Below are positions 1 to 64,000 of a DNA stretch of 64,000 bases, one piece after another. The stretch is from a virus (taxonomy: Duplodnaviria > Caudoviricetes), in the IMG/VR virus record IMGVR_UViG_3300037067_022020, positions 89,061-153,060 of that record. One strand, 5' to 3'. The first letter of the stretch is position 1. The number at the start of each line of letters is the position of its first letter. Under the pieces are notes generated by a model. The model was given only the letters and a program-made list of their open reading frames with translations. It was not told where the DNA came from and did no database searches. A program made the position numbers and the translations under genes.

Positions 1-1
1 G

Positions 2-790
2 GAAACTACGTCAGGAAGTTATAAATATCATACATTTACATCTGATGATACTTTATCAGTTGAAGGATCTGGATATATTGATATATTAGTTGTCGCCGGT
101 GGTGGTGGTGGTGGTATAGGAGGAAGTTCCAACGAAGCTGGAGGTGGAGGTGGAGGTGGAGGGCTTAAATATGAAGAAAACTATTTTGTTAGTGATCATA
201 ATTATGACATTGTTATTGGGTTGGGGGGAAACGGATCAAATGATGAAAAAAATAAAGGTGATACTGGGGGGAATAGTATTTTTGATAATGGCGGTTCTGA
301 AATTATTGCTATTGGCGGCGGTGGGGGGGGGAGTAGTTATACAGGAATAACTATAAATGGAAGTAATGGGGGATCAGGAGGGGGAGGAAGTTGGTATAAT
401 TCTGTTAATGGAAGCGGAGGATCTAATACTACAGGGCAAGGAAATGTTGGGGGGTCTGGAAGTTTTACAAAAGGTGGAGGAGGTGGGGGAGCTGACTCCG
501 CTGGATCAGACGGAGGCGTTGGATCAGACGGAGGCGCTGGGGCATCATATTTTGGATCATATTATGCTGGAGGAGGAGGGGGATCAGCACAAACCGGAGC
601 TGGATCAGGTGGTATTGGGGGTGGAGGAAATGGAGCCGATTCAACGTTAGCTAGCGGAAATGGAGAAAATGGGACTGTAAATACTGGAGGTGGTGGAGGT
701 GGTGGGTATGGTCATATGTATATTCCCAACAGTCATGGTGGTAATGGGGGAGCGGGAATTGTAAAGATTAGATATTTAATTAATCAATAA
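2..790 (+). CDS. Glycine-rich virion/tail-fibre-type protein (5' truncated by window)
   Basis: Frame of ORF 221..790 is open from base 2 (YKYHTFT..ILVVAGGGGGG..NTGGGGGG..GGAGIVKIRY), a typical phage Gly-rich domain. Confidence 0.7.
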   Translation, partial: ETTSGSYKYHTFTSDDTLSVEGSGYIDILVVAGGGGGGIGGSSNEAGGGGGGGGLKYEENYFVSDHNYDIVIGLGGNGSNDEKNKGDTGGNSIFDNGGSEIIAIGGGGGGSSYTGITINGSNGGSGGGGSWYNSVNGSGGSNTTGQGNVGGSGSFTKGGGGGGADSAGSDGGVGSDGGAGASYFGSYYAGGGGGSAQTGAGSGGIGGGGNGADSTLASGNGENGTVNTGGGGGGGYGHMYIPNSHGGNGGAGIVKIRYLINQ

Positions 791-806
791 AAAATATTTT
801 AATAAT

Positions 807-1367
807 ATGCCAAATAGTATTATTATTTCATTAGATAGCGGAAAAATAGAATTAGAAGAAAATAATCCTTTTAAAATATATATGTTGGGGTCCGGGGGGA
901 ATTATGGAAGTAATTTAGTATTAAATGGCGATGGAGATAATACCACAGATTTTATAAACCCAACAGATGGATTAGCAGAAAACTGGTATTGCTCAAATGA
1001 GACTTCTCCAAGTATAATTACTGGGACAAATGGATTTTCAAATAATGCCCAGCGAGGGTTGGCTAAATTCAATCCCGGGTTAGCTGTTTTTTGGTCAAAT
1101 GATTTTGGAATAACAGAACCAAATAAAACTTTTCATTTTTGGATGCAATATAGATCAAATGTTAGTATCAATATAGCTGCATTAATTGAGCCAACTGGAT
1201 CAGGTGGATTTATCTTTAATTATACATCCAATACCGGGAATGCTAAATTTGTTGAAGGAGAATTTACAAATGCACTTGATCCTCTTCGGGGAATAGGAAT
1301 ATATGCTTCAGGTGTTGGACCTCCGTGGGTTGAATTTGATAAAATAATGGTTAAAGAAGTACTATAA
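807..1367 (+). CDS. Hypothetical protein, possible beta-sandwich/carbohydrate-binding virion domain
   Basis: 186 aa ORF; ends WVEFDKIMVKEV, similar to CBM-like domains. Confidence 0.4.
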   Translation: MPNSIIISLDSGKIELEENNPFKIYMLGSGGNYGSNLVLNGDGDNTTDFINPTDGLAENWYCSNETSPSIITGTNGFSNNAQRGLAKFNPGLAVFWSNDFGITEPNKTFHFWMQYRSNVSINIAALIEPTGSGGFIFNYTSNTGNAKFVEGEFTNALDPLRGIGIYASGVGPPWVEFDKIMVKEVL

Positions 1368-1376
1368 ACAAATAAT

Positions 1377-1408
1377 TTTGAATTCCTCAAAAAAATTTTT
1401 TATATTTA
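1377..1408 (+). promoter_or_regulatory. Class 1 (Bacteroidota sigma70-type) promoter
   Basis: TTTG-N20-TATATTTA. Confidence 0.6.
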
Positions 1409-1443
1409 AATCCATTAGTAAGTTTTTGTAGAATTTTAATAAC

Positions 1444-4400
1444 ATGAATAAAAAAATTTCCATAATTATTCCCACATATAATCATTGTGAGGATCTTCTA
1501 AAACCATGTGTTGAATCTATTATTAGATATACTGATTTATTAGCAGGTGATATTGAAGTCATAATCGTCGCTAATGGTTGTACTGACAATACAAAACAAT
1601 ATTTAGATGAGTTAGTTAAAATATATAATCCATTTAAAATTTTATGGTTTGATAAACCTCTAGGATACACAAAGGCTACTAATGAAGGTATAAAAGCCGC
1701 ATCGGGTAAATTTATTATTTTACTAAATAATGATATTGTATTATTAGAACAAGGACAAAATACTTGGCTCAATAGATTAATAGACCCATTTAAAGAGGAT
1801 GAGTTACTGGGTATTACGGGTACAAAAGGAAAGATTTGTGAATATACAGGTCATTGGTTTCTTATTTTCTTTTGTGTGGCTATTCGAAAAAATGTAATTG
1901 ATAAGATAGGATTTTTAGATGAAGAATTTAATCCTGGGTTTGGTGAGGATACTGACTTTTGTATAAAAACTGTTAATGCTGGATTTAAAATAAAAGAAAT
2001 TTGTAATTATTCTGATGAAAGTCATTATATAAGTGATTATCCTATTTATCATAAAGCTGAGGGGACTATGAATGATAGCATTAATAAAGAAATGTTTTCA
2101 AACTCTGTTTTAAAAAATATTGAACTATTAAAACAAAGGTATCCCAAAAATAATTCATCTAAAATTCAAATTGATCCCCCAAATGAAAGAGAATTAAACT
2201 CCCCAAAAATTTCTATAATTATCCCCACATATAATCATTGTGAAGATCTTCTAAAACCATGTATTGAGTCTATTATTAGGTATACGGACCTTTTTAATGT
2301 CGAAATAATAATTTCAGCAAATGGTTGTACTGACAATACAAAGGAATATATAAATTCATTAGATCCCAATATTTTTAAACTAATTTGGTCAGATGAAGCT
2401 ATTGGATTTACTAAAGCAACTAATAAAGGAATAACACAAGCATCTGGAGAATATATTATTCTTTTAAATAATGATGTTGAATTAATTTCTCAAGAAAAAA
2501 ATGACTGGATTAATAAGTTATTACAACCATTTAATTCGAATGAAAAAATTGGAATAACAGGTCCAATGAAAGTACATTGTCAATATGCTAATGCTGAATT
2601 AATAATTTTCTTTTGTGTTTGCATCAAACATTCTACTTTCGACGAAATAGGTTTATTAGACGAAAGTTTTTCCCCAGGATATGGTGAGGATACTGATTTT
2701 TGTGTTCGATGCAAACAAAAAGGATATAAATTAGTTCAAGTTCCAGAAGAAACTCAACACTATTATGATTCAAATAAAATGACAGGGGATTTCCCTATTT
2801 ATCATAAAGGAAATGAAACATTTAAATCTGTTCGGGATAATGAAGATATTCTATCAAAAAATAGAATTATTTTAGCTACAAAATATAACCCATCAATTAA
2901 ATTGAATTTAGGTTGTGGGGAAGTAAAAATTAATGGATTCTTAAATGCAGATAAATATAGACGAGATGTCGATTTAATATTAGATGCAACTGATTTATCT
3001 TCTTTTTATGATGACACAGTTGATGAAATTATTGCTATAAATTTAGTTGAGCGAATAAATCCATATAAAGTATCTGATATGTTTAAGGAATGGTTTCGTG
3101 TTCTTAAACCGAACGGAAAACTTACTATAGAAGTTCCGAACATGATTGAACTTTGTAAAGATTTTGAACAAGCAAATATTGAAAAAAAATATGAATATCT
3201 TAATCATATTTTTGGAACATATGATATGGAACATCCACCAGTATTTGGTTGGTTCGAACAAACTTTAACTGAACATATAAAATTGGTTGGTTTTTCAAAT
3301 ATTCAAATTTCTACAAATAATGTTTCTAAAAAATATAATTTTAGAGTTCAAGCAGAAAAAATTTTACAACCAAATTATTCTTCGTCAGATAAAAAAATTC
3401 AAACAATAGTAAAGAGTAATAATATTATTCAACAAGAACAAATAAAAATTAAAGAAACTGATATTCCCAAAGAATTACCAGAAGGTTGGTTTGCCGATCA
3501 TGACATTGATACTTATCGAAAACTCATAGAAGAAATTCCCGAAAATGGAATAATGTTAGAAATCGGGACATGGAAAGGAAAATCAATTTGTTCAATTGCC
3601 GATTTAATTGTAAAAAAGAAATTGAAAGTTTTCACAATAGACACCTATAAAGGAACTGATTCTACTGAACTTGAGGTGAAATCTCACTCAGAAGCTAAAA
3701 CTATTGATATATTTAAGATATTTCAATCAAATATTGATAAATTTCGTTTATCAAATAATATTGTTCCCCTTATAGGAAAATCAGATGACTTTCATGAAAC
3801 ATTTAAGAATAAATATTTTGATTTTATTTTTATAGATGGTGATCACGCATATAATCAAGTTAAATTAGATATTGAACATTGGTATCCCAAATTAAAAACC
3901 CATGGAAAAATTGCAGGGCATGACATTGGATGGGAAACGGTTCATACCGCCGTTCGAGAAAAATTTAATGATCAATTTTTAACGGATAAAATTGATATTT
4001 GGTATTTTGAAAAACCAATGATTTATGATGGATTTACCTTTTTTAATGAACTGGATATTTTAGAAATCCGTCTCAATGAATTGAGAGATATAGTTGATAA
4101 ATTTATTTTAGTTGAATGTGAAGAAACCCATTCAGGATTATCTAAACAATTATATTATCAAGAAAATAAAGAAAAATTTAAAGATTTTAATATAACTAAT
4201 TTAATATCACCAAACATAGAAACCTTTGATCCTTGGGTTAGAGAACGAGCTCAAAGAAATTTTATATTGAATGGGTGTAAGGATGCAAAAGATACTGATT
4301 TAATTATTATTTCTGATGTCGATGAGATCCCAAATAAAGATGCTATTAATTTTACATTTCCCAAAGATGATAACGTATTATCATTCTTTATGAAATTTTA

Positions 4401-4788
4401 CTATTATTATTTTAATGTTATTGGGATTTCATCTAACTGGATTGAATCAAAAATAACAACAATTAAAAAAGCAAAAGAATTATCAGCTACGGGTATAAGA
4501 TATGCTTATTGGGGTAAACCAGAAAATGAAGCTAATGTCATTTATAAAGCAAATGGTTGGCACTTTAGTTATATGGGGGGATTAGAAAAAGTCATTCAAA
4601 AAATAGAATCCTTTGCTCATCAAGAATATAATAATGAAAATATTAAAATAAATGTAAAAGAAAGAATAAATAATATTGAAGATATTTTTGATCGGGGTAA
4701 TTCTAAATTTCAAATTATTAAAAATCCAGATCTTCCCAAATTTATTTTGAATAATTTAAATTATTTTAAGAGCTATTTCAAACAATAA
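1444..4788 (+). CDS. Five-domain glycosylation polyprotein: GT2-GT2-SAM MTase-SAM MTase-GT17-like
   Basis: Two ISIIIPTYN..LLNND..GEDTDFC GT2 domains; LNLGCG MTase; LEIGTWKG..FIDGDH..GHD MTase; YDGFTFFNELDILEIRL..SDVDEIP..GWHFSY GT17-like domain. Confidence 0.85.
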   Translation: MNKKISIIIPTYNHCEDLLKPCVESIIRYTDLLAGDIEVIIVANGCTDNTKQYLDELVKIYNPFKILWFDKPLGYTKATNEGIKAASGKFIILLNNDIVLLEQGQNTWLNRLIDPFKEDELLGITGTKGKICEYTGHWFLIFFCVAIRKNVIDKIGFLDEEFNPGFGEDTDFCIKTVNAGFKIKEICNYSDESHYISDYPIYHKAEGTMNDSINKEMFSNSVLKNIELLKQRYPKNNSSKIQIDPPNERELNSPKISIIIPTYNHCEDLLKPCIESIIRYTDLFNVEIIISANGCTDNTKEYINSLDPNIFKLIWSDEAIGFTKATNKGITQASGEYIILLNNDVELISQEKNDWINKLLQPFNSNEKIGITGPMKVHCQYANAELIIFFCVCIKHSTFDEIGLLDESFSPGYGEDTDFCVRCKQKGYKLVQVPEETQHYYDSNKMTGDFPIYHKGNETFKSVRDNEDILSKNRIILATKYNPSIKLNLGCGEVKINGFLNADKYRRDVDLILDATDLSSFYDDTVDEIIAINLVERINPYKVSDMFKEWFRVLKPNGKLTIEVPNMIELCKDFEQANIEKKYEYLNHIFGTYDMEHPPVFGWFEQTLTEHIKLVGFSNIQISTNNVSKKYNFRVQAEKILQPNYSSSDKKIQTIVKSNNIIQQEQIKIKETDIPKELPEGWFADHDIDTYRKLIEEIPENGIMLEIGTWKGKSICSIADLIVKKKLKVFTIDTYKGTDSTELEVKSHSEAKTIDIFKIFQSNIDKFRLSNNIVPLIGKSDDFHETFKNKYFDFIFIDGDHAYNQVKLDIEHWYPKLKTHGKIAGHDIGWETVHTAVREKFNDQFLTDKIDIWYFEKPMIYDGFTFFNELDILEIRLNELRDIVDKFILVECEETHSGLSKQLYYQENKEKFKDFNITNLISPNIETFDPWVRERAQRNFILNGCKDAKDTDLIIISDVDEIPNKDAINFTFPKDDNVLSFFMKFYYYYFNVIGISSNWIESKITTIKKAKELSATGIRYAYWGKPENEANVIYKANGWHFSYMGGLEKVIQKIESFAHQEYNNENIKINVKERINNIEDIFDRGNSKFQIIKNPDLPKFILNNLNYFKSYFKQ

Positions 4789-4816
4789 ATTTAAATTTTA
4801 AATCTTGAGATATATA

Positions 4817-6334
4817 TAATGTAAATTTTCATTAAAATTCATATAAATATATAAAATAAATTGTATATTTTCTAAATTAATTATTAAATTAAAATAAGTT
4901 TTGTTACTTTTTTATAAACTATTTCAAAAAACTTTTTTAAAAAATTTATTAGCTAATATTTATTATAACGAATTATAATAAACTCATGATAACCATTAAA
5001 CTACCATATACATCAACTGACAAATTTCAAGAACGATTAAAAGATCTTAGAAGACAATATTCTATTGTAGTTAGATCTGCATATAAAAAATGGTTAAACG
5101 ACTATTCTCAAACTGAAATTTTAGCATATTGTAAAAAATTAAATAATATTGACAATTTAAGTTGCTTTATTATTATTTGTGCATTATTAGAAGGTAGTCA
5201 AATAGCTAAAAGATTTAAAGATAATCCTAATATAATTTTTGGTTCAAAATTAAATTTTTCTAAGTATTGTAAGAATAAAATTACTAAAGAAGAATATAAA
5301 AATAAACGATTATTACCATTTAGTATACAAGGAGATAAATTAAAAAAAGGTAACAGACATTTTAATTTGAATATAATTGATGAAAATTTCATAGAATTTA
5401 AATTAAATAGAAATGAACATTTTATTTTACATTTACCCAAACTTGCTAAAAATTATAAAAAGAAATTATATTGGCTAGAAGAGCAAGCAAAAAATAGTTT
5501 AATTCCATATTCTGTTAGATTAACTGATAAATTTATTTATATTTCATTTGAAGACTATAAAAAAGAATCTATTAATACGAATATAAATACCAGATTTTTA
5601 TCTTTAGACATGAACCCCGATAACATTGGTTTATCTATTTGTGAATATACTAAAGATAAAAATTATAAAGTTATACATACAAGAATGATTAGTATTGAAA
5701 AAATATTTAGTAAATTTATTGATGCAAATCTTACATCAACTAATTCTAAATCAAAATATTATCAAAATAAATTAAAATTTGAAACAATTCAGTCATCAAA
5801 ATTTATAGTTAATTTAGCAAAATATTATCATTGTAAATTTATTTTTATTGAGTCATTAAAATTTAAAAAGACTATTAAAAATAAACATAATAACGTTGGT
5901 AATAGAAAGTGTAAAAATCTATGGAAAAGAACATTGTTTGTTAATAATTTAAAGAAACGATGTTTACAAAATAATATCAAAATATATGAAATTAATCCTG
6001 CTTATTCATCATTTATTGGAAATTTACAACATAATTATGTAGATTCAATAAATGCTTCATTAGAAATAGGTAGAAGAAGTTATGAATGTATTATACTTAA
6101 AAATAAAAATAATTTCTATCCAGAACTTATACTAAATCCTCTGAAACACCAATGGAAGGAAATGGTTAGTGGATGTAAGAGCTGGCAGGAATTATTTCGT
6201 AAAAATCAAAACTCTAAAGTTAAATATAGAGTTCAACTTGAGGATGTCAAAGAACATTTTAAAGTTGTTTTAAGTACTTTTCATAAAAAATCTTATATAG
6301 ATTTATATGAATTTATATAGAAAAGTATATTTAA
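4817..6334 (+). mobile_element. Non-autonomous IS607-type element (tnpB only)
   Basis: Left end (TAATGTAAATTTTCATTAAAATTCATATAAATATATAAAATAA) and right end (..GAAAAGTATATTTAA) nearly identical to the ends of the element at 38583-40673; no tnpA. Confidence 0.8.
4986..6320 (+). CDS. tnpB: TnpB-family RNA-guided nuclease (zinc-finger-less type)
   Basis: RuvC motifs LSLDMN, IFIESL, INPAYSS..D; paralog of 38597..39904. Confidence 0.8.
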   Translation: MITIKLPYTSTDKFQERLKDLRRQYSIVVRSAYKKWLNDYSQTEILAYCKKLNNIDNLSCFIIICALLEGSQIAKRFKDNPNIIFGSKLNFSKYCKNKITKEEYKNKRLLPFSIQGDKLKKGNRHFNLNIIDENFIEFKLNRNEHFILHLPKLAKNYKKKLYWLEEQAKNSLIPYSVRLTDKFIYISFEDYKKESINTNINTRFLSLDMNPDNIGLSICEYTKDKNYKVIHTRMISIEKIFSKFIDANLTSTNSKSKYYQNKLKFETIQSSKFIVNLAKYYHCKFIFIESLKFKKTIKNKHNNVGNRKCKNLWKRTLFVNNLKKRCLQNNIKIYEINPAYSSFIGNLQHNYVDSINASLEIGRRSYECIILKNKNNFYPELILNPLKHQWKEMVSGCKSWQELFRKNQNSKVKYRVQLEDVKEHFKVVLSTFHKKSYIDLYEFI

Positions 6335-6340
6335 ACAGTT

Positions 6341-7414
6341 ATGATATTTTTATTTAAAAGAAAGGAACAATTATTTGTGAAACCCACCGTCAATCCACCA
6401 TCATGGAAACGACAAATTCATAATTCAATAAAATCGATTTATGAGTTAAAAGATAAAGAATTAATACCCGATGACCAAACAGAAATAGATAAGCTACCGA
6501 TTCGAATCACACAATATTATTTATCGGTAGCTTTAAAAAATAAAAAATTGCTAAAAACAATAATTCCTACTAAAGAAGAATTAATTATTTCGAATGATGA
6601 ATCAATTGACCCATTAGCTGAAGAAATATATAGAAAAAATAAATGTATAATTCATAAATACCCAAATCGCGTTCTTTTTCTTGTTACTAAATTTTGCAGC
6701 ACTAATTGTAGATTTTGTACAAGATCAAGAATAGTTGGTGGGAATAATCCAATATTTAAAAATGATTGGATAACCGGAATTGAATATATTAGGCAACATC
6801 CAGAAATTCAAGATGTGTTAATTAGTGGTGGAGACCCCCTGACACTTTCAGATGAAAGTTTATTTTTTATTTTATCTGAATTAAGGAAAATTAATCATAT
6901 TAAAATTTTAAGAATGGGGACTAAAATTCCTGTTGTATTACCCGATAGAATAACCGGTGGGCTTATAAATATGTTAAAACAATTTAGTCCATTATATATG
7001 AATATTCATTTCACTCATACGGCAGAAATTACTTCGGAGTGTAAAGAAGCAATAAAAAATCTATTAAATGGCGGAGTAATTTTAGGAAGTCAAACAGTTT
7101 TATTAAAAAATGTTAACGATTCCGCAGAAGAGTTACAAGATTTATTTAATGAATTATTATCTATTGGTGTTAGACCATACTACATATACAATATGGATAA
7201 AATTCAAGGAGGAGAACATTTCAGATGTGATTTAGATACTATGATAAATTTAATGAAAAAGTTAGTTGGATTTAATAGCGGATTAGCCATTCCAGAATTT
7301 ATCATTGACACTGAAATAGGGAAGATTCCTCTTCGTTATGAATTTATAACTAAAAATGAGAATAATAACTATGTATTGAATAGCTTCGAAAAAAATCAAT
7401 CAGTAATGTATTAA
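6341..7414 (+). CDS. kamA: KamA-family radical SAM protein (lysine 2,3-aminomutase-like)
   Basis: HKYPNRVL, CSTNCRFC, ISGGDPL, QTVLLKNVND, RPYY, GKIP. Confidence 0.85.
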   Translation: MIFLFKRKEQLFVKPTVNPPSWKRQIHNSIKSIYELKDKELIPDDQTEIDKLPIRITQYYLSVALKNKKLLKTIIPTKEELIISNDESIDPLAEEIYRKNKCIIHKYPNRVLFLVTKFCSTNCRFCTRSRIVGGNNPIFKNDWITGIEYIRQHPEIQDVLISGGDPLTLSDESLFFILSELRKINHIKILRMGTKIPVVLPDRITGGLINMLKQFSPLYMNIHFTHTAEITSECKEAIKNLLNGGVILGSQTVLLKNVNDSAEELQDLFNELLSIGVRPYYIYNMDKIQGGEHFRCDLDTMINLMKKLVGFNSGLAIPEFIIDTEIGKIPLRYEFITKNENNNYVLNSFEKNQSVMY

Positions 7415-7416
7415 TT

Positions 7417-7755
7417 ATGACGAAAAAAAATCAAACACCAAAAATAGAATTTGAACATAAAACTATAAGTGTAAAAGAATTTCGAGAATTGGGATACTTA
7501 CAAGAATTAAATCGAAGATTTTTGCATCCGCTTGGATTAGCTTTATCAGTAAAAATAGATTTAGAAGGATTTGAAAGTCTTGACAGAATTTTTGATTATC
7601 GACATGATAATGAAGGAATTTTTTATGATATAATAAATTCAGATGAAAAAAGAATCGAACGATTTAAAAAAAATTCTGAATTTATTGATTCCGAATTTAA
7701 AAAAAGATTAAAAATAAGAAAAGAAAATTTGGGCTTTGGAGTTGAAGAAATTTAA
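7417..7755 (+). CDS. Hypothetical phage protein
   Basis: 112 aa ORF (GYLQELNRRFLHPLGLAL). Confidence 0.6.
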   Translation: MTKKNQTPKIEFEHKTISVKEFRELGYLQELNRRFLHPLGLALSVKIDLEGFESLDRIFDYRHDNEGIFYDIINSDEKRIERFKKNSEFIDSEFKKRLKIRKENLGFGVEEI

Positions 7756-7761
7756 ATAAAC

Positions 7762-8856
7762 ATGAATGATAAAATATTTACAAGTCGAGATGTAACAGTG
7801 ACTATATCTACAAGAGGTCGATATTTTACTACTCTTCCATTATGTATTATTGCAATATGTAATCAGACAGTAACACCCAAAAAATTTATACTGTTTGACG
7901 ATAATGAAAATAAAAAAGATTTACGAGAAGAGTCTATTTATAAAAACATCTTTGCATTATTAACTGTAAAGAATATAGAATGGGAAGTGGTGTTAGGTCT
8001 CGGTCAGGGACAAGTAAAAAATCATCAATATGCTCTCGGTAATAAAATCGACGGAACTCCTGTTGTAAATACTGAACTTTTATGGAGAATGGATGACGAT
8101 AATATTCCTGAATCAAATGTGCTTGAAAATTTATTATCAATATTTAATTCAATAGATAATGTTGGAGCTGTTGCGGGATTGGTCCTAAATGCTAAACATG
8201 GAGTTAATAAAAATAAATTAGCATCTAATAAAATAGAAGATATTTTTTTAGGATTAAATCAACAATGGTTTGTACATGATACTAAATCTCCATTTCAAGT
8301 TGATCATTTATATTCGACTTTTTTATTTAGAAAAAGTGCTGCAACTCATGGATATCGGATGGATTTATCTCGGGTTGGACATCGAGAGGAAACATTTTTT
8401 AGTTATGAAATGACAAGATCCGGATGGAAATGTATAATTAACCCAAATACTATAACTTGGCATTTTGATAATCCTGTTGGGGGTATTAGAGATAATACAA
8501 CTTCAGATATGTGGCATGACGATGAAGAAAAATTTAAAAAACAATTAAATGATTGGGGTATTATTCCAAATGATTTTGCCTTTGCTGTATTAGATTGTGG
8601 GATTGGTGACACGGCGTTATTTAAAACGATTTTACCACAATTTATCGAAAAAAATAAAGAAAAAAAAATAATACTCTCTGTATGTTTTCCTGATTTATTT
8701 TGGGATTTTCCTAATCTTGAATTAATAAGTATTGCAGATGCTCAAATGTTGATGGGTCAAGGAGTAGACAATTATAATGTATATAAGTGGGCTATAGATC
8801 ATAATTTACGTGGCCCACTAATTGAAGCGTTTAAAGATATTTATCTAAAAGATTAA
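7762..8856 (+). CDS. GT2-family glycosyltransferase with C-terminal GIGD-containing domain
   Basis: RMDDD DxD motif, HREET, WHF; C-terminal CGIGD. Confidence 0.7.
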   Translation: MNDKIFTSRDVTVTISTRGRYFTTLPLCIIAICNQTVTPKKFILFDDNENKKDLREESIYKNIFALLTVKNIEWEVVLGLGQGQVKNHQYALGNKIDGTPVVNTELLWRMDDDNIPESNVLENLLSIFNSIDNVGAVAGLVLNAKHGVNKNKLASNKIEDIFLGLNQQWFVHDTKSPFQVDHLYSTFLFRKSAATHGYRMDLSRVGHREETFFSYEMTRSGWKCIINPNTITWHFDNPVGGIRDNTTSDMWHDDEEKFKKQLNDWGIIPNDFAFAVLDCGIGDTALFKTILPQFIEKNKEKKIILSVCFPDLFWDFPNLELISIADAQMLMGQGVDNYNVYKWAIDHNLRGPLIEAFKDIYLKD

Positions 8857-9335
8857 GCCGCTTTGATTCGAACAAAATAACATTTGAGAAAATCAATTAT
8901 TTCTTTTTGTCTAAGATTATCTTTCTTTTTATATGTGCCGTCTAAATTAAAATGATGTTTTTCATCCCACTCATACCAAATATTATTCTCTTCATCATAC
9001 CCATCCGCCCAATAACCATTAGCATAAAATTCACCACCATTTTCTGCATGTTGGATAAAACATCCAGTTGTTTCCATAATCATTTCAAAATAAATACATC
9101 CATCTGAATTATAATTTGGATCGCCGATTTTTCTTTTTGATAAATCAGAATGATGTTTTCCATAAAATGGGTTTTTTCACCTTTAACATTTTCGCTTCGA
9201 ATTTTACTAAGTTTATTAGCTTTTTCCTCATCATATAGTTCTTTATCTGATTTTCCCTTTCTAGCACAACCTGGATTACATGGTTTATTATTACTATTTG
9301 CTATTTGCTATTTTTAAGGATTTTTCACTTACATA
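8853..9335 (-). pseudogene. Frameshifted NUMOD3 homing endonuclease-like gene
   Basis: Upstream of ORF 8853..9083 the frames read KNPFYGKHHS (NUMOD3) and KPCNPGC; broken by a 1-nt-short A run near 9172-9177 and a 7-bp ATAGCAA duplication near 9294-9311; C-terminus DGYD..YEWDEKHH is nuclease-like. Confidence 0.65.
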
Positions 9336-9441
9336 ATATATATGAAAAAATTTATTTTTTAAAAACATTTTTAATTTTTTTTAAAGCAAATAATTATTAT
9401 GTTAGATATGAATTAAAAGTTATTTTAAACGGGGTAAATCT

Positions 9442-10284
9442 ATGAATTTAAGTAATTCGTCTGAACTTTCAGAGTGGGTGTTATCACATCAAGATACGTT
9501 TAATATTCTTGATAGTATAAAAATGTATTTTATCGTCAAAGATCTTAATAGTAATTTAGTTTGGGTCAACAAAAATTTTGCTACTATAATAGGTAAAGAA
9601 CAAAATGAAATTATTAATAAAACAGCAGAAGAAGTTTTTTCTAATTGTAATAATTTCGAACAATCGATTTTAAATAGTTATGTAGAAGATGATAAAGAAA
9701 TCTTAAAAACTAAATCTCCAAAAAGTGATATTGTTGAAAAGTTATTAACAGTATTTGGAACCAAATGGATTAAAACTACAAAATTCCCATTATTAAATAA
9801 ATCAGGTGAAGCAATAGGAATTATTGTAATATCTATAGATATTACTGAACAATATACTATTAGTATGGAATTTGAATTATTACTTGATTCACTAAGTGAT
9901 TCATTGATTATCACTGATCATTCAGGAATAATATTAAAAGTTTATAAAGGAAAAACTGGATTGATTAATGACTATAATGAACATATAGGTAAAAATATTC
10001 AAAATATATTTTCTGTTTCTGATTTTTCGACAAAAATAACTAATCAAATTGATAAAATTCTGAATGATTCAAAAAATAATATTTTGGATCCATTCGGTTA
10101 TTATTTTGAATTTTCAACTAAAGATAAACAATATGAAATAACCATAGATATATTTAATCATAGTAAATTAGTTTTTTCAATTAGAGATATTTCACTTAGA
10201 AAAAAACTTGATAAATTTGATCACCTTTTAGAAGAAGTTAGATCAATGAATAATTCTATGATTCGTTCACTTATCACGGAGTAA
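9442..10284 (+). CDS. PAS-domain protein (two PAS-like domains, no kinase)
   Basis: FIVKDLNSNLVWVN..WIKTTKFPLLNKSGEAIGII..DITE PAS/PAC signature; second LLDSLSDSLIITDHSGII. Confidence 0.75.
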   Translation: MNLSNSSELSEWVLSHQDTFNILDSIKMYFIVKDLNSNLVWVNKNFATIIGKEQNEIINKTAEEVFSNCNNFEQSILNSYVEDDKEILKTKSPKSDIVEKLLTVFGTKWIKTTKFPLLNKSGEAIGIIVISIDITEQYTISMEFELLLDSLSDSLIITDHSGIILKVYKGKTGLINDYNEHIGKNIQNIFSVSDFSTKITNQIDKILNDSKNNILDPFGYYFEFSTKDKQYEITIDIFNHSKLVFSIRDISLRKKLDKFDHLLEEVRSMNNSMIRSLITE

Positions 10285-10288
10285 TCGA

Positions 10289-10756
10289 ATGACTAAATTA
10301 AATGACATTGAAAATATAATCCATTTATTAGAGCAAAAAATCGGAATCAATGATACAGAAGTAAAATCTTTCATTGAAACTCATAATATAAAATCAATTG
10401 ATATTGAAAAACAGATAAAAGATATTAATGAAAAAGTTTTAAAATTATTATTTATTAGCCAGGAACTAGTAAATCAAGGAAAAGCACATAAAGAAATAAT
10501 CGATGAAATAAAAAAGGTTCAAGATGAATTAAAAATAATTGATATTGATATAGAAGGAAGCCACAGTAAGATGACTCATGCAGAATTTGCAAAATTTATA
10601 TTAAATAAAATTAATCCAGACAAACAAATTGAAAAATGGTCAACACGAATTAAAAATTCATTTCCAATTATAATATTGATTATATTATCTATATATATTA
10701 TTATTCAAAGTTTTGAAATGAAATCTCTAATTGAAATTTTAAATTCACTAAAATAA
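10289..10756 (+). CDS. Coiled-coil protein with C-terminal transmembrane helix
   Basis: FPIIILIILSIYIII hydrophobic segment. Confidence 0.55.
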   Translation: MTKLNDIENIIHLLEQKIGINDTEVKSFIETHNIKSIDIEKQIKDINEKVLKLLFISQELVNQGKAHKEIIDEIKKVQDELKIIDIDIEGSHSKMTHAEFAKFILNKINPDKQIEKWSTRIKNSFPIIILIILSIYIIIQSFEMKSLIEILNSLK

Positions 10757-10818
10757 AAATTCAATTTTATTTGAAATTTTCATAATTTTTTTTTATATTT
10801 TAAATAAATTTAAGCAAA

Positions 10819-11421
10819 ATGCTAATCGGTCTTTCTGGGAAAATTGGAAGCGGTAAAAATACAGCTGCTAATTATTTTGCAAAATATTGTAAGCAAAAAT
10901 ATCCAAATGTAGTTCATCATTATTTTGCATTCAAATTAAAACAAATTGTAGAAATACTTACTGGAATTAAGATGAAACAATCTTTTTCTGATAATTATTT
11001 TTCAAATGGTATTACTGATTTTACTAATGAAGATAAAAATATATTTATTCCTGAATTTAATGCGACTATTGGTCAACTATTGCAAATAATTGGAACAAAT
11101 GTTTTTCGTGATAATTTTGATCGTGAAGTTTGGATCAAATCTCTTTTTGTAGATTATGATACTTATGAAAAAAATAATTCCCTCTGGATTATTACAGATG
11201 TCCGATTTACCAATGAAGCAACAGCAATAAAAGATTTTAAGGGAGTATTAGTAAGAATAAATCGAAATGAAGACAAATCAGACAATTCTTCAGCAAGAGA
11301 CAAAAATCACCCATCAGAAATAGCCCTGGATAATTATGAGAAATTTGACTATATTATAAATAATAATGGAACTTTAGAAGAGTTAGAAAATAAAATAAAA
11401 CAAATAGTTACCAAACTTTAA
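10819..11421 (+). CDS. Deoxynucleoside monophosphate kinase
   Basis: GLSGKIGSGK P-loop, LLQIIGT, ITDVRF.NE, HPSE. Confidence 0.85.
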   Translation: MLIGLSGKIGSGKNTAANYFAKYCKQKYPNVVHHYFAFKLKQIVEILTGIKMKQSFSDNYFSNGITDFTNEDKNIFIPEFNATIGQLLQIIGTNVFRDNFDREVWIKSLFVDYDTYEKNNSLWIITDVRFTNEATAIKDFKGVLVRINRNEDKSDNSSARDKNHPSEIALDNYEKFDYIINNNGTLEELENKIKQIVTKL

Positions 11422-11427
11422 ATTTAC

Positions 11428-12804
11428 GTGGAAGAAAAACTTCATAAACTTACCGAAGAGCAACAAGAAGCTTTTAATAAAATAATAAATTTTTTAAATG
11501 ACCCGAACCAAAGATTATTTCTTCTTTCAGGTTTCGCGGGCACAGGAAAAACATTCCTTATAATTAGATTAGTAGAACATCTTTGTTCCGATATATCAAA
11601 TCGGATTCTTATCTGTGCTACAACCAATAAATCAGTAAAGGTTTTAAGAAAGGAAATTAAACAATTATATCTTAATGCCAACTTTTCTACTATTCATTCA
11701 GCTTTGGGGTTACGTGAGCATATTGATGGTTACGGAAAAATATCATTTCGCCCCGATAAATTAATGAAAAATAAAGTATCAGGAACTAACATTTTGTTTA
11801 TTGATGAGAGTTCGATGCTTGATGACCAACTTTTCTATTTTTTGCTTTCAGAATTAAATAGTAATAAAAAACTAAAAATTATTTTTTGTGGTGATGAAGC
11901 ACAAATACCACCAATAAATAAATTGGATTCGATACCATTTTCAAAAGAAAATCAAAAGAAATATAATATTGGAGTTACAAAATTAAATAATATTATTAGA
12001 CAAGAAGATGGACATCCTATAATAGAATTATCAGATTTTGTCAGAAAAAATTTATTAGAACAAAATATATTTAATAAATTTGAAAGAGGAAAAATTGAAT
12101 CAAAAAATGGAACAGTTTATTTTTTAGAATTTAAAGAAGATCAAGATAGACTCATATTACTATTAGAAGAACTTTTCTGTTCTGAAAATTTTAAGCAAGA
12201 TGCTGATCATGTAAAGATATTATCCTGGACTAATGCTACGGTTAATATGTACAATGATTTGATTAGATCAATGATCTTCGGTGAGAATTTACCAAAAATT
12301 GTAAAAGGTGAAAAATTGATTCTTGATTCTCCCTGGGTTGTGAATAAAAAAGTAGTCTTTGCAACTAATGAAGAATTAGAAGTTATTGATTATACGATAA
12401 GAAAATTAAGTATTCCTGGTTATCCAGCGATGAAATATTATGATTGTAAAGTTTTTGTTGAAATAGATGGAAAAAAAATAAAAAGTGATATTAAAATAAT
12501 GCACGAACAAAGTGAAAAACTATATAATACACATTTAAATAATTTACTTAAATTAGCAAAAAAAGAAAAACAAGGGACTTTTAAAGCTGCTAATGCATGG
12601 AAAGCTTTTTATCACTTTCAAGAAATATTTGCACATGTAAAATTTAATTATTGCCTAACCGCTCATAAAAGCCAAGGATCTACGTATAATAATTGTTTTA
12701 TAATTCTTGAAGACGTCGAAAAAAATAAAAAAATTGCAGAAAAAAATCGAATTTTATATACAAGTATAACACGTCCAAAAAACAATTTATTTATTATAAG
12801 ATAA
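11428..12804 (+). CDS. dda: Dda/RecD-like SF1B DNA helicase
   Basis: GFAGTGKT, IDESSM, GDEAQIPP, IIRQ, TAHKSQGSTY, YTSITR. Confidence 0.85.
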   Translation: MEEKLHKLTEEQQEAFNKIINFLNDPNQRLFLLSGFAGTGKTFLIIRLVEHLCSDISNRILICATTNKSVKVLRKEIKQLYLNANFSTIHSALGLREHIDGYGKISFRPDKLMKNKVSGTNILFIDESSMLDDQLFYFLLSELNSNKKLKIIFCGDEAQIPPINKLDSIPFSKENQKKYNIGVTKLNNIIRQEDGHPIIELSDFVRKNLLEQNIFNKFERGKIESKNGTVYFLEFKEDQDRLILLLEELFCSENFKQDADHVKILSWTNATVNMYNDLIRSMIFGENLPKIVKGEKLILDSPWVVNKKVVFATNEELEVIDYTIRKLSIPGYPAMKYYDCKVFVEIDGKKIKSDIKIMHEQSEKLYNTHLNNLLKLAKKEKQGTFKAANAWKAFYHFQEIFAHVKFNYCLTAHKSQGSTYNNCFIILEDVEKNKKIAEKNRILYTSITRPKNNLFIIR

Positions 12805-12809
12805 TTTTA

Positions 12810-12841
12810 TTTAAAAAAAATAATTTTTGTAATATATATAA
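12810..12841 (+). promoter_or_regulatory. Class 2 putative phage (late/middle) promoter
   Basis: TTTAAAAAAAA-N11-ATATATAT, motif repeated at several loci. Confidence 0.45.
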
Positions 12842-12919
12842 TATGATGAGTTGCCAATTATTTGGAATTCATCAAAATTAAGTTAATTCATTTAATTAAT
12901 CATTAAAAAGGAGGTCATT

Positions 12920-13396
12920 ATGACAAAAACAAGTTTAGTAAAAATCATTCCTGAAGCTCGAGAGGAGTTTTTGACTCCATTTTCAAGTATCTTTGATAGG
13001 TTCTTGTCCCAAACATTTCCCGATTTTTCTCAGGAATTTGGGATTGATATTCAAAAAATGAATTCATTTCCAAAATGTAATATCGAAGATCAACCCGAAA
13101 AACTTATTATTGAAGCGGAAATTCCGGGGCTATCAAAGGAAGATGTAAAAATTATCATCAAAAACAACATGCTTAGTATTAAAGGTGAAAAGAAAAAAAT
13201 AACTGAAGAATCAAATGAAGATAAAAAATTCATTTTAAAAGAACTTAAACATAGTTCTTTTATGAGATCATTTAAACTTAATGATAATTTAGATCTCGAT
13301 TCTATTGATGCTTCATTTGAAAATGGGATACTAAAAATAAATATTCCAAAAAAAGATCCAGTTAAAGATACTTTTACTGAAATTAAAATTACATAA
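12920..13396 (+). CDS. Small heat-shock protein (Hsp20/alpha-crystallin)
   Basis: AEIPGLSKED, LSIKGEK, F.RSFKL, ASFENGILKINIPK; preceded by AGGAGG. Confidence 0.9.
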   Translation: MTKTSLVKIIPEAREEFLTPFSSIFDRFLSQTFPDFSQEFGIDIQKMNSFPKCNIEDQPEKLIIEAEIPGLSKEDVKIIIKNNMLSIKGEKKKITEESNEDKKFILKELKHSSFMRSFKLNDNLDLDSIDASFENGILKINIPKKDPVKDTFTEIKIT

Positions 13397-13411
13397 AAAT
13401 GGAAATAAGTT

Positions 13412-13447
13412 AAAGGGCAGAAAGTGATCATTCTGCCCTTTATTTTT
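13412..13447 (+). terminator. Rho-independent terminator
   Basis: AAAGGGCAGAA..TTCTGCCCTTT followed by T tract. Confidence 0.8.
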
Positions 13448-13683
13448 AATTCTTATACATTATTCAGATGAATGAAGGAAAAATAATTTGGAAAGCTATA
13501 GATACTAATGGTAATAAAGTAATTGGTAAAGGTACTTCTGAATTTAATAAACAACTTCTTAATAATTTATTAAATATATATCAAAATCCTTATCATACTG
13601 TTGTTCTTGAGTTATTTGATATAGGTTGTACTGAAAGAATTGGGATATTATCGGATCAATCATTTAATTGCAAGTAATTTATT

Positions 13684-13715
13684 TTTGAATTATTCAAAAA
13701 TTTTTATTAATTTTA
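13684..13715 (+). promoter_or_regulatory. Class 1 promoter
   Basis: TTTG-N20-TAATTTTA. Confidence 0.7.
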
Positions 13716-13747
13716 TAACCGAAATTATTAACAAAAAATTGAAAATT

Positions 13748-14974
13748 ATGAAAAAATTGTTATCATTAGTATTATTTTTAATTATTCCATTCTTTACTAT
13801 ATCACAAAATATATTAAGAGAAATGGTTGTCTTAGAAATTGCCACAGGAACATGGTGTCAATGGTGTCCTTCAGCTGCAAGGGGCGCTGAAGATCTTTTA
13901 TCAAATGGAAAATATGTTGCTGTGGTAGAAAATCATAATGGAGATGCTTATGCAAATGTATTTTCGAATTCAAGAAATTCTTATTATAATGTTACAGGTT
14001 ATCCAACTGCTAAATTTGACGGAATTATAACATCGTCAGGAGGAAATACTGGAAGTATGTATAATAAATATCTTATTAAATATAATTCGCGCATAAATAT
14101 ATTATCTTATATTCAACTCGACGCAGTTATAACAAATCAAGGAATAAATTATTCTGCTATTATAACAGCATCAAGAATTGGTACCACATCTATCACTAAT
14201 ACTAAATTACATTTATTTATTACTGAATCAAATATTCCGTGTAATTGGTTTGGTCAATCATATGTTCATCATGTAAATCGACTTATGGTTCCTGATAAAA
14301 ACGGTACTTTTATTGATTTTTCTACAAATAATATTCAAACAGTAACATTAAATTGGATTATGGACGCTCAATGGAATATTGAAAATTGTGAATTTGTAAT
14401 TATGATTCAAGATGCTACTACTTCAAAAGAAATCTTTAATGGTATGAAACGAGGAGCCATAGATTTATCAGTTAATTTTACAGCAAGTGACACAGTAACA
14501 TATAAGAATAATCCTATTTTATTTACAAATAATACTTTTGGTGGATATATTGGGGAAGTACCAATAACATATGAATGGATCTTTGAAGGAGGAACCCCAT
14601 CTACTTCGATTGAAAAAAATCCAACTATTATTTATAATGAATTTGGATTACATTCTGTCACTTTAATTGTTAATAAAGGTGGCCAAATAGATACGTTAAC
14701 AAAAAATAATTATATAAAAATTGATCCTCCTGTTGGTTATGATAATAAAAATAATAAAGCAATTATTTTTCAAAATCCAAATAATGGAAAATTTACTATT
14801 GAAAAAAGTGGGTTATTTAATATTAAAATTTATAACACAGCTGGGTTAATTTTATATGAAAAAAATAACTGCATAGCTTCTGAAATAATCAATTTAAACG
14901 AAAATCCGGGATTATATTTTATTTGCATTGAAGATAGATATAACAATAAAATTGAAAAACTCATTATAAATTAA
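13748..14974 (+). CDS. Omp28-related protein with PKD domain and T9SS type-A C-terminal domain
   Basis: Likely start MKKLLSLV (signal peptide, just after promoter); TGTWCQWCP, GYPT, PKD (WIFEGGTP..NP..Y..G.HSVTL), CTD (NPNNGKFTI..IYN..G..GLYF..EKLII). Confidence 0.75.
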   Translation: MKKLLSLVLFLIIPFFTISQNILREMVVLEIATGTWCQWCPSAARGAEDLLSNGKYVAVVENHNGDAYANVFSNSRNSYYNVTGYPTAKFDGIITSSGGNTGSMYNKYLIKYNSRINILSYIQLDAVITNQGINYSAIITASRIGTTSITNTKLHLFITESNIPCNWFGQSYVHHVNRLMVPDKNGTFIDFSTNNIQTVTLNWIMDAQWNIENCEFVIMIQDATTSKEIFNGMKRGAIDLSVNFTASDTVTYKNNPILFTNNTFGGYIGEVPITYEWIFEGGTPSTSIEKNPTIIYNEFGLHSVTLIVNKGGQIDTLTKNNYIKIDPPVGYDNKNNKAIIFQNPNNGKFTIEKSGLFNIKIYNTAGLILYEKNNCIASEIINLNENPGLYFICIEDRYNNKIEKLIIN

Positions 14975-14982
14975 AAAAACAA

Positions 14983-16383
14983 ATGAAAAAAATAGTTACA
15001 TTTATTTTTAGTTTCGTGATTATCCTTGGGTATAGTCAAACCCCCCCATCTAGTATTTTTCATACTAATCTCCCCCCAGCAATTGAACAAGTCAATGGCT
15101 TATGTGCACCGACAGCCGCAGCTTATTTTGCTGGTTGGTGGAAAGCTTATAATGACGGATGGATTTTTTCTGAAAATGATTCTGTTGATAATTTATCACA
15201 TCAAATGAATCCGGTGTTTAATTACATTTTTATTCATCCAGCCGGTACTTCGACTGGAACAAGCCCAGCAATAATTTTAAAACATATTTCGGAACAGGGG
15301 TCAATTAGCATGAAAGATTTTCCATATGATAAAAACATTATCCCGCCAATGCCTGATTTGGAAATAAGATATAAAGCTCTCGAAAATAGAACAGGAGGAA
15401 GTTTTCATGAATCATGGTCAAAAGATAGTGCTAAATATTGGTTACAAAATACACCAATACTTGGTCAATTCCAGCCAGGATCTAATGGTTCACATTGTGT
15501 TTTAATATGTGGATATGATGACACTCATCTTTTTTCAGATGGAAGAGTTGGGGGATGGTGGATAGAAAATTCTGCAGGGAAATCTTGGGGGGAAAATGGA
15601 TTTGGTTGGGTTCCATATTCTGGGGAAAATAGTATGTATTATTTTGCCGCCTTGAAATTTAATCAAATCAATGTTCTTCCAAAATATGCTGTTCATATGA
15701 TATCTAATTTATATAGTTTACCCGCAGATACAATTGGGGTGGGACATAAATTATTATATAATATTCCTGATACATGTAAAACATTAAAATTCGATTTTGT
15801 TAAAAATGGAGATACACTTAAATCTATTGAATATAAAGTTTGGCCTATAACTGGAAATTATTTATTTTCAATAGATACTTTACTAGAACTATATAATTAT
15901 GACGAATTAATTATAACTTGCTCGTATCAATTATGGCTAAAGAAAACTTATACTCCTCCAGCCAACATGATTATTGACTCTTTAAATATGGTTGACAATA
16001 ATGGAAATAACTTTGAAATGCAATTTTTTACTAATAATACAAATCTAATTTTGGATTCGACACAAACAAAAAGATTATATTATTCAAAAATAACTGCTAT
16101 TACCAATGTTACAACAGTAAATATAAATCAGGAGGTTAAAGAAGATAATAATGTTAATATATATCCAAATCCAGTTTATAACGGAAAACAAGCTAATATA
16201 TCTTTTTCAACTTTAAATAACTATATAATATATGTCATGGATATGAGTGGTAAAGTAATCTTAACAAAATATATAATTAATGCAAATAAAGCAGTAATTG
16301 ATTGTAATTTTCCAAGCGGAATTTATATAATAAATATTACTGGCAATAATCATGAAATTACTAAAAAATTAATTGTTTTATGA
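14983..16383 (+). CDS. Papain-like (C1) cysteine peptidase with T9SS C-terminal domain
   Basis: Signal peptide; Q..GLC, HCVLICGYDD, ENSAGKSWG..G; CTD IYPNP..DMSGK..SGIYII..TKKLIVL. Confidence 0.8.
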   Translation: MKKIVTFIFSFVIILGYSQTPPSSIFHTNLPPAIEQVNGLCAPTAAAYFAGWWKAYNDGWIFSENDSVDNLSHQMNPVFNYIFIHPAGTSTGTSPAIILKHISEQGSISMKDFPYDKNIIPPMPDLEIRYKALENRTGGSFHESWSKDSAKYWLQNTPILGQFQPGSNGSHCVLICGYDDTHLFSDGRVGGWWIENSAGKSWGENGFGWVPYSGENSMYYFAALKFNQINVLPKYAVHMISNLYSLPADTIGVGHKLLYNIPDTCKTLKFDFVKNGDTLKSIEYKVWPITGNYLFSIDTLLELYNYDELIITCSYQLWLKKTYTPPANMIIDSLNMVDNNGNNFEMQFFTNNTNLILDSTQTKRLYYSKITAITNVTTVNINQEVKEDNNVNIYPNPVYNGKQANISFSTLNNYIIYVMDMSGKVILTKYIINANKAVIDCNFPSGIYIINITGNNHEITKKLIVL

Positions 16384-16390
16384 TAATATA

Positions 16391-16422
16391 TTTGAATTAT
16401 TCAAATTTTTTTATTAATTTTA
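16391..16422 (+). promoter_or_regulatory. Class 1 promoter
   Basis: TTTG-N20-TAATTTTA. Confidence 0.7.
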
Positions 16423-16483
16423 TACTTGTAAATTAAATCATTTTCCAATAACGCATAATCAATAACAATTCAAAATTATTCAT

Positions 16484-17035
16484 ATGGAAAAAATAGCAAT
16501 TAAATGTTCAGATAGTTTTTGTGGGCAAAAATTAATTGACGCTTTAATTAAAAGAGGAGGAATAAATAAGCAACATCTTAATGGTGACATCGTCAATTAT
16601 TATTACTATATTAATGACCAGGGAACTATTATCTGCGATGGATTTCTCCCCAAGTCATATAAACAAATCAACGATCCAAGTGAATCGGAAGATCCCCAAT
16701 ATGGTGAATTAGTTGAGGTAAGTGATAACGGATATGTATGGCAAAAAAGGACTTTTTGCACAAAAACGAATGATAATAAATTCATGTGTAATGCTTATTA
16801 TGGCAACATAGAAAATAATTATATGGACGAAGGAGTTAGGAATGTTAAGATATGGAAATATTGCCGTAAAATCAAAAAAAATGTATATGAGCCAAAAAAA
16901 CTTCAACTAAATTCAGAATATACAGCTGTTATTCATAAAGATGAAGTGAAGGTTAATTGTCAGAAATTTACTTTTAATAAAATAAAAGAATTGTGTGAGT
17001 TGATTGAAGAAGCTGAAAATTTTAAGGAAGAATAA
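16484..17035 (+). CDS. Hypothetical protein
   Basis: 183 aa ORF after promoter. Confidence 0.6.
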   Translation: MEKIAIKCSDSFCGQKLIDALIKRGGINKQHLNGDIVNYYYYINDQGTIICDGFLPKSYKQINDPSESEDPQYGELVEVSDNGYVWQKRTFCTKTNDNKFMCNAYYGNIENNYMDEGVRNVKIWKYCRKIKKNVYEPKKLQLNSEYTAVIHKDEVKVNCQKFTFNKIKELCELIEEAENFKEE

Positions 17036-17040
17036 TATAA

Positions 17041-17075
17041 GTAAACAATAATTTTTCATAAAATTAATAAATTAA
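17041..17075 (+). mobile_element. Solo left end of the 33-kb tnpB element family
   Basis: 35 nt identical to 33058-33092, preceded by AATATAA. Confidence 0.65.
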
Positions 17076-17345
17076 TTATAATAATTTTAACACTTAAATT
17101 TATGAGCAAAGCTGGATTTATTGACCAATTTGACAGAACGATGTCAAAATTCGAAAAAATAATCAGAAACAATCCTGGAGGTGTTAATCGGGATTTGACA
17201 TTAAAAGAGCAAATTGAATTTGAGAAAAAACGTAAAATTGAGGAAACTATCGAAAAGAAAAATCCTCCCGCTGAAAAAGATAGATTTATTCAAGTTAGCC
17301 CATTTTTTAATCATGAAGTTTAAAGAAAATTAAAATTAAATAGTT

Positions 17346-19217
17346 ATGTTAGATCTTCAATTACTTGAAGCAAAATATCTTGATGCTAAAGTTGCATATT
17401 ATTCGGGAACACCCATTTTATCAGATGCGGAATTTGATGCGTTAGAAGAAGTTTTAAAGAAAGAAAATTCATTAGTTATCAGACAAGTTGGAACAAAACG
17501 TGGAGAATTCGACTATCCGCATCCATCCCCAATGCTTTCATTAAACAAAATTCAAACGGAAAAACTTTTAAACGATATTGATTTTAAAGAAACAGAATTG
17601 ATTAAATGGGTGGATTCAAAATGTAAAATCCTAAACATTTCTAGTAAAAATATCCTTTTTGAATTTTCTCCAAAATATGATGGTAATGCAATAAATGTTA
17701 TTCATGTTGGTGGAAAGCTACATAAAATTTTATCCCGATCTGATCAAAATTACGGAAAAGATTTAACTGAAAAATTAAGAGAGCATATTCCTAATATTAT
17801 TCCCCAACTCGATCTTACTGATATTTTAGAAACAAGATATGAAGCAGTTTTAGAAAAGGAAATCTTCAATAAAAAATATCTATCAGAAAATTATGCTAAC
17901 CCTAGAAATATTGTTGCCGGAATACTTGGAAGAGATGAAAAATCTAATGATTTAAATGATATTTCATTACAACCCGTCTGCCGATTACTAAATAGTAAAA
18001 ACATATCCATTCCAGAAAATAATGATTTTTTTTATGATTATATTTATAATTATAAAACTATTTTACAAGAATGGATTAATAAAAGAGATTCTTTTAAATA
18101 TCAATTAGACGGAATAGTTATTTCTTTTCCTATTGAATATAGAGAAAAATTAGGAGTAAATGATCATGATCCTGAGTGGAGTATTGCTATTAAATTTATT
18201 CCCGATGTTGCAACAACAACTATAAATGATATCAAATGGTTTGTTGGAAAAACTGGTGAATTAACACCAGTAGGATTACTTAATCCTGTCATTTTAGCTG
18301 GTACAACTGTACAAAGGGTATCATTATATAATCTTGGATATGTAGTAAAAAACAATCTTGGTTCTGGAGCTATGATTTCATTAGCAAAAGCTGGTGATAT
18401 TATTCCTGAAATACAAACCATAATATCCCCCGCAACAGATAATTTAAATATACCTATTAATTGTCCATCTTGTGGAAAAGAGTTAGTTACTAACGATATT
18501 CATTTGGTTTGTGTTAATAATCAATGTAAAGAAAGATTGGTTGGACTATTAAATTATCAAATGAAATTATTGAAACTTAAACGAGTCGGAGAAAAAACCA
18601 TTGAGATTTTTGCTGAAAAAGGATTTGATATTGTTAATTTAATTTATTATGTAAGAAAATTTGGTAATACAAAAGACATCGAAAAATTTGGATTTAAATT
18701 CAGAAGTAGATCATTGGAAATATTTTATAATGCATTTATAAGTATTCAGTCAATCGATTATGATTTAATTCCGATTTTCTTGGGAATAGAAAATGTTGGT
18801 AGAAAAATTTCTAAGCAAATTATGAATTATTATCTTAATGAATCATATGATTTTTCACATCATGAAAGAAATCTAATAGAATTATTTAAAACAAAAGAAA
18901 TAAAAGAAAAAGTATTTGATATAATAAAACTTCTCGAAGAAACTGGAATTAATATCATTTATCCAAATAAAAATATTATGCAAGATAAAAAAGTCACCTT
19001 TGCGGAATTAACTGGCAGTCCAAAAAATGCTGGTTGGAAGACTAAAGAAGAATTTAAGTCTGAAATGAATGTTGAGGAGTATAGTTTATCATCCCCACAA
19101 TGTGAGTATCTTATAACTGATTCTTATGAATCAACCTCTTCAAAAATGAAAGTCGCAAAACAAAAAGGAATTAAAATTATTACTTACTCTGATTTTAAAA
19201 GAAATAAAAATGTCTAA
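17346..19217 (+). CDS. ligA: NAD-dependent DNA ligase
   Basis: YY..SDAEFD, PMLSL, KYDG, NPRN, DGIV, AIKF, VGKTG..P, AGDIIP, CPSC zinc finger, BRCT-like tail. Confidence 0.9.
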   Translation: MLDLQLLEAKYLDAKVAYYSGTPILSDAEFDALEEVLKKENSLVIRQVGTKRGEFDYPHPSPMLSLNKIQTEKLLNDIDFKETELIKWVDSKCKILNISSKNILFEFSPKYDGNAINVIHVGGKLHKILSRSDQNYGKDLTEKLREHIPNIIPQLDLTDILETRYEAVLEKEIFNKKYLSENYANPRNIVAGILGRDEKSNDLNDISLQPVCRLLNSKNISIPENNDFFYDYIYNYKTILQEWINKRDSFKYQLDGIVISFPIEYREKLGVNDHDPEWSIAIKFIPDVATTTINDIKWFVGKTGELTPVGLLNPVILAGTTVQRVSLYNLGYVVKNNLGSGAMISLAKAGDIIPEIQTIISPATDNLNIPINCPSCGKELVTNDIHLVCVNNQCKERLVGLLNYQMKLLKLKRVGEKTIEIFAEKGFDIVNLIYYVRKFGNTKDIEKFGFKFRSRSLEIFYNAFISIQSIDYDLIPIFLGIENVGRKISKQIMNYYLNESYDFSHHERNLIELFKTKEIKEKVFDIIKLLEETGINIIYPNKNIMQDKKVTFAELTGSPKNAGWKTKEEFKSEMNVEEYSLSSPQCEYLITDSYESTSSKMKVAKQKGIKIITYSDFKRNKNV

Positions 19218-20804
19218 ATTAATTGGAAGAAAATTTTCATCTCGATCATTTGAAAAACAAACTTTAGATTCTTATCGCGAAGGATTTAATTTATATCTTA
19301 AAGACCAAAGTATATTTTTTAAAACTATTGATCAATATATGAAGATCTTTGATAAAGTATTTACTACATCAAATATTATCACTTATCATAATTTAAAAAT
19401 ACCACAAGTTAAAACAATCTTAGATCATTATATTAAAGAAAAGAAGATTAAATTAATAACTGAATAACTATGAAATCATTCTTATTTACCTTCTTCTTCG
19501 TATTTTTATCTTTATCGGGATTCTCACAAAAAATATTTGTCACCTTAAATAAATATGAAGCTGATGAAATTGTATTTATAACTGATAATAAATATGAAAG
19601 TGATTTAATTGTATATGTTACATCGGATCAATATTCTGTAAAAAAGGATTTTAATTCTGGAATTTGGTTTTTTACAAGAGATAAATATTCTTGCGATTAT
19701 AAAATTTATTTTACAAGAGATAAATATGACTCAACAAAAATAATTTTTTATACTGATAATAAATTTTCAGCTGGAAAACGATAGTTATTATTTTAATTTG
19801 ATTAAAACAAAGATGAAAATACAAGAAATTAAAAATAAAATGTTACAATGGCGTGATTTTTATGGTCAGGACATCGCAGACACCAAAAGGATTAAAAATG
19901 CAAAAGCAAAAGAAGATTTGCATTGTATTTTAAGTGACCACGTAAGTTTTCTTGAAGATCAAAACAATGACGCTATCCGTCATACGGAAGAATTTGAAAG
20001 AAAACTTGGATTATATTAAAATAAAAAGATTGATATATGAAAGCAATAGATTATTTTATTGAACAACTCAAAGGTGTAGATAATAAAATACCTAAAGAAG
20101 TAACCCAGGAAACTTGTGTTAAACTAATGGAAGAATATTCCTGTCGAAAATCAATTGAATTTACCGAGTGGATGAAAAGAAACAACTGGCAGCCTGATTA
20201 TAGATTTAATGGTGATTGGATTAATCTTTTGACATTGAAGAAAAATGGAACTGTTGAACTTTATGAACAATTTAATGAACCTATTAAAAAGTAATGTTAT
20301 GACAGCAATTGATTTATACAAGTTTATTACAGAAAACGATATTGAATTTCATTGGGTCGATGATGAAGTTTTTATGTTTGTTTATATTTTTGATATCGAT
20401 GAGTTTTATAAATTATTTACCTCGACGATATTTGATGATGAAGGAATAACGTGTACCATGAAATACGGATATTTCTGTTTCAAAATGAAAGATATCTGCG
20501 AATATTATGGAATAGATTTAACAGAAGTTTTTAAAAACGAAAATTAATGAAGTCAAAAACAAAAAAATCTATTATACTAAAAATATTTGAAGAAGCTCCT
20601 TGGATTATAGGGGATGATAATAAAAAAAAATTAAAAATATTATCCTATGAAATGTTTTTAAATGCTGGATTATCACCAACAATAGAATATGGAGAAAAAT
20701 ATTGTGATATTATATATGCAAGAAATATATTTAATCAAATGGGGTATTCGGTTTTAATTGGTAGGGCGATGTATATTCAAGAAAAATATTTAATCAACCA
20801 ATAA
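19210..20804 (+). other. Cluster of small hypothetical early ORFs
   Basis: Tightly packed 73-104 aa ORFs. Confidence 0.55.
19470..19784 (+). CDS. Secreted short-repeat protein (Bacteroidota-type)
   Basis: Signal peptide; repeats of VFxTDNKYxAD. Confidence 0.5.
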   Translation: MKSFLFTFFFVFLSLSGFSQKIFVTLNKYEADEIVFITDNKYESDLIVYVTSDQYSVKKDFNSGIWFFTRDKYSCDYKIYFTRDKYDSTKIIFYTDNKFSAGKR

Positions 20805-20850
20805 TGGAGAGTTAAAAATCAAAAGAAAATAAATTTGAATCATTCAGAAA
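20786..20850 (+). repeat. Direct repeat copy 1 (with degenerate class 1 promoter)
   Basis: ATATTTAATCAACCAATAATGGAGAGTTAAAAA identical to 22470-22502. Confidence 0.8.
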
Positions 20851-20880
20851 AGTTTATTTAACTATTTAAAATAATTTATT

Positions 20881-21158
20881 ATGAAAAAAGAAGAAAGAAT
20901 TAATCGTATTATTGCACGTGGTGAGGTTTCAGATCATTGCCACGTATTAATTGGAGAATGTATTGTTACTGAAAATTCAGTAAAAGTAACAGGAAAATGT
21001 GCTATACGGCATCTGGTTGAATCCCAATGGACGGAATCAGGAGTAGAGGAGTGGACAAAAGAACACAAAGATATTCCTCTTGAAAAAGGAGAATATAGTA
21101 TTATAAACCAAGTGGAATTCGATCCACTTGAAAAATTAACAAGAAAAGTCATTGATTA

Positions 21159-21159
<1 letters not shown>
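20881..21159 (+). CDS. His-rich small protein, partner of the QV-repeat protein
   Basis: ARGEVSDHCH..HL..EH..IPL..G.Y..Q.E; TAATG overlap with next gene. Confidence 0.6.
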
Positions 21160-22469
<1,310 letters not shown>

Positions 22470-22499
<30 letters not shown>

Positions 22500-22550
22500 A
22501 AAATCGAAAAAAAATAAATTTGAATTGATCAGAATTTTTTATTAATTTTA
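22470..22550 (+). repeat. Direct repeat copy 2 with class 1 promoter (22519-22550)
   Basis: Matches 20786-20850; TTTG-N20-TAATTTTA. Confidence 0.8.
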
Positions 22551-22568
22551 TACTTTAATTAAAGATTA

Positions 22569-23048
22569 ATGAAAAATATACAATATAGAAATATAATTGA
22601 TTCGCTTTTACTTGAAAATAAAATTAAAGTAAAAAAGTTTAGATCGTCCAATTCGGGAAAGGCTTTTCTTAAAACAAGAGAAGTTGAAATTCCCGACCCC
22701 AAAAATCCTGGATATTTTGTAACAGCTTTACATGAAGTTGGTCATATTTTATATGATAAAAAATCATATCCTCTTTGGAAATCTGAATATATTGCTACTA
22801 AATATGCTAATGATTTTTGTAAACAGTTTAATATTGAATTACCCGAAAAAGTAATTAACCATTCAAAATTTTATTTAAAATCCTGTATTTGTAAAGGATT
22901 AATAAGGGGATTAAATATTGATAATATCGACGATGAAATTTTGAAATATGTTAATATTGAGAAAAAATATTGGAAAAAACTCTTAAATAATAATTATAAA
23001 CCATTTGCTTATCGCGATACAGGCGATGTTAAGTGGTATAAAAAATAA
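22569..23048 (+). CDS. HExxH zincin-like protein
   Basis: ALHEVGH..E..A. Confidence 0.55.
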   Translation: MKNIQYRNIIDSLLLENKIKVKKFRSSNSGKAFLKTREVEIPDPKNPGYFVTALHEVGHILYDKKSYPLWKSEYIATKYANDFCKQFNIELPEKVINHSKFYLKSCICKGLIRGLNIDNIDDEILKYVNIEKKYWKKLLNNNYKPFAYRDTGDVKWYKK

Positions 23049-23518
23049 AATATAATGAAAAAGTTTCTGAAATCGTTTGGGGAATTAAGTTTCGAAACTG
23101 TTACATGGTATATAAAATTTCTTGGAAGAACAAGAATTTTTATAATTATTTTGATTCTAATTCTAATAACATTATTTGAGATAATAAAATATTTCCGATG
23201 AGAAAAGAATCATTAAAAACTAGATGTAAACGTTGGATCGGATCAATAACAAGATCTGATAGATATACATGGACTTTATTAATGAGTGCTGATTTTTCCT
23301 GGTTTCCAAATTTGGTTGAAACCCGAATAAATAAAAAAATTGAGGATTGGAAAAAATGTATTGACCTGGCCAACGATGAAGAATTAGAAAAATTATGGCA
23401 TGAAATTGAAGAATATAGAATAAGAAAAATATATGAAAAATAATTTTCATTCATACTTACAGTGGGTTGATATCCCGATTACAATTAACGCTAAAGTAAT
23501 ATTAAAAAAAAATAAAAC

Positions 23519-24403
23519 ATGAAAAGACACATATTTAAAGCAAATGATGGAGTAATCTGTTCATCTAAGGAAGAAGTTAGAAAGCTTCTCAATATAGCTG
23601 ATAATAATGGCTATCAGGTATATCTCCAGTCACTAAATACATATAAAAAAGCTTTTGTACATGAGTTTGGCTGTCTTATAGGGTGTACACCCAACCAGGT
23701 AATTAATAATTATACTCCAAGAGAATTTCTATTTCTTGTATCTCAATTTGAGAAAGGGGATGAGATAGAAATTATACAAGATCCTGGTGTTACTAACCGG
23801 CCAAAACAAAAAATTGTTATCGGGGGAATCGAAATAGTAACTTGTACTATAAAAAGGGAGGATTTTCTTAGCGTAGATGATGGTTATATTTTAAGTATTA
23901 ATAGAGCGGTGTTATCCTCTAATTGTGTAAAATTTCATAAAGACTTTTCACAAAATAACAATCAAGAAAGTATTAAAACATCGACAAATATGGAAGAAAC
24001 GGTTATTATTCCGGCAGATATCTTGAGAGACGGATATAATGCAGCATCAGAACCCCAGAAATTAGATATAAAAAATTATGTAGACCCCTATACAGGCGAA
24101 GTAAAACGAGTTCAGTTAATAAATTTCTATAATAAACTTAATTGTTATGAATGGAAGAATAAATTAGAATATTTGTTCCCGTTTTTAAAAGAAACAAAAG
24201 ATATTAAAATTATTTATGGAGAAAAAGTGGATGGAAGAGAATTATTTGGAAATGTTCATATCGGTGAAGGACTTCATAATTTAATAGAGCCAAGAGTATG
24301 TGGTAATTTGGGCCAAAAATCATTTTATCTAAACCCCGAATTTAATTGGATTCTAAAAGAAGATGATCATGGAACAGTTTGCTTAGTTCCTACAAGGAAA
24401 TAA
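23519..24403 (+). CDS. Hypothetical protein, paralog of 30471..31316
   Basis: Shared MKRHIFKA.DGV.C, EFLFLVSQFEKGD, FPFLKET, CLVPTRK. Confidence 0.7.
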   Translation: MKRHIFKANDGVICSSKEEVRKLLNIADNNGYQVYLQSLNTYKKAFVHEFGCLIGCTPNQVINNYTPREFLFLVSQFEKGDEIEIIQDPGVTNRPKQKIVIGGIEIVTCTIKREDFLSVDDGYILSINRAVLSSNCVKFHKDFSQNNNQESIKTSTNMEETVIIPADILRDGYNAASEPQKLDIKNYVDPYTGEVKRVQLINFYNKLNCYEWKNKLEYLFPFLKETKDIKIIYGEKVDGRELFGNVHIGEGLHNLIEPRVCGNLGQKSFYLNPEFNWILKEDDHGTVCLVPTRK

Positions 24404-27400
24404 ACTGTAAAATATTTAAAACAAAAATTATGAAAATAAACATAGAAATTAAAAGAAAAAAGGAAATTGAAACTACTCCAACTATTAAAGAAAAGATTTC
24501 TTTTAAGTTAAAAGAATTGGGATGTTTTTATCCTATTACTAATATAAATGATAATAAACATAATACACTTATTCTTTGTGATTCCGGATTTGCTAATAAT
24601 CAGATGTTTATTAAGACCGCAATACTTCAAATAATACTCAAAGATATCATTTATATTGGTGGAGATGAGTATATGTCATTATATCTTAATCTGAATTCCG
24701 GCTGTAGCTGGGAAATGGTTTGGGATAAAATTAAAGATATTGAGTCTCTTAATTATAACATCAAAGAGTAATACATTATTTTAAAATATAATTGTCATGA
24801 ATACAGATACCTTTGGTAATTCAATAAAATTTCCATCTTTAAATGTAGCGATAGATAAAATTAATGAATTACCGAAAAATCAACAAAAATTTTTTCAAAA
24901 AACACTCATTACATTTAATCAATCATATAGTTATTTATCTAAATGTAAATCATCTGTTACTAAAGAGTATTTACTTCATTTACTTAGAAATGAATTAATG
25001 AATACATTAGATAGAGTTCAATATGAAAAATCAATTGATCCAAGTTTAATTTCACATTTAAAATGTTTTATAGTTACGAAAATTAAAATATTAATTAAAG
25101 AAAACAAATATGGCCTTAGATAAAACAAAAATTTCAGATATTGAATTTGATAACATTGATTATTCAGATTATCCTGATTTTTGTGATGCATTTATTTCAT
25201 CTGCTTATTATAATAGCATCCTAATGACCCAAGAACAATTAGATGAAATTAATGAGGATGATGATTTTGTTTATGAAAAGTTATGGAGTCACTTATTTTA
25301 AAATTAAAAAAATGAAAAACACAGAAGAGAAGAAAAAACAATTTCTTGGTAAATTAGGTAACACAATTAATAATTCCAAAACTGGTTTTCTTGGGGATTT
25401 TATTGATAAAATAGAAAGAAATTTTCAAAAAAAACACCTTAAAGCATATCTTCGGGGTGATGAATATTTTTCTTTCGGAAAGAATCAAAAAACAGGTGAA
25501 CCCGAATGGTATAAAGTTTTATATACGTTTGATAAAATTTGATTCAAAATGGAAAAATTATTTACATTTTTAGCAACAATTTACTTTTGTTGTTTTATTA
25601 TATTGTTTTTCGCAAATAAAAAAGTAAAAAAAGAAAAACAATTAGATTTATGCAGATTTGATTTTGGGTGGAAATGGTATTTAAATTTGGAAGATAGATG
25701 GATGATTCCGCTTAACTTACTCATTTCGATTTTCTTTTTTTTATTAATCTTTGCGATGCAAGAGTGGATTTGATAAAAATAATCGATTAAAATATTTTTG
25801 AATATTCGAAAAATTTTTATTAATTTTATGATAAGAATAAAAAGCTGATATGACTGAAGATACAATTAATCTTGCAATAAAAATCGCAGAAATGTCTTCG
25901 GAAGAAAGATATAACAGACTAATTGAATTGAAAATGAAATGTATTCAATTGGAATCGATAAATAAACTTCTTTCTTTAAATGAACAAATGGAAATATTAT
26001 TGATTCTTGATGAAATTAATAATTTTCACCAAGGGGAAAACACTAGTTCAGAAAGGATTCTTGATTTCATTGATCAATTAGACAAAGACGTACAAAGTAA
26101 ATTAACACAAAATTAAATCTCAAATAAAATGACAAAATCAAAATTTGAAAAACTTGCTTGGTCTTATGGGTATGAACCAAGATATTCTGGAAAGTTAAAT
26201 ATTTTCTTTTTAAAATCTGTGGTTCCGTTTCCTCCTGATTTGGGAGATTTAGCTATTCAAGCTGGACCAAGATTCAAAATAAAAATTACAAATAATTAAA
26301 TATCAATTTTTTTTATGGAAAAATTTAATTTAAATAACAAAACTTATCATGTAAAATGGGAATATTGCGATGAGTTATTTGATAACAAACCTGCAACTTA
26401 TTGTTATATATATGAAGATGGTTTATCAAATCCCATATCTGTTGGTAGTGCATGGGTATCAAAAAACGATGCCTTCAATAAAAAAATAGGAAGAAAAATT
26501 TCTTTCACCCGTGCACTTGTTAATTATTTTAATAAGCAAGAAAGAACTGAAATTTGGTATCTTGCTACAACAGAGTTTAAAACAAAATTAATTGATGATG
26601 CTAAAAATAAAAAGAAGTAAGATTCTATTAATTTTAGAATGGTGCCAAAAAAAATTCAAACATAAAGATAATCTTTCGGCACCTAAATTATTTATTTATA
26701 ACAGTCGTGGGAAATTGAATTCTAATGAAAATCTTTGGGGTGCTTATGTCATTGATTCCAATCGAATGAATATTTTTTTACCCACACATAATACAAAATT
26801 TGAATTAGTTAATACCGTTTTACATGAATATAAACATTATCTATTAAATCGGCATCATAATTACGAGAAAATTTATGATAAATTAAAGTTAAAAAAATTT
26901 AATGACTCTGAAATAGCCTCGATTCATCCTCATGAAAAACTATGTAATATGTTTGCTAAAAAATGGGAAGATGTTTGTTATAATGAAATATTTCAAAAAA
27001 AGAAAAAGATATGACAAAATGTAGATCAAAGTTTACTTATGATATTGATAAGAAACTTAATTTAAAAATTATTGATATTGGAACAGATTGTATGTCTGTT
27101 ACTAATGATATGGAAAATGTTCTAAATTTTATCATTGAAACAGAGCATATTAATAATATCGATGATTTCACTATTTCATATTGTGATAGTATGGGGGATT
27201 GGGATTTTATTAGCCCCATCATAGATAGGCGTGGAAAAGTTATCGATGTAAATTTTATTTGTAGTAATCATGAAATTCACTAAAAAACAAAAACTTAAAG
27301 CAAATAGAAAAGCTTTACGTGAAATTGATCTTGAATTCGGATTACCTTCTGGTCTATTACATAAAGTACATAAATCAGAAAAAGATTATAACAGGAAATT

Positions 27401-27748
27401 AAAACATAAAAAGCATAAATTTGAAGAAGAATGAAAACACAACTTAAAATAAAAACATGGAATCCAATTTGTAGTGAAAAATCAGTTTTATTAATACAAA
27501 TTATAGAACAGCCCGAACAATTTAGAGCTACAAAAGGAGAATTAAAAAATTTTAAATCATCTGATGGATTTGAGATATTATCTTATAGTCATCCTAATGT
27601 TTTTCATAATTGTTTATATGTGGGTGGCACAACAAAAAATGAAGATGATCGATGTCTATTCATCTATTTTGATTCTGATGAATTAAGGGAAATCTATTTA
27701 ACCAGATTAAATAATGCTATAAAAGAGTTTAATGAAAAATACATCTGA
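24379..27748 (+). other. Cluster of small hypothetical ORFs including an HEYKH zincin-like ORF (26592..27014); class 1 promoter 25797-25828
   Basis: ORF track; motif inspection. Confidence 0.55.
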
Positions 27749-28283
27749 AGAATTTTTGAAAAATAATGATGGATTAATTACTACATTTACTGGTAAGGCA
27801 TTTAACGTAATTCATCCAAATGTTAATGATATCGATATAATTGATATATCTCATGCATTAAGTTGTCTTTGTAGATGGAACGGTCATGTTCAAATACCAT
27901 ACTCTGTTGCACAGCATTCAATGTTTGTAGTTAATAATTTAAAAACTAATTTAACTTATTCTGATAATCGAATTTTTTTAGCTGGATTATTACATGATGC
28001 TTCTGAAGCGTATTTATCCGATATAGCCAGGCCGCTTAAATTATATTTCACCCAGTATAAGGAAATTGAAGACAGACTAATGAATTGCATTGCTGAAAAA
28101 TTTGAATTTGACTATCCTTTAGATTCTGTAGTTAAAAGATCCGATGATTATGCACTTCAATGGGAATGGAAAAAATTTATTCTAACAAAGGATAACTGGT
28201 ATTTAAATTGGGCATTTAAATTGCAATATAGTAAATTAATTGAACGGAAATTTTTAAAAATGTATTATGAATTAATAAAATAA
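27732..28283 (+). CDS. HD-domain phosphohydrolase (YfdR/YfbR-like)
   Basis: DISHALS..R.NGH..YSVAQHS..LLHDASEAY..D..P.K. Confidence 0.8.
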   Translation: MKNTSEEFLKNNDGLITTFTGKAFNVIHPNVNDIDIIDISHALSCLCRWNGHVQIPYSVAQHSMFVVNNLKTNLTYSDNRIFLAGLLHDASEAYLSDIARPLKLYFTQYKEIEDRLMNCIAEKFEFDYPLDSVVKRSDDYALQWEWKKFILTKDNWYLNWAFKLQYSKLIERKFLKMYYELIK

Positions 28284-28284
28284 A

Positions 28285-28316
28285 TTTGAATTATTCAATA
28301 ATTTTTATTAATTTTA
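28285..28316 (+). promoter_or_regulatory. Class 1 promoter followed by boxA-like GTTCTTTGAA (28362)
   Basis: TTTG-N20-TAATTTTA. Confidence 0.7.
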
Positions 28317-28399
28317 TACTGTTAAATTAATTTATTTAAAAAAGCAACATTATAATACATCGTTCTTTGAATTATTGAAAATAAAAGGCTAAACATTGA

Positions 28400-28800
28400 T
28401 TCCTTTATGAATTAAGACCATTATTCAACATGGAATGATTGGCATCACGAAAAGATAATTCATATAAAGATGATAATCCTGAACTTACAGGATGTTGATT
28501 TGCTGGTGGTAATGACCACTACTCGTTAAATGAAGGAGGAAATAGAAATCAACGAAGTAATTCTATACATGCTGTTCCCTTGCAAGGAATTGTGTAAGAA
28601 AGATAAATTCTCTTTACAGCGTGAATGAGTGCAAAGCAATGTGATTGATTAAATAGTTGTAGTCTTCGACCTAATAAGAAGAGATTCGTATTATTACAAC
28701 CTGAATATACAGAAGTATTAATCACAGTGACCCTACTCTTAAAGTTCCGAACTCTTGTGTAATGGCAAGTAACCAAAAGGTATAGGACAAGAGGGTGCTA
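28400..28800 (+). ncRNA. Candidate large structured ncRNA
   Basis: About 400 nt without plus-strand ORF, raised GC, many nested complementary pairs (TATGAATTA/TAATTCATA, GTTGATTT/AAATCAAC, TGTGATTGAT/ATTAATCACA, CTCTTGT/ACAAGAG). Confidence 0.5.
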
Positions 28801-28820
28801 AATATAAAAAAGAAAAAATC

Positions 28821-29225
28821 ATGAAAACAAAAATTAAGTTTCTCTTTCAAAACATTAGACTCATATTTCGTTATTCAAGAGAACAGGTCTATTTTGAAGT
28901 CAAACATATAATTCAGGAAGATCCTCTAAATATTAAAATAAGAAAATTCATTAGAGGTTTCTTTAATTCCGATCTTAATAACATTCCCAAAAGACCAAAA
29001 GTTACTGATTATATTACTCTTGGAGTTACTGATTTAGTAGTGGTAAAAGAGAAAGATAGAATAAAAATAATTCTTATTGTTGAACGTCCGGGATTGGTTA
29101 TTGGTAAAGCCGGACTAGTTTACGAGTCCTTTAAAAAGGAATTATCTGAGGAACTTGGAATTAAAGAGAGTAATATTGAATTAGATATAAGGGAGTCAAG
29201 GATGTGGCGTAATTTATACACATAA
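28821..29225 (+). CDS. Type-II KH-domain protein (ribosomal uS3-like KH motif)
   Basis: IVERPGLVIGKAG. Confidence 0.65.
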   Translation: MKTKIKFLFQNIRLIFRYSREQVYFEVKHIIQEDPLNIKIRKFIRGFFNSDLNNIPKRPKVTDYITLGVTDLVVVKEKDRIKIILIVERPGLVIGKAGLVYESFKKELSEELGIKESNIELDIRESRMWRNLYT

Positions 29226-29348
29226 TTCAAACACAATTCTACTATCATGTGAGAAGTCTAATCAAGCTTGAATTAGGCCAATAAATCTGGAGGACGAATA
29301 CACAGAAAACTCATATTAGATAGTAGGATATTATAAATAAACAGAACT

Positions 29349-32300
29349 ATGATACACAAATTTTTTAAATGGGCATTCAAGAAAGAATTTGAAGAACTTG
29401 AGACTTTAAATTGCCGGGTTCTCAATTCTATTCAAGATGATTATATTTCTCAGACTAAACGGATGAATGAGCGTCAAGAGAAGTTAATGAACGTGCTTAA
29501 TAATATTGATATGAGTGTTGATGTGCATGAACATGCTGATAGCTGGGCTGTAATTTCTATTCAGGGTCAGAAAACAGATTATGTGAAGTTTGTGAATTTA
29601 GGACGGAAAGATTTAATGGAGATAGCTGCATTTCTGAGGCACTACGATAGAGCAAAAGTGGACGCTACGCCTAATGTATCAAATTTTTTGAAAATTGAAA
29701 GAACTAATTATTAAAAAATCATAATAAGAAATACTGTTGCACCAGAGTTCGAGTCTCTGCTACTCCACAATAATAATATTCATATTTAAAACCCTCAAAA
29801 CAATGGAAAAGCTCAAGTGTAAAGTGATTATGCTTCCTGTAACAGAAGGATTAGCACCAATCGGAAGTAACATAAGTGGAGATTTATTTTTATTAACTAT
29901 CAATCTGTTTCCTCAACATCTCTACCTTGTATCTGATGAAAGGATAAACTATGATGAATTGGGAAATCAAGAGATACAATTAGATGATATTGTTGTTGAT
30001 ATCGAAAACAATATCATTGGCAAGGTATCTCATATTGGTAGTGCATTTAATTTTAAAGGCACACTTCAATTTCCAAAAAATGATGATCCGCAAATTAATC
30101 GTCATTGTACTTTTAACTGTCATAAAGTAATTGCCACAACGGATCCATCCTTAAATCTCCCATTAATTCATCAATCATTTATTGAGGAGTATGTAGAAAA
30201 ACAAGGAAAGATTAATGAGTTGATGATTAATCTAATTGATGTAGGAGGAGAAGAATGGATGGGAGATGATTATACCGGAGAACCTTATTGGAATGAAATA
30301 CTTAAAGTTGAAGTGAATAAAGATAATGAGGTAATCATTCATCCAGTTAAAGAAAGTTGGACAAGAGAAGAGATATTATCTTTTATTGGTAAAATGCAAG
30401 CGAATAATATAATAAAATCAATGGTTCTAGCAGATGATTTTAATGAATGGATAACTAAAAACTTATAATAATGAAAAGACATATTTTTAAAGCAGGTGAT
30501 GGAGTAGTCTGTCAGTCTAGTGCAGAAGTTAGAAGACTTCTATGTATAGCTTACAATCATGGCTATCAAGTATATAGTCCCTCTCTTCATACTTCCTGTT
30601 TTCATTTTATTTTCACCAATACATTTGGCCTTATAGGAACTGCATTGGATAGCATGGAGACTGCTTACTCAACAAAAGAATTTCTGTTTCTTGTATCTCA
30701 ATTTGAGAAAGGTGATAAGGTAAAGCTTTTAGGCTCTAGTGCTTCACGGGAGGAATATATTGCTACGGTACTTAAAGATGTAGAAAGACAAGACTTCAAT
30801 GATGTTCCACATAGTTATAGATTGATTACTAATGATTATCTTACTCATGTAGATCAGGTTAAGCTTCATAAAGATGTCTCGGAACAAAAGAACAATCAAA
30901 ACAATACAAATATGAACAATCAAGAAGATGAAATAGTTATTATTCCGACAGACCTTCTAAGAGAAGGATATAAATCAGCCAATGTAGATCAAAGACTAGA
31001 GATAGAAAGGTATGTAAACAGCTTTACAGGAGAGGTAAGTAAAAAACATTTACAAGCCTTCTATGAAAGACTTAATTGTACAGGATGGAAAACTAAATTA
31101 GAAATATGCTTTCCGTTTTTAAAGGAGACTGAGAATATTGTTATTAAGTATGGAGAGAAGGCAGACGAGAAGAAGTTATTTGGAGGATTTGGTATGATTT
31201 CTCCAAGGTCTTCTGGTTCCTTAAGAGAGAGGTCTTTTTATTTAAGCTATAAATATAACTGGTCTCTACAAAAAGATAACGAAGGAGCAATATGTTTAGT
31301 TCCAACAAGAAAGTAAAAATATAAAACAAAAACATTATGAACCCAAAGGAAAAATTTACAGTTACCGATGACAAAACAGGGAAGAAATACCTTGTTGAAG
31401 TTATTAAAGAGGTTGTCGAAAAGAAAAAGATAACTTATGAAGACGTGTTAAAAGAAGTAATGGCATCTTCCGATAGTCATTGTATTAGATACACAGGAGA
31501 CATTACAAAGGAAGATCGAAATACACATACAGGCTTCTGTGCTACTTCTCTTCCAACTAAACAACTTGCAAAGAAGGTACAGGCAATAATAACGTTAATT
31601 AATACTGCATGGTATTTAAACAAAGGAGAAGAACTTCCTTGGGACATAAAATACTTTAAAAATTCCCATTATGCTTTCACCTTCGATAATGAACTTAGAA
31701 CGATAAGAGTAGAATCTTGGAATTATCTTAAGCATGGAAGTGTCTATTTTAATACAAAGGAATTAGCTGAACAGGCTTTTGAGATACTTGGAGAAGATGT
31801 GATAAAAACAGCAATACTTTAATACTAACAAACCCATTAAAAATTATGAAAAGTATCATAATTCCTCTAGAAAATCATACAATAATGGATATTAAAAAAT
31901 CTTTGGAAAGTTCATTTGTTCCTTGGAATGTCCTTCTACCATATTTTAAACATATTTCTGGAGATAAGAAGCTTATTGGATTTAAAGTTGATGAATTCGG
32001 TCTTACATTGATATTTAATGATAAAAATAAATAATTATGAAAAAAAATATCTTATTCGATTTAGTAAAATAAATTTGAATTATTCATTAATTTTTATTAA
32101 TTTTATATCATATTTTAAACATTAAACAAAATGACAGAATTAAAAAAGGTCTTAATGAGTCGAGATAATTTAACAGAACAAGAAGCAGACGATCTTATTG
32201 AAGAGATGCGCCATTGTGTATTTGAAGAAGGAGAAGATCCAGAAGAGGTGTTATTAGATATGGTGGGATTAGAACCTGATTATGTCTTTGATCTTTTGGG

Positions 32301-32695
32301 GTATTAAAATAAAAATACTAAACATGGAAAAAAATAAAATTATAAATAGATCTTATTCAAGATTTAAAAAGTATGACATAATTAAAAATTTATAAAAATC
32401 AAATATTATGAAAAAAAATTGTGAAAGTTGTAAACATGGTAATAACGACGAAGCATATCAATGTGACAAATGTGATGAATTTTTTTGCATGTGGGAAGAA
32501 CATTGGCAGGATAGAGAACGTAGAGAAAAAATTGAGTGTATTTTCTCTCATGTCGAACATGAAGATGGAATGAAAAAAAAGCGCTTCTTCAAATGTATGA
32601 AATCGATTCCAGATAAATACTTAGACGAGTTTATAAACACATTAGAAAAACTTGTGTCACATAAATATAATGGGCGGGTAACTCAGACATGGTAA
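29349..32695 (+). other. Cluster of hypothetical ORFs including paralog 30471..31316, an unlisted 58-aa ORF 32131..32307 and class 1 promoter 32074-32105
   Basis: ORF track and manual translation. Confidence 0.55.
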
Positions 32696-33057
32696 ACGCT
32701 ATTATTTTCTTGAAAAATAAGAGTCTATGAATAATTATTTAAACACCAAAAAATGGGATTTATGGGTTGCTGCCGGTGGGATCCTTATAGGAAGAGATAT
32801 CGATTTAAGAGTAAAAATCCCAATCGATATTGGCACCGGTGTTCAAATGAAACGTGACGATAAGATTTGGACATCAACTCGCGAATTTGGCGGAAGAGAT
32901 AAAAACTATTTAAAGACAATTAAGTTAAAAATTAGTTCGTGGCGGGTATTATCTATAGATGCTGTTCATTTTTATGGTGTATTGACATCTCCAGGAGTTG
33001 AGTTTGAAATAAGTAAAGATGACAACCAGCGTGTAAGTTCATCCGGATTAAATATAA

Positions 33058-34443
33058 GTAAACAATAATTTTTCATAAAATTAATAAATTAAATTCAAAA
33101 ATAATTAAAAAATATTTTTAAAAAATCTTTTCTTATATACTTATAATAAAGAAAAAAAAGATGTTATTAACGTTAAAAATAAAACTTAAATTAAGTAAAG
33201 AACAAATTGAAGTATTAGAGAAAACATCTGATAATGCTAGATTATTATATAACAAATTACTTGAAGAAAAAATCAAATATTATGAAGAAACTAAAAAATA
33301 TTTATCATATTATATTCAACAAAAAGAACTGAAAGGCATTACATCGGAATTTCTTACATTTGATTCTAAAAAAGAAATATTAAGAACATTAGATAACAAC
33401 TATAAATCATTTTTTGAACTAATTAAAACTAACAAAGATAAAAATCCAAAGACTCCAAAATTTAGAGGATATAAATATTTTTTTACTTTATCATTTGTAC
33501 AAGATTTCATTATAAAAGATAATAAAATTGTAATTTCTTTACCTAACAGAAAACGATTAATTTTAAATTTAGAATATAATTTACCTATTATTAATTGTTC
33601 ATGTAATAGACATAAAAATGAAAGTAGTGATATCAAGCAACTAAAGATATTCAAAAAGGATAACAATTATTATGCTTCGATAATTTATGAAAAACAAGAA
33701 CAAAAATCAACTAATATTTTAGAAAATATAATTTCTATAGATCTTGGTAAAAAGAATTTAGTTTCTTATTATAATTTCTTAAAGAATATTGGAGTGGTTT
33801 ATAATTCTAAGTATTTAACTAAAAATCAAAAATTCTTAGATAAAAGAGTAGATGAATTGAAATCAATTAGAGACAAAAAAGTTAAATACTCCAGAAAATG
33901 GAAACGAATTAACAAGAAAGTAAAGAACGTCAATAGAAAAAAGAAAACACAAACTAATTTAACATTACAAAAATTAAGTAAAGATTTATCAAATTTAAAT
34001 ACTGATGTATTAATCGGTGAACTTACTAATTTAAAACAAAATATTGTATCTAAAAATAAACATAAATTAAATCGACAGATGCAAAATAATTGGAATTTAT
34101 CAACTTTTATTCGTCTTTTAACTTATAAAGTATGGTTAAAAGGTAATGCAGTAATAAAAGTAAATGAAGCCTGGACTTCAAAAACTTGTTGTAAATGTGG
34201 TACAATTGATTACTCTCAAACATTAGCAGATCGACAATATATTTGTGAATGCGGTAATAATATTAATCGAGATATTAATGGTGCTATCAACATTTTAAAA
34301 CAACACTTGGGCAATTATAATCTGCCACTTGATTTTGATACTTTATCAATTTCAGAAAGATTTTCTTGGTGTGATATCAAGAAAATGAATAGAAATGATA
34401 AGTTTTGTAAGCAATTATGAATTTTATTCGTTTTTATATTATA
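33058..34443 (+). mobile_element. tnpB-only element (family B)
   Basis: Ends defined by homology with 59081-59427 and 17041-17075; preceded by AATATAA. Confidence 0.8.
33161..34420 (+). CDS. tnpB: TnpB RNA-guided nuclease (probable rearranged-Glu RuvC)
   Basis: N-terminal HTH (R..YN..L), SIDLG, LIGEL, VNEAWTSKTCCKC, CECG..NRDING. Confidence 0.9.
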   Translation: MLLTLKIKLKLSKEQIEVLEKTSDNARLLYNKLLEEKIKYYEETKKYLSYYIQQKELKGITSEFLTFDSKKEILRTLDNNYKSFFELIKTNKDKNPKTPKFRGYKYFFTLSFVQDFIIKDNKIVISLPNRKRLILNLEYNLPIINCSCNRHKNESSDIKQLKIFKKDNNYYASIIYEKQEQKSTNILENIISIDLGKKNLVSYYNFLKNIGVVYNSKYLTKNQKFLDKRVDELKSIRDKKVKYSRKWKRINKKVKNVNRKKKTQTNLTLQKLSKDLSNLNTDVLIGELTNLKQNIVSKNKHKLNRQMQNNWNLSTFIRLLTYKVWLKGNAVIKVNEAWTSKTCCKCGTIDYSQTLADRQYICECGNNINRDINGAINILKQHLGNYNLPLDFDTLSISERFSWCDIKKMNRNDKFCKQL

Positions 34444-35455
34444 GTGTTACCACTCGATTTAATACTATTGAAGAAATTATTGAAAGAGGTAAATACATAT
34501 TCAATAAATGGTTTGATAAAAGATGGGGATTGAGTTTAGAAAAAAGTTGGTCCAATAAAACAAAAATTTTAATTAAATAATAGTTACTTATGACAAAACA
34601 GCAATTATTAATTTGGTATATCAAAGTATATTGGAGATTTCTTGGAAAAAAGATAATTTATAAAATTGGAGAAGGGGTGAAAACTCTATCATCAGAAAAA
34701 TATACTATTACTGAAAATGATCTTGTAATGGTTGGTGATAATCTAGAAAAACTATTTAAAGTTATTGATTCATGTAAATATTCTGAACATATTGAGGTAG
34801 CAGAAAGATGTGCCGATGTGTTTTCAACTAGATTTCCATTTGCCCTAATTATATCTAATGTTGTTAATAAAAAAATTGATAAACTTCGACCTAAACTGAG
34901 ATCATATTACGAAATAAGTGAAAGTAATTTAAATTAAAAATGAGCAAACTAGATACATTTCATTATCATGAATCTCTTGATAGATCATGGTGCATTGTTG
35001 ACATTATCCAGACAATTTTGTTAACTCACCCAGTAATTCACAAGCATAAAAAAATTAAAAAACAAGTTAAAAAAGCACGAACTCATTTAATTAATGCTTA
35101 TCAAATGATAGGAAATAAACAATATCATAAATACAAATAATTAAAAATTTATTATCATGTCAAAAACATATACTAAAGGAAATATTGTTATTGAGGAAAT
35201 TAAAATTGGCGATATCCATTATGAGTATGACTGTGGTATGGGAGTGAAAGTACGAGTTATTTCTCTTCCAGTGAAAAATGAAGATCAATGGTCTTGGCAA
35301 GCAGAACAAATATCAACTGGGAGGATTATTGATTATTTAGTAACTGATGGGTATTCTCATTACGGCCCTAACTTATATGACTATGAAGCATATGTTGGTA
35401 TAAATATGCTATAAATGAAAAAAAAGTTATATTTCAAATTTAAATAAATAACATT

Positions 35456-36397
35456 ATGAAAACAAAAATTACAAAATTACAAGTTGGTGATGTAATAAAA
35501 TTAAAACCAGGAATTATACTTGGATTATCTACTGTTTATTCTAAACCATTTTATTCAAAATTACACGAAAAAAATAAAGCTGAAGTTACGAAGATTAATA
35601 AAAGTTCAGTCACAATTAAATTATTTGATGACATATCCATTTGTACTAAGCAATTGAGTGCATATTGGGCCTCATTTACCCATAAAGGAATATCTATCTC
35701 TTCTATTAAATCATGTCGGATCCCATTTATTCGTAATTCAGGAATAAAGGTGAAATTGATAAATTTTGACTCAGATGAACAACGAAAAATTCGGCAATAT
35801 ATTAAAAATGGTAGCAAAGGTAACCTCAATCTCAGCAACACACCAATAACATCACTTCCCGACAATTTAAAACAAGTCGGCGGAAATTTAAATCTCAGCA
35901 ACACACCAATAACATCACTTCCCGACAATCTAACAAGAGTCGGCGGAAGTTTGAATCTTTACAACACACCAATAACATCACTTCCAGATAACTTAACAGT
36001 CGGCGGATATTTGGATCTCCACAACACCAAAATAACATCACTACCAGATAACTTGACAGTTGGCGGGTGGTTGGATCTCAGCAACACACCAATAACATCA
36101 CTACCAGATAACTTGAAAGTCGGCGGATGGTTGGATCTCAACAACACCAAAATAACAAAACTACCAGATAACTTAACAGTGAGAGGAAATGTGTCTCTCA
36201 ACAACACCAAAATAACAAAACTACCAGATAACTTAACAGTTGGTGGATATTTGGATCTCAGCTACACACCAATAACATCATTACCAGATAACTTAACAGT
36301 CAACGGAAATTTGTGGCTTGGCAACACCAAAATAACTTCAATCCCAACTTCAGCAGAAATAAAAGGTGAAATATATGGACTTAAAAAACAAAGTTGA
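35456..36397 (+). CDS. Protein with unrelated N-terminus fused to LRR-like cassette (9 units)
   Basis: (GxLxLxNT[P/K]IT[S/K]LPDNL[T/K]VG)n; 60/63-bp tandem repeat. Confidence 0.8.
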   Translation: MKTKITKLQVGDVIKLKPGIILGLSTVYSKPFYSKLHEKNKAEVTKINKSSVTIKLFDDISICTKQLSAYWASFTHKGISISSIKSCRIPFIRNSGIKVKLINFDSDEQRKIRQYIKNGSKGNLNLSNTPITSLPDNLKQVGGNLNLSNTPITSLPDNLTRVGGSLNLYNTPITSLPDNLTVGGYLDLHNTKITSLPDNLTVGGWLDLSNTPITSLPDNLKVGGWLDLNNTKITKLPDNLTVRGNVSLNNTKITKLPDNLTVGGYLDLSYTPITSLPDNLTVNGNLWLGNTKITSIPTSAEIKGEIYGLKKQS

Positions 36398-36466
36398 AGT
36401 AAAAATTAATTTTTTTTAAAAAACTTTTTTAATTTTTTATTTTTTAAATAATTATTTTAAAATAAA

Positions 36467-36498
36467 TTTGAATTATTAAGAAAAAGTTTTTATATTTA
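36467..36498 (+). promoter_or_regulatory. Class 1 promoter of tRNA operon
   Basis: TTTG-N20-TATATTTA. Confidence 0.7.
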
Positions 36499-36524
36499 TA
36501 ACGAATTTTAAAGAAAAACTTATC

Positions 36525-36620
36525 ATGAACTCGTTTAATAGACATTATCAATTACATATATGGTTTGATGCAAAAACAAGCATTAATCCAATATATAAAA
36601 AATGTGTCCGGGGGTCATGA
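36525..36620 (+). CDS. Putative attenuator leader peptide MNSFNRHYQLHIWFDAKTSINPIYKKCVRGS
   Basis: Manual translation; stop overlaps antiterminator arm. Confidence 0.6.
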   Translation: MNSFNRHYQLHIWFDAKTSINPIYKKCVRGS

Positions 36621-36710
36621 ATCATTTAAACACAGCAACACATTAATAACAACTCTACCAGATAACTGTTTCAGAATGACCCCCGGATATTAAAAATTCG
36701 GGGGTTTTTT
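36604..36710 (+). promoter_or_regulatory. Attenuator: antiterminator 36607-36618/36676-36687 mutually exclusive with terminator 36679-36710
   Basis: TCCGGGGGTCAT/ATGACCCCCGGA perfect 12-bp pair; ACCCCCGGAT-ATTAAAA-ATTCGGGGGT plus TTTTT. Confidence 0.75.
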
Positions 36711-36723
36711 GTTCTTAAAAAAT

Positions 36724-36865
36724 GTGCTTGTGGCTGAGCGGAGATGTAATAGTAAAATTACATCGATAGGTTGCAATTGAAATTGGTATACTATGTGGGC
36801 TTACAACCTTAACATGTAGAAAGTAAATTGCCTACAATACGATAGTTCGAATCTATCCAAGCACG
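36724..36865 (+). ncRNA. tRNA-like RNA with inserted D-loop hairpin and expanded anticodon arm
   Basis: GTGCTTG/CAAGCAC acceptor; GATAG-TTCGAAT-CTATC T arm; no 7-nt anticodon loop. Confidence 0.55.
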
Positions 36866-37035
36866 CTAAATTAAAAGTTCATTGACATACTGTTATTTTA
36901 AAATATAAATTTCACATCTAAAAAGGCGATGGCCAAACTAAGTCGATAAATGTCCAAAATTTATCCATGACCACCAGACGTAGAAAAGAGTCGCGATGCA
37001 ATATCTGGTAACTTGGTTTATTTGTGAAATTATAA

Positions 37036-37107
37036 GCGTTAGTCGTATAATGATTATTATGTCTGCCTTCCACGCAGAAGATGAGATTTTGATTATCTCT
37101 TAACGCT
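37036..37107 (+). tRNA. tRNA-Gly(TCC)
   Basis: TCTGC-CTTCCAC-GCAGA; atypical T loop. Confidence 0.7.
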
Positions 37108-37340
37108 CAGATATGGCGAGGGGTTTCTCAAATCAACTATAATCTTAAGTAATGAGTTGGTTGTCTTTAAACTTAAACGATGAGAAACGGAGACTAAAAA
37201 GTTCGAATCTTTTCCCGGCGCACAAAATACATAAGCTATCTATATATAACGATCTTGGAATATAGAACACTTATGTAAATTCTGGCTTAGGGGGTTCCGT
37301 AAATGGTGATACGAGATACCCCCCTTCGCTGAAATGAAAT

Positions 37341-37427
37341 GTTTGGTTAGTCAAGTGATCGACGACAGCAGGCTGTTAACCTGATGAACTTAATTGTTCC
37401 GCGGAGGTTTGAATCCTTCACCAAACG
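37341..37427 (+). tRNA. tRNA-Asn(GTT) with long variable arm
   Basis: CAGG-CTGTTAA-CCTG; GAAC-TTAATT-GTTC variable stem; G73. Confidence 0.75.
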
Positions 37428-37434
37428 CAATATT

Positions 37435-37518
37435 GCCATTGTCGCATAGCTGGTCAATTGCGGCAGACTGTAAATCTGCTCTCTTCGGAGTTCGGTGGTT
37501 CGAATCCACCCAACGGCA
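37435..37518 (+). tRNA. tRNA-Tyr(GTA)
   Basis: GCAGA-CTGTAAA-TCTGC; canonical cloverleaf. Confidence 0.9.
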
Positions 37519-37731
37519 CAAAAATAATTGAATGATAGATAATGAATCATAATCATAAAATTTCTCAATATTAGAGTCATGGAGGATAACTCGTCTATTA
37601 GGTGACGACCGTAATTCAATTATTTTTAAACAACTCACAACGGACAAGGCTTTGGCTAAAGTTTTATACAACTGATAAAGTGTATAAGACAGATGATGGG
37701 TAGCGTGTGGTTGACCCGAGTTGTTTTTATT

Positions 37732-37805
37732 GACATCGTATCTCAGTTGAATAGAGAGCTCGACTTTTAATCGAGAGGTCGAAGGTTTGAGTCCTTCCGG
37801 TGTCA
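37732..37805 (+). tRNA. tRNA-Lys(TTT)
   Basis: CTCGA-CTTTTAA-TCGAG. Confidence 0.9.
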
Positions 37806-38596
37806 CAATTAAAAATACCCTCTTGAGCCCGACTGGACGTGCGGGACGTAGAAATAAATCACTTTTTGTTTTAAAAAAATCAAACCTTATATACTTATAT
37901 TAAAAGCTAATATAAGGGGTTTGATTATGAAAATATGCGAAAATAAAAAGTGTAATAAAGAACATACCGGCACTTTTGGAAGTGGAAGATTTTGTAGTAG
38001 AAGATGTGCACATGTATTTAGTACATACAATGACGATAGTAAGCAAAAAAAGCTTAAATCATGTATATATTGTGGAAATAAAACATTAGTCAATAAAAGA
38101 ACATCAGCAAAATATGTTTTTTGCGCTAATTGTGAATCAAAATCATCTTCTAGTATTTTATCAAAAAAATGCAAATTTTGTGAAAATTCATTTCTTACTA
38201 AGACAAGAAATAGAAAATTTTGTTCTATGTCTTGTGCAAGTAAACATAAAAAAATAGGAAATAAAAATATAAAACAAATGTGCGAAGCTTTTAAGAAAAA
38301 ATTAAAAGAGAACCCAGGATGGTTTTCATCTCTTCAAAAAGAATTATATAGAACTGGTAAACAACATGTAGGCGGTGGAACAACAAAATGGTATCAATAT
38401 AAAAACATTAAAGTTCAAGGAACATATGAGTTAAGAACTTGTAAAATACTAGATTATTTTAAAGAACAAAAATTAATAAAAGATTGGGATTATACAAATG
38501 ATAGATTTGTTTATACCTATAATGAAGAACAGCATACTTATTTGATTGATTTTAAAGTATATGAAAATAATGAAGATTTCTATTAAATATACTTTT

Positions 38597-39904
38597 CTAT
38601 CTAAATTCATATAAATCTATATAAGATTTTTTATGAAAAGCACTAAAAACTTTAAATGAATGATTACATTCGTCTAAAGAAACTCGATATTTAACTTTCG
38701 ATTTTTTTATAAGCTGACATAACTCTTTCCAATCTTTAACTCCTTCATTGAAATATTCCTTCCATTGGTCTTTCAAGACAGTAATTGTTAAACTTGGATA
38801 AAATTTCTTATTTTTTAATATGATTACATCATATCCTCTTCTTGCAATTTCCATTGACGCATTAATTGGGTCAGGATAATCAAATTTTAAATTACCTATA
38901 TAACTAGTATAAGCTGGGTTAATTCTAAATAATCTTCCACCTACTATATTTATTCTTTTTTCTAGATTCTTAAATAAAATTTCTTTTTTCCAAAGATTAT
39001 TAATTAATCTATTAAATGGTCTACCTTTATGATGATTATTAGAACTTATTTTTTTACTAAAATCTTCTACGAATATAAACTTACACTTATGATAAATTGC
39101 TAATTTAGATATATTTTTTGAAATTTGCAATATTTCGAAATTTAACTTATTTTGTAAATATTTTGATTGTTTGGAATTTGATGCTTTATTTAGAATTTTA
39201 ATTTTGCTAATAATTTTAGTTAAACTAAATAATTTAGTATCAATTAGTTTATCATTTTCAAATACTGTAATTCCTATGAATTCGGGATTTGAATCAATTC
39301 CTATATATCTATTTTGTTTTAACCCGTCATCATAGTCATTTTCTTCTTCAAATGAAATATAGATAAATCTTGAATCTAATTTAACACAAAATGGTAGTTC
39401 TTTATTTTTTGATTTTTCTTCAATATAGGAAAGTTTCTTGAGATAATTTTTATTTATTTTTGGTAAATCTAATATAATTTTTGTTTTCCAATTTGGTTTA
39501 AAGATTATTTGATTATTATCAATTATATTTAATGTAAAAAATCTATTACCTTTTAATCGTGTCTCACCTTGAATTATAACTGGATATAATCGTTTTTCAA
39601 TAAAAGGCAATTTATCTTTTTTACCTTTTAATCGATCATAAAAATTCTTTTTACCTCCAAATATTACTTTACCTGATGGATCTCGTTTATAAACAGTTTT
39701 TGCTTCATTAAATGCATTTTGTACAAACCATGAATTATTAACTAATTCAATATTATTTAATGTATAGCAAAGTTTCTTAATTTCCTCTTGAGTTTTACCC
39801 TCACATAATCTATTATAACAATATCTAATTAGAATAGAATATTGTTTTTGGTATGTTAAGATATCAAAATTTTCAGAAGTATATGGGAGTTTAATTGTTA
39901 TCAT
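38597..39904 (-). CDS. tnpB: TnpB (zinc-finger-less type)
   Basis: IGIDSN, IFVEDF, INPAYTS..D. Confidence 0.85.
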   Translation of the reverse strand: MITIKLPYTSENFDILTYQKQYSILIRYCYNRLCEGKTQEEIKKLCYTLNNIELVNNSWFVQNAFNEAKTVYKRDPSGKVIFGGKKNFYDRLKGKKDKLPFIEKRLYPVIIQGETRLKGNRFFTLNIIDNNQIIFKPNWKTKIILDLPKINKNYLKKLSYIEEKSKNKELPFCVKLDSRFIYISFEEENDYDDGLKQNRYIGIDSNPEFIGITVFENDKLIDTKLFSLTKIISKIKILNKASNSKQSKYLQNKLNFEILQISKNISKLAIYHKCKFIFVEDFSKKISSNNHHKGRPFNRLINNLWKKEILFKNLEKRINIVGGRLFRINPAYTSYIGNLKFDYPDPINASMEIARRGYDVIILKNKKFYPSLTITVLKDQWKEYFNEGVKDWKELCQLIKKSKVKYRVSLDECNHSFKVFSAFHKKSYIDLYEFR

Positions 39905-40524
39905 TTTATTTCTTCATCAATTTCTTGTTTTTCAATAACTAATTGTTTTTCAATTAATTTAAGTTTTTCTTTTCTTCTTTGTGAATATATTTTCATTGTA
40001 AAACAATGAATTAAATCAATAATTTCTTGGAATATTTCCTTTTCTATGAGTTTTTCATTATCTATATCATTTAAAATAATTATTTCGGTTCCAAACGTAC
40101 TAAATAATTGTTTAAACATATTAAATGAGATTCTGCTTAACCTATCTCTATATGTTATAAAAATTCTATCAATTTTATAATTAATTACTTCGTTTAATAA
40201 TGCTTGAAAATTATCTCTGTCAAAATTTAATCCACTGGCTATGTCTAAGTATACATTATGAATTAATATTCCATTTTTATTACAAAATCCCTCAATGATT
40301 TCCTTTTGATTTTGTAGATCTTTTCTTTGATTTTTAGTTGAGACCCGACAATAAATTACATTTTTACGTTCTATATTAGAGTTTAATAAGTTAAAAACAT
40401 CGTCTTTATCATAATTAAACAGACTATTATATGTTTGATATGCTTTAATCTTACCAGATTTTTTATAATTATATAATGTTTGTCGTGATATTCTTAATAC
40501 TCTTAATACTTCTTTTGCTTTCAT
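39901..40524 (-). CDS. tnpA: IS607 serine recombinase/transposase
   Basis: N-terminal HTH (ISRQTLYNY), YCRVST..Q..DL..Q, DIASG, YRDRLSR. Confidence 0.9.
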   Translation of the reverse strand: MKAKEVLRVLRISRQTLYNYKKSGKIKAYQTYNSLFNYDKDDVFNLLNSNIERKNVIYCRVSTKNQRKDLQNQKEIIEGFCNKNGILIHNVYLDIASGLNFDRDNFQALLNEVINYKIDRIFITYRDRLSRISFNMFKQLFSTFGTEIIILNDIDNEKLIEKEIFQEIIDLIHCFTMKIYSQRRKEKLKLIEKQLVIEKQEIDEEIK

Positions 40525-40848
40525 ATTTACTCTTTTAAATAAGTATTAAAATAAAAAATTTTTCAAAATGTTTTATAAAATATTATTATTTTTAATTTGA
40601 TTAGATAAAATAGTTTGGATATTATAAAACTTATTTTATATATTTATATGAATTTTAATGAAAAATTATATTATATTGAAGTAAAAGGATATGAAAAGGA
40701 CGCCGATAAATATAAATGGGAATCTGTTAGAAATTTAGGATTCAAGCTTGAAGTGTGGTTTAATGAAACAATAACAAAATATGAAAAGTTATATGACATC
40801 ATTTAATTTGTTGTCGTTTAAGTTTTTAAGCTAAATATTATTAAAAAT

Positions 40849-40922
40849 ACCGATTGTCGTATAATGGTGAGTATGCCGCCCCGGCATGGTGGAGGTCGCG
40901 AGTTCGAACCTCTCAGTTGGTG
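40849..40922 (+). tRNA. Degenerate tRNA (Asp-like body, loop reads GGC)
   Basis: CCGCC-CCGGCAT-GGTGG; C33; mismatched T stem. Confidence 0.4.
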
Positions 40923-40928
40923 CTAAAT

Positions 40929-41010
40929 GTAGGTGTTGCCGAGAGGTCAAAGGCGCCGGTCTCCAAAACCGGTCGTAAGTTCGTTGGTTCGATTCCTTCT
41001 ATGTGTGCGC
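40929..41010 (+). tRNA. tRNA-Trp(CCA), degenerate acceptor and T stems
   Basis: CCGGT-CTCCAAA-ACCGG. Confidence 0.55.
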
Positions 41011-41013
41011 AAT

Positions 41014-41099
41014 GCCTCCTTCCGTTAGTGATCGATACGGCCTGCCTTGTAAGCAGGAAACCTTTTTGGTTCGCGTTGGTTTGAATCCAGCAGGGGGCT
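41014..41099 (+). tRNA. tRNA-Thr(TGT) with long variable arm
   Basis: CCTGC-CTTGTAA-GCAGG; AACC-TTTTT-GGTT variable stem. Confidence 0.75.
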
Positions 41100-41122
41100 T
41101 TTTTTATAACTTAATATGTAAC

Positions 41123-41195
41123 AGTGGTATAGCTCAACTGGTAGAGTTTTTGACTGATATTCAAAAGGTTCTTGGTCCGAGTCCAAGTATCACTA
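41123..41195 (+). tRNA. tRNA-Ile(GAT)
   Basis: TTTGA-CTGATAT-TCAAA. Confidence 0.8.
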
Positions 41196-41201
41196 CAAAA
41201 T

Positions 41202-41277
41202 AGAGCAGTTCCAGCAGATGGCTATACGGGCCGCGTTTGGGGCGCGGTATTCGCAGGTTCGAATCCTGTCTGCTCTA
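41202..41277 (+). tRNA. tRNA-Pro(TGG)
   Basis: CCGCG-TTTGGGG-CGCGG. Confidence 0.8.
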
Positions 41278-41281
41278 CAAT

Positions 41282-41355
41282 GGGTCATTGGTGAAATAGG
41301 CTATCATAGAAGCTTCGCAAACTTCAGTTATGGGTTCAATTCCCATATGTATCCA
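41282..41355 (+). tRNA. Degenerate tRNA (Arg-TCG or Ala-CGC)
   Basis: GAAG-CTTCGCAAA-CTTC; bulged acceptor; good T arm. Confidence 0.4.
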
Positions 41356-42142
41356 CATCAAAAATAATTGAAAATAAATTTGATTTTTTCAATAAATTTT
41401 ATTAATTTTATAGTATAAATTAAATAATTAAATTATGAAAACATCATCAACAAAAGTTATTACAATTACAAATAATGTCGATTATGAAAATGGTTTTGGT
41501 TGTGAATATACCATAGTAAATGGTAAATTTATGTTTGGTCATTTTTATAATGAGTTATACAATTATCTTTATTATGTTGATGAAAAAACACTTAATAAAT
41601 TAAAGAATAATCATTGGTCTGAACACCATAAACTATATAAAGAGCCGAAAATAACAAAACAATGGTTGGAAAATTTTAATGAATTTGATAAATTAATTTA
41701 TATCGGTGGTGGAAGGGATGGAATACTTGCATATTCGAATGGAACATTTATATCAACTCCCATTAAATTCGATGATATATTTTTCCATTGCTGGGAACAT
41801 ATCGAAACAACAAAAGAAGAATGTGAAAAAATTCTCAAATCAATGAACTCAAATTTTATAACATCGAGTAATATTATCGAAATTCCTTATTATAACCAAT
41901 CTGAAGATGCTGAAGATCATTACACATTAACCATAACTGTAAAATTACCTGATGATATTTATTTGAATATTCTTAATGGTAATAAATATATTGATGATAT
42001 TTTCAAACAGAAAGTTGTTAAATTTTTAAAACAGTAAATTTGCATCATTAGAAAACTATTCTATTTCTGTCTATGTATCCACATTAAAAAATAAATTTGA
42101 TTTTTTCAATAAATTTTATTAATTTTATAGTATAAATTAAAT
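41346..42142 (+). repeat. Direct repeats (tRNA 3' end plus class 1 promoter; 41346-41423 and 42072-42142) flanking ORF 41435..42037
   Basis: TATGTATCCACAT..AAATAAATTTGATTTTTTCAATAAATTTTATTAATTTTATAGTATAAATTAAAT present twice. Confidence 0.8.
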
Positions 42143-42145
42143 GAT

Positions 42146-43705
42146 ATGAAACTTTCAAAAAAGCAAATAGAAGTTATAAATTTAATGAAGGACACTTATA
42201 TTGTTTGGGTCTCTGGATTAAATCCTTTTTGTTTTTTACACAAATATGTGTCATATAAATTGTCAATAGCAACATTCTTTAAGTTAAAAGATTCAAAATT
42301 AATCTGCTCAAATGGACATTTAGATAATAAAGGTGATGAAGACCAATATATTTTAACAGATCTTGCAGTCGAATTACTTGATGAATTTAAACAAAGATCA
42401 TGAAAGCATATAAAATCTGGCATGACACGAGATATTTTATCCATAAGAATAACATCACAGATTATTCCGTTATGTGGACTACAAACATTGAAGATGCTAA
42501 AGATGTACCTACCTTTTCTGGGGCGGTGAAATTCTTTTCTGATAAACTTGGATTTAACATCTACTCCGGATATGATAGGCTTCATTTATTATAACATTTA
42601 ACATTATGAAAACTTTCGATGATTTTTACAACAAAAAATTAAAACAAGAGGCAAGATATGCAAAAAAACATAAAAAGAGTACTAAAGAATTCATAGAACA
42701 TAATTATAAGTCAATGACAGAATACAAAAAGTTCATGGAACATTTGTACGTTATGAAGGAATGCCATTCATTTTGGCATAGGGATTGTGAAAATAAAAAT
42801 ATTGAATGCCATCGATGCAGCAAATTTTATTCATATGCTGATTTTGATAAAATGAGTGCGAAACAACAAAGAAATATTTAATTTTATACTAATTTAAAAT
42901 TTAAAACCATGAAAAAATCAACAACTGAATTATTCGTTGCCTATCGAGATGGGTTTGATATTGATGAAGTTTTTACAACTTTGATTGAAGCAGAAGAAGC
43001 AGCTGAAAAATTTAATATTCAACATAAATTAATATCTAGAACAAACCCATATAAAGCAATGACATTAGATACAGCAATCTATTTGCTGAAAGTAAGTCTA
43101 TCTGAATAAAGGATAAATATATAAAAAATTATGAGCTCGTTAAACAAAATACCAAAATTCAAAATCGAAAATCGTTCAGATTTTATTGAACATAATCTAT
43201 CATTATTTTATCCCAAATTATCAAAAAAGGAAGCTCGAAATCTTTTAAAGGGGATTTGGAATTTGTATAATACTGCTTTGAAAGCCGGTTATAATAAAGG
43301 TAAATATTTCCCGGATTTTGAAGATTAATCTATTAAACAAATAAAGTTAATAATCATAACTAGATAAGAAATTATGAAATATTTTGAAAAAAGAAATTGG
43401 TTAACTATATTAAGCATTTAGAACATCCAAAATTACCCTATCCACAAGGTTATATTGATAATCATAAAACTGAAATTGATATGTTAAAATGGTTAATCGG
43501 TTGTTATGAAGGTAGAACAGCATCAAAACCAATAGAATATTTGGAAGCATTATTAGATAAATCCGAAAATTATCAAGATTATGTTAATGAAATGAATAAC
43601 CATAATATCACACCAATGAGTGATGTTGATAGATTAAAAATGAAACTCAAAGAAATATCAGTTTTATATAATTGGGTTTATTATAAGAAAATTATAGGAT
43701 TTTAA
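42146..43705 (+). other. Small hypothetical ORFs inserted in tRNA array
   Basis: ORF track. Confidence 0.5.
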
Positions 43706-43893
43706 TTATGAAACTAAAGTATTCACAGAATGTAAAATAAAATTAAAAATTAATCAATATAACTTGGAAAGAAGAAGATGTGTGGGTTCTCATGGAAGAT
43801 ACTATTACACACATTAAATATTTTCGTGAAAGTTCTTCATTTGGTATCTGGAATGGAGAAATTGTAATAAAATCCGAGTAAAAATTTTCATAC

Positions 43894-43964
43894 TGTCGGG
43901 TATGCCAATGTAGACGGCGAAGCTTATATCTTCGAGGTTGTGGGTTCAAGTCCCACCCCGACTA
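43894..43964 (+). tRNA. tRNA-Ile(TAT)
   Basis: CGAAG-CTTATAT-CTTCG; GTGGG-TTCAAGT-CCCAC. Confidence 0.7.
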
Positions 43965-43972
43965 CAAATTTT

Positions 43973-44047
43973 GGATTAATCGTATAGGTGGTAATTGTAC
44001 GTTGGACTAAAAATCCAAAGGCTGTCGTTTGACTTGACGTTAATCCA
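43973..44047 (+). tRNA. tRNA with AAA anticodon (Phe)
   Basis: TTGGA-CTAAAAA-TCCAA; GGATTAA/TTAATCC acceptor. Confidence 0.6.
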
Positions 44048-44813
44048 CAAACTTTAAAATATATTTATAAATTTAAAATCAAAAACTTATGAAAAAAATT
44101 TTAATTGCCATAATGTTATTTACATTAGTTTCTTGTTCTTTAAATAGAATAGATAAAAATGGATATATTATTGTAAATAGAGTTGAAAAGACCACAAATG
44201 AGAAAATGTATAAAGTGTTTATCAATACTTATTCTTCAAATGGACTTCTTGTCGACCCCAAAAATAGTGCATTCTTAATAACCACAAAAAAGTATTTCCC
44301 CGGTGATACGATTAATAAATGAATCATGAATTGAATATCTGCTAAACTTTTATATTATGACCAGAATCGAAAAAATAGAAAAAAGAATTAAAGAACTTGA
44401 CGACATTCTTGAAAAAAGACAAAAAGAATGGTGGAGTATGAAAGATAAAAATACAACATTTAGTACCTTTACAGGTAGTTGGGAGGAATATTGTAAATAT
44501 CGTGAACCAGAAATTTCAGAAGTCATCGTTCTCGAAAGAGAAAAAAGAATGTTAATGACCCCACAATTATCAGAACCAATGAAATCTGACTTGGATGGAA
44601 AGGTAATTGGGGATTTATTTACGATTAAAGAATTTATCGAAAATTGTGAGGATGGTGGTTTTATTGATTATGACGGATCCGGAAATTATGCTAAAGAAGT
44701 TAATGGAAAAATGATGGAAAGTAATATCAGTATTTTTCCATCTGATATAAAAAACAAAAGCATTAGAGTAGATTTTACCCATGTGCTTTGGTATAATAGA
44801 TGATTAAAAAAAT

Positions 44814-44887
44814 TGATCTATAGTGTAATTGGTCAACACGTCAGATTTTGAATCTGAAGACTCTTTGTTCGAATCAAAGTAGATCAA
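44814..44887 (+). tRNA. tRNA-Gln(TTG)
   Basis: TCAGA-TTTTGAA-TCTGA. Confidence 0.85.
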
Positions 44888-45091
44888 CAAAATTCATAGT
44901 ATAAAATATTTATTAGAAAATGAAAACACGATCAAAAATTCATAAAATTAAAAATTTGTATATAAATGGAAACTGTACAATAAAAATAAACATTGAATTG
45001 TATAGTATATGGAATAATTTTATATTTAAAATATTTAAATTTTGCTATGATAATAGAATTCCTGATTTCTACTATCCAGCAATTTAAACTT

Positions 45092-45166
45092 ACTCTCGTC
45101 GTCTAGTTGGTCCAGGACATCAGGTTTTCAACCTGAAGATCAGGAGTTCAAATCTCCTCGAGAGTA
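45092..45166 (+). tRNA. tRNA-Glu(TTC)
   Basis: TCAGG-TTTTCAA-CCTGA. Confidence 0.9.
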
Positions 45167-45261
45167 CAAAATGATAAGTCTTCTCTACACACAAGTGTTA
45201 GTGGTCGACTAAATGGAGACAAATGGAAACTAGTAGCCCATAGACTTATCATTTTGTTTTT

Positions 45262-45346
45262 GCTCATATGTCGTAATAGGAAGCCGAGATGGACTTAAAA
45301 TCCATTGGTCAATGTGATCGTGTCAGTTCGAATCTGGCTATGAGCA
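45262..45346 (+). tRNA. tRNA-Leu(TAA)
   Basis: ATGGA-CTTAAAA-TCCAT; long variable arm. Confidence 0.85.
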
Positions 45347-45355
45347 CTAATAAAT

Positions 45356-45444
45356 GGAAAGTAAAACTGGTGTAGGACTGGTCGCGGTCTTGAAAACCGA
45401 TGGTACAGCATAGACTGTATGGGAATCGTGCTCTCTACTTTCCG
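45356..45444 (+). tRNA. tRNA-Ser(TGA)
   Basis: CGGT-CTTGAAA-ACCG; long variable arm; atypical T loop. Confidence 0.7.
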
Positions 45445-45728
45445 CAAAAATAATTCCTGAAAGTAAATTGGAAAAGTATTTGAATGAAGGTTGGAAACAA
45501 GGAAAACAATTTAAAAATAAATTATGAAACTATCTAAAGAAGTTCGTAAAAATCTAGCAATTATACATGGTGCCAATACAAGAGAAGTATTATATCAAAT
45601 AGAAGAAATATTTGAGCAGAAAGATAAATATGAGGAATTACAAGAGTTGTCAACAGAAGAGTATACTATGTTAATTGAATTATTAGAAAAATATTTAGAT
45701 ATGATACTTAAAATTATTTAATGATTAA

Positions 45729-45802
45729 ACCTTCGTAGGAGAATTGGTATATCCACTGGATCCAGGCTCCAGGATGTAAGAGTTCGAATCTCTCCGAAGG
45801 TA
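45729..45802 (+). tRNA. Atypical tRNA (loop TCCAGGC, CAG/Leu?)
   Basis: ACCTTCG/CGAAGGT acceptor; C33; short variable loop. Confidence 0.4.
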
Positions 45803-46065
45803 CTAATATTTTTAACACTATATAAAATGAAGAAGAGTAAAATCATAATAACATTTACTGAAAATGAGGTCAAAGACATTGTAAAGGAATATGTCGAGAA
45901 AAACATCGGAAAAGTCGTTAAAATCAAATCTAAGATCAAACTGATTTGGGATGGTGATACAGATGGCAAGTTTCCTGACAAATTTGATGGAATGACAGTT
46001 GAGCTCGAAGAAAAAATAAATAGCATTTGAATATGGTGTCTGAAGCATTGATGATATGAATATAT

Positions 46066-46140
46066 GGTGTTTGTAGATAATTGGCAGTCGGCCGCACTGT
46101 GGATGCGTGCATGGTTCCAGTTCGAGTCTGGATAAACACC
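46066..46140 (+). tRNA. tRNA-His(GTG)
   Basis: CGCA-CTGTGGA-TGCG; G-1:C73. Confidence 0.8.
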
Positions 46141-46187
46141 CAAAAATTATCTTATAACAAAAGTTGAATAAATTTGTTACAAATTTT

Positions 46188-46277
46188 GGAAGCAAGGCGA
46201 ATATTGACTTTGTCGCGTATGTTTGCTAAACATATCCGGTTTGAACCCCGGTAAAGGTTTGATTCCTTTTGTTTCCG
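46188..46277 (+). tRNA. tRNA-Ser(GCT)
   Basis: TATGT-TTGCTAA-ACATA; long variable arm. Confidence 0.8.
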
Positions 46278-46522
46278 CAAGAAACAGTTGTAAAAATTTG
46301 TTGGTTAGTAATGTAAAAAGACTATACGTAAGTCTGAGCGATCCACGCATTGGGATTAGTGCACAGGAGTCCTATTGCAATCGTACCAGCTTTGATGTAT
46401 TGAATTTAAATTGTTATGAAGCAGGGCGCAGTAACGGACTAATAGCTGTAATAAATTAATCAATACATAAACATGAATATGTCTAACATAGTGCTAAAAA
46501 GCTCACTTCAACTGTTTCACAT

Positions 46523-46594
46523 GCTCATTTGGTGTAATGAATAGCACGGATCGCTACGGACGATTTAGTTTGGGTTTGAATCCTTAAATGAGCG
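46523..46594 (+). tRNA. tRNA-Arg(ACG)
   Basis: GATCG-CTACGGA-CGATT. Confidence 0.8.
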
Positions 46595-46599
46595 CTAAT

Positions 46600-46671
46600 G
46601 GTTCTTTAGTTAAATGGATATAACAAGAATTTTCTAAATTCTAGTTAATGGTTCGATTCCATTAAGAACTA
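46600..46671 (+). tRNA. tRNA-Arg(TCT)
   Basis: AGAAT-TTTCTAA-ATTCT. Confidence 0.85.
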
Positions 46672-46679
46672 CAATAATT

Positions 46680-46750
46680 GGCATTGTGGCCGAGTGGTTA
46701 GGCAAAGGTCTGCAAAACCTATTACATCTGTTCGAATCAGATCAATGTCT
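46680..46750 (+). tRNA. tRNA-Cys(GCA)
   Basis: AGGT-CTGCAAA-ACCT; U73. Confidence 0.9.
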
Positions 46751-46761
46751 CAAAAAATATT

Positions 46762-48382
46762 TTTGATTTATTCAGAAAATTTTATTAATTTTATATCATA
46801 ATTAAAATTAAGCAACATGAGTAAACATAACAAAGAATATTTCGACGCTTTCAGAAAGGAAGTTGAATCTGCTGTTGCAAATATTGCAAAACGTAGAAAT
46901 CTCAAGATCACTGCAGGGAATATAACCCTCGAAAATGAAAGAAACTTCAAACTCACACTTCAAATAAAAGAAGGTGATTCTAAAGCAGCTGAAGCTATGG
47001 AACGAAGTAAATGGGATCTCGATTGTAAAAGATATGGATTAGATCCTGAAGATTTTGGAAAAACATTCATATATCATGGTGCAACTTATCGAGTAACAGG
47101 AATTAAACCTTTCGCAAAATGTCCGATCTTGACAGATAGTGACATTCAATTCTCACCTGAATTATTCCTCCGTCTTGTTCGAGAAATGAAATCATAAATA
47201 ATATTTCAATCATCAAATATTTTAACAAATCTAAAGTTATGAGCCAAAGTGAATTTCCAAAAATTAAAATAATCGATAATCTACATAAAGGTGATATCGG
47301 ATTATGGTATGATGTTCAAGCATATGTAAATGGTCATCTAATTCATCATGTTTGCGATTATGATAAATGTAATTCATTTGAAGAAGCGATTAAGTTTTAT
47401 TTTAAAACATTTTACAAAAAATCGGATCATGTATTACTAATAACACATCATAAATTCAGTGCATTTTATTTAAAACAAATTTGTTTAGCGGCTTAAATAA
47501 AATTGAATCAAAATGAGAATGTGGAAAGTCGACCCGAAAATTCTTTGCAATAAGCATTTACTCGGAATGCATGTAGAAATGCATATGTTTTTGGGAACTC
47601 TACAAAAGAAAAAATCAATAACAGGATATATAAAAAATGATCTTTTCGAACCATTAAAATTAAAAGAATTTCATGATGCTATTGCCAATGAAATGATTCA
47701 GAGAAATATGAACCATAAAACTCCATTAGATTATAACAATAAGATTTTCAATTATTTAACCGAAGAAGAATTGCATCATTCAATTAACGGTAAAAAATCA
47801 CTAAAAGAGTTAAATAGAAGATGTAATAACTGTTTAAAAAATCAATAATATTTTTGATTTATTCGGAAAATTTTATTAATTTTATATCATAATCAAAATT
47901 TTGCAACATTTAATAAATAATAACATGAGAATTAAAGAAATTACTTCGCAAAATCGTTGGGACTTTCAGGCAATTTATGAATGTGAACATTGTGGATTTA
48001 CTGAAAGAGATTATGGATATGATGACACTTATTTCCATCAGACAGTAATTCCAAATAAAGTTTGTACACACTGCGGTAAAAAAGCTGGAGAAAATTATCG
48101 TCCTTTAGCAACAAAATATCCTGATTGGGTAGAATTTTAACATAAAAAAATTAATCATCATGGAAATATCAGATATTCAAATGTTAGAAAATGGCAAAAT
48201 TGAAATAACATTTTGTTCTTTGGAAGATTCAGAAGATATTATCTCAATTAAATTAGATAGAAACGCAATGTGGGATATAGCGAAATTCTGTCATAATAAA
48301 TTAAGTTATAGAACAGATTTAATTAAAATCTAAAAAATAAAACAAATATTTTTGATTTATTCAGAAAATTTTATTAATTTTA
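46762..48382 (+). promoter_or_regulatory. Three near-identical class 1 promoters (46762-46793, 47853-47884, 48351-48382)
   Basis: ATATTTTTGATTTATTC(A/G)GAAAATTTTATTAATTTTATA repeated. Confidence 0.75.
47513..47848 (+). CDS. Pyrimidine-dimer DNA glycosylase/endonuclease V-like protein
   Basis: MRMW..P..LC.KHLLG.H.E.H..EM..R..NH.TP. Confidence 0.6.
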   Translation: MRMWKVDPKILCNKHLLGMHVEMHMFLGTLQKKKSITGYIKNDLFEPLKLKEFHDAIANEMIQRNMNHKTPLDYNNKIFNYLTEEELHHSINGKKSLKELNRRCNNCLKNQ

Positions 48383-48674
48383 TAGTGTAAATTTAAAAGT
48401 AAAAAATTATGAAAATAGAATTTAGAATTAAAAAGCATTCGTTTACGTTTGCTAAAGATTTTTATGTTGCAGAATATAAAATATCTTTTATGCCATGGCT
48501 GAAAATTAATACAAAAAATAATGGACGTTTTTTCTGTAGTCATTTATGTTGGTGTGATACAAAAGAAGAAGCAGAAGATAGAATTAATACTCTTAAAAAA
48601 AATATAGAAAGAGTTAAAGAATGGTGGTATCGAAAAATCGAAATAATATAATAAATTCTTTTTATTAAAGTTAT

Positions 48675-49313
48675 ATGAAGTCTAAAATTGCTGAAGAAAA
48701 AATCCTAATCCCCCGACGTACTCCAGAAGAACGACGGAAAAATTTCATCAAAGCGACACAACAGAAGATTCAACAATACATCAAAAATGGCAGCAACGGA
48801 GATCTTGACCTCCGCAACACACCAATAACATCACTTCCCGACAATCTAACAAGAGTCGGCGGGAGTCTGAATCTCGGCAACACCAAAATAACATCACTTC
48901 CAGATAACTTAACAGTCGGCGGATGGCTGGATCTCTACAACACACCAATAACATCACTTCCCGACAATCTAACAAGAGTCGGCGGGAGTCTGAATCTCGG
49001 CAACACCAAAATAACATCACTTCCAGATAACTTAACAGTCGGCGGGAGTCTGAATCTCGGCAACACCAAAATAACATCACTTCCAGATAACTTAACAGTC
49101 GGCGGATGGCTGGATCTCACCAACACACCAATAACAAAACTACCAGATAACTTGACAGTCGGCGGATGGTTGTATATCAACAACACTCCAATAACATCTC
49201 TACCAGATAACTTAAAAGTCGGCGGAAGTTTGTATCTCCGCAACACCAAAATAACATCAATCCCAACCTCAGAAAAAATAAAAGGTGAAATATATAGACT
49301 TAAAAAAATATGA
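48675..49313 (+). CDS. Stand-alone LRR-like cassette protein (8 units)
   Basis: Same caps and repeats as 62535..63842. Confidence 0.8.
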   Translation: MKSKIAEEKILIPRRTPEERRKNFIKATQQKIQQYIKNGSNGDLDLRNTPITSLPDNLTRVGGSLNLGNTKITSLPDNLTVGGWLDLYNTPITSLPDNLTRVGGSLNLGNTKITSLPDNLTVGGSLNLGNTKITSLPDNLTVGGWLDLTNTPITKLPDNLTVGGWLYINNTPITSLPDNLKVGGSLYLRNTKITSIPTSEKIKGEIYRLKKI

Positions 49314-49365
49314 ATATTATTTTATTACTTATCAAAAATGTATATTAACAGTAAAAACAAAAAAA

Positions 49366-49902
49366 ATGAAAAACATTCGAATCGGAACTGGATTATTCTT
49401 AATTATAGGAGTAATCTTTGCTAGTTGGACAATAGGTATTAACAATACTGAAATCAGGACTCGAAATCAAGGTAAAGCGCAACAAGAAGCATGCGCTGCT
49501 TATTTTGATAAAATGTGGAAAGTATTACAACAAGAAGCACAAGTTGCAGATCAATACAAAGAAGCATTTAAAGAAATTTATCCAGGTCTTATTGCTGGTA
49601 GATATTCTGGAAAAAATGATGGATCTTTAATGAAATGGGTTACAGAGCATAATCCTCAATTTGATGTTAAATTATATGACAAGCTTATGACAGCCGTTGA
49701 AGGTCAGCGGGAAGGTTTTTTTGTTGAACAACAAAAACTTATTGATATTGATCGAGAACATAAAAATATGCGACAAACATTTCCAAATAGTATTATTATT
49801 GGAAACCGGGCAGATTTAAATATTGTAATCGTAAAATCACTTAAAACTGATGAGGTATATAAATCAAAGCAGGAAAATGGTGTCGATCTGTTTAAAAAAT
49901 AA
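49366..49902 (+). CDS. Membrane-anchored LemA-like protein
   Basis: N-terminal TM; helical body ending TFP. Confidence 0.45.
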   Translation: MKNIRIGTGLFLIIGVIFASWTIGINNTEIRTRNQGKAQQEACAAYFDKMWKVLQQEAQVADQYKEAFKEIYPGLIAGRYSGKNDGSLMKWVTEHNPQFDVKLYDKLMTAVEGQREGFFVEQQKLIDIDREHKNMRQTFPNSIIIGNRADLNIVIVKSLKTDEVYKSKQENGVDLFKK

Positions 49903-50136
49903 TTTTATAATTCATAATAAAAAAATAACATTAAATGAAATCAATTATAAAACCTTGCACCGGATATAAAGAAATCGATGTTATTAATGGTGGAATAAAA
50001 TCATTTGTATCACACGAAAAGATTCTTAATTTTTTAAAAAAAGAATGTCGGATTAAAGAGGATGAAGAAATTATTGGGTTTCTTGTCAATGAAGATGGAA
50101 TCTATATATCGTTTAAAACCATAAAATAATAAAGTT

Positions 50137-51459
50137 ATGGACTATTATCTTGCTCTATTAATCCCCATTATTGTAACAGTAATTTTTTATTTTTTTCGTA
50201 AAAATAAGTTTACTTGGTGGGAATTTTTTATTCCTATTGCAGTAATTGCTATTACAATTTTAATATCAAAACTAATTATTGATACTACATCAGTTACTTT
50301 TACAGAGTATTGGGGGTCAACAATAACTGCAGTTTATGAAGAAGAACCATATAATTATTGGCATCAAGAAACTTGTTCATATACTACTTGTACAGGAACT
50401 GGAAAAACTCAAGTTTGCATAACTCATTATTATGATTGTTCACACCAAGATGATGTTGGGCCATCTTGGAAAGCAGTTACAAACATCGGCGAAGAATTTA
50501 GCATAAGTGAAAGAGTATATGATCAATTAATAAAACAATTTAAAACAAAAAGAGTTATTATTAAGTTAAGATCAAATCATGATCCCGATGATTATTGCGT
50601 TAGTAGTAAAAAAACTAAATTTGCAGGTAAAAAAGTAGGTAACATATCATATGTATATGAAACTAGATGGAATGGAAATGATGAAACTAGAAAAGCATAT
50701 ACTAGTAAACATCATTATAAGAATAAAATAAAAGCAACTGATTTATCAATTTTTAACATATCAATTGTAAATGAAAAGCAAGCAGATAGTTTGGGATTAT
50801 TTCGATATCCAGAATATAATGATGACGGTCTCGAATATCCGACTATTTTAGGAAAAAATATTTCATCAATTACTCAAGAAAAATTTAAAAGATTAAACGG
50901 AAAATTCGGGATAAGTAATGAATTAAGATTATGGATATTGATATTTGAAAACAAACCATTGACAATAGCCCGACAACAAGAAAACTTCTGGGTTAAGGGA
51001 AATATGAACGAATTTGTTCTTTGTATTGGAAAAAAAGGAAATCAAATTCAATGGGCTCATACATTTTCCTGGGCATTATCTAATGAATTAACAATCGATA
51101 TACGTAATAAAGTAATGAACTTATATCAATTTAAAGATACTATAATTAAAATTCAGCAACCACCAGTTATTTCAAAATTAACTAAAAAAGTAAGAAGATT
51201 AAATGTATCTACTGAAATAAAGGATTCAACTATAAGAATAAAATTTCCATCATATCCAGTTTTAAATGAAATAACTTGGGATGAATTGTATAAATTTTTA
51301 AATAAAAATCTTAATAAATACAAGAGACGCGATTTTAAAGAATTCGACTATCTTACAGTCGAACCACCAACATGGGCAATTATTATCATTTACGTAATTG
51401 CAATTATTATTTCAGTCGGAATTAATTTATGGATTATTAAAAATAATTTTGAAGATTAA
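50137..51459 (+). CDS. Membrane protein (2 N-terminal and 1 C-terminal TM, Cys-containing loop)
   Basis: Hydrophobic segments; CSYTTCTGTGKTQVC. Confidence 0.6.
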   Translation: MDYYLALLIPIIVTVIFYFFRKNKFTWWEFFIPIAVIAITILISKLIIDTTSVTFTEYWGSTITAVYEEEPYNYWHQETCSYTTCTGTGKTQVCITHYYDCSHQDDVGPSWKAVTNIGEEFSISERVYDQLIKQFKTKRVIIKLRSNHDPDDYCVSSKKTKFAGKKVGNISYVYETRWNGNDETRKAYTSKHHYKNKIKATDLSIFNISIVNEKQADSLGLFRYPEYNDDGLEYPTILGKNISSITQEKFKRLNGKFGISNELRLWILIFENKPLTIARQQENFWVKGNMNEFVLCIGKKGNQIQWAHTFSWALSNELTIDIRNKVMNLYQFKDTIIKIQQPPVISKLTKKVRRLNVSTEIKDSTIRIKFPSYPVLNEITWDELYKFLNKNLNKYKRRDFKEFDYLTVEPPTWAIIIIYVIAIIISVGINLWIIKNNFED

Positions 51460-51461
51460 AT

Positions 51462-54057
51462 ATGAAAACACTACAAGGAAAACTAGAGTTTATTTCTTTA
51501 TGGCATCCAATTAAACTTGAAACCGATAAAGAGTCTATTAATTTACAAGACTATTTATTTCCAATTTTTGAAAAAATAAATGGTAAAAAGGCAAAAATGA
51601 ATTATAATAACAGATCTATTTTTATTAGTGCTGATGAAACATCCGAAAATATTTTATCATTTGAATATAATAAACTAGAAGATACTATATCGTTTTTACT
51701 AAATAGACCTGATGGATTTACCAACCTTAATGCTTATTTATCTAATGTTCTTCGGCATATAAATGGGCAATTTATCAATGTCGCTCTTAATGAAGACAAT
51801 GTATTAATTGAAAGTGACAAAAATCAAACAGTATATGGATTATATTATACAAAAAATAATAGTTGTAAAATTCCAGATGAAGATGTAAAAAACATATGTA
51901 ATCCAGGAACAACTCATTGCTGTATTTTTCTAACCGCTTCAGACGAGTTTTATTGCGAAAAATTTAATTCACCTATATCAAGAAATCGTTTGAATAAATA
52001 TAATGATGGGTTGACGAACGCTACTAGAATTGGAAATTGTGAATTACTTGGAAGAAAAGAAATTTTTAAAAATAAATTAAATGATCATTAACAACGAAAA
52101 AGCATTTCCAATTTATTCATTCTCTGTAAAATGGAGTGTAGATGGTATTCAAGATTCCAAATATCCAAATCGATATAAAGATTTGCCTGATGGAAGAGTT
52201 TGGAATTCAACTAATTTTGATAGTATGTTTAAAACAAAGAAAACTAAACAACAATTGAATAATTATTTTAATAACTGGTGGGATAAATATAAGCTAAAAT
52301 TTCAAAATGTTTCTGATCTTTCGGTTACTATAAAATTTAAAGAATATGAAGTTTGGCTAATAGAATGGTTTTCTCATCTAACCTTTGATATTGGTAAATC
52401 TAATAATGAAATTCTAAAAAGCTTTCAAAATTTTATTGATAGAAAAATAAAAATAAATTATGAAAATGGCCATTATGGTACTGAATATAATAAGGATTCA
52501 AAACTCCCATATTATTGTTTAATGGGCGCGGAAGATCGTTGGAGATGGCATGCTGCCAATGAAAATGGAGAAAGCGGCGATCCTGAGAACAATCTGCCTC
52601 CATGTAGATGTAAATTTTGTAAAGAACAAGGAGTAGTTAGAATTGGACATTAAACTGACAAAGAGTTTTGAAACCAAATTATTGAAAAAAACTATGTTAA
52701 AACAAATTAAATGTAAACCAGGTGATTTAGATAATATAAAAGAACTTTTCGATAATTTTTTATATTTTACAATTGGAGAAAGAGGAAAAGCACAATATCA
52801 TTACCTGTATTTAGCTAACCATAGTTGTGGTATTTATTACGCCGTTAGGGTAAATGAAGAAGGATTTCTAGAAGGTAGAAGAGCTATTGAACCATCCCAA
52901 ATAATAATCTGTCATGGAGAAGTTAATATATAATTTAAAAAAAATATAATTATTATGGCAGACAATATAATTACACCCTCAAAAAAAACTTTAGAAGAAT
53001 GGGAAAAAGTTGAACCTAATTGTTATATTCTGTTTGAGTTTGATCCAAATTGTCATACCGCTTATGAGTTATCAATAAAAATTATGAATTGTTGTAATGA
53101 TAGTATTGAGAAAGTTAATGTATTAACAGATACAGACGGAATAGAAATTATATTACGTAAACCAAATATTATTGATATATTAGATATTATTCATAAGAAA
53201 GAAAAAATAATGGAGTATCAGATAATAGCGAAAAAAATATAATTATGGAAACAAAAACATGTGAAAATTGTAAGTTTGGTAGACTCCCATATGGTTCAGA
53301 ACCATGCTATACAAAATGTACTGGGAATAAATCTGCTTGGGAAGAATATAAAAGAGACCCAATTATTTTTCCATCTGAGGCAGAGATAAAAAATGCTCAT
53401 AAACTTATAGATGACCCAACAAATAAACGAATGTTTGAAGCTGGTTGTCAATTTGTTATTTCTAGAATTAACAATCTTAATAATGAAAAAAGTTAAATTA
53501 TGAAAAAAGAACATGAAATCATAATGGAAGAACTTTCTAAATATCTTGATGCTTATCCACAGCTCAGATTTTGCCAAGCCTTATTTAATTTGGATATAAT
53601 TGGGTTCCCCGAGAACCCCAATATACCAGATTTGAGGGTAGTCCGGCAGCCAGCCAGGCTACGAGATACTTTTTATGATGAGGATATAGATGTCTTAAAT
53701 AGACTTGATAAAAGACTAAAAGAATTAAAAAAAGTATAGAATGCATAAAGAATTAAAACAGAAAAAATCTGATCTTATTGAGGAATCATTATCAAAAGGA
53801 TATAGTCCAAATGATATTAAGAGAAATCTTTCGATGAGTATATACAACAGTACGGATTTTAAAATCTAATTTATATGGAACATCTTGTTTTTATTCTTTG
53901 GATATGCCTTTGGCCACTCACATTAACTCTTTGTGAATATATTGATCTTAAAAGAGATATGCTACTTGGAAAACAACATAAAGAGAGAAAAATTGATTTT
54001 GGAGTTATTTGGTGGATTGGGGTTATTTGGATTATAGTTGCTGGTTTAGTGTATTAA
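51462..54057 (+). other. Hypothetical ORFs at end of plus arm
   Basis: ORF track. Confidence 0.55.
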
Positions 54058-54073
54058 TTTAAATATTTTAAAT

Positions 54074-56062
54074 TTAAGTTTGAATAATTAACTCCTGTTT
54101 ATCTATTTTTCCAAAATGTGATTTACGTGAATGAATACTTCCCCAAATACTATTTGTTAAATTTAACTGATTATACAACTTTTCTGGTAAAATAATATAT
54201 CCATTTTTTAATAATAAAATCTTTGAAACAAATATTTTCGCCCATTGTTCAAATGATTCATAATTCATATTATTACTATATTGTTCAACATCAAAATAAG
54301 GAATACTAGTAAATGCAATATCATATTTAATAGATGATAAATCAAATTCCTCTATTTTACAATTATAAATATGACAATTAGTAAAATTAGCATCTTTAAT
54401 TAACTGCAACAATTCTTTATAAGTATCTTTATTCGGCTCACATCCAATATAAGTCCCATTAGGATATTTACTTTTAAATCCTAATAATCTCCCACCAAAC
54501 CCGCAACATGGATCAAACACAACTGGTGTTGGGCTGTCTCCAAGAAGCTTATAATATATAGAACTTGCTAATAATGGTTTGAAAAACGAAATAATAATAC
54601 GTCTAGCTGATAATCCCCTAACTAAATTAGCCAAACTAAAATCAAATGTTTCATTAGAATTATTTAATCCAATCCTATATTTAATCACATCATACATTAT
54701 CTTATCGTCTTTCCATGCTTCTACAGGAGTTTTATTCCCATTGAAATTACTATTCCAGAATGAGTTAAAATGAGATTTAAGATAGTTATTACCCATCGTA
54801 GAACCATTATTACTAAATTTTGTATCATCAATAATCATTTTAGATAAATCATAATTATGAATTTTCGATATAACTTCTTTAAGATTTTCTTTACAAGGAA
54901 GTTTAGGGAGTTCTGGTTGGAACGTTTTGATGAATTTACGGAGTAGGGGAATGTATTTAGCTAATTTTTTTTCACCATGTTTTTGTTTATAATTATTAAA
55001 ATATTTTGCTAAGATTATTTTTTGATTATAATCAATAGAATAATCAGGAATATATGAATGAGATTTTAATGAATTAACTGTAACTATTTCGGGGATATTT
55101 GAAATATGTATTTTCCATAAATTATATCCTGCTTGTAATGCGTCTTTCATTTTTACAAAATCATTTACCACACTATTTATTGGAATAAAAGATAAATTAA
55201 TTAATTTACTCGGATGATGAAAATCACAATCAATTTCAAAAATATCATTTCCTTTAATCATATCGAATTCTCGATGATTAATAAAAAATTTATGTTCGGC
55301 GCCGATAATCCTACAAATTTCTTTTTCTATTAATGATGTTTTCTTATTATGCTCTTTTCTAAAAGCAGGATCCAGTAAATTTGAGGTATACCCACAATGT
55401 ATTAAATTTGTTTGCTTTATTTTTTCTTTAGTACTTTCAAGTTGAGATGGATATTCAACACCATACTTTTCTAAATTAGATTTTTTTATTTTTTTCTTAC
55501 CTATTTCAGAAGCAGTGTATGAATTTGCTCCATATTTTAATTGATTTGTTTCTTTAATCTTTTCTATATTTTGATATTTTTCATCTCCATATCTTTCTAA
55601 TTTAGTTTGTTTGTTTTTATCCATATTATTATATGTTGGATTGTTATATCTCTCTAATTTAGATTGAGCGATTTTATCTCTACATTGTTTTAATTCCATT
55701 GGATTTTTGACTCCATATTTTTTCATCATCGATTTTTCAAGGGAATCATGAATTTGTCTCTTAGTTTCTTCAGTATGAGGATGTCGTGGAAAATGATTAG
55801 TAGTATAATTTTTAAAAAATCCAATGGAATGACAAGAAAAATTTAATTTAGTCCCACATCCACATTTACATGTCGGGTATTCTTTATTAAAATAATATTG
55901 AATTATATATTGTTCAAATAAAAGTTTATGAACTATTTTTAAATGCTTATTTCGTTCATTTACCGTATCACATTGAAAACCACATATTTTGCATTTAAAT
56001 AATTCATCATGTAATGTTTCGGCTGTTCCACAATAACCAGGTTTAAATTTCATAATTTTCAA
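54074..56062 (-). CDS. Zn-finger/KYG-repeat/nuclease-like N-terminus fused to amino-DNA methyltransferase
   Basis: CKIC..H..H, CKCGC, KYGV repeats; FDPCCGFGGRL (motif I), TSIPYF (motif IV). Confidence 0.7.
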   Translation of the reverse strand: MKIMKFKPGYCGTAETLHDELFKCKICGFQCDTVNERNKHLKIVHKLLFEQYIIQYYFNKEYPTCKCGCGTKLNFSCHSIGFFKNYTTNHFPRHPHTEETKRQIHDSLEKSMMKKYGVKNPMELKQCRDKIAQSKLERYNNPTYNNMDKNKQTKLERYGDEKYQNIEKIKETNQLKYGANSYTASEIGKKKIKKSNLEKYGVEYPSQLESTKEKIKQTNLIHCGYTSNLLDPAFRKEHNKKTSLIEKEICRIIGAEHKFFINHREFDMIKGNDIFEIDCDFHHPSKLINLSFIPINSVVNDFVKMKDALQAGYNLWKIHISNIPEIVTVNSLKSHSYIPDYSIDYNQKIILAKYFNNYKQKHGEKKLAKYIPLLRKFIKTFQPELPKLPCKENLKEVISKIHNYDLSKMIIDDTKFSNNGSTMGNNYLKSHFNSFWNSNFNGNKTPVEAWKDDKIMYDVIKYRIGLNNSNETFDFSLANLVRGLSARRIIISFFKPLLASSIYYKLLGDSPTPVVFDPCCGFGGRLLGFKSKYPNGTYIGCEPNKDTYKELLQLIKDANFTNCHIYNCKIEEFDLSSIKYDIAFTSIPYFDVEQYSNNMNYESFEQWAKIFVSKILLLKNGYIILPEKLYNQLNLTNSIWGSIHSRKSHFGKIDKQELIIQT

Positions 56063-56146
56063 ATTAATTTTATACTAAAATATAATAATATATATTGAAG
56101 AATTCAAAAATTTAAAAAGTTTCTAAAAAATATTTTAGTAACTATA

Positions 56147-56179
56147 CAAAAAAATAGATCGCCAAATTGGCGATCTATT
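56147..56179 (-). terminator. Terminator of capsid operon
   Basis: AATAGATCGCCA-AAT-TGGCGATCTATT with T tract on minus strand. Confidence 0.8.
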
Positions 56180-56207
56180 ATATAATCAATTAAGATTTAA
56201 TTAGTTA

Positions 56208-57824
56208 TTAGACATAATTTAGATGGGTAACAATTAGTTTCCCATAAAATTCAGGACGAAGAATTTTCTTCGCATATCTGCTCATAATGCCCTTACGAGG
56301 AGTAAGATTTGTTGGGTCATAAATCAGCGGAGTCATAATCAATGGAATATATGGTGCATAAACAGCACCCGTCTCAAGGAATTGAGTCCCCCTGAATCCC
56401 ATCAAAGCTAAATTCTCTTTCATATAAGGATTCTTGAACACGTTGAACTTATTATTAACCATACCAATTTTCTGAACACCCATTGCATATTTCATTTCCC
56501 CACCAGTTGTATCAGGTGCATAACCCGGAATTGATTCAATGATAGTAGAAATTTTTGGAGAAATAACCATGAAATTAGCTCCACCACGCAATGTTTTGGC
56601 ATGAATTTGGTTACTAATATCGGTTAATTTAACACCAATTGTTTGGAACCATGACATTTGGTTATATGCTAAGGCATATCCCTGAATGTTATCTTGAACT
56701 GCAAAGGTATTTGCGGCTGTTCTAACAGTTCCAATTTGTGCTGACCAGTAAGCTGTAGTAGCTGCGTTGACAATTAACATATCCAATAGTTCTAAGTCCA
56801 TTTCCATAGAAATGTATTCACCAAGGATTGATGTTAATTCATTTTCAGCATCTACTGAATGATAAGCTGATAAGTCTTGAGCAAATTCAGGAGTCCAAAC
56901 TGCTTTCAACTTTCTTGTTTTAGCAATGATTCCTTCTGAACGAAGACCAATATTGATTTCAGGAATATCCAAAGCATTAGTTGACAATAAGTCAGTATAT
57001 GCAGGATCTCCGGAAGCTTCAAAATCACCTCTTGTTGAAGAAGTTGGTTGCTTATGATATTTGACTGTTTGTGAACCAGTAATTCCAGAACCTGAAACTA
57101 CAAAGGTTACATAACGAGTAGAAGCACCACGAGCTGAATCTAAATTAGCTGTGTAAGCAGGATAGTAAGCATTGATTCCAGAACCTGAAATATAAAATGC
57201 ACGAATACCATTAGTATCATGATTTAAACCATTCATATCTACAGTAACGCGATACATTGTACCATCACTCATAGATGCTGAAAGATCTGAACTATAATTA
57301 ATGTCATCCCATGTTATAGAACCTGTTACACCAGTTGGAGTAGTTGTATATTCGTTAATAGAATATCCAAAACGACCAGCTCCATAAAGACCTTCAGTAG
57401 GATCAGTATTAGCTTGATTGGTAACACCCATTAAAGAATTATCTTGTAATGAAGTTCCTTCTGAAGTTTGGAATCCAGGCTGTGCGGTTGCATATTTAAA
57501 TTCAAGGAAGAATACCAGACCCGAAGGTAGGTTCATAGGTTGTACTGATACGAATTCTTTAGCTGATAATTGAGCAAAAATTCTGCGTACCAATGGAAGA
57601 GCTACACCAGACCATTCTTCTGCATTTGCGGATCCGGTTTTGCTAACTTCATCTAATAACTGACGTGCTTGGTTTTCCAGCATGACAGCCATTGAATGTT
57701 TTTCAAATTCATTTTTTAGACCATCCAAAAGACCGGTTTTTGCCCATTTGCCAACAAGTTTCGCAGATTTAGCGATTTGCTTTTGGTAAGTATCTTTTGT
57801 TTCGTCAATAAGATTGTATTTCAT
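56208..57824 (-). CDS. Major capsid protein, T4 gp23-like
   Basis: LENQ, LPLVRR, VSVQPM..PSGLVF, AKTRKLKA.WT.E.AQDL, YAPYIPL, P.KG.M.RY. Confidence 0.95.
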   Translation of the reverse strand: MKYNLIDETKDTYQKQIAKSAKLVGKWAKTGLLDGLKNEFEKHSMAVMLENQARQLLDEVSKTGSANAEEWSGVALPLVRRIFAQLSAKEFVSVQPMNLPSGLVFFLEFKYATAQPGFQTSEGTSLQDNSLMGVTNQANTDPTEGLYGAGRFGYSINEYTTTPTGVTGSITWDDINYSSDLSASMSDGTMYRVTVDMNGLNHDTNGIRAFYISGSGINAYYPAYTANLDSARGASTRYVTFVVSGSGITGSQTVKYHKQPTSSTRGDFEASGDPAYTDLLSTNALDIPEINIGLRSEGIIAKTRKLKAVWTPEFAQDLSAYHSVDAENELTSILGEYISMEMDLELLDMLIVNAATTAYWSAQIGTVRTAANTFAVQDNIQGYALAYNQMSWFQTIGVKLTDISNQIHAKTLRGGANFMVISPKISTIIESIPGYAPDTTGGEMKYAMGVQKIGMVNNKFNVFKNPYMKENLALMGFRGTQFLETGAVYAPYIPLIMTPLIYDPTNLTPRKGIMSRYAKKILRPEFYGKLIVTHLNYV

Positions 57825-57866
57825 TTTAATTTCCCCTCCTCAGGGAATTTATAGAGTTATTAATGT

Positions 57867-58910
57867 TTATTCTATTCCAGCTAATTTTTTATTTCTTGCT
57901 TTCATAGTTTCTGCATAAACATCAACGTTTTCATTAATTATTTTTTTTGGTTTAGTTGAAGCAATTTTTGTTGAAGCAATACTTTCAGTAATTGCTTTTA
58001 CAAATGGTTTTGCTTTCTTTTCAGTTTTAGAAGCAATCGTTTCTACCAATGTTTGATAAATAAGTTTTGCTTCGCGAACTGTTTTGGCACGATCAATTGA
58101 CTCAACAATCTTCATTTTAGCATCATTATTTAATGCGTATCCTCTAAATATTTTATTGCTGTACAGCAATTTAGAATTTAAAAGATTGATTTCATTTAAT
58201 TTACCACGAAGTATTCCTACAACTTCATATGCGTTATCTAACTGATTTTTCGTTTCAGTTAATTCAGATTTTACTTTTGTTACTTCTTCGATTTCGTCGT
58301 CTTCCTCATTTTCCGGTTCAAGATCGATATCAATTTCTTCTTCACTTTCTTCGGGAGCTTCTTCAGTATCAATATTGATATCAACATCTTCATCAATGTC
58401 TCCTTGCTCATCTTCGTCATCTTCGAGATCGATATTAATATCAACGTCTTCATCAACAGAAGGATTTTCCAGTTCATCTATATTAAATTCTTCTTCATTA
58501 GTTTCATCTGAAGTTTCTTCTGGATTAATAGGGACATCTTGTCCATCAACAGTAAGATTAATTTCTTCTTCTGGTTCAACTGTCACATCGACAGTTTTAT
58601 CCCCGGTTTCAGGATCAGTTGTTACATCTACTTCTTCATCATCCCCGCCAATAGGAATATCAATTGAATCGGGATTTTCTTCAGAAACTTCAATTTCTTC
58701 ATCATTTGATGGTTCTATTTCTTCCTCATTACCATCAGTGATTGATTCTTCATCGTCGTCATCACCAATTTCTTCTTTAATCTTTGCCGAAATCAATGAC
58801 TTTAATCTTGGCTGAAAAGCTTCTTCCAAAGCTAATTTAGCACTTTGAAATGCTGTAGATCTAATTTTTTCAGCATCTGCAATTGCTTCTTTTAAAATAT
58901 CTTTTTCCAT
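57867..58910 (-). CDS. Prohead scaffold/core protein
   Basis: LKEAIADA..AK.ALEEAF, acidic middle, LNEINLLNSKLLY.NK; directly upstream of MCP. Confidence 0.75.
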   Translation of the reverse strand: MEKDILKEAIADAEKIRSTAFQSAKLALEEAFQPRLKSLISAKIKEEIGDDDDEESITDGNEEEIEPSNDEEIEVSEENPDSIDIPIGGDDEEVDVTTDPETGDKTVDVTVEPEEEINLTVDGQDVPINPEETSDETNEEEFNIDELENPSVDEDVDINIDLEDDEDEQGDIDEDVDINIDTEEAPEESEEEIDIDLEPENEEDDEIEEVTKVKSELTETKNQLDNAYEVVGILRGKLNEINLLNSKLLYSNKIFRGYALNNDAKMKIVESIDRAKTVREAKLIYQTLVETIASKTEKKAKPFVKAITESIASTKIASTKPKKIINENVDVYAETMKARNKKLAGIE

Positions 58911-59080
58911 TATTTTTTATTATTTTGTATTATTTTAATAGTATTGAAGACTATTAATTGTTTTATTTTTTGTAAACATCAAAGATTTTGATGTATTTGT
59001 AGTAGTTTTTTCGTATAAAATATATATCAATAAATAAATTTTTTTAAAAAGTTCTTTGTCGAATTTTTCAAAATATATTA

Positions 59081-59427
59081 TATAATATAAAAACAAATAA
59101 AATTCATAATTGCTTACAAAATTTATCATTTCTATTCATTTTCCTGATATCACACCAAGAAAATCTTTCTGAAATTGATAAAGCATCAAAATCAAATGGC
59201 AGATTATAATTGCCCAAAAAAAATGATGAAGTATAAACTTCGAATTTTTATTACTTTTTACCTGAAAATCAGGTGAATAAAAATTATTACTTTTTTGATT
59301 TTACCTCAAACAAGATTTTGTTTGGAACCAAATATCAAAGAACGAATTTAGAATATATATTTAGAAATAAATTTTTTTAAAAAGTTTTTAAAATTAATGA
59401 AGATTTTTATGAAAAATTATTGTTTAC
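59081..59427 (-). mobile_element. 347-bp non-coding derivative of family-B tnpB element (left end plus omegaRNA scaffold)
   Basis: 59081-59217 is a near-identical reverse complement of 34308-34443; 59405-59427 matches the left end at 33058. Confidence 0.85.
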
Positions 59428-59432
59428 TTATA

Positions 59433-59771
59433 TTACTTTTCTACATAAGCCCCATCAAATCCATATGTATAAACCAAATAATTTATCTTTTCAAATCCTT
59501 CTGGTTTATACAATTTAACAGCTACTAAAAGCTCTCCTGTTTCTACCGCATCTTCATCAATCATCGATTGGACTGCACCTGTTTCATCATATTTTTTTAA
59601 TCTTTCCCAATCGTTTGGGTAAATCCCTTTATCCTTAACAACCCCAGGATTTTCATCTCCATAATCTACAACTGGGTCACCCACTTTCACTTGATTAAAT
59701 GGAACTATCTTTGTTTCTTTTACTTCTTCAATCACTTCTTTTATCAATTGTACTAATTCTGATTTTTTCAT
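59433..59771 (-). CDS. MKKSEL-motif protein
   Basis: MKKSELVQLIKEVIEE. Confidence 0.65.
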   Translation of the reverse strand: MKKSELVQLIKEVIEEVKETKIVPFNQVKVGDPVVDYGDENPGVVKDKGIYPNDWERLKKYDETGAVQSMIDEDAVETGELLVAVKLYKPEGFEKINYLVYTYGFDGAYVEK

Positions 59772-59820
59772 AATTTTATCCTATTAATTAAATATATATA
59801 AATAAATTTTTTAAAAAGTT

Positions 59821-60603
59821 TTATCTAAAATCATTAACAATTCTAATTAATTCTCTGGCAAATCCAATATAATCATTTTGTTTCCATTCATCAATATCAA
59901 TCAAACTTGCTGAAATATGATCAATTAATTGGCTCTTTAATTCTTTATTCTTTACATTCAAATCAACCATTATTGAATCATACATCTTTTGTAAATCAAA
60001 ATTTGTTCTTTTTGAACTACAATATGTTTTCAAATTTTTAATAATCCATTGCATATCTAATGTATGTATGCCTTCAGATAATGGTAAGCCATCTTTTTGA
60101 TATCTTTCTTGATCTTTACTTTTAATTAATTTATTCACTGCTTTAAGAGTGAATTTTCCATCTGTATTTTGAGTTGTTTGCTTAACTGTGGCAATTCCAT
60201 TTTTAATTGACTGGACAACTCCTGATATCCTTCTTGGATAATAACCTACCATTATATTCCAATATACTTTATCGCCATTTTTAATCTCATTATCTGGTGG
60301 ATCTATATCTTCTTTTATTTTTATTGGAGAATTTTTCCTTGCCTTTTTCTCAGCTTTTTGAATTTGGTCAGCACTCTTAGACCAAACTTCAGTGTGTTTA
60401 GCTAATGTCATTCCATCTTTTTCAAACTTTTTGCCATCTATATTTCCAGTTTTTGAAAAAGCATTTGGAGTATCATATGCACCAGCGGCACCAGATGTTG
60501 ATATTTCTTCAATAGGTTCCTCATCATCATATAGAAGTTCCTTTTCTTTATTAATATCTCTTACAATTTGCTTGATAAGAGTTATAAGTTCAGATTTTTT
60601 CAT
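59821..60603 (-). CDS. MKKSEL-motif protein
   Basis: MKKSELITLIKQIV; EEISTSGAAGAYDTPNAF. Confidence 0.65.
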   Translation of the reverse strand: MKKSELITLIKQIVRDINKEKELLYDDEEPIEEISTSGAAGAYDTPNAFSKTGNIDGKKFEKDGMTLAKHTEVWSKSADQIQKAEKKARKNSPIKIKEDIDPPDNEIKNGDKVYWNIMVGYYPRRISGVVQSIKNGIATVKQTTQNTDGKFTLKAVNKLIKSKDQERYQKDGLPLSEGIHTLDMQWIIKNLKTYCSSKRTNFDLQKMYDSIMVDLNVKNKELKSQLIDHISASLIDIDEWKQNDYIGFARELIRIVNDFR

Positions 60604-60633
60604 ATTGCTTTCTAATTTTTTATTTATATATTA

Positions 60634-60906
60634 TCAATCATTTGGTGATTTTAATTTAAATACGTCTACTTTTTCTTTTACATCTGAATTCATTATCCAA
60701 CTACAAAATGAACCAGCATTATACCCCATTTCTGGTTCAAATGTTGAAATATTTAATGATTGCATTCCATCATCTAAATCTTCGATTGCATCTACTATCC
60801 AGATCGAATTTATTATAAATTTAGTTGGCGGTGATCCCTCTTTATAACTTAATGAAACTTCAGCATCTGGATTAAGCTTTATTGTATCACCTTTTTTGAA
60901 CTTCAT
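60634..60906 (-). CDS. Hypothetical protein
   Basis: 90 aa ORF. Confidence 0.5.
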   Translation of the reverse strand: MKFKKGDTIKLNPDAEVSLSYKEGSPPTKFIINSIWIVDAIEDLDDGMQSLNISTFEPEMGYNAGSFCSWIMNSDVKEKVDVFKLKSPND

Positions 60907-60931
60907 ACTTTTCGATAAACTTTTTCAAAAA

Positions 60932-61600
60932 TTAGTTTTTTACAATCTGCTTTAACTCTGATTTTTTCATAATTCTTTCATTTTTAAGTCCATATATTTT
61001 TCCTGATATTTTTGCTGATGGTGGGATTGTTGTTATTTTGGTGCTGTTGAGCCACAAATCTCCGTTGACTGTTAAGTTATCTGGTAGAGTTGTTATTGGT
61101 GTGTGGCTGAGATTCAAACTTCCGCCGACTTTCAAGTTATCTGGTAGTGATGTTATTAGTGTGTGGCTGAGCCACAGATCCCCGCCGACTGTCAAGTTAT
61201 CTGGTAGAGTTGTTATTTTGGTGTTGCTGAGATTCAGATATCCGCCAACTGTTAAGTTATCTGGTAGTTTTGTTATTGGGGTGTTGCCAAGATTCAGATA
61301 TCCGCCGACTTTCAAGTTATCTGGTAGAGTTGTTATTTTGGTGCCGAGGAGACCCAGATATCCGCCGACTTGTTTTAAATTGTCGGGGAGTGATGTTATT
61401 GGGGTGTGATCGAGATACAAACTTCCGCCGACTTGTTTTAAATTGTCGGGAAGTGATGTTATTGGGGTGTAGCTAAGATTCAAACTTCCTCTGCTACCAT
61501 TTTTGATGTACTGTTGAATTTTTTCTCGTGCAAAAATTTCATTTTGCTTAGATTCATTTAATACTTCTTTTATTAATTGTTTTAATTCTGATTTTTTCAT
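60932..61600 (-). CDS. MKKSEL-motif plus LRR cassette (8 units)
   Basis: MKKSELKQ at both N- and C-termini around the LRR. Confidence 0.8.
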   Translation of the reverse strand: MKKSELKQLIKEVLNESKQNEIFAREKIQQYIKNGSRGSLNLSYTPITSLPDNLKQVGGSLYLDHTPITSLPDNLKQVGGYLGLLGTKITTLPDNLKVGGYLNLGNTPITKLPDNLTVGGYLNLSNTKITTLPDNLTVGGDLWLSHTLITSLPDNLKVGGSLNLSHTPITTLPDNLTVNGDLWLNSTKITTIPPSAKISGKIYGLKNERIMKKSELKQIVKN

Positions 61601-61800
61601 AATTCTACTTTATTTAAATTAATGTCCTTTAATTGTTTAATAACTTTTTCTAATTCTCCTTCTGATATCTCGTTATTTTTAACCATTGTTTTAAGCGATG
61701 TAATTATTTTTCTAATTTTGTTTAATTGAGATAGTTGAAATGTATAATTAGTTTCAGCAATTACTTCTTTAATGATTTCTTTTAACTCTTCTTTTTTCAT
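61597..61800 (-). CDS. MKKEEL-motif small protein
   Basis: MKKEELKEIIKEVIAE. Confidence 0.6.
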   Translation of the reverse strand: MKKEELKEIIKEVIAETNYTFQLSQLNKIRKIITSLKTMVKNNEISEGELEKVIKQLKDINLNKVEL

Positions 61801-61868
61801 AATACTTTCTTTTTTGAGTCCAAATATTTTTCCTGATATTTTTGCTGAAGTTGGGATTGATGTTATTT
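61801..61868 (-). pseudogene. Orphan LRR C-cap fragment
   Basis: Reads ITSIPTSAKISGKIFGLKKESI in frame with the next ATG. Confidence 0.7.
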
Positions 61869-62528
61869 TAGTTTTACAATAAAAAGATCACCTTCTTTAT
61901 CTATAGATTTAAATTTATCAGGGTAATATCTTTGCAATAATTTAATAAATAATGTTTCTCTAGCCGGGCCCAAATTATCTTGAGTTTCAGGTTTAAATGC
62001 AAATTCTTTTATATTTTTTTCATCAATTAAATTCCAAATATTTTTTAAATGAGTCGCCAAAACATTTCGATCTTTAACTTTATTTACTCTTTGTGTCATA
62101 ATGTAAAAATTATTTTCATCTTTCTGATTTGCTGCGGGTCCCATTTTTATGATATTTCCCTTATCTAGAGTTGTTATATGTCGAGTACCAAATTTATCCC
62201 TAAAATCATAATGATCCCCGATCATACTTGTTTTCCTTATAGAATTAATTGGAGAACCTAAATATGTTTCAAATAATTTTTGTGTTCCATAACTAAAAAT
62301 AAAATTAGAACCGTCTGAAGTTTCAAGTAGTTTATTAAAATTGAGTAATATTTCATTAAACACACTCTCTTTTAATATAGGTCTGTTTAAAATTTTTTGT
62401 AATTCATATCTATAAAATTCAGATAATTCAATTTTTTGCTTATTACTATATGCTGATCCATATTTTCTATGATCATATAATTCTGAAATTAATTCTATTA
62501 TCAGTTTCTTAAGTTCAGACTTTTTCAT
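61863..62528 (-). CDS. MKKSEL-motif protein
   Basis: MKKSELKKLIIELISE. Confidence 0.65.
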   Translation of the reverse strand: MKKSELKKLIIELISELYDHRKYGSAYSNKQKIELSEFYRYELQKILNRPILKESVFNEILLNFNKLLETSDGSNFIFSYGTQKLFETYLGSPINSIRKTSMIGDHYDFRDKFGTRHITTLDKGNIIKMGPAANQKDENNFYIMTQRVNKVKDRNVLATHLKNIWNLIDEKNIKEFAFKPETQDNLGPARETLFIKLLQRYYPDKFKSIDKEGDLFIVKLK

Positions 62529-62534
62529 ATTATC

Positions 62535-63842
62535 TTATTTTTCACCAAATGCAGTTATAGCTTCTGATTCTTTTAACATTTTTCCTGTTTTTATATCAAA
62601 CCATAAATGAGAATTTCTTTCTCCGGGGAATACAAATGATGATCCATTTGATCCGCCATCAATATGATCATAATCAAGATTTAAAGAACACCAAACTAAA
62701 GGAATATATTCAATACCATTTTCAGTCTCTTTAATATTAATTGTTCCGGCACCGAAAAATACAAATTCGACACGGCTCATGCAATATTGAAAAAGACCAA
62801 GATCCGTTCCGGAAAACACTTTGCTTTTAATTCTGATTCTTGATTCACCTCTATGCTGATCTATTTTTGCTGTTATTTTGGCATTGATTCCAATAGCAGA
62901 AAGCATTTTGTTTAACGATTTAGCGACATTATTTTCAATATATGTATGTAATTGAGCAATAGTTTTAAATCGATCATCAGTTACAAATTCTTGCTTATTT
63001 TCCTTTAAAAGAGTTGTGTCTTTTACTTCAGTGACACATTCTCTTATTATTTGTTTTAACTCTGATTTTTTCATAATGTTTTCCTGTTTGAGTCCATATA
63101 TTTCACCTGTTATTTTTGCTGAAGCTGGGATTGTTGTTATTTTGGTGTTGCGGAGATCCAAACTTCCGCCGACTGTTAAGTTATCTGGTAGAGTCGTTAT
63201 TGATGTGTAGTTGAGATTCAAATCTCCGCCGACTCGTTTTAAATTGTCGGGAAGTGATGTTATTGGTGTGTTGCTAAGAGACAAACTCCCGCCGACTCTT
63301 GTTAGATTGTCGGGAAGTGATGTTATTGGTGTGTTTTTGAGATACAAACTCCTGCCGACTGTCAAGTTATCTGGTAGTGATGTTATTTTGGTGTCGTTAA
63401 GATACAAATTCCCGTTGACTGTCAAGTTATTTGGTAGTGATGTTATTTTGGTGTTGCCGAGATTCAGACTCCCGCCGACTCTTGTTAGATTGTCGGGAAG
63501 TGATGTTATTGGTGTGTTGTTGAGATCCAGCCACCCGCCGACTGTTAAGTTATCTGGTAGTTTTGTTATTGGTGTGTTGCTGAGATACAAACTCCCGCCG
63601 ACTTGTTTTAAACTGTCGGGAAGTGATGTTATTGGAGTGTTGCTAAGATCGAGATCTCCGTTGCTGCCATTTTTGATGTACTGTTGGATCTTTTGATGGG
63701 TAGCTTTTATGAAATTTCTTCTGCGTTCTTCTGGAGTACGTCGAGGGATTAAGATTTTTTCTTCAGCGAAAGCTGTTTTGGTGAGAGAATTGTTTTCTTG
63801 AAGTACTTTTTTGATGATGGAGATTAGTGTTGATTTTTTCAT
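62535..63842 (-). CDS. MKKST-motif plus LRR cassette (9 units), second MKKSEL motif and unknown C-terminal domain
   Basis: ORF translation. Confidence 0.8.
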   Translation of the reverse strand: MKKSTLISIIKKVLQENNSLTKTAFAEEKILIPRRTPEERRRNFIKATHQKIQQYIKNGSNGDLDLSNTPITSLPDSLKQVGGSLYLSNTPITKLPDNLTVGGWLDLNNTPITSLPDNLTRVGGSLNLGNTKITSLPNNLTVNGNLYLNDTKITSLPDNLTVGRSLYLKNTPITSLPDNLTRVGGSLSLSNTPITSLPDNLKRVGGDLNLNYTSITTLPDNLTVGGSLDLRNTKITTIPASAKITGEIYGLKQENIMKKSELKQIIRECVTEVKDTTLLKENKQEFVTDDRFKTIAQLHTYIENNVAKSLNKMLSAIGINAKITAKIDQHRGESRIRIKSKVFSGTDLGLFQYCMSRVEFVFFGAGTINIKETENGIEYIPLVWCSLNLDYDHIDGGSNGSSFVFPGERNSHLWFDIKTGKMLKESEAITAFGEK

Positions 63843-64000
63843 ATATTAGTTGATACTTCTGAAAAATCTTAATAAAGCAGTACAGGATAATTATAACGAA
63901 TTGTAGCCGTAATAACTTGAGGAGTATTATCATCACCCCAATCCCATCCACCAAAATCAGCAGAAAGAATCCATGCGTTTTTATAAGTCCATTCTTCTAC

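Follow-up and report, generated by a model that had tools for sequence, protein, structure and literature searches.

The internal proteins of phage T4 are diverse, are injected and counter defence, and share only a capsid targeting sequence of about 10 aa that is removed by gp21; one of them, IPI*, blocks GmrSD (PMC3012670, PMC9958956). Among bacteria, a tandem hypervariable LRR locus has been described in Flavobacterium psychrophilum (Duchaud 2007; Altae-Tran et al. 2020, PMC10392669), where recombination is evident on short timescales (PMC10392669). That locus has many paralogs with near-identical units, one hypervariable face, a varying number of units and gene fragments, and its products, built from units of about 22 residues, are exposed on the cell surface and carry a signal peptide as well as a C-terminal signal for type 9 secretion. 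LRRs of a 20-22-residue type with an LP end are found in the short bacterial T3 effectors (SlrP, SspH1/2, IpaH and YopM) and in FlrP, a Sec-exported flagellar rod protein. Diversity on a ligand-binding face is also seen in DGRs, such as that of Bordetella phage BPP-1 with its Mtd protein; these have a reverse transcriptase (RT), a template repeat and adenine specificity, they act on C-type lectin or Ig folds, and their targets typically carry a single 3'-terminal VR. In the VLRs of lampreys and hagfish, capped LRR solenoids in which the concave-face residues and the unit number vary, hundreds of silent cassettes are assembled somatically into one incomplete germline gene.

The family considered here belongs to an uncultured T4-like myovirus represented by a 153-kb contig, the final 64 kb of which form the window, that is, the whole stretch of DNA under study. 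Like T4 IPI, IPII, IPIII and Alt, it occurs in a T4-type phage with a leader ending in (L/I)xE on otherwise unrelated small proteins, its genes are located within or close to the head module and the tRNA region, its content varies between related phages, and its mature forms are basic. Unlike IPI-III, to which it has no kinship in sequence or fold, it is a candidate binder of the repeat-protein type, represented by several diversified genes; moreover, the LRR copies include leaderless ones and ones in which a second leader and cargo follow in frame. The gene and unit organization of the F. psychrophilum locus recurs in this family, which is nevertheless phage-encoded and has no signal peptide, 20-21-residue units, its own N- and C-caps and a capsid-targeting-like leader. 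With Mtd it shares being a putative phage binder with mostly NNY variable codons and diversity on the ligand-binding face, and with the VLRs a capped solenoid, variation in concave-face residues and unit number, and units that look interchangeable. The best explanation, which we favour with moderate confidence, is that six inherited, paralogous LRR genes recombine and diversify on one face of the small putative binders that they encode, which are probably packaged like the T4 internal proteins. Ordinary recombination and selection explain the LRR diversity, with no retroelement and no programmed cassette assembly.

Organization and fold of the LRR genes

Six capped LRR genes (A to F) are present in the contig, four of them in the window (Table 1), with 48 units contig-wide and 34 in the window, each of 20-21 aa. 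All four window ORFs are built from an N-cap (..QQYIKNGS), 8-9 units and a C-cap (ITSIP..IYGLK), and the preliminary description of this DNA had correctly placed four capped-cassette genes on both strands. The two cassette fragments that it listed are also real, one consisting of a single unit behind a decayed N-cap, the other of a lone C-cap joined to a leader; in a blastn comparison of cassette D with the contig, only the six cassettes and these two scraps (35 and 60 bp) were recovered. Above the Pfam cut-offs, C, D and F match both LRR_1 and LRR_4, and E and B match LRR_1 only. Gene D contains a recent two-unit internal duplication (an exact 108-nt repeat), the cargo domain of gene F has a fold without assignment, and the two transposase-like ORFs have no evident tie to the cassettes.

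Table 1. Features of the LRR family and its surroundings (positions in the window unless contig coordinates are indicated)
Feature	Position	Strand	Description
LRR gene A	C1:32469-32927 (contig)		upstream of the window
LRR gene B	C1:66399-68027 (contig)		upstream of the window
Transposase-like ORF	33161-34420		
LRR gene C	35456-36397	+	120-aa N-terminal domain without assigned function, N-cap, 9 units, C-cap; LRR DNA ~35779-36388; MKKSELK leader absent
Decayed cassette remnant	36562-36690	+	degenerate N-cap (..QYIKNVSGG..) and one partial unit (NTLITTLPDN); DNA match to cassette D 36633-36667
Transposase-like ORF	38597-39904		
LRR gene D	48675-49313	+	short pre-sequence MKSKIAE, N-cap, 8 units, C-cap
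gp23-type major head protein	56208-57824	-	downstream of the leader/LRR array
Scaffold-like ORF	57867-58910	-	very acidic; directly downstream of the leader/LRR array
Non-LRR gene	59433-59771	-	begins with the same MKKSEL.. leader
Non-LRR gene	59821-60603	-	begins with the same MKKSEL.. leader
LRR gene E	60932-61600	-	leader MKKSELKQLIKEVLNE, short N-cap, 8 units, C-cap, in-frame second leader MKKSELKQIVKN (truncated), stop
67-aa ORF	61597-61800		leader MKKEELKEIIKEVIAE, abutted by the C-cap remnant
Lone C-cap remnant	61801-61880	-	KTKITSIPTSAKISGKIFGLKKESI; cut off by upstream stops; blastn match to cassette D 61810-61869
Non-LRR gene	61863-62528	-	leader MKKSELKKLIIELISE; between F and the C-cap remnant
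LRR gene F	62535-63842	-	leader MKKSTLISIIKKVLQE, N-cap, 9 units, C-cap; LRR DNA 63087-63767; second in-frame leader MKKSELKQIIRE from 63074, then 179-aa cargo domain

A repeat family in a short-read metagenome assembly invites the suspicion that the assembler mis-joined repeats and that fewer genes are real. This is very improbable, as the longest exact repeat is 108 nt, every copy has its own flanks and its own set of variable codons, and 71 related loci, assembled independently, show the same architecture.

Structure prediction, a step suggested in the preliminary description, gave a confident LRR solenoid for D, the AF2 model (pLDDT 89.8) having short strands on the xLxL segment. The repeat belongs to the short 20-21-residue bacterial LRR class, and each protein is a predicted capped solenoid. 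Among proteins of solved structure, the nearest relatives are Vibrio FlrP (PDB 8z5u; E 6.5e-27, 37% identity) and the SlrP/SspH/IpaH/YopM LRR class (E 1e-15 for SlrP), and the best Foldseek matches are FlrP and the IpaH-class and SspH LRR domains. Unlike the SlrP/SspH/IpaH effectors, however, the phage LRR proteins have no secretion signal and no NEL ubiquitin-ligase domain, none being detected in them by Pfam. Identity as NEL effectors was rejected, as NCBIfam scores reached 14-47 bits against cut-offs of 1113-1243 (46.8 against 1113 for SlrP) and only the LRR part aligned. As read from the sequence, the proteins begin with charged, amphipathic stretches of leader type instead of hydrophobic signal peptides and end in an LRR cap or in cargo of an unrelated kind; membership of an F. 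psychrophilum-type surface locus was rejected in view of the missing secretion peptide and T9SS signal.

Variation among the units

Variation is focused on unit positions 2, 4, 6 and 7 (and also 9, 12, 18 and 21). The first four, which we take to be x3, x5, x7 and x8 of the canonical LxxLxLxxN and, by the canonical LRR register, to lie on the concave face, have a pairwise pN of 0.40 versus 0.043 in the frame, which bears out the earlier suggestion that change is concentrated at the x positions of the predicted concave face. The residues used at the exposed positions (S, Y, W, D, N, G, R, H) resemble the alphabet of binders, and in six units from four genes codons 5 and 8-20 are identical while x2, x4 and x6 differ. 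The units had been called near-identical in DNA; this is true of units that belong to the same type, of which there are two or three discrete ones (frame pS 0.23-0.31 within types), but not overall, where frame pS is 0.43. Inside the unit types, pN at the x positions (0.35-0.44) exceeds frame pS by about 1.2-1.9 fold, a modest excess obtained from non-independent unit pairs, so that relaxed constraint combined with homogenisation of the frame could also account for it.

The third base at the variable codons is retained, as had been noticed: T at positions 2 and 4, TGG excepted, and C at 6 and 7. C-ending codons are indeed scarce genome-wide (AAC provides 12% of Asn codons), but their enrichment is not limited to the variable codons and spans the whole cassette (GTC 93%, GGC 80%, CTC 61%; GC3 0.386 in the cassettes versus 0.164). 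They are a codon-usage anomaly of the entire cassette, not a signature of mutagenesis, and relatives have T instead of C as third base at the same variable positions. The NNY pattern is due to the residue alphabet in use (D, N, Y, S, H and G, all with Y-ending codons) and to the common descent of the units.

It is the mostly NNY variable codons, with AAC and AAT common among them, together with the incompleteness of the contig, that would speak for a DGR, in which an RT encoded in the 30% of the genome that the contig lacks would overwrite the cassettes with copies of an A-rich template, making errors specifically at adenines. This mechanism, entertained in the preliminary description, was rejected and is extremely unlikely. 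The search of the rest of the genome that had been proposed there returned neither RT nor template in the contig: an RVT_1 profile had no match in the 153 kb (a genome about 70% complete) and matched the control genomes, and blastn across the contig revealed no template-like extra cassette copy. Substitutions tabulated by consensus base, another proposed check, amount to 14.4% for A, 15.8% for C, 22.6% for G and 13.0% for T in the unit alignment, and there is therefore no adenine bias. Thirteen A-consensus columns are invariant, located in ACN, CCA/AAA, ATA ACA, GAT, AAC, ACA/AAA and AGA/CAA, and three others vary in just 1-2 units. The objections to a DGR already raised at the outset, namely TGG codons, the nearly invariant ATA-ACA and the lack of an RT in the window, remain valid, TGG being frequent at the variable sites. 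Furthermore, the targets are many, 48 units distributed over six genes that lie on both strands and span 120 kb, in contrast to a single VR, their fold is an LRR and not a C-type lectin or Ig domain, and relatives instead gain and lose whole genes.

Shared blocks among genes and differences among relatives

Exact runs of 26-85 nt are shared between genes, the 85-nt block being common to D and F, and for 37 of the 48 units, as assembled, the nearest DNA neighbour lies in a different gene. To this extent the units are shuffled, as had been proposed, but the first three units are of the same types in A, D and F. Shared unit blocks, the two partial cassettes and identical frames that could support copy-choice might be taken to indicate programmed assembly of a VLR-like or pilin-like kind, in which silent donor units rebuild one expressed gene during infection. 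The preliminary description had raised the VLR comparison; it was rejected, and such assembly has hardly any probability, because the six copies are complete, inherited ORFs, each with its own start and unique flanks, the order of the first three units is constant in A, D and F, and blastn of the contig recovered no silent donor library, the two partial copies being decayed.

The capped cassette was found in 71 uncultured-phage loci (IMG/VR), often arrayed and with up to eight tandem copies; the capped form is absent from the cultured phages of the phage collection. Two of these loci, L024 and L047, are 99.8% identical save for one additional LRR gene of 658 bp, and between L024 and L026 differences rise about 60-fold, from 2.9 per kb upstream to 183 per kb once the first LRR gene is entered. 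A recombination-driven repertoire, as initially envisaged, is supported in the sense of evolution of inherited genes, because unit and gene copy numbers differ between near-identical relatives, paralogs share multi-unit blocks, and nonsynonymous change targets the concave face.

Leaders and the head-gene neighbourhood

The leader MKKSELK..(I/L)xE opens seven genes in the contig, recurs at two internal sites, and is common to LRR genes and unrelated proteins of the same phage. It is lineage-specific: relatives have MIKLxDLLxE, again on LRR genes and unrelated genes of one contig, and the N-cap stays constant behind a leader that changes with the phage lineage. On most copies the leader is short, N-terminal and amphipathic and ends in (L/I)xE; B and C are without it, A and D have very short pre-sequences only, and (L/I)xE is a short motif frequent in Lys/Glu-rich proteins. 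Genes E and F are found a short way upstream of the genes for the scaffold and the major head protein. In L067 the LRR genes are situated between portal and prohead protease, and the order in L045 is LRR, TerL, portal, protease, MCP. In the contig, which represents about 70% of a genome, neither portal nor prohead protease was found, and both genes probably lie beyond its end. Since the shared leader is lineage-specific and the genes occupy a head-module position, it is probable that the LRR proteins enter the prohead.

The head genes, rather than tail genes, that neighbour the family also bear on whether its members are external virion adhesins (receptor-binding or decoration proteins) with a variable face that tracks variation of the host surface. 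Phage receptor-binding tips typically have hypervariable repeat faces, and FlrP, the closest solved relative, binds a large extracellular or periplasmic machine, but the idea is improbable given that searches detected no domain of the fibre, collagen-like or baseplate-attachment kind, that the proteins are small and basic (pI 9.0-9.7 for five of the six mature LRR modules), and that the copies are numerous and dispersed and include fusions to cargo.

Without leader or N-cap, the wider repeat family extends to the temperate siphovirus Edno5, where the homologue is found in the early region adjoining the repressor and RecT, and to bacteria, where the homologues are joined to different domains, for instance PcfJ or an unnamed one at the C-terminus. 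The family as a whole must therefore have some mode besides capsid delivery. The bacterial homologues and the one of Edno5, with its place in an early or lysogeny-control region, would suit cytoplasmic accessory proteins that are made after infection, are not packaged and bind host or defence factors, their shared N-terminus being a translation-start region or a recombination handle, as would the leaderless B and C and the failure to find a prohead protease on the contig. Such a role is nonetheless rather unlikely for the capped family, as the leader varies by lineage in front of a constant N-cap, is carried by unrelated proteins too and terminates in (L/I)xE, and as the genes are inside head modules, in L067 in the very interval between portal and protease.

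Evolution and possible role of the family

In the explanation that we favour, an inherited and probably packaged family, unequal crossing-over between near-identical frames would, over evolutionary time, duplicate and delete units and whole genes, and paralogs would exchange blocks of units. Point changes at the exposed codons would be under diversifying selection or at least free of constraint. The frame of each unit is almost constant in DNA and protein, and the exposed beta-strand positions change fast. By analogy with the T4 internal proteins, the LRR proteins would probably be loaded into the prohead and their leader trimmed by a gp21-type prohead protease; the combination of LRR module, in-frame second leader and variable cargo, frequent in this lineage, could be cut into two packaged proteins. 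The LRR proteins would then probably be injected with the DNA and bind host proteins, most plausibly defence proteins.

The LRR genes and their phage

The contig derives from an uncultured, distant T4-like myovirus, as judged from its gp23-type major head protein gene (56208-57824, minus strand), the product of which finds its best cultured relatives in Microcystis phage Mel-JY01 and Flavobacterium immuto phages (~52% identity), and from a Dda-like helicase, an NAD ligase and 18 tRNA genes. Its GC content is ~27% and its completeness is rated at ~70%; it is an IMG/VR virus record of 153,060 bases, of which the window takes up 89061-153060. The four LRR genes of the preliminary description (C to F) are all present, every one with the same capped module, in which an N-cap (..QQYIKNGS) is followed by LRR units and a C-cap (ITSIP..IYGLK), and a search of the whole contig added two genes, which with the others make up A to F, upstream of the window (C1:32469-32927 and C1:66399-68027, whole-contig coordinates). 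When modules are cut at the I-T-x-L-P anchor, the six genes contain 48 units of 20 or 21 residues, 34 of them inside the window, and a distinct C-cap unit closes each gene. Structure prediction, which had been suggested earlier, gave a regular LRR solenoid for gene D (AlphaFold2 without an alignment, pLDDT 89.8), with an N-cap helix and short strands on every xLxL segment. The N-terminal domain of gene C, the C-terminal domain of gene B, the cargo domain of gene F and the leader genes returned nothing useful from Pfam, PHROGs and NCBIfam; two ESM Atlas look-ups of the non-LRR parts scored 0.75-0.78 against unnamed viral clusters, and the F cargo domain fell below confidence in the AlphaFold2 model of F.

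A blastn search of the contig with cassette D recovered the six cassettes as well as both fragments that had been noticed earlier. The decayed N-cap and unit remnant overlaps a region (36525-36720) in which a leader-peptide attenuator of the tRNA operon has been proposed, and part of that region may be no more than a defunct LRR gene; the attenuator reading includes a 31-codon ORF, which lies in a different frame from the remnant.

LRR cassettes and remnants (window coordinates)
Feature	Position	Strand	Remark
Cassette of gene C	35779-36388	+	
Decayed N-cap and one partial unit	36562-36690	+	remnant
Cassette of gene D	48669-49310	+	
Cassette of gene E	60981-61519	-	
Lone C-cap remnant	61801-61880	-	stops upstream; abuts start of 67-aa ORF
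Cassette of gene F	63087-63767	-	

Several neighbouring features deserve mention in their own right. The tRNA genes are grouped into four clusters that lie between C and D (37341-46751), with unusual-looking calls for tRNA-Ile(tat), tRNA-Phe(aaa) and tRNA-Ala(cgc). Two transposase-like ORFs (33161-34420 and 38597-39904), one matching phrog_506 (E 1e-59) and the other weakly matching phrog_12300, bracket gene C and the first tRNA cluster and have no evident connection to the LRR cassettes. The major head protein gene is followed directly by a 662-aa ORF (54074-56062, minus strand) with homing-endonuclease-like matches (phrog_3339, phrog_12131), and a 1114-aa ORF (1444-4788) with GtrB-like, galactosyl-transferase and DNA-methyltransferase-like matches belongs to a large glycan/modification gene set.

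Variation within the repeat units

The codon table separates a near-invariant protein frame (G1, L3, L5, T8, I10, T11, L13, P14, D15, N16, L17, V20) from four highly variable codons at positions 2 (S/Y/D/W/N), 4 (D/N/Y/W/S), 6 (ten different residues) and 7 (mostly N, plus Y/H/D/G/S), with two- or three-way choices at positions 9 (P/K), 12 (S/T/K), 18 (T/K) and 21 (G/N). In the canonical register LxxLxLxx(N/T), the variable positions correspond to x3, x5, x7 and x8, and T8 occupies the place of the Asn ladder. These x positions are the exposed beta-strand and ascending-loop residues that bind ligand in LRR proteins generally. The proposal that variation is focused on the predicted binding face was borne out, as positions 2/4/6/7 have a pN of 0.40 and the frame one of 0.043 (861 pairs, all internal units).

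The units had also been described as near-identical in DNA, which is true within discrete unit types and fails overall, since it is the existence of these types that raises frame pS to 0.43 over all pairs, compared with 0.23-0.31 within types. All twelve units of 21 residues have CTT-CCC-GAC-AAT as their linked synonymous set (with one CTC and one AGT), and 20-residue units carry CTA-CCA-GAT-AAC; likewise, units with P at position 9 have ACA-CCA (codon 8 being ACC in three and ACT/ACG in three) and those with K have ACC-AAA. Within types, pN at exposed codons is 0.35-0.44, and six units spread over four genes match fully at codons 5 and 8-20 while differing at x2, x4 and x6. It follows from both observations that exposed codons change no less rapidly than silent sites, the frame changing 10-40 times more slowly. 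This supports, without proving, diversifying selection on the binding face, or at least its complete freedom, as the excess of exposed-codon pN over silent change is modest and unit pairs are non-independent. A fast exposed face on a slow frame is a long-known pattern in LRR families under arms-race selection.

Exchange among copies

LRR genes share exact DNA runs of 26-85 nt, the longest of which joins D and F, on opposite strands and 14 kb apart, and extends over a block of two units that contains four variable codons. D also carries an exact 108-nt internal duplication of a two-unit block, and B has a 74-nt internal repeat. Forty-six of the 48 unit peptides are distinct. The earlier view of units shuffled between copies is right in that 37/48 units have their nearest DNA neighbour in another gene, and goes too far in that A, D and F all open with one and the same series of three unit types (DDxN, SxxN, WDxN). 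Together, the shared and duplicated blocks and the common first types indicate that the copies are true paralogs that swapped and duplicated unit blocks, not random shuffles. The recombination-driven binder repertoire originally envisaged is thus supported in the form of recombination plus selection, given block exchange and duplication on the one hand and fast exposed codons on the other.

Retroelement and receptor-assembly models

Two models borrowed from known systems had been entertained for this diversity. The first, a diversity-generating retroelement (DGR), was prompted by variable codons that mostly keep their third base. The kept third base can be explained more simply, first of all since the residues used (N, D, Y, H, S as AGY, G, R) all have Y-ending codons. 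The RVT_1 profile found no match in the 153 kb, whereas control genomes did match, so that the lack of a reverse transcriptase noted for the window extends to the whole contig, and blastn revealed no extra non-coding cassette copy in the contig that could serve as a template. A tabulation by consensus base, as the preliminary description had proposed, gave no adenine excess (non-consensus letters: A 14.4%, C 15.8%, G 22.6%, T 13.0%). Of the A-consensus columns, thirteen are invariant, among them codon 8 nt1, 9 nt3, 10 nt1 and nt3, 11 nt1, 15 nt2, 16 nt1, 18 nt1 and nt3, and 19 nt3, and three more vary in one or two units only; TGG occurs 13 times at variable sites. A DGR is rejected on all these grounds, and the cautionary lesson is that NNY variable codons alone are no DGR signature.

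The C-ending codons that had drawn attention are indeed rare in the genome; however, they are a feature of the cassettes as a whole rather than a mark of mutagenesis. AAC accounts for 71% of Asn codons in cassettes and 12% elsewhere in the genome (GTC, 93% vs 19%; GGC, 80% vs 17%), and GC3 is 0.386 in cassettes vs 0.164 in the rest of the phage, with AAC, GTC, GGC and CTC preferred. The C at positions 6/7 is part of this anomaly. Across related loci these positions end mostly in T (170 units from 31 loci, a table limited to units without Pro at position 9 and used solely for this third-base comparison), and with the cassette-wide anomaly this indicates that the C is a legacy of this lineage's ancestral unit. 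To judge by their odd codon usage, cassettes may have been imported fairly recently from a less AT-rich source and then amplified.

The second model, assembly like that of lamprey-type variable receptors (VLR), was also rejected: all six LRR genes are complete, with their own starts and unique flanks, and blastn with the cassette detected no silent unit or donor library in the contig.

Relatives and turnover

More than 3,300 proteins of phage and bacterial contigs match the repeat at E <= 1e-3 (8,000 candidates scored). Flavobacterium, Clostridia and Bacteroidales are among the named relatives; nearly all are annotated as hypothetical. Many members from bacteria and temperate phages lack the N-cap and have an unnamed C-terminal domain of ~150 aa; one such member is that of Edwardsiella phage Edno5, whose gene is found close to the repressor and RecT in the early region. 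The capped form (..PRRxxEERxKN(Y/F)....QQYIK.GS) occurs in 71 IMG/VR loci and in no cultured phage of the collection searched. Tandem arrays of 7-8 capped LRR genes are seen in the related uncultured-phage loci L024/L047 (about 9980-15900) and L026, the largest being that of L047 with eight copies.

Turnover can be seen directly in two pairs of near-identical contigs. L024 and L047, from different samples, are 99.8% identical on both sides and differ by one whole 658-bp LRR gene, which is the mark of unequal crossing-over. L024 and L026 have 2.9 differing sites per kb in the 1 kb upstream of the LRR gene and 183 per kb from its first codons onward. By these two comparisons, cassettes are divergence hot spots in natural populations of the relatives.

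Leader peptides and probable capsid delivery

A leader, MKK(S/E)(E/T)L..., heads seven genes of the contig and recurs at two internal sites. Short and amphipathic (the F model has helix 3-26), it terminates in (L/I)xE; the first (I/L/V)xE falls at residues 10-16 in most leaders, orf260 having none before residue 31, and L-T-E, I-A-E or F-A-E immediately precedes EKILIPRR in A, D, F and close protein relatives, two of which (P0006 and P0007) share the MKKSELK leader. The T4 prohead protease gp21 cleaves after (L/I)xE. Eight of the nine leader sites are gathered on the minus strand at 59.4-63.8 kb, and immediately downstream of them come a very acidic scaffold-like gene and that of the major head protein. 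Other phage lineages have MIKL(I/L)D(I/L)L(x)E before the same N-cap, and a leader of this type also occurs on unrelated genes of those contigs, such as that of a P-loop protein in locus L084. The leader resembles the T4 capsid targeting sequence in that the tag varies by phage and not by protein.

Head-gene order is telling in two relatives. L067 has the order portal, two ORFs, a 619-aa protein, a 371-aa protein, prohead protease and acidic scaffold; at L067:8519-11497 the 619-aa protein ends in a capped LRR module, and the 371-aa protein has a MIKL leader and two capped LRR modules separated by an acidic linker (..KEMVRKIMKEMIDDDD..). In L045, LRR is followed by large terminase, portal, protease and major head protein. 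Searches with Pfam Peptidase_S77 and with the protease and portal proteins of immuto phages found no prohead protease or portal on the ~70%-complete contig, which ends just past F, and from the head-gene order of immuto phages both are predicted just beyond that end, next to F. Mature modules are basic in five of six cases (pI 9.0-9.7). Lineage-specific leaders, head-gene order and basic modules make a well-motivated case that the LRR proteins are probably packaged and delivered with the capsid.

In F, the C-cap is followed in the same frame by MKKSELKQIIRE and a 179-aa domain; in E the C-cap reads on in frame into a truncated leader copy, and the lone C-cap remnant abuts MKKEELKEIIKE. The junction IYGLK-x-E-x-I-MKKSELK also occurs in seven close protein relatives, followed by at least four unrelated cargo domains among them, and the internal ATG at the second leader is preceded by GAAAG-like purine runs. 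Either the prohead protease would separate binder from cargo, or the internal ATG might also start translation. Repeated leader DNA on the flanks of the cassette is also an evident substrate for recombination, by which the cassette comes to stand in front of different genes.

Known systems and significance

Sequence and fold both place the module in the short bacterial LRR class. Its nearest solved relative is the flagellar-rod-binding periplasmic protein FlrP of Vibrio (E 6.5e-27, 37% identity), followed by the LRR domains of SlrP, SspH1, IpaH and YopM; membership of these effector families was rejected, there being no NEL domain and scores far below cut-offs. As an evolving system, it is most like the tandem hypervariable LRR locus of Flavobacterium psychrophilum, whose products are secreted bacterial surface proteins (PMC10392669). 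As a delivery system, packaging here being what we infer, it is most like the T4 internal proteins, which have in common only a ~10-residue N-terminal targeting sequence, are trimmed by gp21 and are injected, IPI* shielding DNA from GmrSD (PMC3012670, PMC9958956). The literature searched on phage LRR proteins with capsid targeting or anti-defence does not describe the family, nor was any description found there of phage LRR families with capsid-targeting-like leaders.

A further proposal is put forward tentatively, as possible but on balance doubtful: T4-like phages of this lineage may have an inherited, injected, 'antibody-like' LRR repertoire, in which copies put into the capsid by the lineage-specific leader and delivered with the DNA would each neutralise a different host defence protein and leader-LRR-leader-cargo polyproteins would be cut by the protease, co-delivering binder and effector. 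The classic counter-defence proteins that are injected are those inside the T4 head, the internal proteins, each known one a single unrelated small fold; by contrast, there would be here a repeat scaffold, with several diversified copies per genome, turnover between near-identical phages and, apparently, a leader for capsid loading. The family is large, almost all its members are annotated as hypothetical, and it is attractive as a designable binder scaffold because the frame is so regular and folds confidently without an alignment. Even if packaging fails, this is a clear hypervariable paralog family in a phage; if the proposal is true, it would give phages a modular, evolvable binder platform for the arms race, a counterpart to the host-side LRR sensors of plants, animals and bacteria.

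Follow-up and report, generated by a model that had tools for sequence, protein, structure and literature searches.

Introduction

The upstream open reading frame (uORF) of whiB7 (wblC) in M. smegmatis encodes 19 of the 20 amino acids, and starvation for many of these elicits a response; hits were obtained for 18 of the 20 amino acids among biosynthetic, tRNA, and synthetase genes, and the response follows the composition of the uORF (PMC10274678). This many-amino-acid precedent was overlooked in the first-pass annotation of the sequence studied here, which described classical leaders as runs of one amino acid. Like the phage leader that we describe below, the whiB7 attenuator of mycobacteria and other Actinobacteria has a short, run-free uORF that overlaps a terminator/antiterminator. 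A stall anywhere in that uORF leads to read-through, and what is thereby switched on helps the cell withstand translation stress. The two differ in that whiB7, a locus of bacterial chromosomes, has a transcription factor as its target and an alanine-enriched uORF, whereas the phage leader is phage-borne, has tRNA genes and tRNA-like RNAs as its putative output, and bears no sequence relation to whiB7.

The leaders of the amino acid operons (trpL, hisL, leuL, thrL, pheL, and the ilv leaders) share with the phage leader a four-segment logic, in which the region of the start and leader can pair with the segment after it and one strand is common to antiterminator and terminator, and a stop codon sited so that a terminating ribosome masks the antiterminator. 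Unlike the trp-type leaders, the phage leader has no regulatory codon run and no match to an Rfam leader, the genes downstream of it encode RNAs rather than biosynthetic enzymes, and its segment A contains the start codon itself. The missing codon run excludes the single-amino-acid subtype (trp/his/leu/thr/phe) but not a whiB7-like multi-amino-acid subtype.

A third group of attenuators (ermK, vmlR, lmo0919, and bmrB-bmrCD) was found by Term-seq; these are antibiotic-responsive and work by ribosome stalling. They act as general sensors of slowed translation, combine a uORF with a terminator/antiterminator, and turn on a gene that restores translation. They differ from the phage leader in that they involve drug-bound ribosomes and usually specific arrest peptides, belong to chromosomal or plasmid genes of Firmicutes, and have a protein as their output.

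Phage tRNA genes are usually viewed as constitutive helpers of codon usage and, lately, as replacements for tRNAs cut by host defenses. A full-text literature search found no published attenuator controlling tRNA genes. If our preferred reading holds, the locus described here is a case of leader-mediated (uORF) attenuation that acts on phage tRNA genes and arose from the relic of another gene.

The phage and its first tRNA cluster

We analyzed a 64-kb window, the right-hand part of a phage contig of 153,060 bp with a GC content of 28% and the standard genetic code. In its T4-like major capsid protein (MCP), the phage shares ∼51 to 53% identity with Flavobacterium phage immuto and Microcystis phage Mel-JY01. 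The recurrent promoter of the phage has the TTTG/TAnnTTT layout typical of Bacteroidota, which makes a Bacteroidota-like host plausible. ARAGORN and Rfam together identified ∼20 tRNA genes between 37036 and 46751, all of them on the + strand. The features of the locus are listed in Table 1.

The first gene downstream of the terminator encodes a tRNA-like RNA for which neither the default mode of ARAGORN nor Rfam made a call. We considered it as an intron-containing suppressor tRNA and rejected this candidate on account of the poor anticodon stem in the ARAGORN -i model.

Table 1. Features of the candidate attenuator and of the genes downstream of it
Feature	Position	Strand	Remarks
Class-1 phage promoter	36467-36498	+	TTTG, 20 nt, TATATTTA; Bacteroidota-type -33/-7 layout
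Segment A, start-codon region UCAUGAACUCG	36523-36533	+	Predicted to pair with arm 1 until arm 2 exists
Leader ORF	36525-36620	+	31 codons plus TGA; 19 kinds of amino acid
Overlapping frame, LRR gene relic	36568-36693	+	41 codons; N-cap QYIKN plus one LRR unit; TAA in terminator loop
Arm 1, antiterminator 5' strand	36605-36618	+	Overlaps the final codons of the leader and base 1 of its TGA
LRR-unit relic, loop between arms 1 and 2	36633-36670	+	74% identical to paralog consensus
Arm 2, shared strand	36676-36689	+	Partner is arm 1 or arm 3
Intrinsic terminator	36678-36710	+	Stem 36678-36706, 11 pairs, 7-nt loop, then T6
tRNA-like RNA, first gene downstream of the terminator	36724-36866	+	Canonical acceptor and T arm, no normal anticodon arm
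Rest of tRNA cluster A	37036-37806	+	
tRNA-Gly(UCC)	37036-37107	+	
Second tRNA-like RNA	∼37115-37222	+	
tRNA-Asn	37341-37428	+	
tRNA-Tyr	37435-37519	+	
tRNA-Lys	37732-37806	+	
Last gene of the putative unit	37927-38586	+	219-aa protein of unknown function, possible zinc ribbon
IS607-like element (pair)	38597-40524	Opposite strand	Follows gene 37927-38586

The class-1 promoter is present where the first-pass annotation had placed it and belongs to a highly conserved family of 15 copies (∼34 bp, approximately TTTGAATTATTCAnAAATTTTTATTAATTTTATA), all 15 of which lie on the + strand. The first ATG past most of these copies opens a real gene. Its distance from the -7 box is mostly 13 to 40 nt in the other copies (61 and 90 nt in two of them), and the leader ATG, 26 nt past the -7 box of the promoter at 36467 (P36467), falls within this usual range.

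No further promoter of the TTTG/TAnnTTT type was recognized across positions 36500 to 39000, so the RNA gene whose start lies 14 nt beyond the terminator seems to rely on read-through. This apparent dependence argues that the terminator is meant to be bypassable. Because the genome record is only ∼70% complete (CheckV), an unrecognized class of promoter could also feed the tRNAs. A T4-type late promoter (TATAAAT) located 3' of the terminator was considered and rejected, the motif not being enriched ahead of genes.

The first-pass annotation took the element to control the phage tRNA operon. Additional copies of the promoter are found at 40614 (a variant), 41379, 42096, 46762, 47853, and 48351. 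The IS element on the opposite strand splits the array, and with the copies at 40614, 41379, 42096, and 46762, what had been called an operon is several transcription units, of which the switch can govern at most cluster A. That stretch, from 36724 to 38586, comprises two tRNA-like RNAs, tRNA-Gly, -Asn, -Tyr, and -Lys, and one protein gene. Of the earlier claim, control of this first cluster is probable, and control of the whole array does not stand. Ahead of tRNA cluster B, we rejected a candidate second attenuator; a promoter-like site and a 52-codon ORF are present there, but there is no terminator. The boxA-like GTTCATTGACA that had also been pointed out is not a recurrent feature: three matches with at most one mismatch were found where 1.9 are expected, and none of them lies ahead of the other tRNA clusters.

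Two competing folds share one strand

The geometry of the arms can be read directly from the sequence. Positions 36607 to 36618 are the exact reverse complement of positions 36676 to 36687, which is the perfect 12-bp pairing that had been noted at first pass; the helix extends to 14 bp and gains 4 bp more. The second arm is also part of the terminator, again as annotated, 14 nt ahead of the first tRNA-like gene, and the terminator stem proved to have 11 pairs. With a ΔG of −15.7 kcal/mol, this terminator ranks third in strength among those of the 153-kb genome, and no other strong one lies on the + strand within 34 to 48 kb. It works in one direction only because the minus strand lacks a T tract.

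We examined the competition between the two structures by folding each of the seven strongest terminators together with the 175 nt that precede it in the genome and comparing it with 200 dinucleotide shuffles. In its native context, the terminator at 36678 had a probability of 0.17, versus a median of 0.998 among the shuffles (5th percentile, 0.996), and none of the 200 shuffles gave a value as low. The six other strong terminators matched their own shuffles: five had probabilities of at least 0.99, and the weakest, at 0.75, was no lower than its shuffles. Only this terminator of the seven is out-competed by its own upstream sequence, and the competing structure is more than chance.

The full-length RNA without a ribosome is predicted to be near balance, with a probability of 0.38 for the terminator and 0.62 for the antiterminator; the minimum free energy (MFE) structure carries the terminator, and the centroid carries the antiterminator. 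Both of the states for which the first-pass annotation had suggested folding the leader were found, and they are mutually exclusive and closely balanced. In folds of the nascent RNA, arm 1 is paired with segment A (P ∼0.6) until position 36675, and this pairing is also part of the full-length MFE structure. The motif UCAUGA occurs at the start codon of the leader and again at its stop codon. The unit from promoter to terminator has a fold z-score of −3.6.

A cmscan search of positions 34000 to 48000, with E values up to 1, returned matches to the tRNA clan only, and no leader, T-box, or riboswitch family matched at 36467 to 36720. A repeated or mobile element was considered and rejected, the arm sequences occurring nowhere else in the genome. 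The element is small, at 250 nt. We consider it very likely that the terminator/antiterminator switch is real.

The leader ORF and a model of ribosome position

The 31-codon leader ORF is as first described, with Glu as the one amino acid absent, and the codons singled out at that stage (Ser TCG/AGC/TCA, Arg AGA/CGG, and Ile ATA/ATT) are correct. The start region of the leader is predicted to be 72 to 76% unpaired in the nascent RNA, and its ATG has a start-context score at the 18th percentile of the real starts of the phage. Accessibility of the start should matter because the gene starts of this phage are A-rich and lack a Shine-Dalgarno sequence.

To model masking of the RNA by a ribosome, we took every A-site position in turn and masked a footprint of 30 nt. 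When any of codons 3 to 24 occupied the A site, the predicted probability of the antiterminator was 0.80 to 0.996; with the A site anywhere from codon 25 to the stop, the predicted probability of the terminator was at least 0.97. It is important to note that this outcome is in part built into the model, since covering arm 1 releases arm 2. In the model, the length of the ORF and the position of its stop fit the switch. The trp/his-type geometry that had been proposed is borne out to the extent that the model yields read-through upon a stall and termination with a ribosome at the stop. The earlier caution that residues near the stop (C, V, R, and G) may still mask the arm also agrees with the model, in which a stall there leads to termination. 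The chance that an ORF starting from the first ATG would stop in the useful window is ∼1 in 9, as estimated from stop-codon frequency and base composition.

Our preferred reading, which we hold with about even confidence, is that the element is a probable ribosome-mediated transcription attenuator that gates read-through from P36467 into the first tRNA cluster. If the promoter is used, if the ORF is translated, and if the position of the ribosome decides the fold, the transcript would begin near 36505 and a ribosome would load at the accessible ATG at 36525. A fast ribosome would reach the TGA at 36618 to 36620 and cover arm 1, leaving arm 2 to pair with arm 3; at this hairpin, RNA polymerase would stop at the T tract (36705 to 36710) and give an RNA of ∼200 nt. 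A ribosome held in codons 3 to 24 would leave arm 1 free, and arm 1, released from the start-codon region, would pair with arm 2 (14 plus 4 bp). With that helix in place, the terminator would not form, and transcription would read through into the tRNA-like RNAs, the four tRNA genes, and the protein gene at 37927 to 38586.

Under such an attenuator, the leader would report general decoding speed, or a shortage of many charged tRNAs, and so provide feedback on translation capacity; we propose it as a reporter of many shortages because it has no codon runs and 15 kinds of amino acid in its effective part. If this is true, the phage gauges decoding capacity and produces tRNAs as they are needed, which would be a feedback loop on translation itself. 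The value of the example is limited in that the phage is a singleton at this locus and in that the switch would govern four tRNAs and two tRNA-like RNAs only.

Amino acid diversity of the leader

For a leader of 31 residues to contain 19 kinds of amino acid is rare, with P values of 0.001 to 0.004 under three null models and of 0.025 with uniform usage, and none of 3,312 stop-free windows of the genome reached 19 kinds in 31 residues. The longest run of one amino acid is Lys-Lys, and there is no cluster of regulatory codons. Part of the diversity comes from the arm itself. Cys, Val, and Gly are found only in the codons of arm 1 (Cys-Val-Arg-Gly-Ser), and the GC-rich arm sequence sets four of these five. 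When the five arm codons were held fixed, the P value was 0.013 in the proteome model and 0.002 in the nucleotide model. The codons that are effective in the masking model (codons 2 to 24, 23 in total) specify 15 kinds, for which the P values were 0.11 (proteome model) and 0.018 (nucleotide model).

The first-pass annotation proposed to compare this diversity with that of random controls. The comparison has two sides: the ORF as a whole is rare, and its effective part is not clearly beyond chance. Because the P value weakens with the arm codons fixed and over the 23 effective codons, a leader that is pan-amino-acid by design is suggestive but not established. A similar division applies to the proposal that the leader would stall on shortage of almost any tRNA, which fits a run-free leader with 15 kinds of amino acid and fails for Cys, Val, and Gly, at which a stall terminates in the model. 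By analogy with the whiB7 uORF, for which experiments demonstrated it (PMC10274678), a functional stall sensor without codon runs would respond to many shortages. Most leader codons are those that the phage prefers, and phage-encoded tRNAs can decode 19 of the 23 effective codons, as would be expected anyway.

A stronger version of the preferred reading makes the leader a sensor of tRNA damage, recently born from the LRR relic described below: depletion of any of ∼15 decoding species would stall the ribosome and turn on a cassette of countermeasures. The triggers would be host anticodon nucleases or starvation, and the cassette would consist of two tRNA mimics without anticodons, which are possible decoys, and of replacement tRNA-Asn, -Tyr, -Lys, and -Gly. 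Known anticodon nucleases cut species of this kind. We find this version quite unlikely; it adds to the attenuator a link to tRNA cleavage by host defenses, and both a deliberate pan-amino-acid design and a role against anticodon nucleases are speculative.

The locus in related phages

The only other assembly that holds the locus is 100% identical to it. A blastn search of positions 36300 to 37400 against the INPHARED phages gave one type of match, a tRNA-Gly. IMG/VR searches with the upstream LRR protein, with an 18-mer of the tRNA-like gene, and with the promoter consensus gave no matches, nor did the N-domain of the LRR protein match anything. Across the full length, no MCP relative in IMG/VR exceeded 54% identity, and the homologs of gene 37927-38586 are at most 47% identical, the gene itself aside. 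Among the 90%-identity clusters of four neighboring proteins, there was no full-length variant on another usable contig, and a scan of GTDB genomes found no copy of the locus. A scan of JGI metagenomes with the promoter yielded six short contigs, some of them from diverged relatives, and none covered the leader; diverged relatives are represented, for example, in metagenomes Ga0172375, Ga0172380, and Ga0172381.

Comparison ahead of tRNA arrays, which the first-pass annotation had recommended for related phages, was therefore limited to distant relatives, whose MCPs are 46 to 52% identical. Two complete T4-like relatives from IMG/VR have a strong hairpin with a T tract 40 to 260 nt before the first tRNA. 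In both of them, this terminator lies directly 3' of a conserved gene of 125 aa, and neither a promoter, a leader ORF, nor a competing arm separates the two. Neither Flavobacterium phage immuto nor the 484-kb phage LR756508 has an attenuator-like element ahead of its tRNAs. Because these distant relatives have an ordinary gene-end terminator or no such element, the switch design is not ancestral to the T4-like group.

Origin within an LRR gene copy

The 3' half of the element descends from a now decayed member of the LRR gene family of the phage. This ancestry went unmentioned in the first-pass annotation, as did the second, overlapping frame of 41 codons. This frame is the +1 frame and reads an N-cap (…IQYIKN…) and one unit (…NTLITTLPDN…) of the dispersed LRR family of the phage. 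It matches the LRR paralog at 48675 with a BLASTP E value of 3e-7 (49% identity over 35 aa). At the DNA level, the 35 nt from 36633 to 36667 share 94% identity with a paralogous LRR unit of the genome (E value, 3e-9), and the differences in length between the relic and its paralogs are multiples of three in the alignment.

The similarity is not even along the element. Two blocks, 36583 to 36604 and 36633 to 36670, are 68 to 74% identical to the consensus of the LRR paralogs, whereas arms 1, 2, and 3 are 31 to 44% identical to it (arm 1, 31%), which is the background level. The element is therefore a collapsed copy of an LRR gene, and the three arms are derived sequence within it, because their identity is at background next to flanking blocks at 68 to 74%. 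The divergence of the arms fits a secondary creation of the switch; neutral template-switch events could also account for it. The locus suggests a route of origin in which a collapsed gene copy gives the promoter, the open frame, and the terminator, and a few substitutions make the competing arm. The repeat was also considered as the template repeat of a diversity-generating retroelement (DGR), a candidate that was rejected because the genome record contains no reverse transcriptase.

Alternative readings

The relic frame itself could be the translated leader. In this pyrBI-type coupling, a ribosome that started at the ATG at 36568 and ended at the TAA at 36691 to 36693, close behind RNA polymerase, would cover arms 2 and 3 and thereby prevent termination, so that translation in step with transcription would raise read-through. 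The relic frame, if translated, would do the opposite of the 31-codon leader because its ribosome would sit on the terminator. That 41 codons are open in AT-rich DNA (P ∼0.03 by composition), that the frame ends inside the terminator loop, and that it differs in length from its paralogs by multiples of three all speak for such coupling, but recent coding ancestry explains why the frame is open. Moreover, the ATG at 36568 lies in the stem of a local hairpin, only 38 to 40% unpaired; another ATG precedes it, 60 nt separate it from the transcript start, and its start-context score is no better. We therefore regard this arrangement as highly improbable. Very unlikely as well is that the 200-nt unit is itself the product, as a small structured RNA or as the gene of a 31- or 41-residue peptide, unrelated to tRNA expression. 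Such a unit would account for the presence of its own promoter and terminator and for the fold z-score, but neither the peptide nor the RNA matches anything known, and the upstream arm that matches a terminator strand, as well as the transcription of the adjacent RNA genes, would be left unexplained.

Two further readings concern the switch and its use. One, to which we give a modest chance, accepts the switch as real but holds that it is not set by a ribosome on the 31-codon ORF; it could instead be a constitutive partial terminator that the competing helix tunes so as to fix the ratio of mRNA to tRNA, or it could answer to an RNA-binding protein or small RNA of phage or host, or to the timing of infection. 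The highly non-random competing structure and its bistability at equilibrium without a ribosome are as expected of such a device, the placement of the ORF is no more than mildly improbable (∼0.1 by chance), and the context of its start is mediocre. Still, the ORF starts at the distance from the promoter that is typical of the family and stops exactly in arm 1, and its start codon itself pairs with arm 1, a layout that is sensible mainly if translation is involved; no riboswitch, T-box, or leader of Rfam matches, and we saw no candidate protein-binding repeats. The other reading, which we judge unlikely, is that the locus is a nonfunctional relic: a former LRR gene, once equipped with a promoter and a terminator of its own, would have shrunk to a single repeat unit, at whose end the terminator persists and stops transcription from upstream. 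The 31-codon ORF and its diversity would be accidental, and arm 1 would be neutral, arising for instance through the template-switch "correction" of a quasi-palindrome. The stretch from 36568 to 36693 is demonstrably a decayed LRR N-cap with one unit, the order of gene, terminator, and promoter is the usual layout in this phage, and ordinary terminators precede the tRNA arrays of the distant relatives, all of which speaks for this reading. Decay alone accounts poorly for a perfect, GC-rich complement of 12 to 14 bp in a genome with 28% GC (chance, ∼1e-6 by composition), for a competition that no shuffle reproduced between two states closely balanced in energy, and for a promoterless RNA gene that begins 14 nt past the terminator.

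RNAs behind the terminator and other features of the tRNA clusters

The earliest products past the terminator are two tRNA-like RNAs with the T arm GTTCGAATC. The one nearer the terminator carries an insert of ∼66 nt and a hairpin whose stem is 7 bp and whose loop is 6 nt. Neither was called by ARAGORN (default mode) or Rfam; they could be mimics of tRNA or else tRNAs that have degenerated. A T arm also occurs at 46253-46269. Further into the array, a G5...C6 hairpin (TTAGGGGGTTCCG...ATACCCCCCTT; 37285-37330) lies directly 5' of tRNA-Asn, and ARAGORN assigned odd anticodons to tRNA-Phe(AAA) and tRNA-Ala(CGC). A tRNA-Sec-like Rfam match adjoining tRNA-Leu was weak (25.7 bits, under the cutoff).

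Features by position in the window, except where genome positions are given
Feature	Position	Strand	Remark
Promoter family (examples among 15 sites)	1377, 13684, 16391, 22519, 25797, 28285, 32074, 36467, 41379, 42096, 46762, 47853, 48351	+
LRR protein genes	35456-36397, 48675-49313, 60932-61600, 62535-63842; genome ∼32.6 kb, ∼66.4 kb
IS605 OrfB/TnpB gene	33161-34420	+	Cas12f1-like TNB domain
tRNA-like RNA	36724-36866		Canonical acceptor stem and T arm; normal anticodon arm absent
Second tRNA-like RNA	∼37115-37222		Canonical acceptor stem and T arm; normal anticodon arm absent
IS607-like pair	38597-40524	-	Serine-recombinase transposase, TnpB-like protein
Variant promoter, then 52-codon ORF	40614-40806		Immediately before cluster B
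Odd anticodons and Sec-like match	43973-44048, 41282-41354, 45356-45443
MCP gene	56208-57824	-	Upstream region 57825-57860

Surroundings of the leader

The leader region is a relic of one unit of the LRR gene family, whose proteins have in common the N-cap KIQQYIKNGS.G and units, 60 nt long in the DNA, that are close to identical. No reverse transcriptase was found in the genome record, which is 70% complete. Mobile elements lie nearby: the IS605 OrfB/TnpB gene is 2 kb upstream of the leader, and a separate IS607-like pair sits on the opposite strand between the first tRNA group (cluster A) and the next (cluster B). The 52-codon ORF before cluster B begins similarly to the leader (MNFNEK... 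and MNSFNRH..., respectively) and has no terminator behind it. In the two complete IMG/VR relatives compared (176 to 180 kb; regions L074, 50500-54000, and L075, 42500-46200), the tRNA array comes shortly after a strong terminator, which itself follows a conserved gene for a 125-aa protein (MSEFQL...GIPDHLDD); the phage studied here lacks a homologue of this gene.

Promoters and gene starts

The 34-bp promoter is almost invariant across its 15 sites, all on the plus strand. Short JGI metagenome contigs (Ga0172375/80/81) carry the identical consensus and have little other DNA identity with the phage, so diverged relatives are present in these metagenomes. Upstream of the major capsid (MCP) gene, GGAGG forms a Shine-Dalgarno-like box, and a TATAAAT motif is also present. 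Most genes of the phage have A-rich starts without a Shine-Dalgarno sequence.
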